Shown here piece after piece: positions 1 to 64,000 of a stretch of DNA of 64,000 nucleotides. This DNA is from Tolypothrix carrinoi HA7290-LM1 (lineage in GTDB: Bacteria > Cyanobacteriota > Cyanobacteriia > Cyanobacteriales > Nostocaceae). Position numbers and translations under genes: made by a program. Under the pieces are notes generated by a model, which saw nothing but the letters and a program-made list of their open reading frames with translations, was not told the origin of the DNA and ran no database searches. The DNA lies in the NCBI GenBank assembly GCA_019358935.1, contig JAHHIK010000039.1, positions 1 to 64,000 of the forward strand, in the 5' to 3' direction. Each line of letters opens with the position of its first letter. Position 1 is the stretch's first letter.

Positions 1-133
1 CCATTGACCATTGACCATTGACCATTGACCATTGACCATTGACCATTGACCATTGACCATTGACCATTGACCATTGACCATTGACCATTGACCATTGACC
101 ATTGACCATTGACCATTGACCATTGACCATTGA
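1..133. repeat. STRR heptamer tandem array (CCATTGA)x19, truncated by the window edge
   Basis: Perfect 7-nt periodicity directly downstream of thiS; typical of Nostocales STRR. Confidence 0.95.
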
Positions 134-141
134 CTCCTGAC

Positions 142-354
142 TCATCCCCCCCCGACAATCGTGACTACTTCAAGGCGATCGCCTTGCTGTATTTTTGTGT
201 CAGACCAAAACTGACGGTGTAAAATTTCCCCGTTATACTCCACCGCTATTAAACGGAGATTAAAACCATTATCTTGGAGTATATCGGGTAAAGGTGTTTG
301 GGATGAGCAAGTACGAGTTTCCCCGTTTATAGAAAGCGTAATTTGGTCAGACAT
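142..354 (-). CDS. thiS: Sulfur carrier protein ThiS
   Basis: 70 aa, INGE...AVEYNGEI...LEVVTIVGGG with C-terminal GG; follows thiE. Confidence 0.95.
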   Translation of the reverse strand: MSDQITLSINGETRTCSSQTPLPDILQDNGFNLRLIAVEYNGEILHRQFWSDTKIQQGDRLEVVTIVGGG

Positions 355-369
355 AAGCTTGAAATTGTT

Positions 370-1425
370 TTACGCATTTGCTTTAACGCGATAAAGTTGG
401 GAGAGGAAATATTGTGTGACTAAAGTAGGTTGATCTGCTTCCATAAGCGATCGCACTACCGCTACACGTTGGGCACCTGCGTCAATCACCTCGTTGATAT
501 TATTTGGGTCGATTCCCCCAATCGCAAACCAAGGTATCGGACAATTTTTCGCCGCATAACTGACATATTCTACGCCAGTTGCTGCCTTACCGACTTTCGT
601 GGGAGTTTCATAAACTGGTCCTACACCAATATAATCTGCTCCATCGGCAATCGCCCCTTGCATTTCTTTTGAATTTGTGGTAGAACGACCTATCAAGCGC
701 TGCGGTCCGAGTAATTGTCGGGCAATGGCAATCGGCATATCTTGCTGTCCGAGATGTACCCCATCTGCATCTACTGCCAAAGCCAAATCTACTCGGTCAT
801 TCATGATGAAAAGAGCGCCATAGCTGTGACATAGCTGCCGCAACTTCATAGCTTGTTCTAGACGCACAGTATCATCAGCGGTTTTATCGCGGTACTGTAA
901 AAGCGTTAATCCACCTTTAAGGGCAGCTTCAACGGTTGACAATAAATTTTCAGTTTGGGAGGTGACAAGATAAAGACGCGATCGCAATAGCAGTTGATGG
1001 CGCTGATAACCTAATAAAGTACTTTCCAGGGTATAAACCCGATAGCGCATCTGCTTAAAAGCTTTCCCCATATTCGGATGAGTGAGCTTGCCGTATTCTT
1101 CCAGCACCCGCATTGCTTCTTGTACGCGACCGAAGTTAGCTTGCAATAACGATTTTATATTGGCGCGTTGTTCTTCCTGAGGATGACTTAACTCAGTACC
1201 AGCATCGCCTAGTGTATCTCGTGCCGCCCGCATTTGAGGCGTATGCCAATTAGCTATCTCTTGTCGTAAATGCTTACATTCAAGAGCTAATTGGGCATTA
1301 TTTAAGCCAAAGCGACACCATTCTTCAATTATTCGCAAGCCTTCACGAGCGCGATCTAAATTTGCGTCTAAAATGCGGTAAATAACATGCTGTATCTGCT
1401 CTGTTTGGCTGTATGGCTCGACCAT
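370..1425 (-). CDS. thiE: Thiamine-phosphate synthase, cyanobacterial form with N-terminal ThiD2-like domain (ORF extends to 1473)
   Basis: RILDANLDRAREGLR N-terminal domain; QYRDK, NDRVDLA, GVHLGQQD, GPVYETPTK, AIGGI motifs. Confidence 0.95.
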   Translation of the reverse strand: MVEPYSQTEQIQHVIYRILDANLDRAREGLRIIEEWCRFGLNNAQLALECKHLRQEIANWHTPQMRAARDTLGDAGTELSHPQEEQRANIKSLLQANFGRVQEAMRVLEEYGKLTHPNMGKAFKQMRYRVYTLESTLLGYQRHQLLLRSRLYLVTSQTENLLSTVEAALKGGLTLLQYRDKTADDTVRLEQAMKLRQLCHSYGALFIMNDRVDLALAVDADGVHLGQQDMPIAIARQLLGPQRLIGRSTTNSKEMQGAIADGADYIGVGPVYETPTKVGKAATGVEYVSYAAKNCPIPWFAIGGIDPNNINEVIDAGAQRVAVVRSLMEADQPTLVTQYFLSQLYRVKANA

Positions 1426-1510
1426 TACAACAACCCCATTAGTGCTTTCATCGTCACAGCCAGCCTCTTTCATATTTGCAATCTTTTTCGCATCGAAGTT
1501 GGTTATTTAT

Positions 1511-1705
1511 TAGGGATTACGGATTGGGAATAGGGAATAGGTAATAGGTAATAGGTAATGGGTAATGGGCACGCTCGATTGGGGGCAATGGCAAAGGGGA
1601 ATAAAAAGAAGTTTCAGAATTTCACTTGGACGATGCCCACTTGGACGATGCCCACTTGGACGATGCCCGATGCCCATTGCCCCATACCCAATGCCCCATG
1701 CCCCA
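1511..1705. repeat. Mixed STRR tracts plus a 15-nt tandem repeat (CACTTGGACGATGCC x3, 1623-1667)
   Basis: GGTAATA/GGGAATA and ATGCCCC heptamers; three 15-mers read directly. Confidence 0.8.
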
Positions 1706-1823
1706 ATCCTTGATAACTTTGTATTAAAAGTAGCCAATAGGTCAATATCTGGGTAATATTATCGACATACTAGCCGTTGTCTGAGTATAAAAAATTCATC
1801 TTGGTTGTAAGGAGTGCTCTAAA

Positions 1824-3611
1824 TTGATTTTCCCCCTAGTGTTTTCTAACTATCGTAAAGCAGATATGCTGCCAGCATCGGCGATCGCTTTTGAAGACAA
1901 ACCAGGTTCAAGCTTGAAATTAGCAATACTTTTGGTTGTTCGTTCCTCTACTTTTTGTTTTACCCTTGGCGTAGGCGTGGTAACTACAGCATTGTTGGGT
2001 ATTGCCGACACCGCCATAGCTCAACCCAAAGCACCAAATCAGATGCCTATGGGTGAAAAAACAATGTCTCAGGTTAATGTGCTGTTTGTCAACCCAAGTG
2101 TCGGAGATGACAAACTAGGCAATGGTGGTGAACGTGCCCCCTTGAAAACAATTACCCAAGCGCTGCAACTAGCCAAACCCAATACTGTAATTATGCTCTC
2201 TAAAGGTACCTACAGCACCCAAACCGGAGAGATATTTCCTTTAATTCTCAAAACAGGAGTGTCAATTCAAGGAGAGAGGCACAACCTAGGACGCGATCTG
2301 GAAATTCAGGGGGGTGGTGATTACCTCAGTCGCAGCTTTGGCGGACAAAATGCCACAATTGTTGGAGCAAACCAAGCTCGATTAACTGGGGTGACTGTGA
2401 CGAACCCCAATCGGCGTGGTTACGGCTTGTGGATTGAATCGAGCAATCCTGTAATCGTTGAAAATACTTTTACGGGTAACACACAAGATGGCATTTCTGT
2501 CAATGGAAGCAGTGCGCCCATTATTAGCAAAAATTACTTTTATCGCAATGGAGCGAATGGAATCACCATCGATGGTAATTCGAGTCCGCAAGTGCGAGAA
2601 AATGTCTTTGAACAAACGGGTTTTGGGATTAATATTGCCAAAAATGCCACGCCAATGATAGTAGGCAATCAAATTAAGGATAATAGAGCGGGAATTGTTG
2701 TCCAGGCTAATGCTCGCCCAATTTTACGGAATAATGTAATTGAGGGCAGTAAAGAAGATGGGTTAGTAGCGATCGCCTCTGCAACACCAGATTTAGGTAA
2801 TGCATCCGAACCCGGTGGTAATCAGTTTCGCAATAATGCTCGTTATGACATTAACGCGCTTGCTGCAAAACAAGTAATTACAGCGGCTGGAAATAACTTG
2901 GGAAGCGATCGCATCGGCGGTAAAATAGATATGCAAGGTGGAAATGCGTTAGCTTCATTACCCAACAATCCAGCACTCTCAACTTCAGTAAATCGAGAAA
3001 TCACCTTCAATGCACCCGGAGTATCCGAAACTCCTAAATTAAAACCGTCATCACCGAGAACCAATATTCCTTCGACGGGATTGAATCCGCAACTACTGCC
3101 ACTACAAAGTGCAAATTCTCCGCTTTCCGTGGCTTCTACAAATCAACAGCAACCCATCTCTAAACTTGCCAGCTTCCCTACTCCTAGCAGCTTACCAGGA
3201 TATCGAGAATCAGTTAGAGCGCCATCTCCAATCGCAACTAACGCAGTAATGCCACAGTTGAATTATGTGCGGGTTGATTCTAACACAATTGAGTTTAACG
3301 CACCGCAAACAACATCCCCACCATTAGAAGCAACTAGCGCACCTGAAAACTCAACAACAATGTATCGCGGTCAATCGCCTTTGTCTATGGGCGTTAGCCA
3401 AACCGGTTTGCGTTATCGGGTAATGGTGGAAATAGCAAATCAAAGCGAGCAAGAAAGAGTGCGATTTATTGCACCGGGTGCTTTCGCTACGGTTTGGCAA
3501 GGTAGAGGAGTGATGCAAGCAGGAGTTTTTAGCAGTCGCTATAATGCTAACCAAATGCTGAAACTTCTCAATAGAAACGGTTTGAGAGGAATGATTTCGC
3601 CGACGAATTAA
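1824..3611 (+). CDS. DUF1565 right-handed beta-helix protein, probably exported; start uncertain
   Basis: LFVNPSVGDD...PLKTITQAL...GTYS..TGEIFPL motif, beta-helix repeats, Pro/Ser-rich linker, C-terminal MQAGVFS domain. Confidence 0.85.
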   Translation: MIFPLVFSNYRKADMLPASAIAFEDKPGSSLKLAILLVVRSSTFCFTLGVGVVTTALLGIADTAIAQPKAPNQMPMGEKTMSQVNVLFVNPSVGDDKLGNGGERAPLKTITQALQLAKPNTVIMLSKGTYSTQTGEIFPLILKTGVSIQGERHNLGRDLEIQGGGDYLSRSFGGQNATIVGANQARLTGVTVTNPNRRGYGLWIESSNPVIVENTFTGNTQDGISVNGSSAPIISKNYFYRNGANGITIDGNSSPQVRENVFEQTGFGINIAKNATPMIVGNQIKDNRAGIVVQANARPILRNNVIEGSKEDGLVAIASATPDLGNASEPGGNQFRNNARYDINALAAKQVITAAGNNLGSDRIGGKIDMQGGNALASLPNNPALSTSVNREITFNAPGVSETPKLKPSSPRTNIPSTGLNPQLLPLQSANSPLSVASTNQQQPISKLASFPTPSSLPGYRESVRAPSPIATNAVMPQLNYVRVDSNTIEFNAPQTTSPPLEATSAPENSTTMYRGQSPLSMGVSQTGLRYRVMVEIANQSEQERVRFIAPGAFATVWQGRGVMQAGVFSSRYNANQMLKLLNRNGLRGMISPTN

Positions 3612-3710
3612 GCTTGTATTATTGTTTGGGCGATCGCCATGTTTCTATCGGTGATTCTTAATAAAGTTGAGAAACAGGCGATCGCCCTAACTAGCGATCG
3701 GTTAGAATCG

Positions 3711-4046
3711 TCACTCCAAATCTGTAAGAGCAATTTTCAAGCAAGCACGAACCTCCTTCCAGTCACGTTCGGACAAACGACCAATCAGAATTAAGTTAGC
3801 AGATGGCGGTAGAGTGACGATAAAACTGCGAAAAATAGAAGCAACTCGTAAACCTGCTGCTACCCAATCTTGGAGTACATAATCAGTTGTCCCTAAAGCT
3901 GTTGTTTGAGTAGTAATGAGTCCAACGATGACATCAGGACGGGTTGCGTTATAGGTAGCTGACGATAGAACTACGGCAGGACGACGTTTAATGCCAGTGA
4001 CACCAGGAAAATCTACTGTCACCACATCACCAGGATTAAACGACAC
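3711..4046 (-). CDS. PemK/MazF-family toxin
   Basis: GDVVTVDFP...KRRPAVVLS...N...DVIVGLITT; GTG start overlaps the upstream stop codon. Confidence 0.85.
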   Translation of the reverse strand: MSFNPGDVVTVDFPGVTGIKRRPAVVLSSATYNATRPDVIVGLITTQTTALGTTDYVLQDWVAAGLRVASIFRSFIVTLPPSANLILIGRLSERDWKEVRACLKIALTDLE

Positions 4047-4267
4047 TACACCATCTCCTCGTTTTCCGGAAAAAGTGTAGCTGCATATTGCAAGGAAAAG
4101 GTCGTTACATCGAGTTGATCTTGCTCAGTCCAGGTATCACTTTGATCGACGATAGACAGATTTTGCTGCATTAGTTCGTTGAGGATCAAAGTTGCCAAGC
4201 GTAACCGCTCAGTTGGTGAAAGGGTGCAGACAATTTGATTGTAGATTTGTTGGAAGGTGGTTGACAC
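4046..4267 (-). CDS. Putative antitoxin (small protein with acidic C-terminus)
   Basis: 73 aa, translationally coupled upstream of the PemK-like gene; LSPTERLRLATLIL helix. Confidence 0.65.
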   Translation of the reverse strand: MSTTFQQIYNQIVCTLSPTERLRLATLILNELMQQNLSIVDQSDTWTEQDQLDVTTFSLQYAATLFPENEEMV

Positions 4268-4313
4268 GGCAAATCGTCCTGCTTTTTACAAGAATGAAAA
4301 TGATGGGGAAAAA

Positions 4314-4345
4314 GCGATGGCTCCGCCAACGCCAGGGGCGAACGC
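4314..4345. mobile_element. 24-nt SDR5-like small dispersed repeat interrupting a HIP1 site
   Basis: GCGAT[GGCTCCGCCAACGCCAGGGGCGAA]CGC; removing the bracket restores GCGATCGC. Confidence 0.6.
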
Positions 4346-4466
4346 CCTATTTCTATTTTGATTCTTAATTATGAGATGAAAAGGTTGGTTCAGGCGATCG
4401 CCTCTTTTTTACATTGTGAATTCTGGGAACCCTCACCTGCTTAAAAAATTCTCAATTTGTTTTTGG

Positions 4467-4961
4467 CTATTGGATTATTTCAAAATTTTCAATAGTCAGA
4501 TAGACTTCCTCATCAGCCATCTGGCTGCTGTAATCGATATCAAGTTGGGTTGGGTAGCCTAATCTGGGATTGTATCGAACATTTAGGCTGTATGCTCTAC
4601 GCTTAATAGCATCTTGAATCACATCAAAAAGCTTGGGAATCGTATCGTATTGCTGGAAAAGTTGTGGATCGACTGGTTGACCGGTGGCAACAGAAGTGAT
4701 GGAAGTTGTTTGACCGTTACGTACTTCAATAACTACCGGTCCTCTTGCGTCAGGTAAGCAGAAGCAACTATTGCTAAGTGTATAGCGATAGTTGGAAATA
4801 TTCCGATGATTCCACAAATTTCGGTTAAATTGCAACCGCCTTAAATTCAAATTAGTTACTGCTGGCGATTGTGCCCGATGTATGGGAGATTGAGATAATA
4901 CTGGGGTGTTCAAACCTAAAAACAGCATTAGCCCGATATTAATAACAACAGGTAAGCGCAT
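4467..4961 (-). CDS. Secreted DUF6174-like protein
   Basis: Signal peptide; W...I..YRYTLSNSCFC...V.IEVRNG...Y.P.LGYP..LDID. Confidence 0.7.
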   Translation of the reverse strand: MRLPVVINIGLMLFLGLNTPVLSQSPIHRAQSPAVTNLNLRRLQFNRNLWNHRNISNYRYTLSNSCFCLPDARGPVVIEVRNGQTTSITSVATGQPVDPQLFQQYDTIPKLFDVIQDAIKRRAYSLNVRYNPRLGYPTQLDIDYSSQMADEEVYLTIENFEIIQ

Positions 4962-5103
4962 ATAAACCTATCTATTAAAAATTTGCTGAACATTTTAATA
5001 TGCCCAAATTTAATTCACAAGATATTGGTAATAATTTGTAAAGCGATGAACTAAATATTTTCAATTCTCCGTTTCTTCTTGGGTGTAACGTCGTAGTGGC
5101 TTT

Positions 5104-5889
5104 TCACTCACTCCTCATCGCTTTCAATTTTGATGTGAACAACTCAGAGCGATCGCTTTTTTCTGGGGTGAATTGTCCAATTGGCGGATGATTGGCAGCA
5201 GGTAAACACAATGGCTGTTGATTCAAAGAAGATGTTTGGCTTGAAGCATAAGATGCCTGATGCCCAAGGGAATATTTAGACTCTTTAGTTGTGGAAGATG
5301 GCAAAAGGTTCTTATCTTTTGTACTTCCGAATGTTTGTTCGTGTAATAACTTTTCTTCACCGATCGCTTGTATAGACTTATTGTTGCGTTTATACCCATT
5401 ATTGACGCTTGCAGCAGTCGCTGAATTGTCAGTTAGAGAATTTGCGGTTGGTGGTAATTTAGGAGTATTTTCTTTATTTTCAGATATAAACGGTGAAGTT
5501 AGCTCAGTTAAGCTTTCGGGAAATTTGCTGCAAATCAAACGTTCAAATTCCATGTTGAAATGAAAAATCGCCTGCCCGCGTCGCTGCCAAAATGTTAAGA
5601 TTTGCTGAACTGAAAACGCTTTGTAACGACCTTGATACAATGCTTCAATCACCGCTAAGTGTAGCCAATTAACTGGGTACTGAGTTTGCCAACGGTTAAC
5701 TAACTCACTGGCACTGTACCCACTGAGGTCAAAACTATAGTGAATTAATAAAGCGGCTGCCAAGTCGAGCCACTCGTGTGCTGGGGTTTGGGAGTCACCC
5801 TTCATATACTCCCCCTCAAAGGGTTGAGCGCTGTGCCGCCCGGTTGAGCGATGTAGTGTGGCAGAGGTGTCCAGGGTTGGTGTGAGCAT
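5104..5889 (-). CDS. Conserved cyanobacterial hypothetical protein carrying a 31-aa in-frame repeat insertion
   Basis: LLIHYSFDL...W...LAVIEALYQGRYKA.SVQQIL.FWQRRG motif; ATG at 5889 preferred over the GTG at 5976. Confidence 0.75.
   Translation of the reverse strand: MLTPTLDTSATLHRSTGRHSAQPFEGEYMKGDSQTPAHEWLDLAAALLIHYSFDLSGYSASELVNRWQTQYPVNWLHLAVIEALYQGRYKAFSVQQILTFWQRRGQAIFHFNMEFERLICSKFPESLTELTSPFISENKENTPKLPPTANSLTDNSATAASVNNGYKRNNKSIQAIGEEKLLHEQTFGSTKDKNLLPSSTTKESKYSLGHQASYASSQTSSLNQQPLCLPAANHPPIGQFTPEKSDRSELFTSKLKAMRSE
5767..5859 (+). mobile_element. Nested 45-nt + 48-nt structured repeat elements (degenerate)
   Basis: GAGCCAC...GTAGTGT outer element, GAGTCAC...GTGCCGC inner element (5792-5839); total 93 nt. 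Confidence 0.6.
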
Positions 5890-6016
5890 CTGGCTATCAG
5901 CTTCTGGCAAGAGGTATAAATTTTCAACCCATGCATATAGCCTCAAAGTGCTTTTAGCTACAGGGTAAGTTACCAAGTGCTTTTAAGTTTATAGGAAGTG
6001 TTTTTTATTCTACTTG

Positions 6017-7483
6017 TCAACTGCTTTCATTTGAAACGATATACGGTGATTTTATTGGAGAATATTTTTTGATAGCGACTAATGCTTGGTAAACCATTGC
6101 TGCTACTTCGGCGCGTGTGGCAAAGCGAGAAGGCTCGATTTGCTTGGGGTTTGGGTAATTAACTACGATTTTTTGTTGTGTGGCAGTTGCAACTGCTGTG
6201 CGGGCATAATCAAGAATGGTATTACGGTCACTGTAGCAGAGTAAGGCATCTTTATCAGCCGGTGGCAGCTTCAGTCCGTTAACTAGAGAGACAATCACTT
6301 GTAGTCGCTGGACATTTTGATGCGGACCGAAAGTGCGATCGCTTTTTCCACCAACAAAACCACCCATAGCCGCGATTTGAATCGCATTATAAGCCCAAAA
6401 ATCCTTGGGTACGTCAATAAAATCCGGTGCTGGGCGTCTGGGAGTAGGATTAAATGCTGCCGCTACTAAAGCTGCATAATCGGCGCGAGTCATCGGCTTA
6501 TCTGGGGCAAAAGTCCCATCAGGCAAGCTGTTAATCAAATTCTTGCTTGCCAATGCTTCCACAAAATCCGCTGCCCAATGTCCAGCCAAATCGGAAACAA
6601 TAGCGATAAACTCGACTGGTCCCTTCACCTGTGCCGGATTTAACTGATTACCTACTAATACTAGTTTTTGTGATGTGGCATTATTTAAATCAAATTGACC
6701 GTTATCGCGAAAAATATTTTTGCCATTGTCTTGTTTATTACCTAAATTAGGATTTGCATTACCGTTGACTAACACTCCACCTTGGGTATTATTGGCAATT
6801 AGATTCTGACGTAGCACCGGTTGCGCTTGTCGAGAAAGAGCGATCGCTGTCCGATTTTCTATGAGTTTGTTCTTTACAAGCATTGGGGCAGCAGAATCAC
6901 TAATCGCGATGCCAATAACATTTTTTTGAAAAATATTTCGCAGCACTTCCCCTTTGCTATTACCAGCCATCACCAAGCCACTGACAGCGTTTTTCACAAA
7001 CACATTATCTAGAATTGCAGGTTTGGCACTCCCCGTCACAAACAAAGCTTCCCGACCGCATTTGGCAAAAGTATTATTAACCAAAGAGGGTGCCGTCGAT
7101 TCAATCCAAACACCAGTGCCTTTTGCGGTTGTATTTGCCACAGTCACACCCATGACAGTCGCTTCACCTAGCAATAGCAGCGTGATATTTTGCCATCCAA
7201 AGCTTTGGCTTTGATATGCACCACTCCCCGAAATCACAATTCCTCGACCTTTAGTGCCTTCGTTACCCACCACCAGCACCCCATCGGGGATCAATAGCGG
7301 AAATACCTCTCCAGTCAGAGAATTGTAGTTTCCCTCCGCCAGTTGAATAATTGTAGATTTTGTGCTCACTTTTAAAGCACGGCTAATGGTTTTAAACGGA
7401 CTGAATTTGGAGTCACCTGGATTTTTATCACTCCCAGTCGCAGGATTAACGTAAAGTGTTTTAACGACAGTCGAGTTCACCAT
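6017..7483 (-). CDS. DUF1565 beta-helix protein with C-terminal SLH (S-layer homology) domains
   Basis: LYVNPATGSD...PFKTISRAL; SDLAGHWA, PDGTFAPD..MTRA, FIDVPKDFWA, ATRAEVAA SLH motifs. Confidence 0.9.
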   Translation of the reverse strand: MVNSTVVKTLYVNPATGSDKNPGDSKFSPFKTISRALKVSTKSTIIQLAEGNYNSLTGEVFPLLIPDGVLVVGNEGTKGRGIVISGSGAYQSQSFGWQNITLLLLGEATVMGVTVANTTAKGTGVWIESTAPSLVNNTFAKCGREALFVTGSAKPAILDNVFVKNAVSGLVMAGNSKGEVLRNIFQKNVIGIAISDSAAPMLVKNKLIENRTAIALSRQAQPVLRQNLIANNTQGGVLVNGNANPNLGNKQDNGKNIFRDNGQFDLNNATSQKLVLVGNQLNPAQVKGPVEFIAIVSDLAGHWAADFVEALASKNLINSLPDGTFAPDKPMTRADYAALVAAAFNPTPRRPAPDFIDVPKDFWAYNAIQIAAMGGFVGGKSDRTFGPHQNVQRLQVIVSLVNGLKLPPADKDALLCYSDRNTILDYARTAVATATQQKIVVNYPNPKQIEPSRFATRAEVAAMVYQALVAIKKYSPIKSPYIVSNESS

Positions 7484-7572
7484 ATAGTTAGTAGTCAATT
7501 GTCAAAAGTCAACAGTCAAAGGTCAATACTTAAAAGTCAATAGTCAAAGGTCAACAGTCAACAGTCAAGCTT

Positions 7573-7761
7573 GAAGTTTCATGTTCTGAACTCGAAGTTT
7601 CGTGTTCTGAACTCGAAGTTTCATGTTCTGAACTCGAAGTTTCATGTTCTGAACTCGAAGTTTCACGTTCTGAACTCGAAGTTTCATGTTCTGAACTCGA
7701 AGTTTCACGTTCTGAACTCGAAGTTTCGTGTTCTGAACTCGGAATTTCATGTTCTGAACTC
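7573..7761. repeat. 21-nt tandem repeat x9 (GAAGTTTCATGTTCTGAACTC)
   Basis: Nine contiguous units, no unique spacers. Confidence 0.95.
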
Positions 7762-7971
7762 GGAGTTTGGTGCTAATAAAGCTCAAATTCTCCCTTCATC
7801 CCCCACTCCTCCACTCCTCCACTCCCCACTCCTCCACTCCTCCACTCCTCCACTCCCCACTCCCCACTTCCCCACTCCCCCACCTCCCAATCTCCCTAAA
7901 TTCCGTTGCATTTTGAAAATATTGAATTAATATCTTTTAATGTCCAATTCAGCAATCAGGCGAATTTAACG

Positions 7972-8979
7972 ATGATTTCAGTTGATGGTCTGAGTAAAAT
8001 ATACGGCTCAACGACAGCAATAAGTGATGTTACTTTTAACGTCTCACAAGGGGAGATTTTAGGGTTCTTGGGACCCAATGGTGCTGGTAAAACTACAACC
8101 ATGCGAATTTTAGCTGGTTATTTACCCGCGACGAGTGGGACAGTCAGAATTGCTGGCTACGATGTCTATGAAAATTCTCTCTTAGTACGGCAACGAATTG
8201 GCTATTTACCGGAAACACCACCGTTATATCCAGAAATGACGGTTGAAGGCTTTTTGTATTTTGTGACGCGGATTAAGGGAGTACCGGCAGGCGATCGCAC
8301 TAACAAGGTTAGAGCAGCGATTATACGCTGTAATTTAGAAGATAAGAGTAATGTAATTATTCGTAAACTTTCTAAGGGATATCGTCAAAGAGTTGGCATT
8401 GCTCAGGCGATCGTCCACGATCCACCAGCTATCATTCTAGATGAACCTACTGTTGGTCTCGATCCCCGGCAAATCATTGATGTGCGGAATTTAATTAAAA
8501 GTCTCGCGGGTACTCACACAATTATTCTCTCTACGCACATTTTGCCAGAAGTGAGCATGACCTGTAACCGCGTAGCCATCATTAATCGCGGGAAAGTAGT
8601 AGCAACTAATACGCCAGAAAATCTGATGACGCAGTTGACAGGTGGTTCTGGATATGAATTGGAAATTGCCGGAGAACCTGCCTTAGCCAAACAGGTATTG
8701 CAAAACTTACCTGGTGTAAGTTTGGTAGAATCAATGCCGAGCGGAATGCACGGTCATACCCCAATTGCGGATAACCGAGGTTATTTGCGGGTAATATCGC
8801 AACCAGGAAGCGAACCAGGACACGAAATTGTCATGGCATTGGTGCGTGCGGGATTCGGTTTATATGAAATGCGACGTGTCAGCGCTACTTTAGAAGATGT
8901 ATTCTTGCAACTGACTACAGAAGAAAGAAATTTGCCATCTGAGGTAGAGGATGAAGCCAAAGAAGGAGAAGCAGCGTAA
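7972..8979 (+). CDS. ABC transporter ATP-binding protein, GldA-like
   Basis: GPNGAGKTT Walker A, LSKGYRQR signature, ILDEPT Walker B. Confidence 0.9.
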   Translation: MISVDGLSKIYGSTTAISDVTFNVSQGEILGFLGPNGAGKTTTMRILAGYLPATSGTVRIAGYDVYENSLLVRQRIGYLPETPPLYPEMTVEGFLYFVTRIKGVPAGDRTNKVRAAIIRCNLEDKSNVIIRKLSKGYRQRVGIAQAIVHDPPAIILDEPTVGLDPRQIIDVRNLIKSLAGTHTIILSTHILPEVSMTCNRVAIINRGKVVATNTPENLMTQLTGGSGYELEIAGEPALAKQVLQNLPGVSLVESMPSGMHGHTPIADNRGYLRVISQPGSEPGHEIVMALVRAGFGLYEMRRVSATLEDVFLQLTTEERNLPSEVEDEAKEGEAA

Positions 8980-9792
8980 ATGGGTGTAGTGCTGGGTAAT
9001 ATTATTGCCATTTATCGCCGCGAGTTACAAAGTTATTTTGTATCGCCTTTAGCTTATGCGATCGCGAGTATTTTTTGGCTGTTGTCTGGATTGTTCTTAA
9101 TCTTGATTTTGCTCGGACCCGAAGGTATCTTACCAACAGTTGCCGCCTTAGATTTACAAGGGCAACAAATCGGGGTGCCAGTACCACCTATCGATGTACC
9201 CTACGAATTTGTCAGGGCATTTTTAGATCGTATGGGATGGCTGTTGCTGTTTGTGCTGCCAATTCTTTCAATGGGACTGTATGCGGAAGAACGCAAACGC
9301 GGCACTTTGGAACTTTTAGCGACATCCCCTGTAACTAATTGGGCAGTAGCTGTAGGTAAGTTATTGGGGGTGTTGACATTTTTTACAACAATGGTAGCAC
9401 CACTGCTGGTGTTTGAAGCGATCGCCTTAAGTGGATCGACTCCACCAATATCCCCAACAATTCCCTTGTTAGGTCATCTAGCATTAATCTTACTAGCAGC
9501 GGCGATATTATCCTTAGGAATGTTTATTTCCTCTTTAACAGACAGCACAATTCTATCTGCCGTCCTCACATTTGCAGTAATTTTATTGCTGTTGTTCGTA
9601 GATTTAATCGCCAAAAATATTGGCGGTGTCGCGGGAGAAGCTTTAGGTCATTTATCCTTACTCAAACATTACAACACCCTTGTACAAGGAATCTTCGACA
9701 CCAGCAGCTTGATATTATTTGCTAGTTACATTATCTTAGGCATCTTCCTCACGGCACAATCAATTGATGCATTGCGATTTCAACGTAATTAG
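8980..9792 (+). CDS. ABC-2 permease, GldF-like
   Basis: RELQSYFVSPLAY, EERKRGTLELLATSP, about 6 TM helices. Confidence 0.9.
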   Translation: MGVVLGNIIAIYRRELQSYFVSPLAYAIASIFWLLSGLFLILILLGPEGILPTVAALDLQGQQIGVPVPPIDVPYEFVRAFLDRMGWLLLFVLPILSMGLYAEERKRGTLELLATSPVTNWAVAVGKLLGVLTFFTTMVAPLLVFEAIALSGSTPPISPTIPLLGHLALILLAAAILSLGMFISSLTDSTILSAVLTFAVILLLLFVDLIAKNIGGVAGEALGHLSLLKHYNTLVQGIFDTSSLILFASYIILGIFLTAQSIDALRFQRN

Positions 9793-10012
9793 TTAGTGGG
9801 TAGTGGGTAGTGGGTAATGGGTAATGGGTAATGGGTAGTGGATAGTTGATAGTGGTTAGTGGATAGTGGTTAGTGGATAACTGTTGACTGTTAACCGTCA
9901 ACCAACAACTATCAACCAACAACTATCAACCAACAACCAACAACCAACAACCAACAACCAACAACTAACAACTAACCACCAACCACCAACCACTAACAAA
10001 TAACAACTAATA
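9791..10012. repeat. Inverted pair of STRR tracts (TGGGTAG/TGGATAG ... CAACAAC/CAACTAT)
   Basis: G-rich heptamers followed by roughly complementary C-rich heptamers. Confidence 0.85.
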
Positions 10013-10015
10013 ATT

Positions 10016-11707
10016 ATGAAAAACATCGCAAAACGAAGACTTTGGAAATATCTATTTTGGTTTGGTCCATTTTTACTTGTTGCCGGCTTAACAGCGGGGT
10101 TAGTATCGCAAAAGTGGGGAGCAATTCCATTAGCATTTTTGATTGCGGGAATTGTCATCATCGGCTTTTGGTTAATCTGGCAAGCTCAACGAACTAACTG
10201 GTGGGGACGTCGTTCTACTCAAGCTGGTACAAATGCTTTAGTTGCGACTCTTGCAGTGTTGGCGATTTTAGGTTTAATTAACTTCTTAGGCACTCGCTAC
10301 CACCTGCGGACAGATTTAACTGATACTCAGTTATTTACGCTTGCGCCGCAATCACGAGAATTGGTACAGTCTTTGCAAAACCCTGCAAAGGTATGGGTGT
10401 TTGATGTGAATCGAAATCCCCAAGATTTAGAATTACTGGAAAATTATCGCCGACAAAGTTCCAAATTTAAGTTTGAATTCGTCGATCCACAAGCAAGACC
10501 AGGACTAGCAGATAAATTTGGTGTCAAAGATTATGGAGAAGTTTATCTAGAATCTGAAAATAGACGACAGTTAGTGCAAGTGGTGAATCAAAACGAACGT
10601 CTGTCAGAAATTCGCTTAACTAATCGCTTACAACAAATCAATAGCACCACCACAGCTAAAGTTTACTTGCTTCAAGGTCACGGCGAACGGCAACTTGCGG
10701 CAGGTGAAGGTGCAATTTCCCAAGCAGTTCAAGCGTTAAGTGATAAAAATTTCACTACATCAGCGCTAAATTTGGCAGAAAAGTCAGCAGTTCCTGATGA
10801 TGCAGCTGTTGTAGTTGTCGCAGGTGCGAAAAAAGCTTTGTTTGACAATGAAGTAAAAGCTTTGCAAACCTATCTCAATCGAGGTGGTAATTTGCTGTTG
10901 ATGATCGATCCAAATACTGACTCTAAACTTGATAGTTTACTACAACAGTGGGGCGTGCTACTTGATAATCGTTTAGCAGTCGATGTTTCAAACAACGTCG
11001 GGATTGGTCCTGCGGTTGCTTTAGTGACAGAATACGGACAACATCCAATTACTAAAGATTTTGGTAATGGCATTTCGCTTTATCCGCTTGCCCGTCCTTT
11101 AGAAGTTACCCCAGTATCTGGTGTCGAGTCTACCACGTTGATAGTAACTAAACCTTATCCCAGCAGTTGGGCAGAAAGCGACTTGCAAAGCGAAAATTTG
11201 CAGTTTAATCAAGGAAGCGATCGCAAAGGTCCATTAACTTTAGGTGTAGCATTAAAGCGCAAACTATCAGCCAAACCTCAGTCTCAACCTACCCCCACTC
11301 CCCCCCTCTCCCCCTCTCCCACTCCTCCCCTCCCCCCCTCTCCCACTCCCCCCTCTCCCACTCCCTCATCTCCCCCCACGCCAGTCGCCTCAACGGAGGG
11401 AACCTCCGCACGGCGCTGGCTCCTCTCCCCAACTTCCACCGAATCACGTTTAGTAGTGTTAGGAAATTCCGATTTCGCTACCGATGGTTTGTTTCAACAA
11501 CAGTTAAACGGAGACGTATTTCTCAACTCAGTTACTTGGTTGAGTCAGCAGGATCAGCAACCTCTTTCGATTCGTCCCAAAGAAGTCAAAAACCGTCGCA
11601 TTAACATCACAGGGACGCAGGCAAATCTTTTAGCATTATCATCTCTGGTAATATTACCCCTGATTGGGTTAGCAGGAGCAGCTGTTCTTTGGTGGAAGCG
11701 ACGGTAA
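10016..11707 (+). CDS. GldG-family ABC auxiliary component
   Basis: DLTDTQLFTL, FVDP, YLLQGHGE, YLNRGGNLLLMIDP, RLVVLGNSDF, N.DVFLNSVTWL, C-terminal TM. Confidence 0.9.
   Translation: MKNIAKRRLWKYLFWFGPFLLVAGLTAGLVSQKWGAIPLAFLIAGIVIIGFWLIWQAQRTNWWGRRSTQAGTNALVATLAVLAILGLINFLGTRYHLRTDLTDTQLFTLAPQSRELVQSLQNPAKVWVFDVNRNPQDLELLENYRRQSSKFKFEFVDPQARPGLADKFGVKDYGEVYLESENRRQLVQVVNQNERLSEIRLTNRLQQINSTTTAKVYLLQGHGERQLAAGEGAISQAVQALSDKNFTTSALNLAEKSAVPDDAAVVVVAGAKKALFDNEVKALQTYLNRGGNLLLMIDPNTDSKLDSLLQQWGVLLDNRLAVDVSNNVGIGPAVALVTEYGQHPITKDFGNGISLYPLARPLEVTPVSGVESTTLIVTKPYPSSWAESDLQSENLQFNQGSDRKGPLTLGVALKRKLSAKPQSQPTPTPPLSPSPTPPLPPSPTPPSPTPSSPPTPVASTEGTSARRWLLSPTSTESRLVVLGNSDFATDGLFQQQLNGDVFLNSVTWLSQQDQQPLSIRPKEVKNRRINITGTQANLLALSSLVILPLIGLAGAAVLWWKRR
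11378..11422 (-). mobile_element. 45-nt structured repeat element inserted in frame in the GldG-like gene
   Basis: Reverse complement GAGCCAGCGCCGTGCGGAGGTTCCCTCCGTTGAGGCGACTGGCGT. Confidence 0.8.
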
Positions 11708-11709
11708 GG

Positions 11710-11885
11710 AGATGGGGGGACAAGGGAGACAAGGGAGACAAGGGAGACAAGGGGACAAGGGGACAAGGGGACAAGGGGAAGAATTATTACCAATTACCAA
11801 TTACCAATTACCAATTACCAATTACCAATTACCAATTACCAATTACCAATTACCAATTACCAATTACCAATTACCAATTACCAAT
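11710..11885. repeat. GGACAAGGG-type 8/9-mer tract followed by a (CCAATTA)n STRR array
   Basis: Direct reading of the periodicity. Confidence 0.9.
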
Positions 11886-11894
11886 GACTATCAC

Positions 11895-12515
11895 ATGAAA
11901 TTGCCACGAACGACTTTAATTTTGATATTGCTAGCGCTGGGTGGTAGTACTTTTGTTTATTTTTCTGAAATTAAAGGGACACCTCAGCGAGAGGAAGTAA
12001 AGGAGAAAAAACAGCAAATTTTCTCTTTTGCAGCAGATGATGTGCAGTCTTTGACGGTAAAGACGGAAAATGTAACTTTAAATCTGGAACGTAATAATAA
12101 TGCTGGTGATACAAAATGGTTGATAAAATCTCCTACAGTTAGTCCAGCAAACGATCCGATTGTTTCTTATTTGATGGATTTGCTGGTGAAGGGTAAGAGC
12201 GATCGCATTTTATCAATTCCAGCTAACCAGCTTGCAGATTTTGGTTTAAATCCACCCCAAGCAACTATCAATATAAACCTGAAAAATCAGAAAACTCATC
12301 AATTAACTTTAGGTAAACCTGATTTTAACCGCCGTTTTTTGTATGCTCAAGCTGACCCTACTCGTCAACCAGATGGTAATATAAATGTGCTATTGGTATC
12401 CACTGATTTTGAAAATGCAGTCAAGCGGGAGCTTTCAGAGTGGCAACAACCTGGAGATAATAATATCAAAAATTTGCCTAGCCCCGTTCAACCCAATCCA
12501 GCAAAGACCAAATAA
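11895..12515 (+). CDS. DUF4340 domain protein
   Basis: N-terminal TM, LADFGLNPP, LTLGK.DF motifs; usual fourth gene of Gld-like ABC operons. Confidence 0.85.
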   Translation: MKLPRTTLILILLALGGSTFVYFSEIKGTPQREEVKEKKQQIFSFAADDVQSLTVKTENVTLNLERNNNAGDTKWLIKSPTVSPANDPIVSYLMDLLVKGKSDRILSIPANQLADFGLNPPQATININLKNQKTHQLTLGKPDFNRRFLYAQADPTRQPDGNINVLLVSTDFENAVKRELSEWQQPGDNNIKNLPSPVQPNPAKTK

Positions 12516-12658
12516 GTAATTTAAGCACTTACTTGGGTTGTTGCTGATTTATAAAGTACCATTAACTCACTAATCTATTAATCAAATAGACAAGAGTTCA
12601 ATAAAAAATAAATGTTAAAATTCCGCCTTGCAGCAGTTAATAACTTTGATGTCAATCA

Positions 12659-12931
12659 TCAATCATCATAAAGTTTGCTGTTTGACTGATTAATTAGTAA
12701 ATCAATAACTTCTTTGTGTTTTTTATGAAACTTTAATAGTTCCAAATAAGCAAATGGCACTACTACTATCCATAAAATACTAGCTATTACCAAAATTACA
12801 CCAGAAAATAAGCGCTGCTCTAAATTCATTTGTTCATCTTGTAAAAAAAAATGCAGCCATTCTGCAAAGAAACAGTAAGCCATCACCAGGTAAAGAATAA
12901 TTGCCAAATAAATAAGAAGTGTTTGCAGCAT
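12659..12931 (-). CDS. Small two-TM hypothetical protein
   Basis: Two hydrophobic segments, W.VVVPFAYLELL motif. Confidence 0.65.
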   Translation of the reverse strand: MLQTLLIYLAIILYLVMAYCFFAEWLHFFLQDEQMNLEQRLFSGVILVIASILWIVVVPFAYLELLKFHKKHKEVIDLLINQSNSKLYDD

Positions 12932-13369
12932 ATTGCTTCCATAAGTTACTAGTAAATGAACCATTTGTATCGGAGTTTCGTTTTTCTCAGGTGGCAGCAA
13001 TTACCTAATTAGTGGGTAATAACCATTTTTTGTTTTATTTTATACTAAAACTTATAAATAAATTTGATTGTATGCCTAAACCCTTACTTGATTTGTGGAA
13101 CAGAATTTAAGCATAAACCAGTTTTCTTTATGTATTTAGAATGGGTGTAAACACCATCAAATTATGCAGTTTTGCAATATAAATGGAAAAAATTGCCAGT
13201 ATTCTGGTCAGTTCAACCAAGAAGACTGAGTATAGTGTCGCTAATGCACGTAAGTGTCTATTTGTAAAGTGCGTAAGTCCTAAAATCACCACGGTTTCTT
13301 GCTTGCAATATTAAATTATATTTTATACCAATTGAAATCATGTCGAATTTTTATCCTCTTTGTTCCTGT

Positions 13370-13383
13370 GTACACTGATGTAC
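13370..13383. promoter_or_regulatory. Candidate NtcA site
   Basis: TGTA-CACTGATG-TACA matches GTA-N8-TAC; no -10 box at canonical spacing found. Confidence 0.3.
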
Positions 13384-13804
13384 ATAGGTGAAAAGTTTCT
13401 CAAAGAAAAAGTTAAATAATTGGTAACTAAAGATACCAATTATCATTGATGATGCCAATCTTCATACTGTACATTTTTACGGTTTCCGGCTTGCGCGTTC
13501 AAGTGAAAAGGCACAGTACGAGGTAAAGAAAGCACACCATAATAGTATTTTTCTCTAGAATTTTCTCCGAAAAAAGAGTTATTATTTACTCACAGATTAC
13601 CTTGGCTGAAGTTTATTTAAGTAATATTTTTTTAAAACTAAAATAAAAATTAAATTAAATAAACATAATTTAATTGTTTTCCGACAATGCTTTAAATCAG
13701 ATTAAAATGAATTCGCCCACGCAAAAGCTGTATAAAATTACTTGAATTATGGTAATTTTACTTAAAGGTTATCTGTGTTCCGAAGCTAGTCTCTCTATAT
13801 TATT

Positions 13805-14659
13805 ATGACAAGTCCGACAGCAACATTGTTAATTTCCTGCCCCGATCGACGGGGACTTGTAGCGAAAATTGCCAACTTCATCTATGCTAATGGTGGGAAT
13901 ATCATCCACGCAGACCAGCATACAGACTTTGCCGCTGGTTTATTTCTCACGCGGATTGAATGGCAGTTGGATGGATTTAATTTGCCGCGAGAATTTATTG
14001 CACCAGCATTTAAGGCGATCGCCCAACCTTTAAGCGCAAAGTGGGAACTGCATTTTTCTGATACTATCCCGCGCATTGCCATTTGGGTAAGCAAGCAAGA
14101 CCATTGTCTATTTGACTTGATTTGGCGACAACGTGCCAAAGAACTGACATCGGAAATTTCGCTAATTATCAGCAACCATCCCGATCTAAAGGTGGTGGCA
14201 GAGAAATTTAATATCGATTATCACCACATTCCCATTACTAAAGATAACAAATCAGAACAGGAAGCTAAACAACTAGAATTACTACACCAATATAAAATTG
14301 ATTTGGTTGTATTGGCTAAATATATGCAAGTTGTCAGTGCAGATTTTCTTGCTAAATTTCCCCAAACTATTAATATTCACCACTCATTTTTACCAGCTTT
14401 TGTCGGCGCAAATCCGTATCATAGAGCTTTTGAACGTGGTGTAAAAATTATTGGTGCAACGGCTCATTACGCTACTCCTGATTTAGATGCAGGTCCAATT
14501 ATTGAGCAAGATGTGGTCCGAGTAAGTCACCGCGATGAAGTTGAAGATTTAATTAGAAAAGGTAAGGATTTGGAGCGAGTTGTATTAGCAAGGGCAGTGC
14601 GTTTACACTTACAAAATCGGGTTTTGGTCTATGGAAATCGGACTGTGGTTTTTGAGTGA
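13805..14659 (+). CDS. purU: Formyltetrahydrofolate deformylase
   Basis: ACT domain CPDRRGLVA, INIHHSFLPAF.GA.PY, GATAHY...LDAGPII. Confidence 0.97.
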   Translation: MTSPTATLLISCPDRRGLVAKIANFIYANGGNIIHADQHTDFAAGLFLTRIEWQLDGFNLPREFIAPAFKAIAQPLSAKWELHFSDTIPRIAIWVSKQDHCLFDLIWRQRAKELTSEISLIISNHPDLKVVAEKFNIDYHHIPITKDNKSEQEAKQLELLHQYKIDLVVLAKYMQVVSADFLAKFPQTINIHHSFLPAFVGANPYHRAFERGVKIIGATAHYATPDLDAGPIIEQDVVRVSHRDEVEDLIRKGKDLERVVLARAVRLHLQNRVLVYGNRTVVFE

Positions 14660-14781
14660 TTTGCCAGACAATGCCCACCCGACAATTTAGAGTTTTCAGG
14701 CATCATATCATGTCCGGTTAATCACACACATTGTAGAGACGTTCGGTCCAAAACGTCTCTACGAACATCATGCCCGGTTTA

Positions 14782-14919
14782 TCACCTTTCGACAATCTCG
14801 CCTCTGAGACTCTCGACAAATGCCAGCACTTCGCTTTTCGCTCTTTGTCTCACCCCGTTTTTATCAAGGGCTTGCGCTACACCATTAGCAAAAGCATCAA
14901 ATTCTTCGTTTGTCAGACC
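14782..14919 (-). pseudogene. 3' remnant of a probable group I truncated haemoglobin gene
   Basis: Translates GLTNEEFDAFANGVAQALDKNGVRQRAKSEVLAFVESLRGEIVER*; no ATG/GTG/TTG start before the upstream in-frame stop. Confidence 0.5.
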
Positions 14920-14935
14920 TCCACCAATTCCACCT

Positions 14936-15733
14936 TTATTCTTTGGTGGAAGCGCGAATCAATTCAGCGATAAAAGCGACGATCGCAGATACTAAAATTA
15001 AGATGACGCTCAGAGCATTAATGTCTGGCTTGACTCCAGTTCTGATGCGGCTGAAAATTTCCATTGGCAGTGTGTTGGAACCACTACCGGCGGTAAAACT
15101 GGCGATGAGAAAGTCATCTAGACTGAGTACAAAGGCAAGCAAACAACCTGCTATAATTCCAGGCATTAGCTGAGGCAGCAATACTTGGATGAAGGCTTGC
15201 ATCGGTGTGGCTCCTAAATCAAGTGCGGCTTCTTCTAAGTGGGGATCTATGTTGGTAAGTCGCGATGAAACTACAAGTGCAACGTATGCCAGACAGAAGA
15301 CGACATGAGCCGCAACTATTGTCCACAAACTTAAGGGGATGGCAAAGGCTGCTAAAAAAACTAGGGTAGCTACGGCGATCGCAATATCGGGAATAATCAA
15401 TGGTAGATAAGAAACACCGCGATACAATGTCTTTCCTGGAAACTGATAACGCGCTATCCCTACCGCCATCAAGGTTCCCAGCACTGCTGCTATACTCACC
15501 GCACTAAAAGCAACTATTAAGCTGTTTTTTAAGGCTAATAATATACGTTCATCACTGAATAGTTGCTTATACCAATTAAGGGTGAATCCTTGCCAAGTTG
15601 CACTGTAAGGCGACGAGTTGAAGCTATAAAAGGCAAGTACCAAGATTGGCAGATACATCACCGCAAACATCAGTAGTGAGAAAACCGCTTGCCATGCGAC
15701 ACGCGGTCTTTTCTGAGATGAATATATATTCAC
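14936..15733 (-). CDS. potC: Spermidine/putrescine ABC permease, PotC-like
   Basis: YLPILVLAFYSFN, LEEAALDLGA EAA motif, SLDDF...TLPM.IFS.IR.GV.P.INA. Confidence 0.85.
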   Translation of the reverse strand: MNIYSSQKRPRVAWQAVFSLLMFAVMYLPILVLAFYSFNSSPYSATWQGFTLNWYKQLFSDERILLALKNSLIVAFSAVSIAAVLGTLMAVGIARYQFPGKTLYRGVSYLPLIIPDIAIAVATLVFLAAFAIPLSLWTIVAAHVVFCLAYVALVVSSRLTNIDPHLEEAALDLGATPMQAFIQVLLPQLMPGIIAGCLLAFVLSLDDFLIASFTAGSGSNTLPMEIFSRIRTGVKPDINALSVILILVSAIVAFIAELIRASTKE

Positions 15734-15819
15734 GTTTATTTTAAGCTAGTTCTTCCTTATCAAAATCTACTTTATCATTTTTCAGAGCAATAGTCAATAT
15801 TATCTCTTCTTTATTTCGC

Positions 15820-15856
15820 ACGATGTCTTGCGACAAGCCGCTAAGAGCGTCTACGC
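15820..15856. mobile_element. SDR5-like small repeat inside a degenerate HIP1 site
   Basis: ACGAT[GTCTTGCGACAAGCCGCTAAGAGCGTCTA]CGC. Confidence 0.5.
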
Positions 15857-16340
15857 TTCAGACCAATCAGTGCAAATGTGTAGTTGATATTTTAATTTTC
15901 TATGATTTCCATCAAAAATTCTGGGTTTTCCATGTGAGAAAACCCAGTATATTGTTTTTGTGTTGGTTACATGAGTAGGTTAACTCCAACCCAGTAGAGA
16001 ATAAGAACTGAAACAACGCCTAACCACAAAATTCCTGTGTTCATATGCCAATTATTGAAAGTCGATTTTTACGGGTTAAACGGGCATAGCGTTGTAGAAA
16101 TTAGGGAATCAGCTATGAGTCAGGCATTTTCCCTAGCTTCTATTGGCTATTCCCAATTTACTTATCAAATTTGGTTCAATTTGCGCTTTGAAGACGCTAA
16201 TTGAGCAACCATTATGTATTTGGTTGTTATTACTATTTTAGCGATCGCCACAACATTTTGACCAGCATAAAATTTTCTAATTTGTATATATCTGAAGACA
16301 GAGAATAATCGGGATTTAGTGAGTTATCAGAAACTTTCCT

Positions 16341-16405
16341 CTCTCAAGAGATAGTGATTTCCTTCCTTCCGGTAGACAGGAATTATTGAGATATATACAT
16401 ATAAT
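16341..16405 (+). promoter_or_regulatory. Tandem CTnnCnnnnGnnAG motifs (16341, 16362) with TATAAT at 16400
   Basis: CTCTCAAGAGATAG and CTTCCTTCCGGTAG start 21 nt apart; similar layout upstream of other stress genes. Confidence 0.5.
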
Positions 16406-16538
16406 TTAAATTAAGTTCTTGTCTTGCAACAGTTTGTTTTCAAACTTAATTCTTATACAGGGTGCATCAACTAGAAACACTTTTGAGTAAGAAAGCAAGC
16501 GTTTTAAATACAAGTCTTATTAATTGGGAGGTTTGTAA

Positions 16539-17627
16539 ATGCGGATTGCTCAGGTAGCCCCACTATGGGAAAGAGTACCACCCCCCGCTTACGGCGGTAT
16601 CGAGTTAGTAGTAGGGTTGCTGACTGATGAATTAGTGCGACGGGGACATGAAGTAACGCTATTTGCATCGGGTGATTCTATCACTTTGGCAAAGCTAGAA
16701 TCAGTTCATCCGCGTGCTTTACGACTCGATCCGACTATCAAGGAGTACGGTGTTTACGAGCTGATGCATTTAAGTTCGGTATACGATCAAGCAGAAGATT
16801 TTGATATCATTCACTCGCACATGGGCTTTGCGACATTGCCTTACGCTAAGTTGGTCAAAACTCCTACAGTTCATACGTTGCATGGTATTTTTACACCTGA
16901 CAACGAAAAAATGTTTAAACACGCTAAACAACAACCATACATCAGTATTTCTGAGGCACAACGAGAACCGAGATTAGACCTCAACTGTGTAGCGACTGTT
17001 TCCAACGGAATTGATGTTAGCAGTTATAAGTTTCACGCTGAACCTGAAGATGAGCCTTACTTAGCCTTTTTGGGTAGAATATCGCCAGAAAAAGGAACGC
17101 ACTTGGCAATAGAAGTTGCTAAAAAAGCTGGCTGGCGTTTGAAAATGGCTGGTAAGGTGGATGTTGTTGATGTGGAATACTATGAAAAGGAAATCAAACC
17201 ACACATCGACGGTAAGCAAATTGAATATCTGGGCGAAGCAAACCATGAGCAGAAAAATGCTTTAATGGGTAATGCTGTAGCAACGTTATTCCCCATTACC
17301 TGGCGAGAACCATTTGGGTTGGTGATGGTAGAATCAATGGCAGCAGGTACGCCAGTTATCGCAATGAAACTAGGGTCTACAAAAGAAGTAATTGACCACG
17401 GAAAAACCGGTTTCTTGTGCGACAACATCGAAGAATTCGTCAGTGCGATTGATCGGGTGGGAGAATTAGACCGGCGTGCTTGTCGGGAACATGTCTCGAA
17501 GCGTTTCAGCTTGCAAGCAATGACCGATGGCTATGAAGCTGTTTATCGACAACTTCTGGCAGATAAATTTTCTCAGCGCAATGGTCATTTCCGCAATGCG
17601 GTAACTTTAGCCAAAAGCGGGATTTAG
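16539..17627 (+). CDS. Glycosyltransferase family 4
   Basis: VPPPAYGGIE, FLGRISPEKG, WREPFGLVMVESMAAGTPV. Confidence 0.95.
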   Translation: MRIAQVAPLWERVPPPAYGGIELVVGLLTDELVRRGHEVTLFASGDSITLAKLESVHPRALRLDPTIKEYGVYELMHLSSVYDQAEDFDIIHSHMGFATLPYAKLVKTPTVHTLHGIFTPDNEKMFKHAKQQPYISISEAQREPRLDLNCVATVSNGIDVSSYKFHAEPEDEPYLAFLGRISPEKGTHLAIEVAKKAGWRLKMAGKVDVVDVEYYEKEIKPHIDGKQIEYLGEANHEQKNALMGNAVATLFPITWREPFGLVMVESMAAGTPVIAMKLGSTKEVIDHGKTGFLCDNIEEFVSAIDRVGELDRRACREHVSKRFSLQAMTDGYEAVYRQLLADKFSQRNGHFRNAVTLAKSGI

Positions 17628-17986
17628 CCTTTTATCGGCTTTTTTGTAATCGAAGGCGATCGCCATATCTTCATCTAGGCATCAGGTGATATTTTCGGCG
17701 ATCGCTATATCTTCATCTATATTAGGACTATTGAATTTACGTAGGGGCAATTGATGAATTGCCCCTACAAGACTTTAGCCTCTTGCTTTGTCGGATTTCC
17801 AAGAACAATGAATTTTCTCTAAAAAATTTGCTCAATCTGGAAAGCGATCGCGTCATTTCATTCTTTAGGTAGATTGCTATATCGGCAATGTCGCCCCAAA
17901 AGTCAGAGGTAAGGGATTTTTTCGCTTTCTATAATCGATAAGTCTAAAAACTTGTTTTTGGCAAGACTATCAGCACATGTTTAGTT

Positions 17987-18628
17987 ATGTTATTTAAAGA
18001 CCGAAGGTTGGCGGGTCAAGTGTTGGCAGTGAAGTTAGCAGCTTATGCTAATCGTGCCGATGTTTTGGTGTTGGCACTACCAAGAGGAGGTGTACCCGTC
18101 GCTTTTGAAGTTGCGAAAGCGCTAAATGCTCCTTTGGATGTTTTTGTAGTTCGCAAATTGGGTGTCCCCGGTCAAAAAGAATTGGCGATGGGAGCGATCG
18201 CTTCTGGGAATGTGAGAATACTCTTAGAAGATATTATCCGTCAGGAAAAAATAGACACCGAAGCAATTGAGAAAGTAACGGCGAAAGAACAACAGGAACT
18301 AAATCGCCGCCAAACTGTTTATCGAGGCGATCGCCCCAAGCCTGCGATCGCTGGACGTACTATCATATTAATTGATGATGGTTTAGCGACGGGTGCAACT
18401 ATGCGGGCAGCGATCGCCGCATTGCACAAACAACAACCTGCAAAAATCGTTGTTGCCGTGCCGGTTTCATCACCGCAAACCTACCAAGAGATTAAATCTC
18501 TCATAGACGAAATCATCTGCGCCGACACACCCAGCCCTTTCTACTGTGTTGGTCTTTGGTATGAAAAATTTCCGCAAACAACCGATCAAGAAGTCCGCTA
18601 TCTGCTGAATAAAGCAGCAAATCCTTAA
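17987..18628 (+). CDS. Phosphoribosyltransferase-family protein
   Basis: FKDR..AG..LA, LALPRGGVPV, ILIDDGLATGATM. Confidence 0.9.
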   Translation: MLFKDRRLAGQVLAVKLAAYANRADVLVLALPRGGVPVAFEVAKALNAPLDVFVVRKLGVPGQKELAMGAIASGNVRILLEDIIRQEKIDTEAIEKVTAKEQQELNRRQTVYRGDRPKPAIAGRTIILIDDGLATGATMRAAIAALHKQQPAKIVVAVPVSSPQTYQEIKSLIDEIICADTPSPFYCVGLWYEKFPQTTDQEVRYLLNKAANP

Positions 18629-18846
18629 TTGCCATTTGCGGGTACATAAACAATTTAGTAGAGACGCGACCGCGAAGGTCTCTACAACTCCTACTTTATT
18701 CCCAGACAAAGCGTCCGGGAATATGCACAATATTCAATTAATAAGCAGCGTGAAAGTCAATAGCCGGTTGGAGAAACAACATAATTCCTCCTACCACGAC
18801 AAAAGATAAAGTTACCCAAAAGAAAATTTTCATTTTGTTTCTACCT

Positions 18847-19353
18847 TTATCCCAAAGTGATTTTCTCGTTTTCGCCGCTACTAGCTTTTTCACCCGTAGC
18901 AATTGCTTTTACCAAACCAATTGTGTGCGCTACAAAGCTGGACGGTGCATCCCAATATTCAGCTTTTACTACATTCACTTTGATCAAACCAATATCCGGT
19001 TCGTCTAATCCTTTGGGAAACCAAGCTTTAAGTTCCGGCTTCCACAATTCTTCAATTTTGTTGCGGTCTTTGACTAATTGTGCTGTGCCGGACATAGAAA
19101 CGTAACACTGTTTATTAGGTGCGGCAAAACTAACATTAACCTGTTCATGTTGTGCGATTTCATCTACTTTATGAGAAGGAGCGTAGGTGAAAAACCAAAG
19201 AGTACCATCAGATTCAATTTCGCCATTCGTAGACATAGGGCGACTGTGCAAACTTCCGTCGTCATCGATGGTAGTTAACATGCCAAAGTCAATGTCTTTG
19301 ACTAGTTCACGCAGCTTTTCAATTTTTTGATTTTGGTCTGTATCAGTTGTCAT
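18847..19353 (-). CDS. General stress protein 26-like, pyridoxamine 5'-phosphate oxidase family
   Basis: GMLTT...LHSRPM...LWFFT...YVS.SG.A...LW.PELKAWFPKG..P...AEYWD. Confidence 0.9.
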   Translation of the reverse strand: MTTDTDQNQKIEKLRELVKDIDFGMLTTIDDDGSLHSRPMSTNGEIESDGTLWFFTYAPSHKVDEIAQHEQVNVSFAAPNKQCYVSMSGTAQLVKDRNKIEELWKPELKAWFPKGLDEPDIGLIKVNVVKAEYWDAPSSFVAHTIGLVKAIATGEKASSGENEKITLG

Positions 19354-19536
19354 TGATTATTACTCTTGTCTTTATTTCCAAGCTTAAGTTTGAGCGTTTG
19401 ATTACAGCCCGTTGCGACGAATTGTAAAGCTCTTCTTCTTTGTTAACGTTTCTTTTGCGTATCTGCGTGAGCCTTGAGGTGTATTTCTGCAAAAATCATT
19501 CTCTTAGCTATATCCATAGAGGTAGAAAAATAATTC

Positions 19537-19582
19537 GTAGTGAGCGGTTTACCGCTCATTTAAGGGCTGAAGCCTTTACTAC
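19537..19582. repeat. GTAG-type REP-like palindrome with two inner hairpins
   Basis: GTAGT-GAGCGGTTTACCGCTC...AAGGGCTGAAGCCTTT-ACTAC; relatives at 29173, 29821 and 48454. Confidence 0.7.
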
Positions 19583-19768
19583 TAAGAAGCGCGTTTATTT
19601 CTACCCAATTAGGAGCGCAAAACATATCTTCTGTAGCGATAATTCATGAATTATCGCACTCGTAAATTCAGGACTACGCCGGTTTTTTGCGCTCATTAGG
19701 AATGAGCGCAACTTTGTTTCCTCAAGTTCGGTTGCTACAAGCTGCACTGCTTGAGCCTGAGTATAATT

Positions 19769-22700
19769 TTATTTTTCAGCCAGCGGAAGCACAACAGTAA
19801 AAGTAGCTCCTTGTTCCTCTCCCGGGCTTGTTGCTTGTATAGTTCCTTTATGAAGCTCAACGAGGTGCTTGACGATTGAAAGCCCTAATCCCAAACCACC
19901 AAACTTGCGAGTAGTAGAGGAGTCTGCTTGCCGAAAACGGTCGAAGACATACGGCAGAAATTCCGGCTTGATGCCGTGACCTGTATCGCTTACTGTTAAG
20001 ACAACGTGAGAATTTACTTTCTCAACTGACACTTGCACTGTTCCACCTGTGGGAGTAAACTTAATAGCATTAGAAACAAGATTCCACACTACTTGTTGTA
20101 GTCTGTTCGGGTCGCCAATTATCGCACTGGGTACGTCATCTAAAACTGTTTGAAGTCGGATGTCCTTGGCTGCAACAGCGGGAACAAGAGATTCGATCGC
20201 TTTTTCAATCACCAAGTTCAGATTGACGTTTTTAACGTCGAGTCGAATTTTACCAGAAATTATCCGGCTCATGTCGAGCAAATCTTCAAGAATCTGCGCT
20301 TGCGCTTTAGAGTTTCTCTCAATAGTATCAAGCCCCTTCTCGAATTGTACCCCACTAAGTTTTCCCTTACGCAAAAGCTGACTCCAGCCGAGGATAGCGT
20401 TAAGCGGTGTGCGAATTTCGTGAGAAAGAACTGCCAAAAATTCATCTTTGAGGCGTCCGACTCGTTCGGCTTCTGTACGAGCTGCGCGTTCGCTTTCTAA
20501 AAGTGCCTCGCGTCGCTGTTCGAGTTCTTTGCGATCGCTGATATATCGAAAATTAACTGACAGTCCATCGGCAGAGGGATAAGCGTGTACCTCTACCCAC
20601 TGCTCGGAGAAAGGCGACAGTACCTCAAAGTGTACCGCAACTTGCTCGCCGACGGCTTTATAATATTGCTCTTCAAGAACGCTGCCCTTAAGTATTGGGT
20701 ATTCATCCCAAAGGACTTTTCCCAGCAGTTCAGAGCGGGTTTTACCGATGTATTCTTCACATCGCTGATTTACGTAAGTAAATCGCCATTGCCGATCTAA
20801 ACCATAAAAGGCATCTGTTACCCGTTCGAGAATAATTGCCCGTTCTTGAGCTGCTTGAACCTCCAAGCGAGAGCGGGCAGCTTCTTGCCGCAATCGAGCG
20901 GTTTCCAATGTTGCTTTGACACGAGCCAATATTTCTCTAGCGCTAAAGGGCTTAACTAAATAGTCGTCTGCTCCTGCCTCAAGTCCCTCTACACGCGATT
21001 CTTCACCCGCACGAGCCGAAAGGAGAATAAGCGGTACAGAGCGGGTACGCTGGTCTTGGCGCAGCCGAGTTAGAAGACCGAAGCCGTCAAGTTTCGGCAT
21101 CATTACATCACTCAGCACTAAGTCTGGCACTTGTTCTTGTGCTGCGGCTAAAGCTGCTTCGCCATCTGCCACGGCGATCACTTCATACTGTGTGCTTAAA
21201 AGCTTTCGCAGATATTCGCGCATATCAGCGTTATCGTCTGCCAGAAGTATGCGCGATCGCCCTCCCCCCATTGACCGATTTGCATCATCAACTTCATCCG
21301 GCAACCACCGCAGCGCTTCTTCCACAAATGCATCCGCACGAATGCTGGTTGCGGTAAGTGTGCGATCGCTTGCGATTTGGTTCAAAGGAAGGTGCTGCTT
21401 GCCACTCTTAATCGAAACGATGAAGGTACTTCCACCGCAGACGCTTTCGACGCGGACACTACCACCGTGGAGTTTGGCGAGTTCAAGGACGAGCGCTAGA
21501 CCAATTCCGCTGCCTTCGTGGGTTCGAGCTTGGGTTCCTTCAATGCGGTGAAATCGCTTAAATACGTTCTTCAGTTCAGATTGAGGAATTCCGCTGCCTG
21601 TATCTTCAATACGAAGCTCGATGTTGCCCTTGATCGCTCGTTGCTCAACTTTGATGTAACCGCGTTGCGTAAATTTCAAAGCGTTTGAAAGTAAGTTCAG
21701 GACTATCTTTTCCCACATATCCCGGTCTACATAAACCGGTTCGGATAAAGGTTGACAATCGACGATAAATTCTAAACCTGCCTTTTCAATTGCCGAGCGA
21801 AACACGCTAGCCAAGTCTGCGGTGAGTGTCGCCAAATCTGTAGGTTCATAGATGGCTTGCGTTCTACCCGCTTCAATGCGCGAGAAATCCAAAAGCGTAT
21901 TGACTAATTTTAGCAGTCTTAAACTGTTGCGGTGAGCTATGGTAATTTGTTCCCGCTGACTTGGGGAAAGCTGCCGATCGCGTAGCGCATCTTCTAACGG
22001 ACCGAGCATTAAAGTCAGCGGGGTGCGGAACTCATGACTGACATTGGAGAAAAAGGCGGTTTTTGCGCGGTCAAGTTCGGCTAGCATTTCCGCTCGTCGC
22101 CGTTCTTCTTCGTATGCTTGGGCGTTACGCACGGCGATGGATACTTGACCTACAAGGAGTTCGTAGAACGATCTGTATCCTTCGTCAAGAAAGCGGTTGG
22201 GGCTGATGCCGGCTACTAAAACGCCAAGCGGTTCTGTTTGAGTTGATGAAGCGATCGGCATGACGAGTGCAGCACGGGTAGGTTCGTTCCAGGGACCACC
22301 CGGTAGCAAGAATAAGCTATCTACACCTTCAATTAAAACTGTTTCACCCGCAGCAACTCGCGCCAGCGACCAGATATCACTTTCTGGTTCGGTAATATTA
22401 AAGACTAAACTAAGAAGCGCTTCAGAGGGCATTTTTACTTTACCACAAAGCCGGAGAGTTTTTCCATCTGGGTCGCGCAGATAAATTAGTGCAAACGGCA
22501 CATCAAGCGGGTGTTCGGCGATCGCTTTTGCCACATCTAAGCATGTTGTTTCTACACTGCGCGTCTCCCCTGCGAACGATGCCAAATCTCGGAGAAGTCG
22601 TAACCTGCGATCGCCCAATATCTGCTGAGTGACTTCGCTACACACGCAAAACATCCCGACAATTTCTCCAGAATCGTCCTCGGCGGGTGCGTGAGAAAGG

Positions 22701-23095
22701 CTAAAATAAGATTCTTCACGATAGCCTGAACGTTCTAAAACAAGCATCTGTGCCGGAACCCAGTTCGCTACCCCTGTTACCATCACTTCTTCAATCATCG
22801 GACCTAGCGTATCCCACGCTTCCGCGAGGGTAATTCTAATATCCGTACCCAGTGCGGCGGGATGCTTGTCACCGATAATTTGAGAATAGGCATCGTTATA
22901 AAACTGAATCAGATTCGGTCCCCATATCAGAATCATTGGATACCGTGATGTCAGTAAAATACTCACGGTGCTTTTCAGGCTTTGCGACCATGTATCTATC
23001 GAACCGACAGGTGTGTTTGCCCAATCGAAAGTACGCATCCGCGCTTTCATCTCACCGAGTCCGGGGAAGGGGTCTGTTTTATGCCCGTCCTTCAT
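19769..23095 (-). CDS. Hybrid sensor kinase: PAS-like/GAF-HisKA-HATPase-REC-PAS-HisKA-HATPase
   Basis: Two H-boxes ([20 protein letters not shown]), two N/G-box sets, REC LLADDN..SDVMMP..KPF. Confidence 0.92.
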
Positions 23096-23427
23096 ACCTA
23101 TTCTTTTTCCTTCCCTTTATTCATTTGATAGTTTTTACTTAAAAAGTGACGCTTGATACACGCTGCTGAAGTAGATACAGTTTTTTGCGGATGACTTCGT
23201 TTGCCCAATTGCAGTTACCTGACTCTACAACCGAGGCGATAAATTTATTAAATTCCGGAGTTAATGATTCGTTGAATTTTGTAGGTTGAATAATCACACT
23301 ATATTAAGCTTTTTGGAGAAATTACCAAGTATCTCCCAATCTGATTATGACACAAATCAAATGCTTACTACAAGCTACATTCACGGAAGAATGCATCTAA
23401 ATTTAATCCACAATCCTAAGTTCCTAT

Positions 23428-23629
23428 ATTAAATTCGGACAGTCGTTGATTGAATTCGGGCAGTCGTTGATTAAATTCGGACAGTCGTTGATTGAATTCG
23501 GGCAGTCGTTGATTAAATTCGGACAGTCGTTTACTGAATTCGGGCAGTCGTTGATTGAATTCGGGCAGTCGTTGATTGAATTCGGGCAGTCGTTGATTGA
23601 ATTCGGGCAGTCGTTGATTGAATTCGGGG
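23428..23629. repeat. 21-nt tandem repeat, 9 full units plus a partial (ATTGAATTCGGGCAGTCGTTG)
   Basis: Direct periodicity; first units alternate two variants. Confidence 0.95.
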
Positions 23630-23808
23630 AACCACCCTAAATTTCAGGTTTTGCATTTTATTTGAGCGAGGTTCCTTAGCAGTAGTAGAAGTACGCCGCT
23701 CAAATTTACTACATTAGTTGAAATTTCTTTTCTACCCTTGGGAGGAAGAAATAGGATTTGCAGTTGTGTGATAAAAAATAGGCGGTACATAGTCAGCCTT
23801 TTTTGATA

Positions 23809-26808
23809 ATGCCAGACGCGGAAAAGTTCCAAAACCAGTTGGCTGATAATTTGTTATCGTTGCACCAGCAGATAAATAAACAAGCGAATTACTCGATGGT
23901 CGCAACTGTTGAAGAAGGAATGGTGCTGCAACTTGCTGATGGTAGTATCCAAGCTGGCAATACCGCTTGTGAGCGCATTCTTGGACTGACTGCCGAGCAG
24001 CTGATGGGACGGACTTCGGTGGATCATCCTTGGCAATCGATTCATGAAGATGGCTCTCCTTTCTGGCGTGAGACTCACCCAGCGATGGTAGCATTGCAAA
24101 CAGGAAAGCCATGTTTGAATGTGGTGATGGGTTTGTATAAGCCAAATGGTCAGCTAGTCTGGCTATTGCTGAACTCACAACCTTTATTTTTGGCTGGAGT
24201 CACAAAACCCTACGCTGTTGTGACAACTTTTTCTGAGATAAAAAAATCGGCTGTCTCAAGACACCAGGCAGCAAGTATATCTGAACAAGATAGAGAAATT
24301 GGCTTGCGACATAACGAACAATTTGAGCTAGCAGCGGTTAATTGCCTATTTTACGATTGGGAGATTTCACGCGGTACTGTAGAAAGAACTCAAGGTTTGA
24401 CTGCGCTTTTGGGATACACTCAACAAGAAGCCTCACCGACGCAAGAATGGTGGCAGCAGCTTGTGCATCCGGATGACTTGCAACGAGTTGATGAGGAATT
24501 TAAAATCAGTTTAGCAAAAGGCGATCGCTATAAAATTGAGTACCGGGTGCGTCATAAAGATGGTCGTTATGTGTGGCTGCAAGATCGAGGATTTGTTGAG
24601 CGGGATGCAGATAATCGTTTGGTGAGGATAGTTGGCATTATAATTGACATTAGCGATCGCAAAAAAACCGAAGCAGATTTACAACAAAGTGAAGAACGCA
24701 TTCGGCTTGCAACCACAGCGGCTAATCTCGGTATGTGGTTTTGGGATCTAACCACCGATGAGTTAATTTGGACTTCTAAGTGTAAACAACTGTTTGGATT
24801 TCCACCTGACACCACAATTACTTACGAGCTTTTTCTGAATACTTTGCATCCAGAAGACCGGCAACGCACCGATGAAGCTGTTAGTAGCGCTCTTGCCCGA
24901 AAGTTAGATTATGATATACAATACCGTGCTGTTTGGGCTGATAAAAGCGTGCATTGGCTTGCGGCTAAAGGTCGAGGCTTTTATGATGTTTTTGACAAGC
25001 CAATACGCATGATGGGAACAGTTCAAGATATTAGCGAACGCAAGCAAGCTGAAGAAACTCTGCGTCAAAGTGAAGAACGCTACCGTTTCTTAGCTGATAC
25101 TATTCCAGAAATGGTCTGGACAACTAATGCTGAAGGTGAGGTAACTTACGTAAATCAGCGTTGGCAAGAATACACCGGGTTAAATTTAGAGGAAACTGCT
25201 GGCTACGGCTGGAGAAAAGTACTGCATCCGGATGACTTGGAAAAATCTGCACAATTGTGGACACAAGCACTCTCAAACGGTACACCTTACGAAATTGAAC
25301 ATCGTTATCTGAGAGTTGCTGATGGCACATATCGTTGGCATTTAGTACGAGGTTTACCGATAAAAGACGACCAAGGACGCATCATCAAATGGTTTGGCAC
25401 TTGTACAGATATTCATCAGCAAAAACAAATCGATGAAGAACGTGCCCAAATTTTAGAGCGAGAAAAAGCCGCTCGTCTGGAAGCAGAAGCAGCTAACCGC
25501 ATCAAAGATGAGTTTCTTGCCGTACTTTCTCACGAATTGCGATCGCCTCTCAATCCGATTTTAGGATGGGCAAAGTTACTTAAAAGCCGCAAGTTTGATG
25601 AAGCAGCGACATTTCGGGCTTTGGATACCATCGAACGCAATGCGAAATTGCAGATTCAACTAATTGATGACTTGCTGGATGTCTCCCGCATACTGCGAGG
25701 TAAACTATGTTTGAATTTTGCTGCCTTTGATTTAGCAGTTGTAATTAATGCCGCAATCGAAACAGTCAAATTGGCTGCACAAGACAAATCTATCGAAACA
25801 CATCTGCAAATTGAACCGAATGTAGGTAAAGTTTTGTGTGATTTCAATCGCTTGCAGCAAGTCGTCGGCAATTTGCTGAATAATGCCGTTAAATTTACCC
25901 CCGCAGGGGGACGAATTGATATTAGGTTGTCGGTGGGCAGGGGGCAGGGGGGAGGGGGACAAGGGGGACAAGGGGGACAAGGGGGACAAGGGAGGCAAGG
26001 GGGACAAGGGGGACAAGGGGGACAAGGGGAGGACACTTCTGTGCGTATTTTCCCCCCCGTTAAGGAACGTGTCCGTGGACAAGGAGGAATTTCTCCCTTG
26101 TCTCCCCCCTCCCCCCCTCTCCCCCTCCCCCACTCCACCTATGCCCAAATCACCGTTACCGACACGGGTAAGGGGATTTCCAGTGAATTTCTGCCCCACG
26201 TTTTTGAATATTTTCGCCAAGCAGATAGCAGCACTACCCGGAATCATGGAGGGCTGGGGCTGGGTTTGTCGATTGTTCGCCATCTGGTAGAGTTACATGG
26301 CGGCACTGTGACGGCTGAAAGTGCAGGAGAAGGAAAAGGGGCGACTTTTATTGTGAGATTGCCTTTAATCGAGGAAAGCAGCAAACAAGAGAAGGAAAAT
26401 AAGACAGAGGCAGAGAATGTTAACTCCTTACCTCTGGCAGGAATACGAATATTGTTAGTTGATGATGAGATAGATACACGCGAGTTAATGAGCTTTTTGC
26501 TACAACAGCATGGAGCGACTGTAAGTGAAACTTCATCGGCAAGTGAGGCGCTAAAAGCGTTTGCGGAATCGCCGCCAGATATATTACTGAGTGATTTAGG
26601 AATGCCAGTGGTGGATGGCTACAGTTTAATTAGTCAAATCAGATCGATGTCTCCCAAACAAGGCGGAGAAATTCCGGCGATCGCTCTTAGCGCTTATGCT
26701 GGAGAAAGCGATCGCGATCGGGCATTTGCCGCAGGTTTCCAAAAGCACCTCGCAAAGCCAGTAGAACCGACGGAATTACTCGCTTTGATTGTAGATTTGC
26801 TTGGGTAA
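23809..26808 (+). CDS. Multi-PAS hybrid histidine kinase with C-terminal REC
   Basis: Four PAS/PAC domains (HPDD/HPED), LSHELRSPL, NAVKFT, DTGKGI, LLVDDE...SDLGMP...KP. Confidence 0.93.
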   Translation: MPDAEKFQNQLADNLLSLHQQINKQANYSMVATVEEGMVLQLADGSIQAGNTACERILGLTAEQLMGRTSVDHPWQSIHEDGSPFWRETHPAMVALQTGKPCLNVVMGLYKPNGQLVWLLLNSQPLFLAGVTKPYAVVTTFSEIKKSAVSRHQAASISEQDREIGLRHNEQFELAAVNCLFYDWEISRGTVERTQGLTALLGYTQQEASPTQEWWQQLVHPDDLQRVDEEFKISLAKGDRYKIEYRVRHKDGRYVWLQDRGFVERDADNRLVRIVGIIIDISDRKKTEADLQQSEERIRLATTAANLGMWFWDLTTDELIWTSKCKQLFGFPPDTTITYELFLNTLHPEDRQRTDEAVSSALARKLDYDIQYRAVWADKSVHWLAAKGRGFYDVFDKPIRMMGTVQDISERKQAEETLRQSEERYRFLADTIPEMVWTTNAEGEVTYVNQRWQEYTGLNLEETAGYGWRKVLHPDDLEKSAQLWTQALSNGTPYEIEHRYLRVADGTYRWHLVRGLPIKDDQGRIIKWFGTCTDIHQQKQIDEERAQILEREKAARLEAEAANRIKDEFLAVLSHELRSPLNPILGWAKLLKSRKFDEAATFRALDTIERNAKLQIQLIDDLLDVSRILRGKLCLNFAAFDLAVVINAAIETVKLAAQDKSIETHLQIEPNVGKVLCDFNRLQQVVGNLLNNAVKFTPAGGRIDIRLSVGRGQGGGGQGGQGGQGGQGRQGGQGGQGGQGEDTSVRIFPPVKERVRGQGGISPLSPPSPPLPLPHSTYAQITVTDTGKGISSEFLPHVFEYFRQADSSTTRNHGGLGLGLSIVRHLVELHGGTVTAESAGEGKGATFIVRLPLIEESSKQEKENKTEAENVNSLPLAGIRILLVDDEIDTRELMSFLLQQHGATVSETSSASEALKAFAESPPDILLSDLGMPVVDGYSLISQIRSMSPKQGGEIPAIALSAYAGESDRDRAFAAGFQKHLAKPVEPTELLALIVDLLG
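25935..26137 (+). repeat. In-frame (GGGGGACAA)n / CTCCCC-rich composite repeat in the HATPase domain
   Basis: Encodes (GQG)n...ISPLSPPSPPLPLP between the N and G1 boxes. Confidence 0.85.
26029..26076 (+). mobile_element. 48-nt structured repeat element inserted in frame
   Basis: GAGGACAC...GTGTCCGT; excision restores the GGGGGACAA unit exactly. Confidence 0.8.
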
Positions 26809-26942
26809 TGGGGAATGAGGAATGGGGAATGGGGAGTGGGGAGTGGGGAGTGGGGAGTGGTTTTTTTCCCGTTCCCGATTACCAATTACCAATTACCAAT
26901 TACCAATTACCAATTACCAATTACCAATTACCCATTACCAAT
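26803..26942. repeat. STRR tracts (GGGGAAT/GGGGAGT then CCAATTA)
   Basis: Heptamer periodicity between the kinase and tmk. Confidence 0.85.
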
Positions 26943-26962
26943 TAGCAATTTATAAAAAAAGC

Positions 26963-27598
26963 ATGAATGGTAGATTAATCGTATTTGAAGGGGTGGAAGG
27001 TTGTGGCAAAACTAGCCAAATGCAACTTTGTCAAGAGTGGTTGCACTCGTATGGTATTTCAGTTGTGGTTACTCGTGAACCTGGGGGAACTGCTTTAGGT
27101 TTGGATTTGCGACGCTTGTTGTTAAAAGCAGAAAATAAAACAATATTTAACACCACAGAATTATTATTGTATGCTGCTGATAGGGCGCAACATGTTGAAG
27201 AAGAATTAAAACCGAATCTCGAAAAAGGTAATATTATCTTGTGCGATCGCTATACTGATTCGACTATCGCTTATCAAGGTTACGGTCGCGGTTTGGATAT
27301 AAATTTAATTAAACAGCTTAATTTAATTGCGACTGGTGGGTTAGAAAGCGATATTACCTTATGGCTTGATGTCGATATTGAAGTGGGATTAAGCCGCAAA
27401 CGCGCGGCGGGCGAAATTGCTGATAGAATTGAACTTGAGGCGATCGCTTTTCATCGTCGCATCCAAGAAGGATACGCTCAACTGCAAGCATCCCAAGATA
27501 AAATTGTCCGCATAGATGCTAGCTTAACTAAAGAAGCTGTGCAAAGAATGATTCAGACAACTTTAAGCGATCGCTTGAAAGCTTGGGATTATGTATAA
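26963..27598 (+). CDS. tmk: Thymidylate kinase
   Basis: FEGVEGCGKTSQ, TREPGG, CDRYTDSTIAYQGYGRG. Confidence 0.96.
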   Translation: MNGRLIVFEGVEGCGKTSQMQLCQEWLHSYGISVVVTREPGGTALGLDLRRLLLKAENKTIFNTTELLLYAADRAQHVEEELKPNLEKGNIILCDRYTDSTIAYQGYGRGLDINLIKQLNLIATGGLESDITLWLDVDIEVGLSRKRAAGEIADRIELEAIAFHRRIQEGYAQLQASQDKIVRIDASLTKEAVQRMIQTTLSDRLKAWDYV

Positions 27599-27624
27599 TT
27601 TTCATCACCAATGCCCCATGCCCT

Positions 27625-28551
27625 ATGCCCAATGACCCATTCGCACAACTTGTAGGACAACAGCAAGCAGTAGAATTACTGACTCAAGCTGTCAAACAAA
27701 ATAGAGTTGCACCGGCTTATCTTTTTGTCGGTTCGGAGGGTGTGGGACGCAGTTTAGCAGCGCGGTGCTTTGCAGAATTGCTGTTTTCTCATTCTGTAGA
27801 AACGAATCGTTTGCGTCAAGAAAATCATCCAGATTTATTCTGGGTACAGCCAACTTACCAGTATCAAGGACAACGATTAACACCACAAGAAGCGGCAGAA
27901 AAAAAACTGAAGCGCAAAGCACCACCTATAATTAGGTTAGAGCAAATTCGCGAAGTTACGCAATTTCTCAGCCGTCCGCCGATACTTGCGCCAAGAAATG
28001 TGGTAGTTTTAGAGCAAGCAGAAACAATGGCGGAAGCTGCGGCAAACGCTTTGCTGAAGACTTTGGAAGAACCAGGACAAGCGACGCTGATTTTAATTGC
28101 ACCTTCAGTTGAGTCTGTGTTGCCGACTTTAGTTTCACGCTGTCAACGCATTCCTTTTTATCGTTTGGATGCAGTGTCTTTGGCTCAGGTTCTCAGGCAA
28201 ACAGGGCATGAGGAAATTTTACAGCATGAGGCGGTGTTAAGTATAGCATCTGGCAGTCCGGGGGAAGCGATCGCATCTTTCGAGCAATTGCAAGTTATCC
28301 CTAATAAGTTACTCGAATCTTTGACAACAGCCCCAAAAACTTACCTCAATGCTTTAAAATTGGCGAAAGAAATTGATGATTTAGATACAGAGGCTCAACT
28401 GTGGTTAATTGATTATTTGCAGCAGTTGTATTGGCAGCGATCGCATCAACCAAGTATTATTAATTGCTTAGAGCAAGCGCGTAAATATCTACTTTGTTAC
28501 GCTCAACCGCGCTTAGTTTGGGAATGTACTTTGATAGCGATGAAAAATTAA
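27625..28551 (+). CDS. holB: DNA polymerase III delta' subunit
   Basis: AYLFVGSEGVGR, HPDL, AANALLKTLEEP, LPTLVSRCQ; tmk-holB synteny. Confidence 0.94.
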   Translation: MPNDPFAQLVGQQQAVELLTQAVKQNRVAPAYLFVGSEGVGRSLAARCFAELLFSHSVETNRLRQENHPDLFWVQPTYQYQGQRLTPQEAAEKKLKRKAPPIIRLEQIREVTQFLSRPPILAPRNVVVLEQAETMAEAAANALLKTLEEPGQATLILIAPSVESVLPTLVSRCQRIPFYRLDAVSLAQVLRQTGHEEILQHEAVLSIASGSPGEAIASFEQLQVIPNKLLESLTTAPKTYLNALKLAKEIDDLDTEAQLWLIDYLQQLYWQRSHQPSIINCLEQARKYLLCYAQPRLVWECTLIAMKN

Positions 28552-28585
28552 GATAAGTATACTTTCAATATTCTCAGAATATTAT

Positions 28586-28996
28586 ATGAGAACGCCAAAA
28601 GAAGTCCTGACAATTTGGGTTGATGCATTGAATGCGCGGAATGCTGATGAAGCAGCTGTATTATATCATGACGATGCAATTAATATTCAGGTAGCGGCTG
28701 ATGCTCCATTACATGGAAAGCAAGCAATCTTAGAAAATTTCATCGAGTTCTTCCAGGCTTTTCCTGACAATTATAGCCATGTTGAAAATTTATTTGAAGA
28801 TGGAGAGTGGGCAATTATCGAGTGGAATGGTGGAGGAACATTTCTAGGAGAATTTGCGGGAATACCTCCCACAGGCAAAAAATATACTCTACGTGGTTGT
28901 GGTTTCTTTCACATTACAAATGGAAAAATACGTTTCCAACGTGGTTACTGGGATAAATTAACCTGGTTTGAGCAAATAGGTATTACTGTAAATTAG
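28586..28996 (+). CDS. SnoaL/NTF2-like ester cyclase family protein
   Basis: AFPD, GEFAGIPPTGK, NGKI.FQRGYWD. Confidence 0.85.
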   Translation: MRTPKEVLTIWVDALNARNADEAAVLYHDDAINIQVAADAPLHGKQAILENFIEFFQAFPDNYSHVENLFEDGEWAIIEWNGGGTFLGEFAGIPPTGKKYTLRGCGFFHITNGKIRFQRGYWDKLTWFEQIGITVN

Positions 28997-29172
28997 CATA
29001 AATTGGATATTAAATAAAACATGCGATCGCTTTTCGTCAATCGCATGTTTAAATCAACAGCACATATTTTCTAACTGGTAAAGCAAGGCAATTAAGTTCG
29101 CTTATCAATCTTTTTTCGATATTCTTGAGAACTTACGCATGTGTCAGACATATCTTGTGATTTGAGGGAGGA

Positions 29173-29218
29173 GTAGTGAGCAGTTGACTGCTCAATTAAG
29201 CGTTGAAACGCTTACTAC
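29173..29218. repeat. GTAG-type REP-like element, copy 1 flanking the KGG gene
   Basis: GTAGTGAGCAGTTGACTGCTC...AAGCGTTGAAACGCTTACTAC. Confidence 0.75.
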
Positions 29219-29296
29219 GAATGCTTAAGTTCTATTCTTATTGCCCTATGCTTAGTAGGAATTTATCCAAACCGCGAACTTACCGTTGCTTTATTA

Positions 29297-29536
29297 TCAG
29301 TCTTTTTTGCCACCACCGCTGTGGGAATTTTTGCCACCCTCGCGACCGATTTCAGACATATGCTCTCTATCTTGACTGGTAGTTTCCCCACCCTTGCGTC
29401 CAGCTTCACGAGCTTCTTCAGATGTAAACTCGTGAGCGGTGCCTTTCTCATGGGCAGCCTGTCCACCCTTGCTGGCAATTTCACGTTGCTTCTCATCATC
29501 CATCGAAGCAAAACCACGATTGCTTGTATCTGACAT
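29297..29536 (-). CDS. KGG-repeat stress-induced protein (Con-10/GsiB/YciG-like)
   Basis: RGFASMD..KQREIASKGG, EAREAGRKGG, MSEIGREGG. Confidence 0.92.
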   Translation of the reverse strand: MSDTSNRGFASMDDEKQREIASKGGQAAHEKGTAHEFTSEEAREAGRKGGETTSQDREHMSEIGREGGKNSHSGGGKKD

Positions 29537-29820
29537 GATATACTACTCCTTGAAACTGATTAAAGTTTTTGGTTTTTTCAGCCGAGAAAAAGTTTTACCG
29601 GCTTTTTTTCTTGGCTGATTTACTGTATTAAGTTAGCTCTCATAGTCAGCTGTATTCATGTGTCTTTTGGGAGAAAGATTTAAGTCTGAGTTTCATATTC
29701 AGATATAACCAAAGTTATAGTTACAAAATATGAAATATTCTCCCAAAAGCTGAGAAAGCAAGTTAATAGTTTACTGCCTTTCTGAAGCATTAAAATAGAT
29801 ACGTTGTGATTTGAAAACTC

Positions 29821-29867
29821 GTAGTGAGCAGTTTACTGCTCTCAAGAAGCGTTAAAACGCTTACTAC
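29821..29867. repeat. GTAG-type REP-like element, copy 2
   Basis: Near-identical to 29173-29218. Confidence 0.75.
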
Positions 29868-29870
29868 GAG

Positions 29871-32800
29871 CTACTGTTTTCTAGCAACATTGTCCAATTT
29901 AGCACGGATATCTGACCAGTTAGCATCTGCTAAACTTGGTAAAACAATGTGAGCAGCACCAACTCGCTCAACTGGTCCGAGTCCTATTACCCACATACCA
30001 CCTTTCTTAGCTGCCTCAATACCCGCTGCTGCATCTTCGACAACTACACATTGCGCTGGTTGAAGTCCTAATTGTTGTGCCGCGAACAGAAATAAATCGG
30101 GGGCAGGTTTGGGTTTTTCTACACTGTAACCGTCAGCGATCGCATCTATTTTACTGGCAATTCCCAATCGTTCTATAACTGCTTGAGCATTCTTACTCGC
30201 AGAACCTAAAGCTATTTTAATTCCCGCTTGTCGCAGTTCATCCAAAAAAGACACCGCTCCCGGCAATAAATCCGCTGGGGAGATGTTTTCAATCGATTCT
30301 ACATAGTAGCGGTTCTTGCGCTCCATCATCTCTTGAATTTGTGCTTCTGAATACTTTTTATTATTTCCGATTATCAGCAACAAAGATTCGCGACGCGACA
30401 CACCCCGCAAAGCTTCGTTAGCTTGCCGAGTAAAAGGTAAACCCTCTTCATCTGCCAATTTCTGCCAAGCTAAGTAGTGAAATTCTGCCGTATCCGTCAG
30501 CACCCCATCTAAGTCAAAGATGAACCCCCGGATGTCGAGGGAGGAGGGGGAGAGGGGGGGAGTGGGGGAGGGGGAGAGGGAAGACAAGGAAGAGGGGGGA
30601 GACAAGGGAGAAATTTCCCGTCCTCCTTGTCCCCCTTGTCCTCCTTGTCCTCCTTGTCTCCCTTGTCCTCCTTGTCCCCCTTGTCCCCCTTGTCCCCCTT
30701 GTCCCCGATGCTGCAAGTCGAATTCGTGCGATTTCCCGCGCCATTGCAGCTTGAATTTTAGGCGTGTCCAACCTGGGGGTAGGTGGGGATTGGCTACGGG
30801 TTCATTATCCCGCAGTTGGATACCACCAAAGCCGAAAACTACGGCTTGCCAAACGCCACCAGCACTGGCACCATGAATTCCGTCAGCCGCGTTGCCGCGC
30901 ACATCTTCTAAATCTACCATTGCTGCTTGCATAAATCTTTCGTAAGCTTCGGCTGTTTTGCCTAAGTCTGAGGCTAAGATACCGTGAATCGCAGGACCAA
31001 GGGAGGAACCATAAGTAATGTCTGTACGCGGTGCGTAATAGTCCCAGTTTTTCTCTAATATTTCTTGGTTGTAGGGAAATTCCTGTGATTGCCGCATTAA
31101 GTAAAGGAGCATTAAGACATCTGGCTGTTTGAGGACTTGCCGTTTATTAGCGCCTTCGATGCTTAAAATAGCTTGCATGGAACGAGTGCGCGGTTCGTAT
31201 TCTTGCAAGTTAATATCTTCTAATTGAAAAAATCCTTCGTATTGCTCGATTAACTTGGTTGCTGGGTCGTAGGGAATCCAGATATTTGTAATGATATCTT
31301 GCCAGCGCGATCGCCTGCCTGGAGTTAGTCCTAATTTCTGCTCTATTTCACTAGCGCGATCGCTCTTATTTTGACGCAGCCAATCTTGAACTATAATCGC
31401 TTTTTCCAAATGCCATTGTACCATCCGATTGGTAAATGTGTTGTTATGGACGAATTCATGATATTCATCCGCACCTATTACCCCGCGAATTTCGTATCTT
31501 TCATATTTGGTGTTGTACTCAACTCGGCTTGCCCAAAATATGGCGGTGTCTAAAATAATTTCCGCACCGTACTTTTCCATCCACTCGTCGTCACCTGTGG
31601 CTTGCCAATAATACCACACGGCGTAGGCGATATCTGCACTGATGTGAATTTCGCGATCGCGACACCATATCCGCACGTCTTCACCGTAAGGATCGTTAGG
31701 TAACGCCCAACGCGGGGTCACTTCGTCACCAGTATCGGCACTTTCCCAAGCAAACATCGCTCCTTTATAGCCGTCATGAGATGCTTTGCGTCTGGCTCCA
31801 TTTAAGGTGTGGTAGCGGTATGATAGCAAGTTCCGGGCGATGTCCGGCTGGGTGTAAGTGAAGAAAGGTAACAGAAAAATCTCCGTATCCCAGAATACAT
31901 GACCGCGATAACCAAATCCCGAAAGTGTTTTTGCGGGAATACTCACTTTCTCGTCGTGTCTAGGAGCGGCAATGAGCATCTGAAAGATATTGTAGCGGAC
32001 TGCTAGTTGCGCTCTACTGTCTCCCTCAATTACAATGTCGTTTTGTTGCCAAACTTCATCCCATGCTTTTTCGTGAGCATCGAGCAACTTGGAGTAAGAA
32101 GGCAATTGAGCGAGTTTTTCTTGAGCTGCTGCGATCGGCTGCGTTACTTCCCGCGATGTAAAAACTGTGACTATCTTTTCTAAGGTGACTGTCTGTTGGG
32201 CGATCGCCTGGAATTTAATATTTAAAGTAGGATAACCCGGTGCGCTGGTAACAAGCATAGATGCATCCGCCCCAGATAGTGTCATCCGTGCTGCGAGACT
32301 GATTTCGATGCGGGAATTGCGGGTGCGACGATATAACCAAATTCCGTTGTCAATGTTTCCTTGATCGAGTGCTTCCCAATGGTTGAAGCCTTGATTTTCC
32401 GGATAGCCGTTAATACTAGCTTGAATTTCAATTAATCCATCGAAATCGACTGGGGTGATTTGGCAACGCTGCGCTAAGACATGTTGATCGGAATAACTAG
32501 CAAAGCGTTGAAAAGTCAAATCTATGGTTTTTCCGCCCTTAGTCCGCCAACGGATTGTACGGGTAATAAGTCCTTGACGCAAATCAAGTTGGCGATCGTA
32601 ACTTAATATTTCTCCTTGATCGAGACGAAAGCGATCGCCATCAACAATTACTATCAGTGGTATCCAGTCAGGACAATTCACAAGTTCCGTGTAAACCACT
32701 GGCACACTGTCGTAAACACCGTGAATAAATGTAGCAGGTGATGCTTGAGTATAGCCTTCTTCAAAAGTGCCGCGTGTTCCTAAATAACCGTTGCCGATGG

Positions 32801-32903
32801 TGAAAACCGTTTCTCTGTGGGGAAACTTGTTAAAATCAACTTTGCTTTCGATTAATGTCCAGTCTGTATAAATAAAATCTTGAGAATGACCTGTTGTATC
32901 CAT
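29871..32903 (-). CDS. GH65 glycoside phosphorylase fused to beta-phosphoglucomutase
   Basis: GNGYLGTRG, GYRGHVFWDTE, GADEYHE, KQPDV, GSSL; HAD FDLDGVLTDTA...KPAPD...EDAAAGI. Confidence 0.92.
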   Translation of the reverse strand: MDTTGHSQDFIYTDWTLIESKVDFNKFPHRETVFTIGNGYLGTRGTFEEGYTQASPATFIHGVYDSVPVVYTELVNCPDWIPLIVIVDGDRFRLDQGEILSYDRQLDLRQGLITRTIRWRTKGGKTIDLTFQRFASYSDQHVLAQRCQITPVDFDGLIEIQASINGYPENQGFNHWEALDQGNIDNGIWLYRRTRNSRIEISLAARMTLSGADASMLVTSAPGYPTLNIKFQAIAQQTVTLEKIVTVFTSREVTQPIAAAQEKLAQLPSYSKLLDAHEKAWDEVWQQNDIVIEGDSRAQLAVRYNIFQMLIAAPRHDEKVSIPAKTLSGFGYRGHVFWDTEIFLLPFFTYTQPDIARNLLSYRYHTLNGARRKASHDGYKGAMFAWESADTGDEVTPRWALPNDPYGEDVRIWCRDREIHISADIAYAVWYYWQATGDDEWMEKYGAEIILDTAIFWASRVEYNTKYERYEIRGVIGADEYHEFVHNNTFTNRMVQWHLEKAIIVQDWLRQNKSDRASEIEQKLGLTPGRRSRWQDIITNIWIPYDPATKLIEQYEGFFQLEDINLQEYEPRTRSMQAILSIEGANKRQVLKQPDVLMLLYLMRQSQEFPYNQEILEKNWDYYAPRTDITYGSSLGPAIHGILASDLGKTAEAYERFMQAAMVDLEDVRGNAADGIHGASAGGVWQAVVFGFGGIQLRDNEPVANPHLPPGWTRLKFKLQWRGKSHEFDLQHRGQGGQGGQGGQGGQGRQGGQGGQGGQGGREISPLSPPSSLSSLSPSPTPPLSPSSLDIRGFIFDLDGVLTDTAEFHYLAWQKLADEEGLPFTRQANEALRGVSRRESLLLIIGNNKKYSEAQIQEMMERKNRYYVESIENISPADLLPGAVSFLDELRQAGIKIALGSASKNAQAVIERLGIASKIDAIADGYSVEKPKPAPDLFLFAAQQLGLQPAQCVVVEDAAAGIEAAKKGGMWVIGLGPVERVGAAHIVLPSLADANWSDIRAKLDNVARKQ
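30536..30707 (-). repeat. In-frame GGACAAGGG / CTCCCC composite repeat in the GH65-PGM linker
   Basis: Encodes (GQG)n-REISPLSPPSS... Confidence 0.85.
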
Positions 32904-32953
32904 TACAACTGCCTTTGTTGAAGGACTATTCAAAATTCAAAAAATTATTTTCT

Positions 32954-35362
32954 TTACCGATGCATATGCTCGTCTAAGATTGTTTCGGCTCTAGGCTTAT
33001 AAACTAAATGGAAGAGAGTTTCCATATAGCGAAGTAGAGCTTCACGATTTTCACGGGATACAAAGTTCCAAAATGTGTATATTTTAGCTAACAATAACAA
33101 CTGATTGCTATTGTTATTCCAGTTGTAGTAGTTACGAACTCGTTGGATGACCCACTCAGAGATTTTATGCCAATATTCGGGATTAGTTTCGCATTGGTCA
33201 ATAAAGTTTAAGATTCGCGTTGCTGTTCCCTCTAAGTCGGTAGGATTGAGATGAAATTCATTATCGCGATCGCCGAGAATTTCTGATGCTCCGCCAAATT
33301 GAGTGGCGAAAGTTGGTAAGCCAGAAATCATCGCTTCGAGAATTGTCAGTCCGAAGGCTTCAAAGTGAGCAAAGTGGACAAAAATGCCTTGAGCTTCGGC
33401 GATCGCTCTATAAGCTTCGGCGAGGTCAACGCTTTTAAGGCGCATCCCCAACCAGCGGATCTTCCCATTTAAATTATACTGGTTAATGATTTCGTGGAGT
33501 TTTTTTATTTCTGCGGCTTCTGCCGGGTTGCTTTGATCGTTTGCATGTAGTTTGCTGGTAAGGATAATCAAGTTACAACGCGCTTGCAATTGCTGGCTTT
33601 TGCCAAAACATTCTGCCAAACCGGTGAGATTCTTTACTCCTGTCATCGGAGCGACAGCAAGAATTATTCGCTTGTTTTGGTCATCTAAATTACCAAATAT
33701 TTGCGGGTCTTGCCGGTGAAATAATAGCTCGTTAACTCGTGTAATAACGCTTTTGTCTCGGTCTTCCACTTGGCTAAATGGAAAGAATATGTTTTCGTTT
33801 ACTCCGGGTGCAACCATGTTGAATTTGGGACTAAACAAATCTATTCCATTCACCACATGATACAATTCCGGCATGGTAAAGCATTTATAGGACTCATACT
33901 GTCCTATACTGTCGGGTGTGCCGACAATTTCTTGATAGGACGAGGTGACGATAAAATCGGCAGCATTCATGCTAATGATATCGGCGGTATATTGCGCGGA
34001 AAAATGATATTGTTTTTCTAAGTCTTGCCAATAAAGGTTGCTGAATAAATGTTTGGGTTTTTCTAAAGAGTGGGCAATGTGGCAATGAGCGGCTTTCAGA
34101 CGACGAGCGAGAAGAAAGGCTACTAAGTTTCCGTCGCTGTAGTTGCCAATAATTAGATTAGGGGTTCCCTGAAATTTAGCTAACAGTTCTTTTTCGGCGT
34201 CATTGGCAAATGTTTCTAAATAAGGCCAAATTTCATATTTAGAAATCCAGTTTTGAGTAACTTCGGGATTAAATTCACCGAAAGGAACGCGCAAAATCCA
34301 GCCGTTTTCTGTTCCTAAAAGTTTTTCTAAACGTAAGTCGCACTGGGTTCCTTGACAGTTGGGAATAAGCCGGGTAAGAATAATAACTTGGGGTTTAATG
34401 TTTAGCAGGTCGAGTCCGGCAAGTTTAATTTCGGCTTGCAGTTTATTTTCTAAGTTGCGAGCTTGTTCTAAGACGTAGACGACTTGACCCATTGTCTCTG
34501 GTCTTCCTAAAACGTCTTCTTGACCAACCCATCCGTGTATAGAAACGAGGACGACGCGAAAAATAGCGGGAATGCGAGAAACAAAGGCTTCGAGGATGGG
34601 TGGTTCTGGGTTTTCAAAGAGTCGTTGGAGGAGTTCGAGGGTTTCTTTGACGCGGTCAGCGGTGTTTCCCCAACCTGGTTCAAAGCCGATTTGTTGAAAG
34701 TCTAGGTGAAATTTTTCGTATGATTCGTTCGGTTGGCGATCGCTAACTAATTTGATTGCTGATGAAAGTTGTTGAGATAATTCCGAACCGGAATGAATGC
34801 GATCGTTGATTAGTAACGGGATGCCGTCGTATTCGCGTCTTAGTAAAACGTCATACAATACATCTAACCAGTACTGGCGATCGCTTAATACTTGACTGCA
34901 TAAATAACGGTTGAGGAATGTTAGACCTTGACCAATGTTTCTCGGATCGCTGATATTTGGGGAACCTTCATAAAAGGGATGGGTGTCTATTTCTAGAATG
35001 TTTGGTTGGTAACGGTTAACGAAGCGATCGCGCACATCTAACAATGCTTTTGGCTCTTGAAGCTCGAAAGTCATGTTTGCCTCAAGTCGCCAAATTTCTT
35101 GGCTAGCAATTCTCGGTCGGACAACAAACCAAGTATTTTCTCCTTCGAGAATTATTTCATGGGTGTAGTGAATTAACTTGCCCAAAGAAGAAGAGTGGTA
35201 AAAATACGCAGGTTTTTGCGATTCTTGACAGTAGTCTGCAAACGCTGAGAGAATTTCATTTCTCAAGAAGTATCGCTTTCCACCAGACTTTAATGCAAAG
35301 ACCAACTGACGTAAAGCAGTTTTCTCATCACTGTTTAAAACAGCTTGAAATAGTTCATGCAT
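32954..35362 (-). CDS. susB: Sucrose synthase (SusB type)
   Basis: VLGRPETMGQVVYVL, IIGNYSDGNLVA, HSLEK, EAFGLTILEAM.SGLPTFAT.FGG; adjacent to the GH65/PGM gene. Confidence 0.88.
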   Translation of the reverse strand: MHELFQAVLNSDEKTALRQLVFALKSGGKRYFLRNEILSAFADYCQESQKPAYFYHSSSLGKLIHYTHEIILEGENTWFVVRPRIASQEIWRLEANMTFELQEPKALLDVRDRFVNRYQPNILEIDTHPFYEGSPNISDPRNIGQGLTFLNRYLCSQVLSDRQYWLDVLYDVLLRREYDGIPLLINDRIHSGSELSQQLSSAIKLVSDRQPNESYEKFHLDFQQIGFEPGWGNTADRVKETLELLQRLFENPEPPILEAFVSRIPAIFRVVLVSIHGWVGQEDVLGRPETMGQVVYVLEQARNLENKLQAEIKLAGLDLLNIKPQVIILTRLIPNCQGTQCDLRLEKLLGTENGWILRVPFGEFNPEVTQNWISKYEIWPYLETFANDAEKELLAKFQGTPNLIIGNYSDGNLVAFLLARRLKAAHCHIAHSLEKPKHLFSNLYWQDLEKQYHFSAQYTADIISMNAADFIVTSSYQEIVGTPDSIGQYESYKCFTMPELYHVVNGIDLFSPKFNMVAPGVNENIFFPFSQVEDRDKSVITRVNELLFHRQDPQIFGNLDDQNKRIILAVAPMTGVKNLTGLAECFGKSQQLQARCNLIILTSKLHANDQSNPAEAAEIKKLHEIINQYNLNGKIRWLGMRLKSVDLAEAYRAIAEAQGIFVHFAHFEAFGLTILEAMISGLPTFATQFGGASEILGDRDNEFHLNPTDLEGTATRILNFIDQCETNPEYWHKISEWVIQRVRNYYNWNNNSNQLLLLAKIYTFWNFVSRENREALLRYMETLFHLVYKPRAETILDEHMHR

Positions 35363-35925
35363 GGCGAATTCCTGACAATAGCGGTTGTCAACTGAAGGAT
35401 AAAGTGTGTTCGCGTAGCGTCGGAGTGAACGAGAAGGATTTTGAATGAAGTTAAGACCTTACACGCGATTTATCTTTCATATTGATATAATTTATTGTTT
35501 TGCTGATATCCTTTATGATTTATACTTGATACTTCATTGGTACGGTTCTGAGAGTGTTTGTTTGATTATTACATGATAAATAAAAGTGAAAGTTCACCGC
35601 TTCTAGCTGAGGGATGAAACGGCACAAATGTATATTTTGATTGCAATTATTGATTATTTATTTATATTTCTTTACACAAGGGTGAAGTGAGACGAGTATT
35701 TTTGACTTTTAGGCTAGGCGATCGCTTTTTTCTTTTTAGGAATGAGCGCAAAAATAATTGTAAGGCACATTATACAGTAGCGGTAATTCATGAATTACCG
35801 CTACTTAGTATTTTGAGTAAGTCCTGCTTTTAATAAAAATAGCAGCCAACAAGTTGCTTTGGCTGCTTGATTCTGTAAATTGGTAATATGGCAATGACGA
35901 GTCTAATAATCCAACCTAATATTAT

Positions 35926-36192
35926 TTATTGAATTATTAGCTGGTGCATTTTATTAAGATGCGAATACGTATCTGAATGCAAGTAGCCAGTAACCACTTC
36001 TCTTAGCTTCAATGGTCTATTAGCTTTACACCAGAAAAAGTCATCTGTTGTTTCTTCTCCGGCTCGGATGATGAAGTAGCTTTTATCACCATCATCTTTT
36101 GCGACAACAAGAAAACTTTCCTGTGGTTTCCTAAAATCGACTTTCAAGTGTTTAATCATAAGGTAAAACCAGTTGTAGCCTACACCCATCAA
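35926..36192 (-). CDS. Hypothetical protein, no recognised motif
   Basis: 88-aa ORF in AT-rich DNA. Confidence 0.35.
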   Translation of the reverse strand: MMGVGYNWFYLMIKHLKVDFRKPQESFLVVAKDDGDKSYFIIRAGEETTDDFFWCKANRPLKLREVVTGYLHSDTYSHLNKMHQLIIQ

Positions 36193-36386
36193 AAGAAATA
36201 TTCGCTTTTAATTCAACAACAAAATAAGCTATATTCAAAACGAGGAAAATACGTAATCTTTACTGATTAGAAAACTTATAAATAAGTAATAATACTAGTG
36301 CTTGCTCCAAAGAGCTTGAAAAGTCTCTCTTTCCCAGTCCCTAGTCCCCATTCCCCATTCCCCATTCCCGATTCCCCATTCCCCAA

Positions 36387-37328
36387 ATGGACACCTCTAT
36401 CCGTCTACTGCCTGAGAGTGAATTAGAAGAAGCTGACCACATTTTTCGACTTGCTTTTGGCACTTTTGTCGGTTTACCTAAGCCTACCGATTTTGGTGGT
36501 GATGCCAGTTACATCCCACATCGTTGGCAAGCTAACCCAAATGGGGCTTTTGCGGCATTTGTTGATGGAAAACTTATCGGTTCTAACTTAGCAACTCAGT
36601 GGGGTAGCTTTGGTTCGTTTGGTCCCTAATCGTGTTCAGCCAGACTTTTGGAATCAAAAAATCGCTCAAGGTCTAATTGAAGCGGTTATGGAACACTTCA
36701 CGCAGTCAGCTATTCAACAGGCAGGTTTGTTTACCTTCTCCAACAGTCCCAAGCATCATGCGCTCTACCAAAAGTTTGGTTTCTGGCAGGTTTTCTTACC
36801 TGTGTGATGTCTAAGCCGATTTCTCGTGTTGAGCAAAAACTGACAGAGGCAAGTTACTCTGTGATGACTCAAGAGCAACGCTGCGAATGCTTAAATCAAG
36901 TATAGAGTTAACTAATGTCATCTATCCTATCTTTAGATGTATCCCGCGAGATTTCTACGGTGCATGAAGAAAAACTCGGCGATTCAGTATTTCTTTGGGA
37001 TGAAACAAGTTTAGTCGGATTTGCAATTTGTCATTGTGGAGCTTTGACTGAAGCTGGTAGTGACACTTGCTATGTGAAATTTGCCGCAGTCAGACCAAGT
37101 TTGAATGCTTCAACACATTTCGAGCAGTTACTGAATTTATGTGAGATGTTAACTGCAAAAGCAGGAATGTCACGTTTGGTTGCTGGGGTAAATACCAGTC
37201 ATCACGACGCTTATGGCAGAATGATTGCTCGTGGTTTTCGCACAGAGCTCACAGGAATTGCAATGCATAAACCAAATGAGCCTGGTTTCGCTCGTTTTGA
37301 TGTTTTTGTTTTGAACGATTGGCGCTAA
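36387..37328 (+). pseudogene. GNAT-family acetyltransferase pseudogene
   Basis: Continuous GNAT homology (FGP..VQPDFWNQKIA..L; HHALYQKFGF; AYGRMIARGFR) broken by a stop and frameshifts near 36627, 36790, 36900 and 36930. Confidence 0.8.
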
Positions 37329-37346
37329 GACGATTTTGGATTTTGC

Positions 37347-37550
37347 GAAAAGTTGAGCCAGTCGCTTGGGGAGGCAGTGCGTTGCGGGGGTTCCCCCCGT
37401 TGTAGCACCTGCCGTCGGGTCTCCCGACTTGGGCGACCTGGCGTTGAGCGGAGGTTTCCGAGAAGTTTGAGCGGAGGTTTCCTCCGATCAAAGCTTCTCA
37501 ATCGCAAAGACGCTGCGCGAACGGTGTCCGATCAAAGCGCATTCTCGACG
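37347..37550 (+). mobile_element. Nested stack of small structured repeat elements within an ATTTTGG STRR tract
   Basis: 45-nt element inside a 45-nt element inside a CGAAAAGTT...GACG host element, plus further inserts. Confidence 0.75.
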
Positions 37551-37713
37551 GATTTGGGATTTTGGATTAGTTAAATCTTGCTCCCAAGTCATTTTCAAGC
37601 TTTGGAAGTAAAGTACTTGGCAAATATTTACAAGTGGGTGCGATCGCCTTTGAGTTTCCCGGAACCATAATAGTAGCGTTAAAATAAATTCCGAATATTA
37701 TTCAACTACAAGA

Positions 37714-38895
37714 CTATACCCTGCGCCATAAAATATGTCGTTGCGTGAAATTTATATAAATTAAGCTTTTTAGTGATTTTGTTACTTTTATTAATATTGT
37801 CTTCTCTTTCACACGTATCTTAACAGGCTCTTCTCTTCTCACAAGAGCGTATTTGTTGGAAACATCACCAAGTTGAGCTTCATTTGGGCTTGTAATTTTC
37901 CAATATTTTAATAGAGGTTCAATCGCCAACCCAATACGGTCAGCGACAAGTTGTAGTTGCTGTACATCGTCCTTGGTGAATTGCCGAGAACGTAAAGTGC
38001 CAACATGGAAGACACCGTTCACTTGGTCTTTAAGCAGCAGCGGAACACCAAGCATTGATCGGATTCCTTTGTTACGCAGAATCGGACTTACTACTTCTAT
38101 CTTTGACAAGTCGTCTACAATCATCTGCTTGCCACTAGCAGCGATCTGACCTGCAAAACCACAATTAAGCGGAATTCTGATACCTTCTAAAATTTCTTCT
38201 TCTAGCCCAATGGTGGCGCACACAGCTAATTGCTGCCCATTTTCTGTTGGCAAGAGAACTGTAACAGTGTCTACGCTCATTAATTGGCGGATAGTTTCAA
38301 GCACCGCACGCAGCAGGTTTGTTAGAACCAAATCAATAGGCACAGTGTCGTTGGCACTTTGAAGACGCTGATAGTTCATCTGAGCAGTCTTGTGAACCTC
38401 GGTAAGGGCTGCATTAAGGGGAATAGAAAGAGGACTGTCATCTGAGTAGATGTATTCCCGATCTAGTTCCTTGCTATTGTGACTTTTGACTATCACATTA
38501 AATAAACGCAGACCATGATTACCAATAATCCTCAGTTTTTTTGCTTGAGTCTGGTTCTTGTCAGACTGAACTATGGCGCGGAACTGGCAGGTACTTCTTT
38601 CTCCTAGGTAGTTGGTAAACTTTTGGAGTTCTTCTTCACTCATTTCAAGTACAATGCAATCTGAGGCGTAAGCAGAGGTTTTATCTTGATTGCGCTCCTC
38701 CAAGATTGTTGTTAGATGAGCGTTCAGAGACTTAGACTCATTTTCGTTGAGAACAACGCAGTTAAGCCTATGAAGCAAGCGGTTTTCTTCAGAAAGCGGA
38801 GTTGCTGAGTTGGAATAGTCATCTTGGCACTGATTCGCGTTTTGAAAGTGGGCAAGCAAACGGCGCAAGCTCAAAATAAATTTAGAAATAATCAT
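37714..38895 (-). CDS. GAF-domain protein without a recognisable output domain
   Basis: DTVTVLL...LAV.ATIGLEEE...IP...GFAG.IA...IRSMLGVPL...GVFHVG...FT.DD..LQL.ADR. Confidence 0.8.
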   Translation of the reverse strand: MIISKFILSLRRLLAHFQNANQCQDDYSNSATPLSEENRLLHRLNCVVLNENESKSLNAHLTTILEERNQDKTSAYASDCIVLEMSEEELQKFTNYLGERSTCQFRAIVQSDKNQTQAKKLRIIGNHGLRLFNVIVKSHNSKELDREYIYSDDSPLSIPLNAALTEVHKTAQMNYQRLQSANDTVPIDLVLTNLLRAVLETIRQLMSVDTVTVLLPTENGQQLAVCATIGLEEEILEGIRIPLNCGFAGQIAASGKQMIVDDLSKIEVVSPILRNKGIRSMLGVPLLLKDQVNGVFHVGTLRSRQFTKDDVQQLQLVADRIGLAIEPLLKYWKITSPNEAQLGDVSNKYALVRREEPVKIRVKEKTILIKVTKSLKSLIYINFTQRHILWRRV

Positions 38896-38971
38896 TTCAA
38901 AACTATTTGAATTTGTTTCAAATTCCTACGATCTTCACTATTCAATAATTTAGAGGCGTTATAATTTTATA

Positions 38972-39229
38972 TTAATAAATCTCATCGTATGATGACAGTA
39001 AGCTTTTCGCTATACATCTATCTATGGCTGGATTAATTTTATCCATCATCCGCATTAAGTATTTTTCTGCGATCGCGTTTGAATTTGAATTCGGACACGG
39101 GGAAAGCGCAAACGCTGCTAATAGCGTTTGCGCTCTTAATAATTTGTATAAATCAAAATGACCGCGTGGGACATAAGCGCTCAATATTCTTTGTATTAAT
39201 TCCAAATAATCGAGTGCTTGATTGTTCAA
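38972..39229 (-). CDS. Hypothetical protein or gene fragment
   Basis: 85-aa ORF with TTG start between co-oriented genes. Confidence 0.3.
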   Translation of the reverse strand: MNNQALDYLELIQRILSAYVPRGHFDLYKLLRAQTLLAAFALSPCPNSNSNAIAEKYLMRMMDKINPAIDRCIAKSLLSSYDEIY

Positions 39230-39327
39230 GCTGAAGCCACTTTCCTTCCTCTTGGCGCTGCTGTCACAAATAAGTCACTCATAAAGAAGAACAGTATTTA
39301 GGCGATCGCACAGCAATAAAAATGCAA

Positions 39328-41040
39328 TTACCTTTGACTTTTTGTTGTCACTGCGTCGGTTGTAAGATTCTCTGACTTAGCAGCAAACTGGGTTTTCACA
39401 CGATCTGCCAGCCGAATTGCCAAAGCGATAATAGTTAGCGTGGGATTAGCATAGCCTCCTGTTGGGAAAACAGAGCTACCCGCGATGAATAAATTCGAGA
39501 TGCCGTGAACTTGACAATTTGCATCGACAACGCCCTGTTTGGGATCAATATGCATCCGCGTTGTTCCCATATTATGGTGGGTACTAAAAGACATAGTATC
39601 GGGAAGCTCTCCATCGCGTTCAATGTGCAATTGACCTAATCCTGCACGAGCAATTTCTTCTGCCAAGATTGCTTGCGATCGCTTGATGCTGGAAATGTCT
39701 ATTTCGCTCCACCGGTAAGTTAACTGTGCTTGAGGACAACCAAGCTTATCAAGTTTAGTACTAAGCGTCACCCGATTATCAGGATTTGGGACTTGTTCGG
39801 TTTGGCTCAAGACTTCAAACTTTACATATTTGTGCTCATTACCTTCTTGATCGGACCATCCGCCATGACTCAAATCAGGAAATAAATATTGCCGTTTTAT
39901 ATGATACTTATACCAATCGACCACAAGATCATCAATATTCATCATCACATTACCCAAATGTTGAAAAACATTTTTGGGAACCTGTCCACCCCGAATTAAA
40001 GAGAGCAAAGTTTTCTTAGAAGCTTTTACAGAAGGCTTTGCGGGCGCTCTATACTTATCATCTCTGGGAAACAGTATAAAACTCATATTGAGTAATTGCT
40101 GATGGCGCATTACTTCCTCACTTAGGTGAAGTTTTCCCATAACTGGTACATTATTCACCCGGCGTAAGTCATATAAAGCTGTCGAATTGAAGATTTTTCG
40201 ACTAGAGGGATAAAGCATACCGCTGCGGATAAAGGGATGGTCCATAAAGAACCTGCCGACAACATCGTTTTGATTGGCTAATCCTGTCTTTTGAGTTTGG
40301 TTGGATAGCAATAATAAACGTGCGTTTTCTATGCCACCCGTGGCTAAGATAAATATTTTGGCGACTACGGAAAATTTATTACCTTGCAGACAAGCTAAAC
40401 GCACACTCTTTACATTCTTAGCTGTTTCGTCAGTCTCAATCTCTACGACGTTCGCATTCAGATAAGTGGTGATATTCGGAGATTGGTTGATTTCTTTCCG
40501 ATATTCGTTGGTGAAAATATCGCGAGGTCCAAACTGAAACATATCGGTAGTTACGCGATCGCCGATGAATGGTAGCTGAGGAGATTTCGCATCTTCCCAA
40601 GCTTCAGCCTCATAAGCAAAAGAACCGAGTTTGCAAACTGCGTGAGCGCGATCGTAGAAAGGATTCAGGTGAGATTTACTAAAAGCCCAGCCACTGTATG
40701 GTACGCCAGAGCGTTTTTCAAAGTCTATCTCGTCCAACGGCATATGCCTCAGACCAAGTTGCTGGTTATTAATTTTAATATTCCAGACGTTAGCGTGTCC
40801 ACCAAACTGACGATGACGCATATCTTGTAAGTTTGGAAAAGGATCGCCAACAGTTTCACCCTCACTTAGAGATTGCGTCTCTTGATTAAATTCTAAATCG
40901 CCACTTTCTAGTAAGCATACTCGAAAGTCTTGCCCAATCAATTCTCGCGCCAGCGTAATCCCCGCAGGTCCTGCACCAACAATACAAACTTCTGTTTGAA
41001 TAACTTCATCTGCTGGTAAGTTACGGCTATCAATCAACAT
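39328..41040 (-). CDS. GMC-family FAD oxidoreductase
   Basis: IVGAGPAG, LATGGIENARLLL, VGRFFMDH, HHNMGTTRM, NLFIAGSSVFPTGGYANPTLT. Confidence 0.93.
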   Translation of the reverse strand: MLIDSRNLPADEVIQTEVCIVGAGPAGITLARELIGQDFRVCLLESGDLEFNQETQSLSEGETVGDPFPNLQDMRHRQFGGHANVWNIKINNQQLGLRHMPLDEIDFEKRSGVPYSGWAFSKSHLNPFYDRAHAVCKLGSFAYEAEAWEDAKSPQLPFIGDRVTTDMFQFGPRDIFTNEYRKEINQSPNITTYLNANVVEIETDETAKNVKSVRLACLQGNKFSVVAKIFILATGGIENARLLLLSNQTQKTGLANQNDVVGRFFMDHPFIRSGMLYPSSRKIFNSTALYDLRRVNNVPVMGKLHLSEEVMRHQQLLNMSFILFPRDDKYRAPAKPSVKASKKTLLSLIRGGQVPKNVFQHLGNVMMNIDDLVVDWYKYHIKRQYLFPDLSHGGWSDQEGNEHKYVKFEVLSQTEQVPNPDNRVTLSTKLDKLGCPQAQLTYRWSEIDISSIKRSQAILAEEIARAGLGQLHIERDGELPDTMSFSTHHNMGTTRMHIDPKQGVVDANCQVHGISNLFIAGSSVFPTGGYANPTLTIIALAIRLADRVKTQFAAKSENLTTDAVTTKSQR

Positions 41041-41400
41041 CGATTTAATTTCCTTTGGTATTTTCTAGCGACAAGAAGCAATATCCCTAGGCATTGGGAT
41101 ACTTTTTGTCAGTTTTTTGGTATTTAATAATACAAACTATTTATGACTAGAAGTCATAGCTCTCAAGATGCATTTCTATTTAGAAATACTTTCAAAAATA
41201 TACATATCTCCAAAAAAAACTTAGATATTTAGGTGGATGCTCTACTGTATAAATGCTGATGTTTCTCAAGTTTATAAGTTAATTTCATCATCCTATATAT
41301 AGAAATAAAAAAAATAGCCTCACTATTGTGAAGATATCTCAAAGTTTCATCTCTCCCCAGTATGAATTTGTATCGAATGCGGATCGGTCAAGATGAGACA

Positions 41401-41432
41401 AAAAAATCCCCCACCATATGGTGGGGGATTTT
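41401..41432 (-). terminator. Intrinsic terminator downstream of psaB
   Basis: AAAATCCCCCACCATATGGTGGGGGATTTT hairpin with a U-tract on the minus strand. Confidence 0.8.
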
Positions 41433-41465
41433 AATTATCTACCTACAACATTAAGGAAAGCTGAA

Positions 41466-43691
41466 TTAACCAAACTTACCAGCAGTAGAGGCAATGAGGA
41501 AGGCTGCATAAGTTAAGACGTAGCCAACAGTGAAGTGAGCTAGACCAACTAAACGACCTTGAACGATGGACATAGCAACGGGCTTGTCTTTCCAGCGAAC
41601 TAGGTTCGCTAAAGGAGTGCGCTCGTGTGCCCAAACCAAAGTTTCAATCAACTCTTGCCAGTAACCTCTCCAAGAGATGAGGAACATGAAACCGGTAGCC
41701 CAAACTAAGTGTCCGAAGAGGAACATCCAAGCCCAGACAGACAGGTTATTCATGCCGTAGGGGTTGTATCCGTTAATCAACTGAGCGGAGTTAGCCCACA
41801 GATAATCACGGAACCAGCCCATCAGGTACGTAGAAGATTCATTAAACTGAGCGACGTTGCCTTGCCAGATACCTAGATGTTTCCAGTGCCAGTAGAACGT
41901 CACCCAACCAACGGTGTTCAATGACCAGAACAGAGCGAGGTAGAACGAATCCCAACCAGAGATATCGCAAGTACCGCCACGACCTGGACCGTCGCAAGGG
42001 AAGGCATAGCCGAAGTCCTTTTTATCGGGCATCAGCTTAGAACCACGGGCATCCAAAGCACCTTTGACCAAAATCAAAACAGTGGTGTGGATAGCCAGTG
42101 CGAAGGCGTGGTGTACTAAGAAGTCACCAGGACCGATGGTTAAGAACAGGGAGTTGGTGGTATTGTTAACTGCATCCAGCCATCCTGGTAACCAGACGTT
42201 ACCGTAGTTGGGCCAAGCTGTGAAGGCAACGCTATCCGGGTTAGATAGCAAGGTGTTTAAGCCGTAAAGCACTTTCCCGTGAGAAGCCTGGATGAACTGG
42301 GCAAACACCGGTTCAATCAAGATTTGTTTCTCAGGAGTTCCAAAAGCTACTACTACGTCGTTGTGTACGTACAAGCTTAAGGTGTGGAAGCCTAGGAAGA
42401 GAGACACCCAGCTGAGGTGAGAGATAATCGCTTCTTTGTGCTTCAGCACGCGGTCAAGTACGTTGCCCTTGTTTTGTTCGGGGTCGTAGTCACGTACCCA
42501 GAAGATGGCGGCATGGGCAAAAGCGCCAGTCATCAAGAATACAGCAATATACTGGTGGTGCGTGTACAGCGCTGCCTGTGTTGTGTAGTCCTTACCGATA
42601 AAAGCGTAAGGAGGCATAGCGTACATGTGCTGCGCTACCAAGGAGGTGATGGTTCCTAATGCAGCCAGGTGTATAGACAACTGGAAGTGCAAAGAGTTGT
42701 TATAAGTGTCGTACAGTCCTTGGTGAGGCAGGTTGAACTGACCTTCAGTTTCGACACCAAAGAAGTTCTTGGCGTTCAGCATTTCTTTGATGCTGTGACC
42801 AATACCGAAGTTAGTGCGGTACTGGTGACCGGCGATGATGAAGATGACAGCGATCGCCAAGTGGTGGTGAGCCATATCGGTCAACCACAGCGATTCTGTT
42901 TGAGGATGGAAACCACCCAAGAAAGTCAGAATCGCAGTTCCTGCACCTTGAGATGTACCAAACACATGCTGTGCCGTGTCAGGGTCAGCAGCATAAGCAC
43001 CCCAGTTACCTGTAAAGAAAGGTGTTAAACCTTGTGGGTGCGGCAGGGTGGATAGGAAGTTATCCCAACCGACGTGCTGTCCGCGAGATTCGGGGATAGC
43101 AACGTGAACCAAGTGACCTGTCCAAGCCAAGGAACTAACACCAAACAAACCAGCTAAGTGGTGGTTTAGGCGAGGTTCAGCACTCTTAAACCAAGAGAGG
43201 CTGGGACGGAACTTGGGCTGCAAGTGCAACCAACCTGCAAACAGAAATACTGCTGCTAATAGCAGGAGGAACACTGCGCCCATATATAGGTCATTGTTCG
43301 TCCGCATCCCAATGGTGTACCACCAGTGGTAAACACCAGAGTAAGCTATGTTTACTGGATTGCTAGCTCCACCTTGGGTGAAAGCTTCGATTGCTGGTTT
43401 ACCGAAGTGAGGGTCCCAAATCGCATGAGCGATCGGGCGGATATGAATGGGATCTTTGATCCACTGTTGGAAGTTACCTTGCCAGGCTACGTGAAATAAA
43501 AGGCTCGAAGCCCATAGGAAAATGATTGCCACATGACCGAAGTGTGTAGCGAAAATCCTTTGGTAAAGATTTTCTTCTGTCATGCCATCGTGGCTTTCAA
43601 AATCATTTCCCATAGCCATCGCATACCAGATCCGACGTGTAGTCGGGTCTTGTGCGAGATCCTGGCTAAATTTTGGAAATTTTGTTGCCAT
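41466..43691 (-). CDS. psaB: Photosystem I core protein PsaB
   Basis: [34 protein letters not shown]. Confidence 0.99.
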
Positions 43692-43756
43692 AGGTGTGAT
43701 AAATCCTCTGACCTTTAGCCATCAGCTATCGGCGAAATTTTAGATTTTAGATTTTG

Positions 43757-43807
43757 CGAAAAGTTGCGTGCGGGGGTTCCCCCCCGTTGAGCAAACTTTT
43801 CAAGACG
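43757..43807 (+). mobile_element. 51-nt structured repeat element in the psaA-psaB spacer
   Basis: CGAAAAGTTGCGTGCGGGGGTTCCCCCCCGTTGAGCAAACTTTTCAAGACG interrupts an ATTTTGG heptamer. Confidence 0.7.
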
Positions 43808-43854
43808 GATTTTGGATTGAATCTAAAATCCAAAATCCAAAATTCTGCCAATTT

Positions 43855-46113
43855 CTAGCCTAGTGTAAGTATGTGTGCGTGGAAGAATGCCCAGGTGGTA
43901 ACAATTCCTCCTAAGAGATAGTGAGCCACCCCAACAGCACGACCTTGAATGATGCTCAAAGCGCGAGGCTGAATTGATGGTGCTACCTTCAATTTATTAT
44001 GCGCCCAAACGATGGACTCAATCAGTTCTTGCCAGTAGCCGCGACCGCTGAACAAGAACATCAAGCTGAATGCCCAAACAAAGTGACCGCCTAAGAAAAG
44101 TAGACCATAAGCTGACAGCGCACTGCCGTAAGAGTTGATCACTTGTACAGCTTGTGCCCACAAGAAATCACGCAACCAGCCATTGATTGTGATGGCACTT
44201 TCGGCGAAGTTACCACCAGTGAGGTGAGACACAACTCCATCGCTGTCTACCGTACCCCAGACATCTGATTGCATTTTCCAACTAAAGTGGAAAATTGCAA
44301 TCGAAATGGTGTTGTACATCCAGAATAAACCGAGGAATACGTGATCCCAACCGGATACCTGACAGGTACCACCACGACCAGGACCATCGCAAGGAAAGCG
44401 GAAGCCGAGGTTTGCTTTGTCTGGAATCAGACGAGAACCGCGAGCAAACAAAAATCCTTTTAACAGAATCAGGACTGTGACATGAATTTGGAATGCGTGA
44501 ATGTGGTGGATCATGAAGTCCGCCGTACCCAACGCGATCGGCATCATTGCCACTTTACCGCCTACTGCCAAAATTCCGCCACCGAAAGCATAGCTAACAG
44601 GTTCTAGAGCATTGGGAGCGGTACCGCCAGGTGCTAATGTGTGTATGTTTTGTACCCACTGAGCAAATACTGGCTGCAATTGAATTGCTGTGTCTGAGAA
44701 CATGTCTTGGGGACGACCCAAGGCACGCATCGTGTCATTGTGAATGTACAATCCAAAGCTGTGGAAGCCGAGGAACATACAAACCCAGTTGAGGTGAGAG
44801 ATGATTGCATCTCGGTGACGAAGCACCCGATCCAAAACGTTGTTTCGGTTCACTACAGGATCGTAATCCCGCACCATAAATATAGTAGCGTGAGCCGCAC
44901 CGCCTATGATACAGAAGGCTCCAATCCACATGTGGTGGGTAAAGATACACAACTGTGTAGCGTAGTCGGTTGCCAAGTACGGATACGGAGGCATCGCGTA
45001 CATGTGGTGTGCCACGATGATTGTTAGGGAACCCAGCATTGCCAGGTTAGTTCCTAACTGAGCGTGCCACGATGTGGTCATGTTTTCGTAGAGACCTCTG
45101 TGACCATCGCCTGTGAAGGGACCTTTGTGGTTTTCGAGGATCTCTCTCATGCTGTGACCGATACCCCAGTTGGTGCGGTATTGGTGACCGGCAATCAAGA
45201 ATACGACGGCGATCGCTAAATGGTGATGAGCAATATCAGTCATCCACAAGCCGCCAGTTACCGGGTTCAGACCGCCTTTGAAGGTGAGGAAGTCAGCATA
45301 CTGACCCCAGTTCAACGTCCAGAACGGTGTCAAACCATTGGCAAAGCTGGGGAACAACTCGATTAATAAGTCTTTGTTCAGGATGAACTCGTGGGGCAAA
45401 GGCACGTCTTTAATCGAGACGCCTGCATCCAAAAGCTTATTAATCGGTGCTGATACGTGAATGATGTGACCTGCCCATCCCAAGGAACCGCAACCTAGCA
45501 ATACTGCTAAGTGGTGATTCAGCATCGACTCGACATTCTGGAACCATTCCAGTTTGGGAGCGCGCTTGTGGTAGTGGAACCAGCCAGCAAACAGCATTAA
45601 CGCTGCCATCACTAAGCCGCCAATGGCAGTGCAGTATAGCTGGAAGGAGTTTGTAATACCCCAGCCACGCCAGATTTGAAACAAGCCTGAGGTGATTTGG
45701 ATACCGTGGAAGCCACCACCGACATCACCATTCAAAATATCTTGTCCCACAATGGGCCAAACGACCTGAGCACTTGGCTTAATGTTCAAGGGGTCGCCTA
45801 ACCAGGCTTCGTAGTTGGAAAACTTCGCGCCGTGGAATATCATCCCGCTCAACCAGATGAACACTACGGATAAGTGCCCGAAGTGCGCTGCAAATATTTT
45901 GCGGGATATGTCTTCTAAATCGCTGGTATGTGTATCAAAGTCGTGGGCGAGCGCGTGTAGGTTCCAAATCCAGGTGGTGGTTTTTGGACCTCTAGCAAGG
46001 TTTCTGTCGAAATGACCTGGGGTCGCCCACCTTTCAAATGAGGTGGGAACTGGGTCTTTATCGACTATTATTCTTGCCTTTTTCTCCTCTCGCTCTGGAG
46101 GACTTATCGTCAT
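43855..46113 (-). CDS. psaA: Photosystem I core protein PsaA
   Basis: [28 protein letters not shown]. Confidence 0.99.
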
Positions 46114-46282
46114 TCAGACCCTCCTCTCTTAACAAGGATGTGAGGAATCATTTAAACCACTTGTTGTCTTTTTGGCTAAGTTGTGCTTAGTCCGATGCTC
46201 CAGAAGTATCTGAGAGCAGCGGTGAAGACCTCACGTGGAGATTGCTTTCTGTTGAATTATAAAGTCTTATCTCCCCCTTTGT

Positions 46283-46410
46283 TGAACACAAGTTAACAAT
46301 AATTAAAAATCCCTGGAGTAATTGTGGAATCTGCTTTTTCCTGGAAAACAACTTGTCCAAAAGTCAATAGCTTCTTCATATAATTTACAAACGATAACAA
46401 TTTGTAAAAT
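46283..46410 (-). promoter_or_regulatory. psaA promoter region with HLR1 (RpaB)-like direct repeats
   Basis: TTTACAAA-N2-ATAACAAT (46386-46403) and 10-nt-spaced TTAACAAT-like repeats near 46283-46310. Confidence 0.45.
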
Positions 46411-46697
46411 TTCTCCACTAACCAGACGTAGTAAGCATTTTCGCTCTGTTCGGCTTTTATTTGTATATGTTGGTCTTTTAGATAACCGCTATTACCATAT
46501 TCTGTGAAAATTGCTATTAATAAATATTTGTGATAAATATGGCTAATTCTGAGAAATAACTGATAAAGACCCCAGTAAAATTAGATTTTTTTGCCAAAAA
46601 CATCAGATTTGCAGAAAATTTCACCTTTTGGGCTATGGTTCCTCAGGCATGGTTTGCGCCAAAATCAGTTGTTGAAGACTAAAACTAGGTGGAAAGC

Positions 46698-48437
46698 ATG
46701 AAGTGGTGGACAACAGCAATAGCGAAAATTCAACCTAGAATCGCTATCCTCAGGCGACTAATCATATTATTACTGGTGTTGAGTATTACTAGTTGTGGCG
46801 AGAAAGCCAAGAGCCAAGAAGTGTCTGTTGGATACAAAGAAAATCAGCAACCGATTTCTCGGCAATTCTCTGAAGTTTCCCCACCAGCGGCAATTCAAGA
46901 ACTGCGATCGCCTTTAGATATTTATCAACCGCAAGTAACAATACTTACTCCCCAAGCTGATGAAGTTCTGCAAGACGACAAAGTTACAGTCCGCTTGCAA
47001 GTTAAGGATTTACCAATATTTAAAGACCCAAAATTTGATCTAGGACCGCACTTACACGTAATTCTTGATAATCAACCATACATACCTGTTTACGACCTGA
47101 ATCAACCGCTGGTTTTACCAGACTTATCCCCAGGTACGCATACTCTGCGCGTCTTTGCTTCTCGTCCTTGGGATGAAAGCTTTAAAAATGAAGGTGCTTA
47201 CGCTCAGACAACATTTCACATTTTCACGAAAAGCGACGATAATAATCCAGATGCGGCACTACCCCTGATAACCTACAACCGTCCTCAAGGCATCTACGGG
47301 GCAGAACCAATTCTACTAGACTTTTATTTAACTAATGCGCCTTTGCACCTCGTCGCTTCATACAATCCCAACAATCAAATTGCTGATTGGCGCATTCGTT
47401 GCACAATTAATGGTGAAAGCTTTGTTCTCGATCGCTGGCAGGCTATTTATCTCAAAGGCTTTAAACCCGGTAAAAACTGGGTAAAGCTGGAATTTCTCGA
47501 TGATAAGGGAAATGTTGTGAAAAATGTCTTCAACAGCACAATCAGGCTGATTACCTACGAACCGAAGGGTAAAGACACTCTTTCTAAAATCGTTAGAGGC
47601 GAACTTTCAGCAGAGCAAGTTCGCTCAATTGTAGACCCCAATTATACTGCTAAACCGACAACGGCTGAACCAATACCCGCACCAACAGTTGAAACAACAC
47701 CGGATAAGGTAGAGGAACCTGTTACTAAATCTGAATCTCCGGAATCAAGCCAACCAAAACAAGTTGAACCTCAACCAAAGCAAACAGAAACCCCTGAACC
47801 AACGATACCCGAACAATCTCCGCAAACTGATAAACCGAAATTTGGCGGCTTTTTCAATCGTCGCGGATCTAAGCTTCCCACTCCCCAACCACCTGTGACA
47901 CCATCTCCAAGTGTACCGCCGACACTACCTGAGATTATCGAGTCTCCGAAACCAGAACCGAAATTAGAACAAACAGAAACACCGGAATTAATTGAACCTC
48001 AACCAGAGGAAACGCCAAAATCAACGATACCTGAACAATCCACGCAAACTGATAAACCAAGATTTGGCGGATTTTTCAATCGTCGTAAGTTTTCCAATGC
48101 TTCTTCTGAACCTCAATTAAAGGAAACACAAACCCCGGAATCAACGATACCCGAACAATCCGCGCAACCTGCAAAATGGAGGTTTGGCGGATTTTTCAAT
48201 CGTCGGCAGCTTCCCAATGCTTCGCCATCTGAGAGTGTGTCTCCGACACTACCAGAGATTATCGATCCAGAAGCGCAATTAGAGGAAACGCCAACGCCAG
48301 AATCAACGACTTTACCGGAAAAAATCGCTCCCAATCCGGAAGAACCGGAATTAAAGCGATATTTCAACCCGCGTCAGTTTCCGGATGCTTCTCCTTCTCC
48401 AAATTTGCCGCTAAATCAGCCGGAAGATCGGGGGTAA
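46698..48437 (+). CDS. Putative lipoprotein: conserved cyanobacterial N-terminal domain plus Pro/Glu-rich repeat tail
   Basis: Lipobox-like LSITSC; GPHLHVILDN, PGTHTLRVFASRPW.ESFKN; three FGGFFNRR repeats. Confidence 0.8.
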   Translation: MKWWTTAIAKIQPRIAILRRLIILLLVLSITSCGEKAKSQEVSVGYKENQQPISRQFSEVSPPAAIQELRSPLDIYQPQVTILTPQADEVLQDDKVTVRLQVKDLPIFKDPKFDLGPHLHVILDNQPYIPVYDLNQPLVLPDLSPGTHTLRVFASRPWDESFKNEGAYAQTTFHIFTKSDDNNPDAALPLITYNRPQGIYGAEPILLDFYLTNAPLHLVASYNPNNQIADWRIRCTINGESFVLDRWQAIYLKGFKPGKNWVKLEFLDDKGNVVKNVFNSTIRLITYEPKGKDTLSKIVRGELSAEQVRSIVDPNYTAKPTTAEPIPAPTVETTPDKVEEPVTKSESPESSQPKQVEPQPKQTETPEPTIPEQSPQTDKPKFGGFFNRRGSKLPTPQPPVTPSPSVPPTLPEIIESPKPEPKLEQTETPELIEPQPEETPKSTIPEQSTQTDKPRFGGFFNRRKFSNASSEPQLKETQTPESTIPEQSAQPAKWRFGGFFNRRQLPNASPSESVSPTLPEIIDPEAQLEETPTPESTTLPEKIAPNPEEPELKRYFNPRQFPDASPSPNLPLNQPEDRG

Positions 48438-48483
48438 AAATTTTATTAGCTTTGTAGTAAGCGCTTAAGCGCTGAAGCGCTTA

Positions 48484-49392
48484 CTACAGTAAACTTAAGT
48501 GTAAATTTTCAGATAATGCTTCAATAAAGGCAAGTCCGGCTACAGAATTACCGACGCTATCTAAGGCGGGACTGTATGTGGCGATCGCTCCCTGTTTTGG
48601 TACTATCGTTAAAAGCGCACCGCTAATTCCTGATTTCATCGGTAATCCTATCCGGATGCTATATTTGCTAGATGCTTCATACAATCCACAAGTTAACATC
48701 AAGGCATTGACACAGCGCCGATTTTGTGGTAGAGTAATTTCGCTAAAAGATAAAATTTTTCCTAAACAAGCTAAGTTTTCAACTGTGCCAGAAAGACAGC
48801 AAATTTGCTCGTAAGTGTCTATAGCTGTTTGAACATCATCTATATATCCAGCTTCGCCAAGATATTGAGCGATCGCTTGATTGGTTTGAGAATTAACCGA
48901 ACGTACTGAAGCTAACATCTCTTCATCCAGCTTGAAGTTAGATTCGGCTAATTGATTCAGCCATTGACATAAATTTTGCGTGCGATCGCTTGGATTTTTT
49001 CCTGGTAATTTATCAGCAAGAGTAATTGCACCACTGTTAATCATCGGGTTGCGTGGGAAGGAGCGATCGCTAACCAGTTGCGTGAGAGAATTGAAGGGAG
49101 CATCCGATGGCTGAACCCCAACCCACTGAAAAACCGTTTCCAATCCCAGATGTTCTAGCAAATATAACAGCGAAAACGGCTTAATCGCGCTCATCAGCGG
49201 AAAAACACAGTTTGTATCTCCTGTACTGTAAGCTTGTCCTGATTTACAACAAATGTGAACTGCAAAGCAATGAGGATCGACAACAGCCAATTTAGGAATG
49301 CGGTTAGCAACTCGTCCTTGATCGGCTTGGGTTTTAGCTTGTTGTACCCAAGCGGCTAACTCAATGGTAGTTAGTGTTTCCAGTGTTTTCAA
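48484..49392 (-). CDS. glsA: Glutaminase
   Basis: IPKLA, F.LMSAIKPF, VG.QPS..PFNS, PRNPMINSGAI, TCGLY, GLP.KSG.SG. Confidence 0.92.
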   Translation of the reverse strand: MKTLETLTTIELAAWVQQAKTQADQGRVANRIPKLAVVDPHCFAVHICCKSGQAYSTGDTNCVFPLMSAIKPFSLLYLLEHLGLETVFQWVGVQPSDAPFNSLTQLVSDRSFPRNPMINSGAITLADKLPGKNPSDRTQNLCQWLNQLAESNFKLDEEMLASVRSVNSQTNQAIAQYLGEAGYIDDVQTAIDTYEQICCLSGTVENLACLGKILSFSEITLPQNRRCVNALMLTCGLYEASSKYSIRIGLPMKSGISGALLTIVPKQGAIATYSPALDSVGNSVAGLAFIEALSENLHLSLL

Positions 49393-49527
49393 GAATTATA
49401 TCAGATGGGGAGTGGGGAATGGGGCATGGGGCATGGAAAGAATCTTATTAGAACGCGCATCAAAAATTGAGCATCTTTAATTCCCAATGCCCAATGCCCA
49501 ATGCCCAATTACCAATAGATATATTTT

Positions 49528-51039
49528 ATGAACGTCCGTGTAAGAGCGCCAGAATTTCCGCAAAATTTCCCTTGGCTGAATACTGACAAACCGTTATCTA
49601 TTAAACAGCTTAAAGGCAGAGTTGTAATTTTAGACTTTTGGACATATTGTTGCATCAATTGTCTGCATATCTTACCAGACTTGAAATATCTCGAACAGAA
49701 ATATCAAGATAGTCTTACCATTATCGGCGTACATTCAGCTAAGTTTGACAACGAAAAAGAAACCGAAAACATTCGTCAAGCCATTTTACGTTACGACATC
49801 GAACATCCAGTTATAGTTGACAGTGGTTTTCGGATTTGGTCAGAATATACAGTGCGTGCTTGGCCCACCTTGATTGTAATCGATCCAGAAGGTTACGCGA
49901 TCGCCTCTATATCTGGTGAAGGTAAGCGCGATATTTTAGACGAGTTGATTGCAAAACTGATTTCCCAACACCGCGACAAAAAAACTATTAATTTTCAAGA
50001 ACTTAGCTTGACTTTAGAAAAACAGCGCCAACCGTTAATTACACCATTGGCTTTTCCCGGTAAAGTCTTAGCGACAAACGCGGGTTTGTTTATCGCTGAT
50101 TCTTTCCATCATCGAATTGTCATCAGTAACGAAGATGGAGAAATCCTGCATTTAATCGGTACAGGAAAACCTGGTTTAAGTGATGGTTCATTTCACCAAG
50201 CGCAATTTTTTGCACCTCAAGGAATGGCATTTGATGCCGAAAATCAACTTCTTTACGTTGCCGATACAGAAAATCATAGCTTGCGGCGCGTTGATTTGCT
50301 GACGTTAGTAGTAGAAACCATAGCCGGAACAGGTAAACAAAGCCAGAATATTCGTCCTCACGGTGGTGTTGCAAAACAAACAGCCTTGAATTCACCTTGG
50401 GACTTGGTGAAAGTCGGAAATATCATATATATAGCGATCGCAGGTTCCCACCAAATTTGGGAAATGAATCTGCAAACCGACATTATTAAGACTTATGCTG
50501 GCATTGGTGCAGAAGCTTGTATAGATGGTACACTCAGCGAATCAGCATTTGCTCAACCCAGCGGCATCACCACCGACGGGCAAGAATTATATATCGCCGA
50601 CAGCGAAGTTAGCACAATTCGCGGCGTAGGATTAATAGAACCGCAACAAGTGCGAACAATTTGCGGAAGTGGAGATTTATTCGGTTTTGGCGATGTTGAT
50701 GGACAAAGTTTTGATGTTCGGTTGCAGCATTGCTTAGGGATAGAATATGCCGATAATTATCTCTGGGTAGCCGACACTTACAACCACAAAATTAAATTAG
50801 TTAGCCCCAGCACCGGAAATTGTCAAACTATATTGGGTAATACCGCTGGATTCCAAAATGGACAAGGTAAACACAGCCGCTTTTTTGAACCTTCAGGTTT
50901 GAGCGTTCTCGGTTCTCGCTTATATGTAGCTGATACAAATAATCATGCCATTCGCTGCGTCGATTTAAACACCCTTGAAGTAACAACAATCCAATTTCTC
51001 GGATTATGTGCCCCAAATATGTGTATTCCCTCTCATTAA
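49528..51039 (+). CDS. Thioredoxin-like domain plus NHL-repeat protein
   Basis: LDFWTYCCINC, GVHSAKF, YVADTENH, FAQPSG NHL repeats. Confidence 0.92.
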   Translation: MNVRVRAPEFPQNFPWLNTDKPLSIKQLKGRVVILDFWTYCCINCLHILPDLKYLEQKYQDSLTIIGVHSAKFDNEKETENIRQAILRYDIEHPVIVDSGFRIWSEYTVRAWPTLIVIDPEGYAIASISGEGKRDILDELIAKLISQHRDKKTINFQELSLTLEKQRQPLITPLAFPGKVLATNAGLFIADSFHHRIVISNEDGEILHLIGTGKPGLSDGSFHQAQFFAPQGMAFDAENQLLYVADTENHSLRRVDLLTLVVETIAGTGKQSQNIRPHGGVAKQTALNSPWDLVKVGNIIYIAIAGSHQIWEMNLQTDIIKTYAGIGAEACIDGTLSESAFAQPSGITTDGQELYIADSEVSTIRGVGLIEPQQVRTICGSGDLFGFGDVDGQSFDVRLQHCLGIEYADNYLWVADTYNHKIKLVSPSTGNCQTILGNTAGFQNGQGKHSRFFEPSGLSVLGSRLYVADTNNHAIRCVDLNTLEVTTIQFLGLCAPNMCIPSH

Positions 51040-51139
51040 AACTCTCTCAAACTCTTTCCTCTGTGTACTCTGCGCCTCTGCGGTTCGTTTTAATATACGA
51101 TCATCTCACGCTAAGGCGCAAAGACGCAAAGAAAGAATT

Positions 51140-52153
51140 ATGACTGATGTTGCCGTAATTGGTGCTGGGATGGCAGGTTTAGTATGTGCCCAGCAGTTAA
51201 GTAAAGCTGGATACACAGTATTAGTGCTGGAAAAGTCCCGTGGTTTGGGGGGACGAGTTGCGACACGTCGTTTACATAATACTTGTGCAGATCATGGAGT
51301 GTGTTATTTAAAGCCAAAAGGTGAATTGTTGAAGCGTTTTGTTGAGTTGTTGAGCCGCCATCATATTCTAGAAGTATGGACAAACGAGCCAGAGTCAAAT
51401 TATATTGCACCTGAGGGAATGAGTGCGATCGCTAAGTTTCTCGCTCAAAATTTAGAAATTTCCCTCAATCAACGTGTCGAAACTATTGCCCCAATCGATA
51501 ATAAATGGCGTCTCACCTTTGAATCCAGCGATGAAGAATTAACCGCTGCATCAGTAGTTGTCGCTATTCCCGCACCTCAAGCTTTCACGCTATTAGCACC
51601 TTTAGGCGATTTAGTCAATAAAGCTTTTTTAGATAACTTGCGTTCTATAGAATTTTACCCCAGCCTGACTGTTATGGCTGGGTATCCCGCCGACTCGCAG
51701 CCACTTCCAAAGTGGAAAGCTTTAAGTTTTGTTGACAATCCTGATTTAGCGTGGATTGGTTTAGATAGCAGCAAGCGTCACAATTCTCAGCAACCGCTTT
51801 TTGTTATCCAAAGTAGTGCTGATTTTGCCCAACGTTATTTAGAATCTCTCGATTTACACTTAGCCGCACAGCAAATGTTGCAAAGCGCAAGTCAGTCTGT
51901 GCAACTTTCTTGGCTGGCTACTCCCGAATGGATGCAAGTACATCGCTGGCGTTATGCTTTTCCTCGCAATCCTTGGGACAAAGCTTTTTTATCTGCGGAA
52001 AGTTTTTTACCTTTGGTGTGCTGTGGTGATTGGTGTGGTGGCAAACTTGTTGAAGGTGCGATGCTTTCAGGATTAGCCGCTGCTGAGGAAATTAACAATC
52101 AGATGAGAAATGTACCTTTAAGCGGCTTAAATTTTTTAGAATTTCTTAATTAA
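51140..52153 (+). CDS. Renalase-like NAD(P)/FAD-dependent oxidoreductase
   Basis: VIGAGMAG, EKSRGLGGRVATRR, DHG, HRWRYA.P, CGDW..G..VEGA..SG; the upstream ORF extension is repeat DNA. Confidence 0.9.
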   Translation: MTDVAVIGAGMAGLVCAQQLSKAGYTVLVLEKSRGLGGRVATRRLHNTCADHGVCYLKPKGELLKRFVELLSRHHILEVWTNEPESNYIAPEGMSAIAKFLAQNLEISLNQRVETIAPIDNKWRLTFESSDEELTAASVVVAIPAPQAFTLLAPLGDLVNKAFLDNLRSIEFYPSLTVMAGYPADSQPLPKWKALSFVDNPDLAWIGLDSSKRHNSQQPLFVIQSSADFAQRYLESLDLHLAAQQMLQSASQSVQLSWLATPEWMQVHRWRYAFPRNPWDKAFLSAESFLPLVCCGDWCGGKLVEGAMLSGLAAAEEINNQMRNVPLSGLNFLEFLN

Positions 52154-52702
52154 TCATTTAATCTCTGGTTCAATTAATTTGCAATGATAGTAAGTTGCTA
52201 GGCTTGTAGCTTACATAATTCATTCGCAATAAATTTACAGTGCTTCTGGTTGCATCATCCACAGAAGCGCAGATTTTGGGTTTGCAATTTCAAAATGCTA
52301 AGGAATGTAAATTACAAAAAAAGTGGAAACTCATTCAACCTTTTTTTATAATTAATATTTCTTGTTAGTCGCTGGAATTGATCCCTATGAGTTTATGATG
52401 CATTTTGTGTAGTTTTGAGGCAAATATTCATAAATTTGAAATAATTGGCATTATCGGTATAAAGGACTTACACTTAATAAGTGTAGTGAGCATTGTTTTC
52501 AGGTTTATACTGTGAAGTACAAACTTGAACTTAGATAAGCGCAGTAAGTTTTCTAAGACTGTAACTGAAGAAAAAATTAGTTTTAGGGTTTAAGCATCTA
52601 ACACTCAAATTTCTTCTAACTTCATTGTTACGGTGAGATTTGCATTGAGAAATTTTCTCTGATTGACAAATTATTAGCTGGATAAAAAGGAACTAAAACG
52701 TT

Positions 52703-53077
52703 ATGCAAACAGTAGTGAAATTAACACCGCAATCAGTTTTAGGAGAGATTGAAAGCGTTTTGGATACTTATCCATACAATCCTTATCAACAAGCTTTTGC
52801 TATTGCTGATTTGCGCCAAGAGTTAATTTGCTTTGTTCTGAGTCGCATTCCTTGTCTTTACAGTGCAACTGATGATAAATCGCTTCCTGAGTACCAGCTA
52901 GACCAAGAGTGCTTGTTAAACTTTAAGTTACCTCGCAGTCCTTTAGAACAAACACTGTATTTGCAAAATATAATTCACCAAGGCATTTCTTCAATCATGA
53001 AAGAAAAATCAGATTGGATTAGCGATCGCCTTGAAACAGTCCAAGTAAATTCTCAACCATCATACTGGTTTGGTTGA
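52703..53077 (+). CDS. ComFB-family protein
   Basis: E.ESVL..YP..PYQQAFA..DLRQELI.FVLSRIP.LY pattern of cyanobacterial ComFB-like proteins. Confidence 0.65.
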   Translation: MQTVVKLTPQSVLGEIESVLDTYPYNPYQQAFAIADLRQELICFVLSRIPCLYSATDDKSLPEYQLDQECLLNFKLPRSPLEQTLYLQNIIHQGISSIMKEKSDWISDRLETVQVNSQPSYWFG

Positions 53078-53126
53078 ATCAAATTAATAGTAAAGACGTT
53101 CCACCGGAACGTCTCTACCGCGCATC

Positions 53127-53465
53127 CTAACTTTTACCCTTTAACGGGTCGTGTCCCCAATTCATTAAAGAATAACGCCAGTTTGTATCCTCAACATCAC
53201 CTTCAGGCTGCTGTGCTGAGTGACGATGTACATAACTGACGACTTTTTTCATGTGCGATAAATCATCGTCTGTGTAGTCATCTTTTTTCTTGTGCAATAA
53301 TTCAACGATGCGTTTACCGGATTTATGTCCGATTGACTCATCATCATCTTTTTTTTGTCCTACAGATTGAGATTCCTCTGTTTTCAACCAAGATTCGAGT
53401 TCCTTTGCTGTCATATTCACAGAAGCGTGAAACTCGTCAATCGCTGATTTGACATCTTTACTCAT
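53127..53465 (-). CDS. DUF3140 domain protein
   Basis: F...VNMT..EL..WL.T.ES..VG...ESIGH.SG..I...W.YSL.NWGHDP. Confidence 0.9.
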   Translation of the reverse strand: MSKDVKSAIDEFHASVNMTAKELESWLKTEESQSVGQKKDDDESIGHKSGKRIVELLHKKKDDYTDDDLSHMKKVVSYVHRHSAQQPEGDVEDTNWRYSLMNWGHDPLKGKS

Positions 53466-53474
53466 AACGCTAGA

Positions 53475-53690
53475 TTATTCCTCAATTTTGTCAAGAGAAC
53501 CAGGTTTGTGTGCTGCTTCTTTGCCGGTTTTATCGCTTTTAACCAAATACTCAGGATTATCTTTTGAGGCAGCGACGTGATGTCCTTTAATCTCTGTGGA
53601 TGAGGTGAGTTTCTTTTCCACCTCGCCGGTGGTTTCACCTTGGGAAGTTTTCCACTTAACTTTGTCACCTTTTTTCAATTCGTCACTCAC
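53475..53690 (-). CDS. DUF2945 (HVA1-like) protein
   Basis: GDKV.W.T.QG.T.G.V......IKGH.V.AS.D.P.Y.V.SDKTGK.A.HKP. Confidence 0.85.
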   Translation of the reverse strand: MSDELKKGDKVKWKTSQGETTGEVEKKLTSSTEIKGHHVAASKDNPEYLVKSDKTGKEAAHKPGSLDKIEE

Positions 53691-53786
53691 GGGTTTTTCC
53701 TGTTGAACGTTTTATACCCGTTAATTATGTTCACGCTATCAGGAAAAGTAATCAGTCGCTTGACAGAAGTTGCATTCGCAAATCTG

Positions 53787-54096
53787 ACCTCTCTCCAAAC
53801 CTCTCTCCTACGAGGAGAGAGGCTTTGATTTTCTCCCCTTCCGTCGTCGGAGAGAGGCTTTGATTTTCTCCCCTTCCCTCGTAGGGAAGGGGTTGGGGGT
53901 TAGGTCTGTTATTCAACTGCAAATCGCTATATATCGAACTGACGTAAAATCAATTGTGTGCAATAGACCTCTCTCCAAACCTCTCTCCTACGAGGAGAGA
54001 GGCTTTGATTTTCTCCCCTTCCCTCGTAGGGAAGGGTTGGGGAGCCAGTGCGTTGGGCGGCTCTGCCGACTTGAAGCACCTGGCGTGGTTAGGTCT
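53787..54096. repeat. Two copies of a palindromic GACCTCTCTCCAAACC...GGGTTAGGTC dispersed repeat
   Basis: Copy 1 (53787-53906) has an internal duplication; copy 2 (53966-54096) carries the 45-nt insertion. Confidence 0.85.
54042..54086 (+). mobile_element. 45-nt structured repeat element
   Basis: GAGCCAGTGCGTTGGGCGGCTCTGCCGACTTGAAGCACCTGGCGT; absent from the sister repeat copy. Confidence 0.85.
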
Positions 54097-54342
54097 GTAT
54101 TGACATATCTACAAATTTCAACCTGTCGGTGCGTGATGCCAGATGTAAGTTGTGGTAAGCTAGGCGTTCGCACTTGCCTATCGATTAAAGGCGAACCTGA
54201 AAAGCCGTATCCAAACGTATAACTTAGATGTTGCGCTATCAGATATACGAACTATTATTAAGTTTGGCGAAAAGTGTGAATTTGCTGCTTTGAGTAAATT
54301 TCTCAAAGCGGTTGACGGTGACGAAATTATGAGACTGTGGAT

Positions 54343-57300
54343 ATGATTCAAGTTGGTTCATTGGTGCGATCGCGCAATAACAATCTGGGAATAGGCAAAG
54401 TTACTCAAATATCCGAGCAATCGGTAGTTGTAGAATATTTTTGCTCGTTAGGAAAGCAAATTCAAAACACGTTACCTTTAATTTCGCTGTCTCAAGTCAG
54501 AATTCAGCGTCAAACTCGCTGTTATATCAAATTAGACAATGAAGATAGATGGGGAATCGGCAGAATTTTCACTTGGGATGAAGACAACGATTTATATCAA
54601 GTTGATTTACCAGATAAAAAGACGGTATTAGTAACTGAGCAAGAAGTTTACGTGCGTTGCGATTTACCGATTGAAGACCCAATTGATATTTTAGCAATGA
54701 AGGGTCAAGAAACGCCGTACTTCCACGAAAGACGACTTGCTTTAGTTAATTGTTTGATGTCGCAACGCGCTGTCAGTCGGGGAATGACAGGCTTACTTTC
54801 TGCTAACATTAAGCTTTATCCCCACCAAGTTGAAGTTATCCGCAGAGTCCTAGAAGACCCAATTCAACGCTACTTACTAGCAGATGATGAAGGATTGGGA
54901 AAAACGATTGAAGCGGGTGCTATTCTGCGCCAATATTTGTTAGATGAACCGCAGGGAACAGCTTTAGTAGTAGTACCGCAATATTTGCTTGAACAATGGC
55001 ATCAAGAGTTAGAAAATAAATTTTATATCTCGCATTTTCCTGATAGAGTGAAAGTGGTAGCGGTGGAAGATGTGCAGAAAATTAACCGCAACGCAGATAT
55101 AAATTTCGTAATTTTCGATGAAGCTGATAAAATCGCGGCAATGGCGTATTCATTTGACGCATCACAACGCCAGCGTTTTGCGGTATACAAACACATAGCT
55201 CATAAATGCGATCGCCTGCTTTTACTTACTGCCACTCCACTATTAAACCACGAGCGCGATTATCTGGCGATGCTACATCTGTTAGATCCTGACATCTATC
55301 GGATGGATGATTTGCAAGCGTTTCGCGCCAAGGTGCAAAACCGCGCTGCAATTGGTAAAATTTTACTTTCTTTGGAAGATGCAGATCCTCTTTGGAAAGA
55401 CAACTTAAATCAACTTTGCACGCTTTTTCCCAAAGATGCTTACTTGCTTGATTTAGCAGACAAATTAGAAACACAAACAGCCACCGACCAAGATAAAATT
55501 CTCAGAGAAATTCGCACGCACATCAGCGACACCCATCGACTTCATAGACGAATTCTCCGCAATCGTCCTGCTTCGGTAGAAGATGTAATTTGGGAAAGAA
55601 ATATTTCACCCAAAGCCGAGTATGATTTAGATGAGCGTTCAATAGACATTCACGAATCAATTGAAAAGTGGCGTAGCCTTGCTCCCAACGAAAAAGAGTA
55701 TCAGCGCATATTTCTGCTTTTATTTCTCGCTTCTGGTACTTGGTTGGGTCTTTTAGAACAGGTTATCACGGCACGCTTAAAGAACGTAGCTCGCAAAGAG
55801 TTAATTCAAGACTTTGATGAAGAAACCATAAACACGCTTACCGATACCCCGAAATTTGCTGGGGAAGAAGAGATATTAGAGTCTTTGTTGAAAATTGTTC
55901 GACAACCGTCAGAAGATGGCGATCGCATCGAATTACTCAAAACAGTATTACTCTACCACATCAGCGAACGCTTTAACCTACAATCTTATCGTTCAAATCT
56001 CAGCAAATTACTCGAACAAGTACAGCGACGGATTACAAGACCAATACCAGGTGATACACTACCAAAAATTGTTGTATTTACCAGCTTTCCCCAAGTTGGT
56101 GCAGAAATCGTTGGTTGTTTGAGAAGCAGTTTTGGTAAAATTACTGTCGCTACTCATCAAATCGGACAAACTCACGCTGAAATTGAAAAAAACCTTAAAC
56201 AATTCAAAAACGATCCAAAGTGTTTTATTCTGGTTTGTGATTCTGCTGGCGAAGAAGGTCGTAGTTTACAATTTGCCGACTGGATAATTCATTTTGACAT
56301 TCCTTGGTCGCCAAATCGCCTGGAAAAAAGAATTAGTAGAATAGACAGCATCTACAATACACACAAAATTGAGTTAACAGTATTTGCTGGTGCAGATTTA
56401 GAAGATAGTCCCCACGATGCTTGGTTTCGTTTGTTAAAAGAAGGTTTGACAGTCTTTCAACGTTCAATTACCAGTCTTCAGTTTTATGTAGATAAAAAAT
56501 TGCCGCAACTCGAAGCAAAGCTGTTTGAAAATGGCGCAAATGGACTAATAGAAATTTTAGAACAAATCCAAGATGAAATCGCCGCCGAAAAAATCAAACT
56601 GAGCCAGCAAAACGTTTTAGACGAGATTGATATTCTTGATGAAGATGCTATTCAGTATTTTACAGCATTAGATAATTATGATGCTCAATATCAACAAATA
56701 CAGCGATGCGTAGAACAATGGATTTGTGACGCTTTAGAATTTAAGCAAGTTTATAAAACCGATTTCACTGGAATACAGCGCTATCAACCAACAATGCGTA
56801 CCTTAGTTCCAGTAGATGAATTGAGAACTTACTTCAACACTTTTGCAGAGACATTTGGTACTTTTAACCGTAAATTAGCAAATGAAAATTCTGATATCAA
56901 TCTCTATAGAATTGGTGAAGAATTTATTGAGTCATTAGCATCATACATTCACTGGGATGACAGGGGTCAAGCTTTTGCACTCTGGAGATTTGATAAATCT
57001 TGGGATAATAGTGAAGGTAAGGAATGGTTTGGTTTTAGATTCAATTACATAATTGAAGCCAATTTAACTTACCTCAAAGAGGATACCAAATATCAGATTC
57101 TCAAGCGACGCGCTGATGGCTTATTTCTGCCAAGAATCGAGTCTATTTTCGTTGATGTTGAGCGTATGTCTCTAGTGCAAGATGAGGAATTATTAACTAT
57201 TTTGCAGCGTCCTTATAAAGGTAAAGGTGGCACTCAATACCGTGATTATAACTTAGCCAAAAGTCGATTATCAATAATTGATAACTTTGTTGAAGCTAAT

Positions 57301-57636
57301 AACTGGCAAGACTTTTGTTATCAAGCACGTCAAACTTCTTTGGAATTACTTGAGCAGCGTCCTGATTTTGTTAAATTGTGCGAAAAACAGGCGACAATTG
57401 CTGAAGATAAACTAAATAAGCGCGTTGAACAATTACAACTGCGGCTTAATCAACTTGTTGAAAACAAAGAAAGGTCTAATTCGGAACTAGAAGAGGAAAT
57501 TGAGACAGAAACTGACTTAATACAACTAATAATAGAAGGAATTCGCCATCCTTCTATTCGTCTTGATTCTGTTGGTTTTATTGTCGTTTCTGGACATCCT
57601 CCAACTCAATCTGAAGAAGAAAGCGATAATTCGTAA
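54343..57636 (+). CDS. DpdE-like SNF2/RapA-family helicase-domain protein with degenerate motifs
   Basis: N-terminal GSLV....LGIGKV...VEYF..., LYPHQVEVIRRVLEDPIQRYLLAD..GLGKTIEAG, LLLTATP, GEEGR.LQFAD, WDDRGQAFALWR. Confidence 0.75.
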   Translation: MIQVGSLVRSRNNNLGIGKVTQISEQSVVVEYFCSLGKQIQNTLPLISLSQVRIQRQTRCYIKLDNEDRWGIGRIFTWDEDNDLYQVDLPDKKTVLVTEQEVYVRCDLPIEDPIDILAMKGQETPYFHERRLALVNCLMSQRAVSRGMTGLLSANIKLYPHQVEVIRRVLEDPIQRYLLADDEGLGKTIEAGAILRQYLLDEPQGTALVVVPQYLLEQWHQELENKFYISHFPDRVKVVAVEDVQKINRNADINFVIFDEADKIAAMAYSFDASQRQRFAVYKHIAHKCDRLLLLTATPLLNHERDYLAMLHLLDPDIYRMDDLQAFRAKVQNRAAIGKILLSLEDADPLWKDNLNQLCTLFPKDAYLLDLADKLETQTATDQDKILREIRTHISDTHRLHRRILRNRPASVEDVIWERNISPKAEYDLDERSIDIHESIEKWRSLAPNEKEYQRIFLLLFLASGTWLGLLEQVITARLKNVARKELIQDFDEETINTLTDTPKFAGEEEILESLLKIVRQPSEDGDRIELLKTVLLYHISERFNLQSYRSNLSKLLEQVQRRITRPIPGDTLPKIVVFTSFPQVGAEIVGCLRSSFGKITVATHQIGQTHAEIEKNLKQFKNDPKCFILVCDSAGEEGRSLQFADWIIHFDIPWSPNRLEKRISRIDSIYNTHKIELTVFAGADLEDSPHDAWFRLLKEGLTVFQRSITSLQFYVDKKLPQLEAKLFENGANGLIEILEQIQDEIAAEKIKLSQQNVLDEIDILDEDAIQYFTALDNYDAQYQQIQRCVEQWICDALEFKQVYKTDFTGIQRYQPTMRTLVPVDELRTYFNTFAETFGTFNRKLANENSDINLYRIGEEFIESLASYIHWDDRGQAFALWRFDKSWDNSEGKEWFGFRFNYIIEANLTYLKEDTKYQILKRRADGLFLPRIESIFVDVERMSLVQDEELLTILQRPYKGKGGTQYRDYNLAKSRLSIIDNFVEANNWQDFCYQARQTSLELLEQRPDFVKLCEKQATIAEDKLNKRVEQLQLRLNQLVENKERSNSELEEEIETETDLIQLIIEGIRHPSIRLDSVGFIVVSGHPPTQSEEESDNS

Positions 57637-57643
57637 ATTGTGC

Positions 57644-57678
57644 GAGAACCCCGGTTTCTTTGAGAAACCGGGGTTCTG
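57644..57678. terminator. Palindrome between the convergent DpdE-like gene and rbcS
   Basis: AGAACCCCGGTTTCT-TTG-AGAAACCGGGGTTCT. Confidence 0.6.
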
Positions 57679-57743
57679 GGTTTAAAAAAATTGTAGGGTG
57701 TGTTACGCCGAAAGTACAGCACCACTAGCTAGCTTTTACTTTT

Positions 57744-58079
57744 TTAGTATCTGCTGCTGCCGGGTTTGTGAACGATAAAGCTGAGAACTTGGCACTGCTT
57801 GATGTTGTCAAAACCAACTACACGAACAAAGCAGTTGTTGTATTGAGAACGGCAGCTTTGAACTTCGCTCAACACTTCTTGAGTAGATTTAGCACCAAAT
57901 AAAGGCAACTTCCACAATGTCCAAAAGAATGTTGTTGGCTCGGAAACTTCGTTAAATTCCACTGCGGGAATGTAACCTTGGTCTAAGATGTACTGCACTT
58001 GCTTGGCGATTTGAGCGTCAGACAGAGGAGGCAGATAAGAAAGGGTTTCGTAACGACGCTCTTTTGGTAAGGTCTGCAT
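57744..58079 (-). CDS. rbcS: RuBisCO small subunit
   Basis: [19 protein letters not shown]...WTLWKLPLF. Confidence 0.99.
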
Positions 58080-58209
58080 AGTTGGTAATAAAGGATGGCT
58101 TTGACTACAAAGGTGTTGGTTGTTAGTCGGTAATGGGCATTGGGCATTGGGCATTGGGCATTAGGCTTTTCCCTTTTCCCTTTTCCCCTCTTCAAATTCC
58201 CACTAACGA

Positions 58210-58614
58210 CTAACTCGATGAATTATCCAAATTTGGATCTGAAGCTGCTTGTTCTGATTCTGGGCTGGGTATCGACATATTTAATTGCGTAATTCGCTCT
58301 AGATGCTGGCGACGGTGTTCTGTATTTGCTTGGCTTATGCCGATACGAATCATTTCGGGTAAGAAGTCGGTGACTTCGTTGGCGATATGTTCCCTAACGG
58401 TCATGATCCGCAAAGCCAAATCTGGCTTTTCTCGAAACAGACTTTGAATGTAAGTTTCTCCATCCTGAATTTTGTCGGCGGAAAAGTTGTGCAGCCAAAG
58501 CGCCAAGGGAGGATTCGTTTCGCCAAGTTGAGTTAGCACCGTCCGCACTGCTTGATAAGTTAGGTAGCTAGAGAGCGTCTTAACTGTATCCTTTGCAATT
58601 TGTTTTAAATCCAT
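58210..58614 (-). CDS. rbcX: RuBisCO assembly chaperone RbcX
   Basis: MDLKQIAKDT..TL.SYLTYQAVRTVL.QL.ETNP. Confidence 0.98.
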   Translation of the reverse strand: MDLKQIAKDTVKTLSSYLTYQAVRTVLTQLGETNPPLALWLHNFSADKIQDGETYIQSLFREKPDLALRIMTVREHIANEVTDFLPEMIRIGISQANTEHRRQHLERITQLNMSIPSPESEQAASDPNLDNSSS

Positions 58615-58714
58615 GCTTGACCCAGACCAAAAGAGTTATGAGTTATGAGTTATGAGTTATGAGTTATAAATTAATTTAACTCCTAACTCCTAACTTCTAA
58701 CTCTTAACTGAAAA

Positions 58715-60145
58715 TCAGACGGTATCCATTGCCTCGAACTCGAACTTGATTTCTTTCCACAGTTCGCAAGCAACAGCTAGTTCGGGCGACCACTTACAAG
58801 CTTCGCGGATAACATCGTTACCTTCGCGAGCCAAGTTGCGTCCTTCGTTACGTGCTTGGATACAAGCTTCTAAAGCTACGCGGTTAGCGGTAGCGCCAGG
58901 AGCGTTACCCCAAGGGTGTCCGAGAGTACCGCCACCGAATTGTAGTACGGAGTCGTCACCGAAGATTTCTACTAGTGCGGGCATGTGCCATACGTGGATA
59001 CCACCAGAAGCAACTGCCATTACACCAGGCATAGAAGCCCAATCTTGGGTGAAGTAGATACCGCGTGACTTGTCTTGCTCAACGTAGTTTTCGCGCAGCA
59101 AGTCAACGAAGCCCATTGTAATACCGCGTTCACCTTCTAACTTACCTACAACGGTTCCGGTGTGGATGTGGTCACCACCAGACATCCGCAAGCACTTAGC
59201 CAATACGCGGAAGTGGATACCGTGGTTCTTTTGACGGTCGATAACGGCGTGCATAGCGCGGTGGATGTGCAGCAACAGACCGTTTCTGCGGCACCAGATA
59301 GCCAAGGTGGTGTTAGCGGTGAAACCTGCTGTCAGGTAGTCATGCATGATGATGGGCATTTTGAGTTCTTTAGCGAACTCAGCCCGTTCCAACATTTGTT
59401 CACAGGTGGGAGCGGTAACGTTGAGGTAGTGACCTTTAATTTCACCTGTTTCAGCTTGTGCTTTGTGGATGGCTTCTGCTACAAACAGAAAGCGATCGCG
59501 CCATCTTTGGAATGGTGCTGAGTTGATGTTTTCGTCGTCTTTGGTGAAGTCCAAACCACCGCGCAAGCATTCATAAACCGCACGTCCGTAGTTCTTCGCG
59601 GACAAACCGAGCTTCGGCTTAATGGTACAACCCAACAACGGACGACCATATTTGTTTATTTTGTCACGTTCAACTTGAATCCCGTGAGGAGGACCTTGGA
59701 AAGTCTTCAAATAAGCAACTGGAATCCGCAAATCTTCCAAACGCAATGCACGCAACGCTTTGAAACCAAATACGTTACCTACAATCGAGGTCAACATGTT
59801 GGTTACAGAGCCTTCCTCAAACAAGTCTAGAGGATAAGCAACGTAGCAAATGTACTGATTGTCTTCGCCGGGAACTGGTTCGATGTCGTAGCAACGACCT
59901 TTGTAGCGGTCAAGGTCGGTTAACAAGTCAGTCCATACTGTTGTCCAAGTACCAGTGGAAGACTCAGCAGCTACTGCTGCACCAGCTTCTTCCGGAGGAA
60001 CTCCAGGTTGTGGAGTCATCCGGAATGCTGCTAAAAGGTCTGTATCTTTAGGTGTGTAGTCTGGGGTGTAATAAGTTAATCTGTAATCTTTTACCCCAGC
60101 CTGATAACCTGATTTCGACTGAGTCTTCGTTTGCGCGTAAGACAT
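58715..60145 (-). CDS. rbcL: RuBisCO large subunit, form IB
   Basis: [10 protein letters not shown] active-site motif. Confidence 0.99.
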
Positions 60146-60610
60146 ACTTTATCCTTCCAACAAGTCAATCTTTTTTACAAGCAAATTACGTTCTGTGCAA
60201 CTTCCCCTCACCCCGCTTTTTCCCCCCAACAAGCAGGAGGAATCCGGAAAATTTTTCTTCAGGGTTGCTTTTAACAATGGGTAGCGGTTTTTTAGATTCA
60301 CACTTAGCTAGGTTAGTAATCTTCCTCACCAGTGCAATTCAATTGCTATAAACGCAAGATGCGCGTATATTCCATCGTCCCACGATTGTAAATTCTTTAT
60401 CTCTTCTTCGCACTCTACTAAACATAGCTTAACTAAGCGATCGCCTTTTTCTTTGTAAATTCACAGGTAAAGCTTGGCTTGTATACATTACCGCCTTTCT
60501 TACCCCATACATCTTTACCCCTTTCCAGGCAACAGACAAGGAGAAACTTTTTTTAGAGCTGATTTAGCAGAGTCCTCAACGAAAGACAAAAATTGCACAC
60601 CACGTAATTT

Positions 60611-60630
60611 GTATCTTGTTCCACAATATA
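60611..60630 (-). promoter_or_regulatory. Candidate rbcL promoter: TATATT -10 box immediately followed by an NtcA-like site
   Basis: Minus strand TATATT-GTG-GAACAAGA-TAC; resembles the NtcA-repressed rbcL promoter layout known in Anabaena. Confidence 0.55.
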
Positions 60631-60935
60631 TCAAGAATTCGATAAGTTATTCTTCTAATCTTCTTAACTCTTTTATTTAAATTTGTTATTTAATGTCATA
60701 ACTTAACATTTTATTAAGATGTATTTACAAACTATAAGTCATAATAGTACCGCCTTATCAAAAAAACCTGCTTTAGAAGCATCTGGGCTAATACCCAGGC
60801 AAACTTACTCGGTTTCTAGGAAAATAACCTTGTTTAGCAACCAAATACTGACATAGAAACCAAGTTTCTAGGAAAGGCGTGCGTAAGTCCTTTGAGCTAA
60901 AATTGTAAAGTTTTCTTGAGTGCTGAGGAGCGAGA

Positions 60936-61490
60936 ATGTTAATTCCTCAACTTAAAACTGAGCGTTTAATTTTACGCGGATTTAGAGAATCAGACCTTGA
61001 CGCTTACGCCGAAATGTGCGGCGACCCGGAAGTTATGCGCTACATCGGTACGGGCAAGCCTTTATCGCGTTGGGAATCTTGGCGAAACATGGCAATGATG
61101 CTTGGTCATTGGCAACTGCGGGGCTATGGGATGTGGGCTGTAGAAGAACGCTCTAATAATGAAATGATTGGTAGGATAGGCTGTTGGCAACCCGAAGGCT
61201 GGACTGGATTTGAGATTGGCTGGACTTTGCGACAAGCTTATTGGGGTCGTGGTTTTGCAACCGAAGGTGCAAAAGCAGCAATGCACTATGCTTTTGAAGA
61301 ATTGCAACAGTCTCATATAATTAGTTCGATTCGTCCAGATAACACTGCTTCTAAACGAGTGGCGGAAAAATTAGGAGAGAAACTCCAAGGGACAACAGAG
61401 CTTTTTGGTAGTGAAGCGGTAATCTACGGCATTAGTCGAGAAGATTGGCGCTTTAAAACTTATAAGCCACACCCAAACAAAACTGTTTAA
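60936..61490 (+). CDS. GNAT (RimJ/RimL-like) N-acetyltransferase
   Basis: TERLILR, GYGMWAVE, EIGW.L...YWGRGFATE, N.AS.RVAEKLG. Confidence 0.92.
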   Translation: MLIPQLKTERLILRGFRESDLDAYAEMCGDPEVMRYIGTGKPLSRWESWRNMAMMLGHWQLRGYGMWAVEERSNNEMIGRIGCWQPEGWTGFEIGWTLRQAYWGRGFATEGAKAAMHYAFEELQQSHIISSIRPDNTASKRVAEKLGEKLQGTTELFGSEAVIYGISREDWRFKTYKPHPNKTV

Positions 61491-61531
61491 AAAACACAAA
61501 CCAGGGGAACACTGTAATTAACCCGCAACCT

Positions 61532-62677
61532 TTGCAGACAAAGGCTATGGGAGATGTTTCCCAAGGAAGTTTAACAGTGGTATTGTTTTGCGATCGCATT
61601 AGTTTATTAATTACTTCTACTGTGTTAGGGTTGGCAATCTCAATAACGATTCCAGCCAATGCTGAAAAAAATAGTAGTTCTCCCCCACAAACAAACAGTA
61701 ACGTAGATTCATCAGAGTTAACCCCCTCTTACCCAGCTTCACCACCACCACCGCGAAAAGACCCTTTACCCGACGACAGGGATCTGCAAGAACGTTTAAA
61801 ACAAACTGATTATCGTGTGAGTAACTTGCTGGGGGATGTTACAGGTAATCTTTGGGTGGGTTCTTGGCGGGGATTGTCGCACATTGACCCGAACACCGGT
61901 AAGATTTTAGGTAGAGTTAGTTTACCAAATGTCGCGATCGGTGCTTTGGCTCAAGACAAAGTAGGACGCTTGTGGGTAGGAAATTACGAAGGATTGCAGC
62001 GAGTAGATCCGCGTACAAATGAAATCACAGCACAGAATTTATTTTTGCCTTCTAAACGAGTTTTATCGCTGTTGATTGACAAACGCGGTTATTTGTGGAC
62101 GGGAACTGATAACGGTGTAGCCTTAATTAGCCCAGACCAAGGTTTAATTATGACAACAGTTAAAGAACTTCCTGGGGTTAGCGCTAACGCTTTAACTTTA
62201 GATGCTGATGGTCAACTTTGGGTTGGGACGCTTGATGGAGTAGTGCGGGTAAATACGAAGAATGCTTACGTGATGAAGTGGATCAACAATTTACCAGGAA
62301 CAACAGTCCAAGCTTTAGCAATTAGTCCAGAAGGATTAATTTGGGCAGGAATGCCGAATAATTTGCTGGTTATTAATCCGAAAACTGGTGCAGTGTTACG
62401 GTCTGTCACTCGGTTGCGCGGACGTAACGTCACAGCAGTACGCTTTGCTAAAGATGGTAGTGTTTGGGTCGGAACTAACGATGGTTTGTTAAGATTAAAT
62501 CCACATACAGGAGCTGTATTAGACGAAGTTGCCGGTCTTCCTTCTAGTCGTGTGTTTGCCCTTGCACCTGACATCGGTAATAAACTATGGATCGGTACTA
62601 GTGAAGGTTTAGCTTGGTTAATGCCAAAAATGCCACAGGCAAAAACTCATCTGGCTTTTAGTCGCGCTGTTAAATAA
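61532..62677 (+). CDS. Exported beta-propeller protein (two-component-regulator propeller repeats); start uncertain
   Basis: Repeated D..G.LWVGT..GL motifs, signal-like N-terminus. Confidence 0.85.
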   Translation: MQTKAMGDVSQGSLTVVLFCDRISLLITSTVLGLAISITIPANAEKNSSSPPQTNSNVDSSELTPSYPASPPPPRKDPLPDDRDLQERLKQTDYRVSNLLGDVTGNLWVGSWRGLSHIDPNTGKILGRVSLPNVAIGALAQDKVGRLWVGNYEGLQRVDPRTNEITAQNLFLPSKRVLSLLIDKRGYLWTGTDNGVALISPDQGLIMTTVKELPGVSANALTLDADGQLWVGTLDGVVRVNTKNAYVMKWINNLPGTTVQALAISPEGLIWAGMPNNLLVINPKTGAVLRSVTRLRGRNVTAVRFAKDGSVWVGTNDGLLRLNPHTGAVLDEVAGLPSSRVFALAPDIGNKLWIGTSEGLAWLMPKMPQAKTHLAFSRAVK

Positions 62678-62975
62678 GGGTTAGTGGGTAGTTGATAGTG
62701 GATAGTGGATAGTGGTTAGTGGGTAGTGGTTAGTTGATAGTGGGTAGTGGATAGTGGGTAGTGGTTAGTTGATAGTGGTTGGTAGATAATTCTTAACCGT
62801 AAACTAACAACTCACAACTAACAACTCACAACTCACAACTCACAACTAACCACTCACAACTCACAACTAACAACTCACAACTCACAACTCACAACTAACC
62901 ACTAACCACTCACAACTAACCACTAACCACTCACAACTCACAACTAACCACTAACCACTAACCACTAACAACTAA
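62678..62975. repeat. Inverted pair of STRR tracts (GTGGATA/GTGGTTA ... CAACTCA/CCACTAA)
   Basis: Heptamer periodicity. Confidence 0.9.
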
Positions 62976-62985
62976 TCAATCCAAA

Positions 62986-63756
62986 ATGCCAGTCACTACC
63001 CAACAATTAATTCAATGGAAACAACAAAAGCGTTCGATTGTGGCTTTGACTGCTTGGGATTATGCGATCGCACAAATCCTTGATGCTGCTGGTGTAGATT
63101 TAATTTTGGTGGGTGACTCGATGGCGGTGGTGTTGGGGTATGAAACAACACTACCAATTACTTTGGATGAAATGCTCTACCATGCCAAAGCTGTGCGCCG
63201 TGGTGTAAAACGCGCTTTGATAGTGGTAGATTTACCATTTTTGACGTATCAAGAAAGTATTCAGCAAGCGATGCACTCAGCCGGCAGGGTGTTGAAGGAG
63301 ACGGGAGCGCAAGCAGTAAAATTAGAGGGTGGCTATCCGGCAATGATCGAAACGATCGCTCGTTTGGTGCAAGCGGGAATTCCGGTAATGGGTCATGTGG
63401 GTTTGACACCACAATCGATACATCAAATTGGCTTGCGACAACAGGGAAAGACTCAAGACGATAGTGAGAGAATTTTAAATGAAGCGATCGCTCTTGAACA
63501 AGCGGGTGTGTTTTCAATTGTTTTAGAGCATATAAACGCAGATTTAGCAATGCAAATTACACAAAAGTTGAGCATTCCCACAATTGGTATTGGTGCGGGA
63601 GTGCATTGTGATGGACAAGTGTTAGTTACTTCTGATGTGTTGGGACTTTCAGAAAAACAACCTCCCTTTGCTAAAGTTTATACAAATCTGCGGGAGACGA
63701 TTAACAAAGCTGTGCAGGAATACTCTGTGGAAGTGCGAGAAAAGAAGTTTCCATAA
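62986..63756 (+). CDS. panB: 3-methyl-2-oxobutanoate hydroxymethyltransferase
   Basis: [41 protein letters not shown]. Confidence 0.97.
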
Positions 63757-63826
63757 GGAAAGGAAAGCATTTCAGTTTTGCGAATGCGGATATTGTAAGA
63801 TTACAGAAAGCGCCAACATATTCAGC

Positions 63827-64000
63827 GTGAAAACTGACAGTATCTTTTATCGCCTATTTCAAGAATTTCCTAGCATCTTCTTTGAACTTATTGGCAATCC
63901 TCCCGAAGCTGCAAATACCTATCAATTTGCTTCAGTTGAAATCAAGCAAACAGCTTTTAGAATTGATGGTGTGTTTCTTCCCACCCAAGAAGAAAATAAC
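63827..64000 (+). CDS. Rpn-family (DUF2887) nuclease/putative transposase, 5' part only
   Basis: GTG start; MKTDSIFYRLFQEFPSIFFELIG...YQFASVEIKQTAFRIDGVFLP. Confidence 0.8.
   Translation, partial: MKTDSIFYRLFQEFPSIFFELIGNPPEAANTYQFASVEIKQTAFRIDGVFLPTQEENN

Follow-up and report, generated by a model that had tools for sequence, protein, structure and literature searches.

Several genes and other parts of a 64,000-nt stretch of Tolypothrix carrinoi DNA, hereafter the window, carry short hairpin-forming inserts, which raises the question of whether these belong to one mobile family and, if so, how units of this size are placed and by what. A sequence-only reading had listed seven copies of a 45/48-nt structured element, and all of them lie where it put them and on the strands it gave, the three clean ones folding into the stems it proposed. 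The relevant features are:

5104..5976, minus strand: host gene of a 93-nt in-frame insert, conserved protein without Pfam match
5767..5859, plus strand: decayed old nested pair, 45-nt outer and inner copy of about 48 nt (approximately 5792-5839, inner limits read from sequence)
10016..11707, plus strand: host gene, ABC_transp_aux family (PF09822)
11378..11422, minus strand: intact 45-nt copy of the main form, antisense and in frame in a Pro/Ser repeat linker, adding 15 residues
23803..26808, plus strand: host gene, PAS-domain histidine kinase
26029..26076, plus strand: 48-nt copy, of the form whose basal stem has 6 bp; lies in frame within a linker of Gly/Gln 9-mer repeats and adds 16 residues
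37345..37545, plus strand: sister element, itself nested, receiving the 90-nt pair (approximate limits, likewise read from sequence)
37355..37444, plus strand: outer 45-nt copy (37355-37370 plus 37416-37444), interrupted after its base 16
37371..37415, plus strand: inner intact 45-nt copy
54042..54086, plus strand: intact 45-nt copy between divergent genes, within a G-rich hairpin repeat

The claim that these units insert without target duplication is borne out by relatives with letter-exact empty sites for three of the loci, namely 5767-5859 (in G024 and G016, with a filled but decayed site in six of six congeners), 11378 (G010, locus L006) and 54042 (G003, locus L156). The 26029 copy, the apical stem of which is disrupted by a block substitution, is missing from four of four congeners, none of which holds a letter-exact empty site, and taking out 26029-26076 brings back the 9-mer register of the surrounding sequence. 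For the 37355 locus no orthologous flank pair was recovered among relatives; the nesting at 37355-37444 is just as had been described, and the sister element that receives the pair has the same stem-bulge-stem-apical-hairpin layout as the 45-nt element and belongs to a family which occurs genome-wide. Peptides are furthermore added in frame as predicted, 15-16 residues for the copies at 11378 and 26029 and 31 extra codons for the 93-nt block, which lies on the strand opposite to the ORF 5104-5976, and in low-complexity linkers 15-16 added residues may simply be tolerated.

Genome-wide, a wider descriptor finds 416 simple copies as compared to none in the block-shuffled genome, and a descriptor consisting of the ends and the 5-bp basal stem gives 247 matches at 45 nt, 40 at 46 nt, 43 at 90 nt and 19 at 91 nt, as against 0-11 at each of the other lengths from 30 to 99 nt. 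The simple copies range from 41 to 48 nt and are mostly 45 nt long (276/344), but the notion that every length is a multiple of three fails at this scale (61/344 are not), and neither is the length fixed, since copies of 41-47 nt are present and 5 of 33 haplotypes of non-triplet length occur in at least two different flanks. Longer and other end-forms of 54-60 nt and 44-50 nt have their core in common with the 45-nt form. Of 300 genomes from the taxonomic family f1, 267 carry the element, as do 48 of 283 genomes from elsewhere, and it is also present on named plasmids of Gloeocapsa and Chroococcidiopsis; it is thus not limited to one cyanobacterial family. Approximately 8,700 pattern matches were found across 301 genomes, with 0-248 copies per genome, and among laboratory strains both Trichormus variabilis ATCC 29413 and, on plasmid pNPUN02, Nostoc punctiforme PCC 73102 hold it. 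A search of a phage collection gave no match, the element was found at four loci in viral contigs, and Rfam at the gathering score gave no match within the window. Gap-based BLAST over 800 kb of genome G001 missed most copies because the host repeats turn over.

On one strand, the fold of the 45-nt unit runs from a stem of 5 bp through a single-base bulge, a stem of 3-4 bp and an internal loop to an apical hairpin with a 7-bp stem and a 3-base loop, leaving two unpaired bases at each end. The proposed conservation of structure rather than sequence finds support in a covariation score of 0.409, as opposed to 0.100 on shuffling and at most 0.111 on sliding, and both sides change in 11 of the 16 stem pairs. 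The earlier reading had left the choice between RNA and single-stranded DNA open, and the evidence leans to the latter: among 1376 basal pair cells taken without a pairing filter, 1335 are Watson-Crick, 4 G-T, 9 A-C and 28 other, and stems in which wobble intermediates are nearly absent favor a DNA hairpin. In all 30 of the 30 top haplotypes one strand has the better fold. A conserved G-T pair (14-30) and two G-A pairs are present, and such pairs RNA would permit as well. Stem layers combine freely between copies, and most of the apical hairpins tested are found within full elements, one of them also in a sister element. One substitution spanning the junction of flank and element is furthermore common to many loci with different cores, and the top contexts of 19 motifs showed no outside donor of block substitutions.

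New sites gain entire units with exact ends, without duplication or loss of target and in a single orientation, directly 3' of a degenerate, strand-specific 5-base motif (A/T, A/T, G, purine, G); over 104 distinct target sites, G occurs at -3 with a frequency of 0.84 and A/T at -4 with 0.87, A is never found at -1, and downstream preferences are weak. Most copies reside inside G-rich tandem repeats, other small repeats or copies of the element itself, and the nesting claimed from the window is general, as there are 67 self-insertions genome-wide that fall into 11 position/length classes on both strands, with base 16 the commonest site (47/67). Exact insertion is also seen into unique coding DNA. 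Orientation shows no link to the transcribed strand (103 sense, 122 antisense). Only 3 of 53 orthologous comparisons are filled, and element turnover is fast. The listed matches, the first 10 per pattern, contain head-to-tail copies by chance alone. According to the abstract of PMC6006769, IS608-type insertion should favor the lagging strand; a split of strands by half-chromosome was absent in G064 (p 0.70, n 77) and G120 (p 0.43, n 70), in neither of which the origin was located.

At one point, position 4/42 of the element appeared to form a guide pair with the first target base downstream. The signal in genome G000 was strong (mutual information 0.31 against a permutation maximum of 0.125), held for distinct targets (22:6 versus 9:44) and was present at other loci (p 0.004). 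It tracks, however, avoidance by the host of the restriction site GrCGyC, the odds ratio being 49 in 13 genomes that strongly avoid this site as opposed to 1.2 (p 0.20) in the 25 that avoid it weakly, with a Spearman coefficient of -0.52 (n 32), and since the signal vanishes in the 25 genomes the guide pair was rejected. No guide-target covariation survived, which counts against the explanation that we favor below. The host restriction background would rather seem to remove junctions that create GrCGyC, an association from which the cause is surmised, in which case it would be the host that settles which of the alleles persists at a given target, and a host defence would shape a mobile element at single-base resolution. 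Covariation between an element and its target accordingly does not have to mean guiding by base pairs.

Movement in trans is supported by the lack of any autonomous copy with these ends: 11 long end-pairs were found as candidate partners, none of them with a matching basal stem. Copies are not enriched near genes for Y1, TnpB, integrase, reverse transcriptase or IS110 in G000, where none of seven Y1 matches has a copy within 1200 bp. By profile the Y1 transposase does not fit; PF01797 is matched in 291 of 301 genomes, and it counts against our favored explanation, as does the missing enrichment, both that 7 of the 10 genomes without a match still carry 11-54 copies and that several PF01797-rich genomes carry none. 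The presence profile of reverse transcriptase (PF00078, in 49 of 61 genomes) does not fit either, and none of these comparisons yields a mover.

The explanation to which we give about an even chance is that of a micro mobile element which is non-autonomous and travels in trans via a single-stranded DNA hairpin with HUH-like joining. The moving form would probably be the DNA hairpin, recognized via its lower stems. HUH-like single-strand transfer is proposed on account of the one-sided upstream motif and the absence of duplication, and PMC6006769 names as HUH hallmarks the recognition of a hairpin and cleavage that is determined by a conserved target tetranucleotide in the flank; we put this chemistry forward tentatively, and the enzyme would not simply be an ordinary IS200/IS605 TnpA, which the genome does contain. 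Resident copies, finally, probably swap short patches, by which inner and outer stems would be shuffled and block substitutions spread. It may instead be, which we find rather unlikely, that there is no dedicated transposase and that host recombination or repair rarely captures hairpins, the further spread of which is mainly due to gene conversion among tandem repeats at dispersed sites. Repeated contexts do hold most copies, the substitution of flank plus element does recur at many loci, and by profile neither Y1 nor reverse transcriptase is needed, genome G248 with its 11 copies having neither. The ends are however exact in over 100 target contexts that are unrelated to each other, and these exact ends, the classes of self-insertion on both strands and the exact insertion into unique coding DNA together require an end-specific reaction.

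For small dispersed repeats (SDRs), Elhai and co-workers in 2008 reportedly proposed an RNA intermediate copied by reverse transcriptase. Such a route would agree with the better fold of a single strand and the conserved G-T pair, with 18 RVT_1 matches in G000 and with reverse transcriptase in 25 of 28 carriers tested, but wobble intermediates are almost absent at variable stem pairs, three carriers lack RVT_1, among them G150 with 86 copies, 24 of 33 non-carriers also have it (p 0.12), there is no sense bias, and inspection of the cluster list made no 5'-truncated series evident, so we hold it to be improbable. Still less probable is a site-specific recombinase of IS110 or tyrosine type that uses a short core to integrate a small circle; the 54-60-nt form is flanked on both sides by the same two G, as a 2-base core would leave, but the main form has no core in common with its target, G000 has just two partial IS110 matches, and copies do not cluster near its 18 integrase matches. 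Assembly or sequencing artefacts as a source of false variants and mosaics are brought to mind by short-read contigs that break at these repeats and by the odd look of the block substitutions, yet full copies exist in finished plasmid records and single-contig genomes and identical block substitutions recur in two of five and three of five separately assembled genomes; this is extremely improbable, and for the element itself largely refuted already. The favored non-autonomous element could be part of something wider, namely a superfamily of single-hairpin single-stranded DNA micro-transposons with a common core and interchangeable ends (45, 48, 51 and 55-57 nt, of which some prefer targets of their own). 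Its mover would be a strand-transfer enzyme from a family without prior link to mobile DNA that is probably chromosomal in these cyanobacteria, and its free strands would in addition overwrite short patches of resident copies, but this extension we regard as doubtful.

Structured inserts tolerated in frame, some of which nest, are also known in the form of Rickettsia palindromic elements, mitochondrial GC clusters and double-hairpin elements, but their sizes and hosts differ and they are likened here by description only. Known IS200/IS605 ends are unlike those of the 45-nt element, which sit just two bases from the stem. In common with an IS200/IS605-type non-autonomous element there is a one-sided target motif and no duplication; there is however a single hairpin, not separate left and right end hairpins, and no long element with these ends. 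With REP/REPIN and their RAYT as well as IS200/IS605, as described in PMC6006769, PMC3116915 and PMC3733652, the family shares an imperfect hairpin (21-65 nt), proposed movement in trans as single-stranded DNA and a short flanking target motif, but unlike REP/REPIN it shows no GTAG-type tag in position or flank profiles, is not found in inverted doublets, is often in coding DNA, and has no Y1 gene flanked by a copy (0/7, G000). According to PMC3184786 and PMC3542288, cyanobacterial MITEs (Nezha, Muzha and others) measure 77-541 bp and carry terminal inverted repeats, to which Nezha adds direct repeats in its flanks; they are likewise non-autonomous and recently mobile with empty and filled sites. 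A MITE would however have the terminal inverted repeats of a DDE transposon together with a target duplication, whereas the present element has 45 nt and no target duplication, as its exact empty sites show. Published 45/48-nt trnL inserts resemble it in lengths, organism group and side hairpins, but identity was rejected, since none of 12 records holds the 45-nt family and the insert of four of four Nostoc records with long loops of this kind consists of a 24-nt unit with a nested 21- or 24-nt unit, of unrelated sequence.

The SDR1-8 of Nostoc punctiforme (Elhai et al. 2008, Genome Res 18:1484) are reportedly tiny non-coding hairpins of 21-27 nt with compensatory changes, precise insertion, nesting, a preference for heptamer repeats and a mover that was not known. 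Compensatory changes, precise recent insertion, nesting and embedding in heptamer repeats are all found in the 45-nt family, but it is twice as long as the 21-27 nt given for SDRs, and its three stems and G-rich target, as opposed to HIP1 for SDR, set it apart by the descriptions of SDRs, not by their sequence. HIP1 is linked to SDR5 in PMC5861425 and PMC4390886, and no SDR was found outside Nostocaceae according to PMC5861425, unlike the 45-nt family, which also occurs in other families, e.g. in Chroococcidiopsis and Gloeocapsa. No description of the 45-nt family appears in the literature listings and passages covered, and the very genome surveyed in 2008 contains it, on pNPUN02. With this range in copy number, exact empty sites, a defined target and laboratory strains that hold the family, one can look for the mover through gene-content association first and genetics afterwards. 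The question of how elements of less than 50 nt move goes back to the SDR paper, and an enzyme that places a structured 45-nt DNA without a scar just 3' of a 5-base motif would, if true, represent a new insertion chemistry.

The element family is a real and widespread micro mobile element with recent activity. It is of the same kind as the small dispersed repeats of Nostoc punctiforme (SDR1-8), in a longer version, and its mover was not found. All seven copies listed by the sequence-only reading were located in the window at the positions it gave:

5767-5859, nested pair of 93 nt
11378-11422, minus strand, 45-nt copy
26029-26076, 48-nt copy
37355-37444, host copy with the next copy nested in it
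37371-37415, nested 45-nt copy
54042-54086, 45-nt copy

A descriptor of the ends and basal stem gave sharp length peaks at 45, 46, 90 and 91 nt, a wider one found 416 simple copies in the source genome (G000) and none in the shuffled genome, and Rfam gave no match in the window. At 37345-37545 of the window there is also a sister repeat family with matching stem-bulge-stem-apical-hairpin layout, its basal stem A/T-rich instead, which is self-nesting and has many copies across the genome.

The proposal that the element inserts without target duplication is borne out by exact empty sites for the copies at 11378 and 54042, for five other copies and for the 93-nt pair at 5767, and nesting is likewise confirmed, since taking out the inner copy restores its host 67 times, in 11 position/length classes, of which 9 are in opposite orientation. 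When 401 copies of the source genome were compared with DNA retrieved from four congeners, orthologous anchors were obtained in 53 comparisons, of which 3 were filled, 4 clean empty and 46 lacked the copy, the repeat around it having turned over; in the reverse test, 31 comparisons split into 3 filled, 2 clean empty and 26 absent with turnover of the repeat. Since the surrounding repeats had turned over in most comparisons, most say nothing on the junction, and the anchored comparisons show that copy turnover is very fast. Across relatives the Pro/Ser linker of the PF09822 (ABC_transp_aux) protein at window 11290-11440 is 15 to 351 nt long.

The conserved structure claimed for the family holds in an alignment of three window copies with 90 of the 93 collected elsewhere, a duplicate and two other rows being excluded: over 92 distinct rows, paired cells make up 89.9% against 70.4% after shuffling, and the covariation score reaches 0.409, where shuffling gives 0.100 and sliding no more than 0.111, in a set where the lower stems were preselected and kinship among sequences inflates such scores. 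Mutual information across 122 unique copies picks pairs 4-42, 7-39, 8-37, 9-36, 10-35, 11-34, 15-29, 17-27, 18-26 and 20-24, and weakly 16-28. A profile scan free of any pairing filter yielded 172 unique 45-mers, in which pairs 3-10 comprise 1335 Watson-Crick, 4 G-T, 9 A-C and 28 other cells, and pair 8-37 alternates between T-A (125) and C-G (41) with zero T-G. Wobble intermediates are usual in RNA stems, and because pair 8-37 lacks T-G we lean towards a hairpin that would act as DNA, not RNA. The plus strand is the better fold in 30 of 30 haplotypes with both RNA and DNA parameters.

The assertion that every length is a multiple of 3 fails for 61 of 344 simple copies, 276 of which are 45 nt long, and 45 nt is therefore an intrinsic mode, with no strict ruler. 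Frame selection on copy length was not apparent, as lengths of 3n occur in 30 of 33 copies in long ORFs and 253 of 311 elsewhere (p 0.23, crude ORF calls). The same core recurs in an A-start form with other ends and a different target, in a 54-60-nt form whose terminal hairpin is small (82 pattern matches, a few spurious; empty sites found), in a 44-50-nt form whose basal stem has 6 bp (27 pattern matches) and in a 51-nt sister with other ends. Copies show free combination of basal, middle and apical stems, and substituted blocks of 4-10 bases, common to congeners, recur in many copies; no outside donor for them was seen. One block crosses the boundary of flank and element, an indication that resident copies exchange patches, and a single copy with about five block substitutions together (locus L130, genome G009) suggests that patches accumulate independently.

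Among the matches listed, metagenome and viral contigs supply 104 distinct sites, which define an upstream target signal of A/T at -5 (0.80) and -4 (0.87), G at -3 (0.84), a purine at -2 (0.83) and G at -1 (0.72), where A never occurs. Targets in the source genome are mostly G-rich tandem repeats or other small repeats, and Nostoc is rich in G-rich heptamer arrays (PMC4692102). Neither a sense-strand nor a chromosome-half preference was detected. Covariation links element position 4/42 to the first base downstream, as would be expected of a guide base pair with the target, but one allele at 4/42 followed by C creates a GrCGyC site, and GrCGyC methylases are carried by many cyanobacteria (PMC4390886). 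Across 50 genomes, related and picked for high copy number so that p-values overstate the significance, the odds ratio falls with the strength of GrCGyC avoidance, from 49 where it is strong (13 genomes) through 5.6 where it is intermediate (12) to 1.2 where it is weak (25); the guide pair is therefore rejected, and the trend argues for a host restriction filter that would act via GrCGyC through putative enzymes. Many six-base palindromes are very strongly avoided in the source genome (observed/expected down to 0.005), which suggests that numerous restriction systems act or once acted there.

Matches to the pattern are present in 267 of 300 genomes from the source's family, presumably Nostocaceae (reversed control 0), with the source genome highest at 248, and order-wide in 61 of 300 genomes, 48 of them outside that family; plasmids with copies include named ones of Nostoc, Trichormus, Brasilonema, Gloeocapsa and Chroococcidiopsis. 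IS200/IS605-family genes contain or adjoin 4 of 20 loci in low-copy genomes; another of the 20 neighbours a group II intron RT and another sits at a DDE transposase, and one further site was found again in three records, one of them annotated transposase; we read these copies as hitch-hiking on larger elements. Copies also lie within TnpB/IscB genes, or in the 3' regions of such genes, the usual location of the guide RNA sequence, at loci L116, L117, L121 and L122 and at TnpB loci on contigs C25, C27, C30 and C34 of the source genome; the TnpB gene of L122 adjoins a cyanobacterial ORF (3180-4256) with jacalin and ETX/MTX2 or aerolysin-like Pfam matches. Two independent records (G000:C51:4076-4120 and L219) carry a copy at an identical position upstream of a reverse transcriptase gene, and this site probably belongs to a group II intron. 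In distant cyanobacteria (L107, L108, L112, L114) in-frame copies are hosted by a DUF3987 protein, a type I polyketide synthase and large kinase/cyclase proteins.

No mover emerged: no autonomous copy was found, and copies do not cluster near candidate mover genes of the source genome. The Y1 (HUH) transposase profile PF01797 has no match in 10 of 301 genomes, and 7 of these carry 11-54 copies; the reverse transcriptase profile PF00078 is missing in 3 of the 28 carriers compared, and one genome (G248) has neither. Such carriers could have lost the mover recently. Transfer of an ssDNA hairpin by HUH-like chemistry would be, at modest odds, the likeliest single mechanism. The source genome has two stand-alone Y1 genes (G000:C51:17950-18294 and G000:C46:32571-32882), the former with several copies of another hairpin repeat on its flanks; their catalytic motif resembles that of subclass 1.2 in PMC6006769, which lists no REP for this subclass.

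As to known elements, the 45/48-nt trnL inserts in the literature are built from smaller repeats and do not belong to this family, the +45/+48-nt P6b inserts of Nostoc trnL introns (L098, L100, L101, L103) being a 24-nt repeat with a nested 21- or 24-nt repeat; in trnL P6b of congeners (L064-L093) the heptamer class differs between genomes of one genus, each having one class or the other. It is possible, though less likely than not, that the 2008 SDR paper already lists part of the family. The element family works like the SDR, but departs from them in two features, its length and its range.
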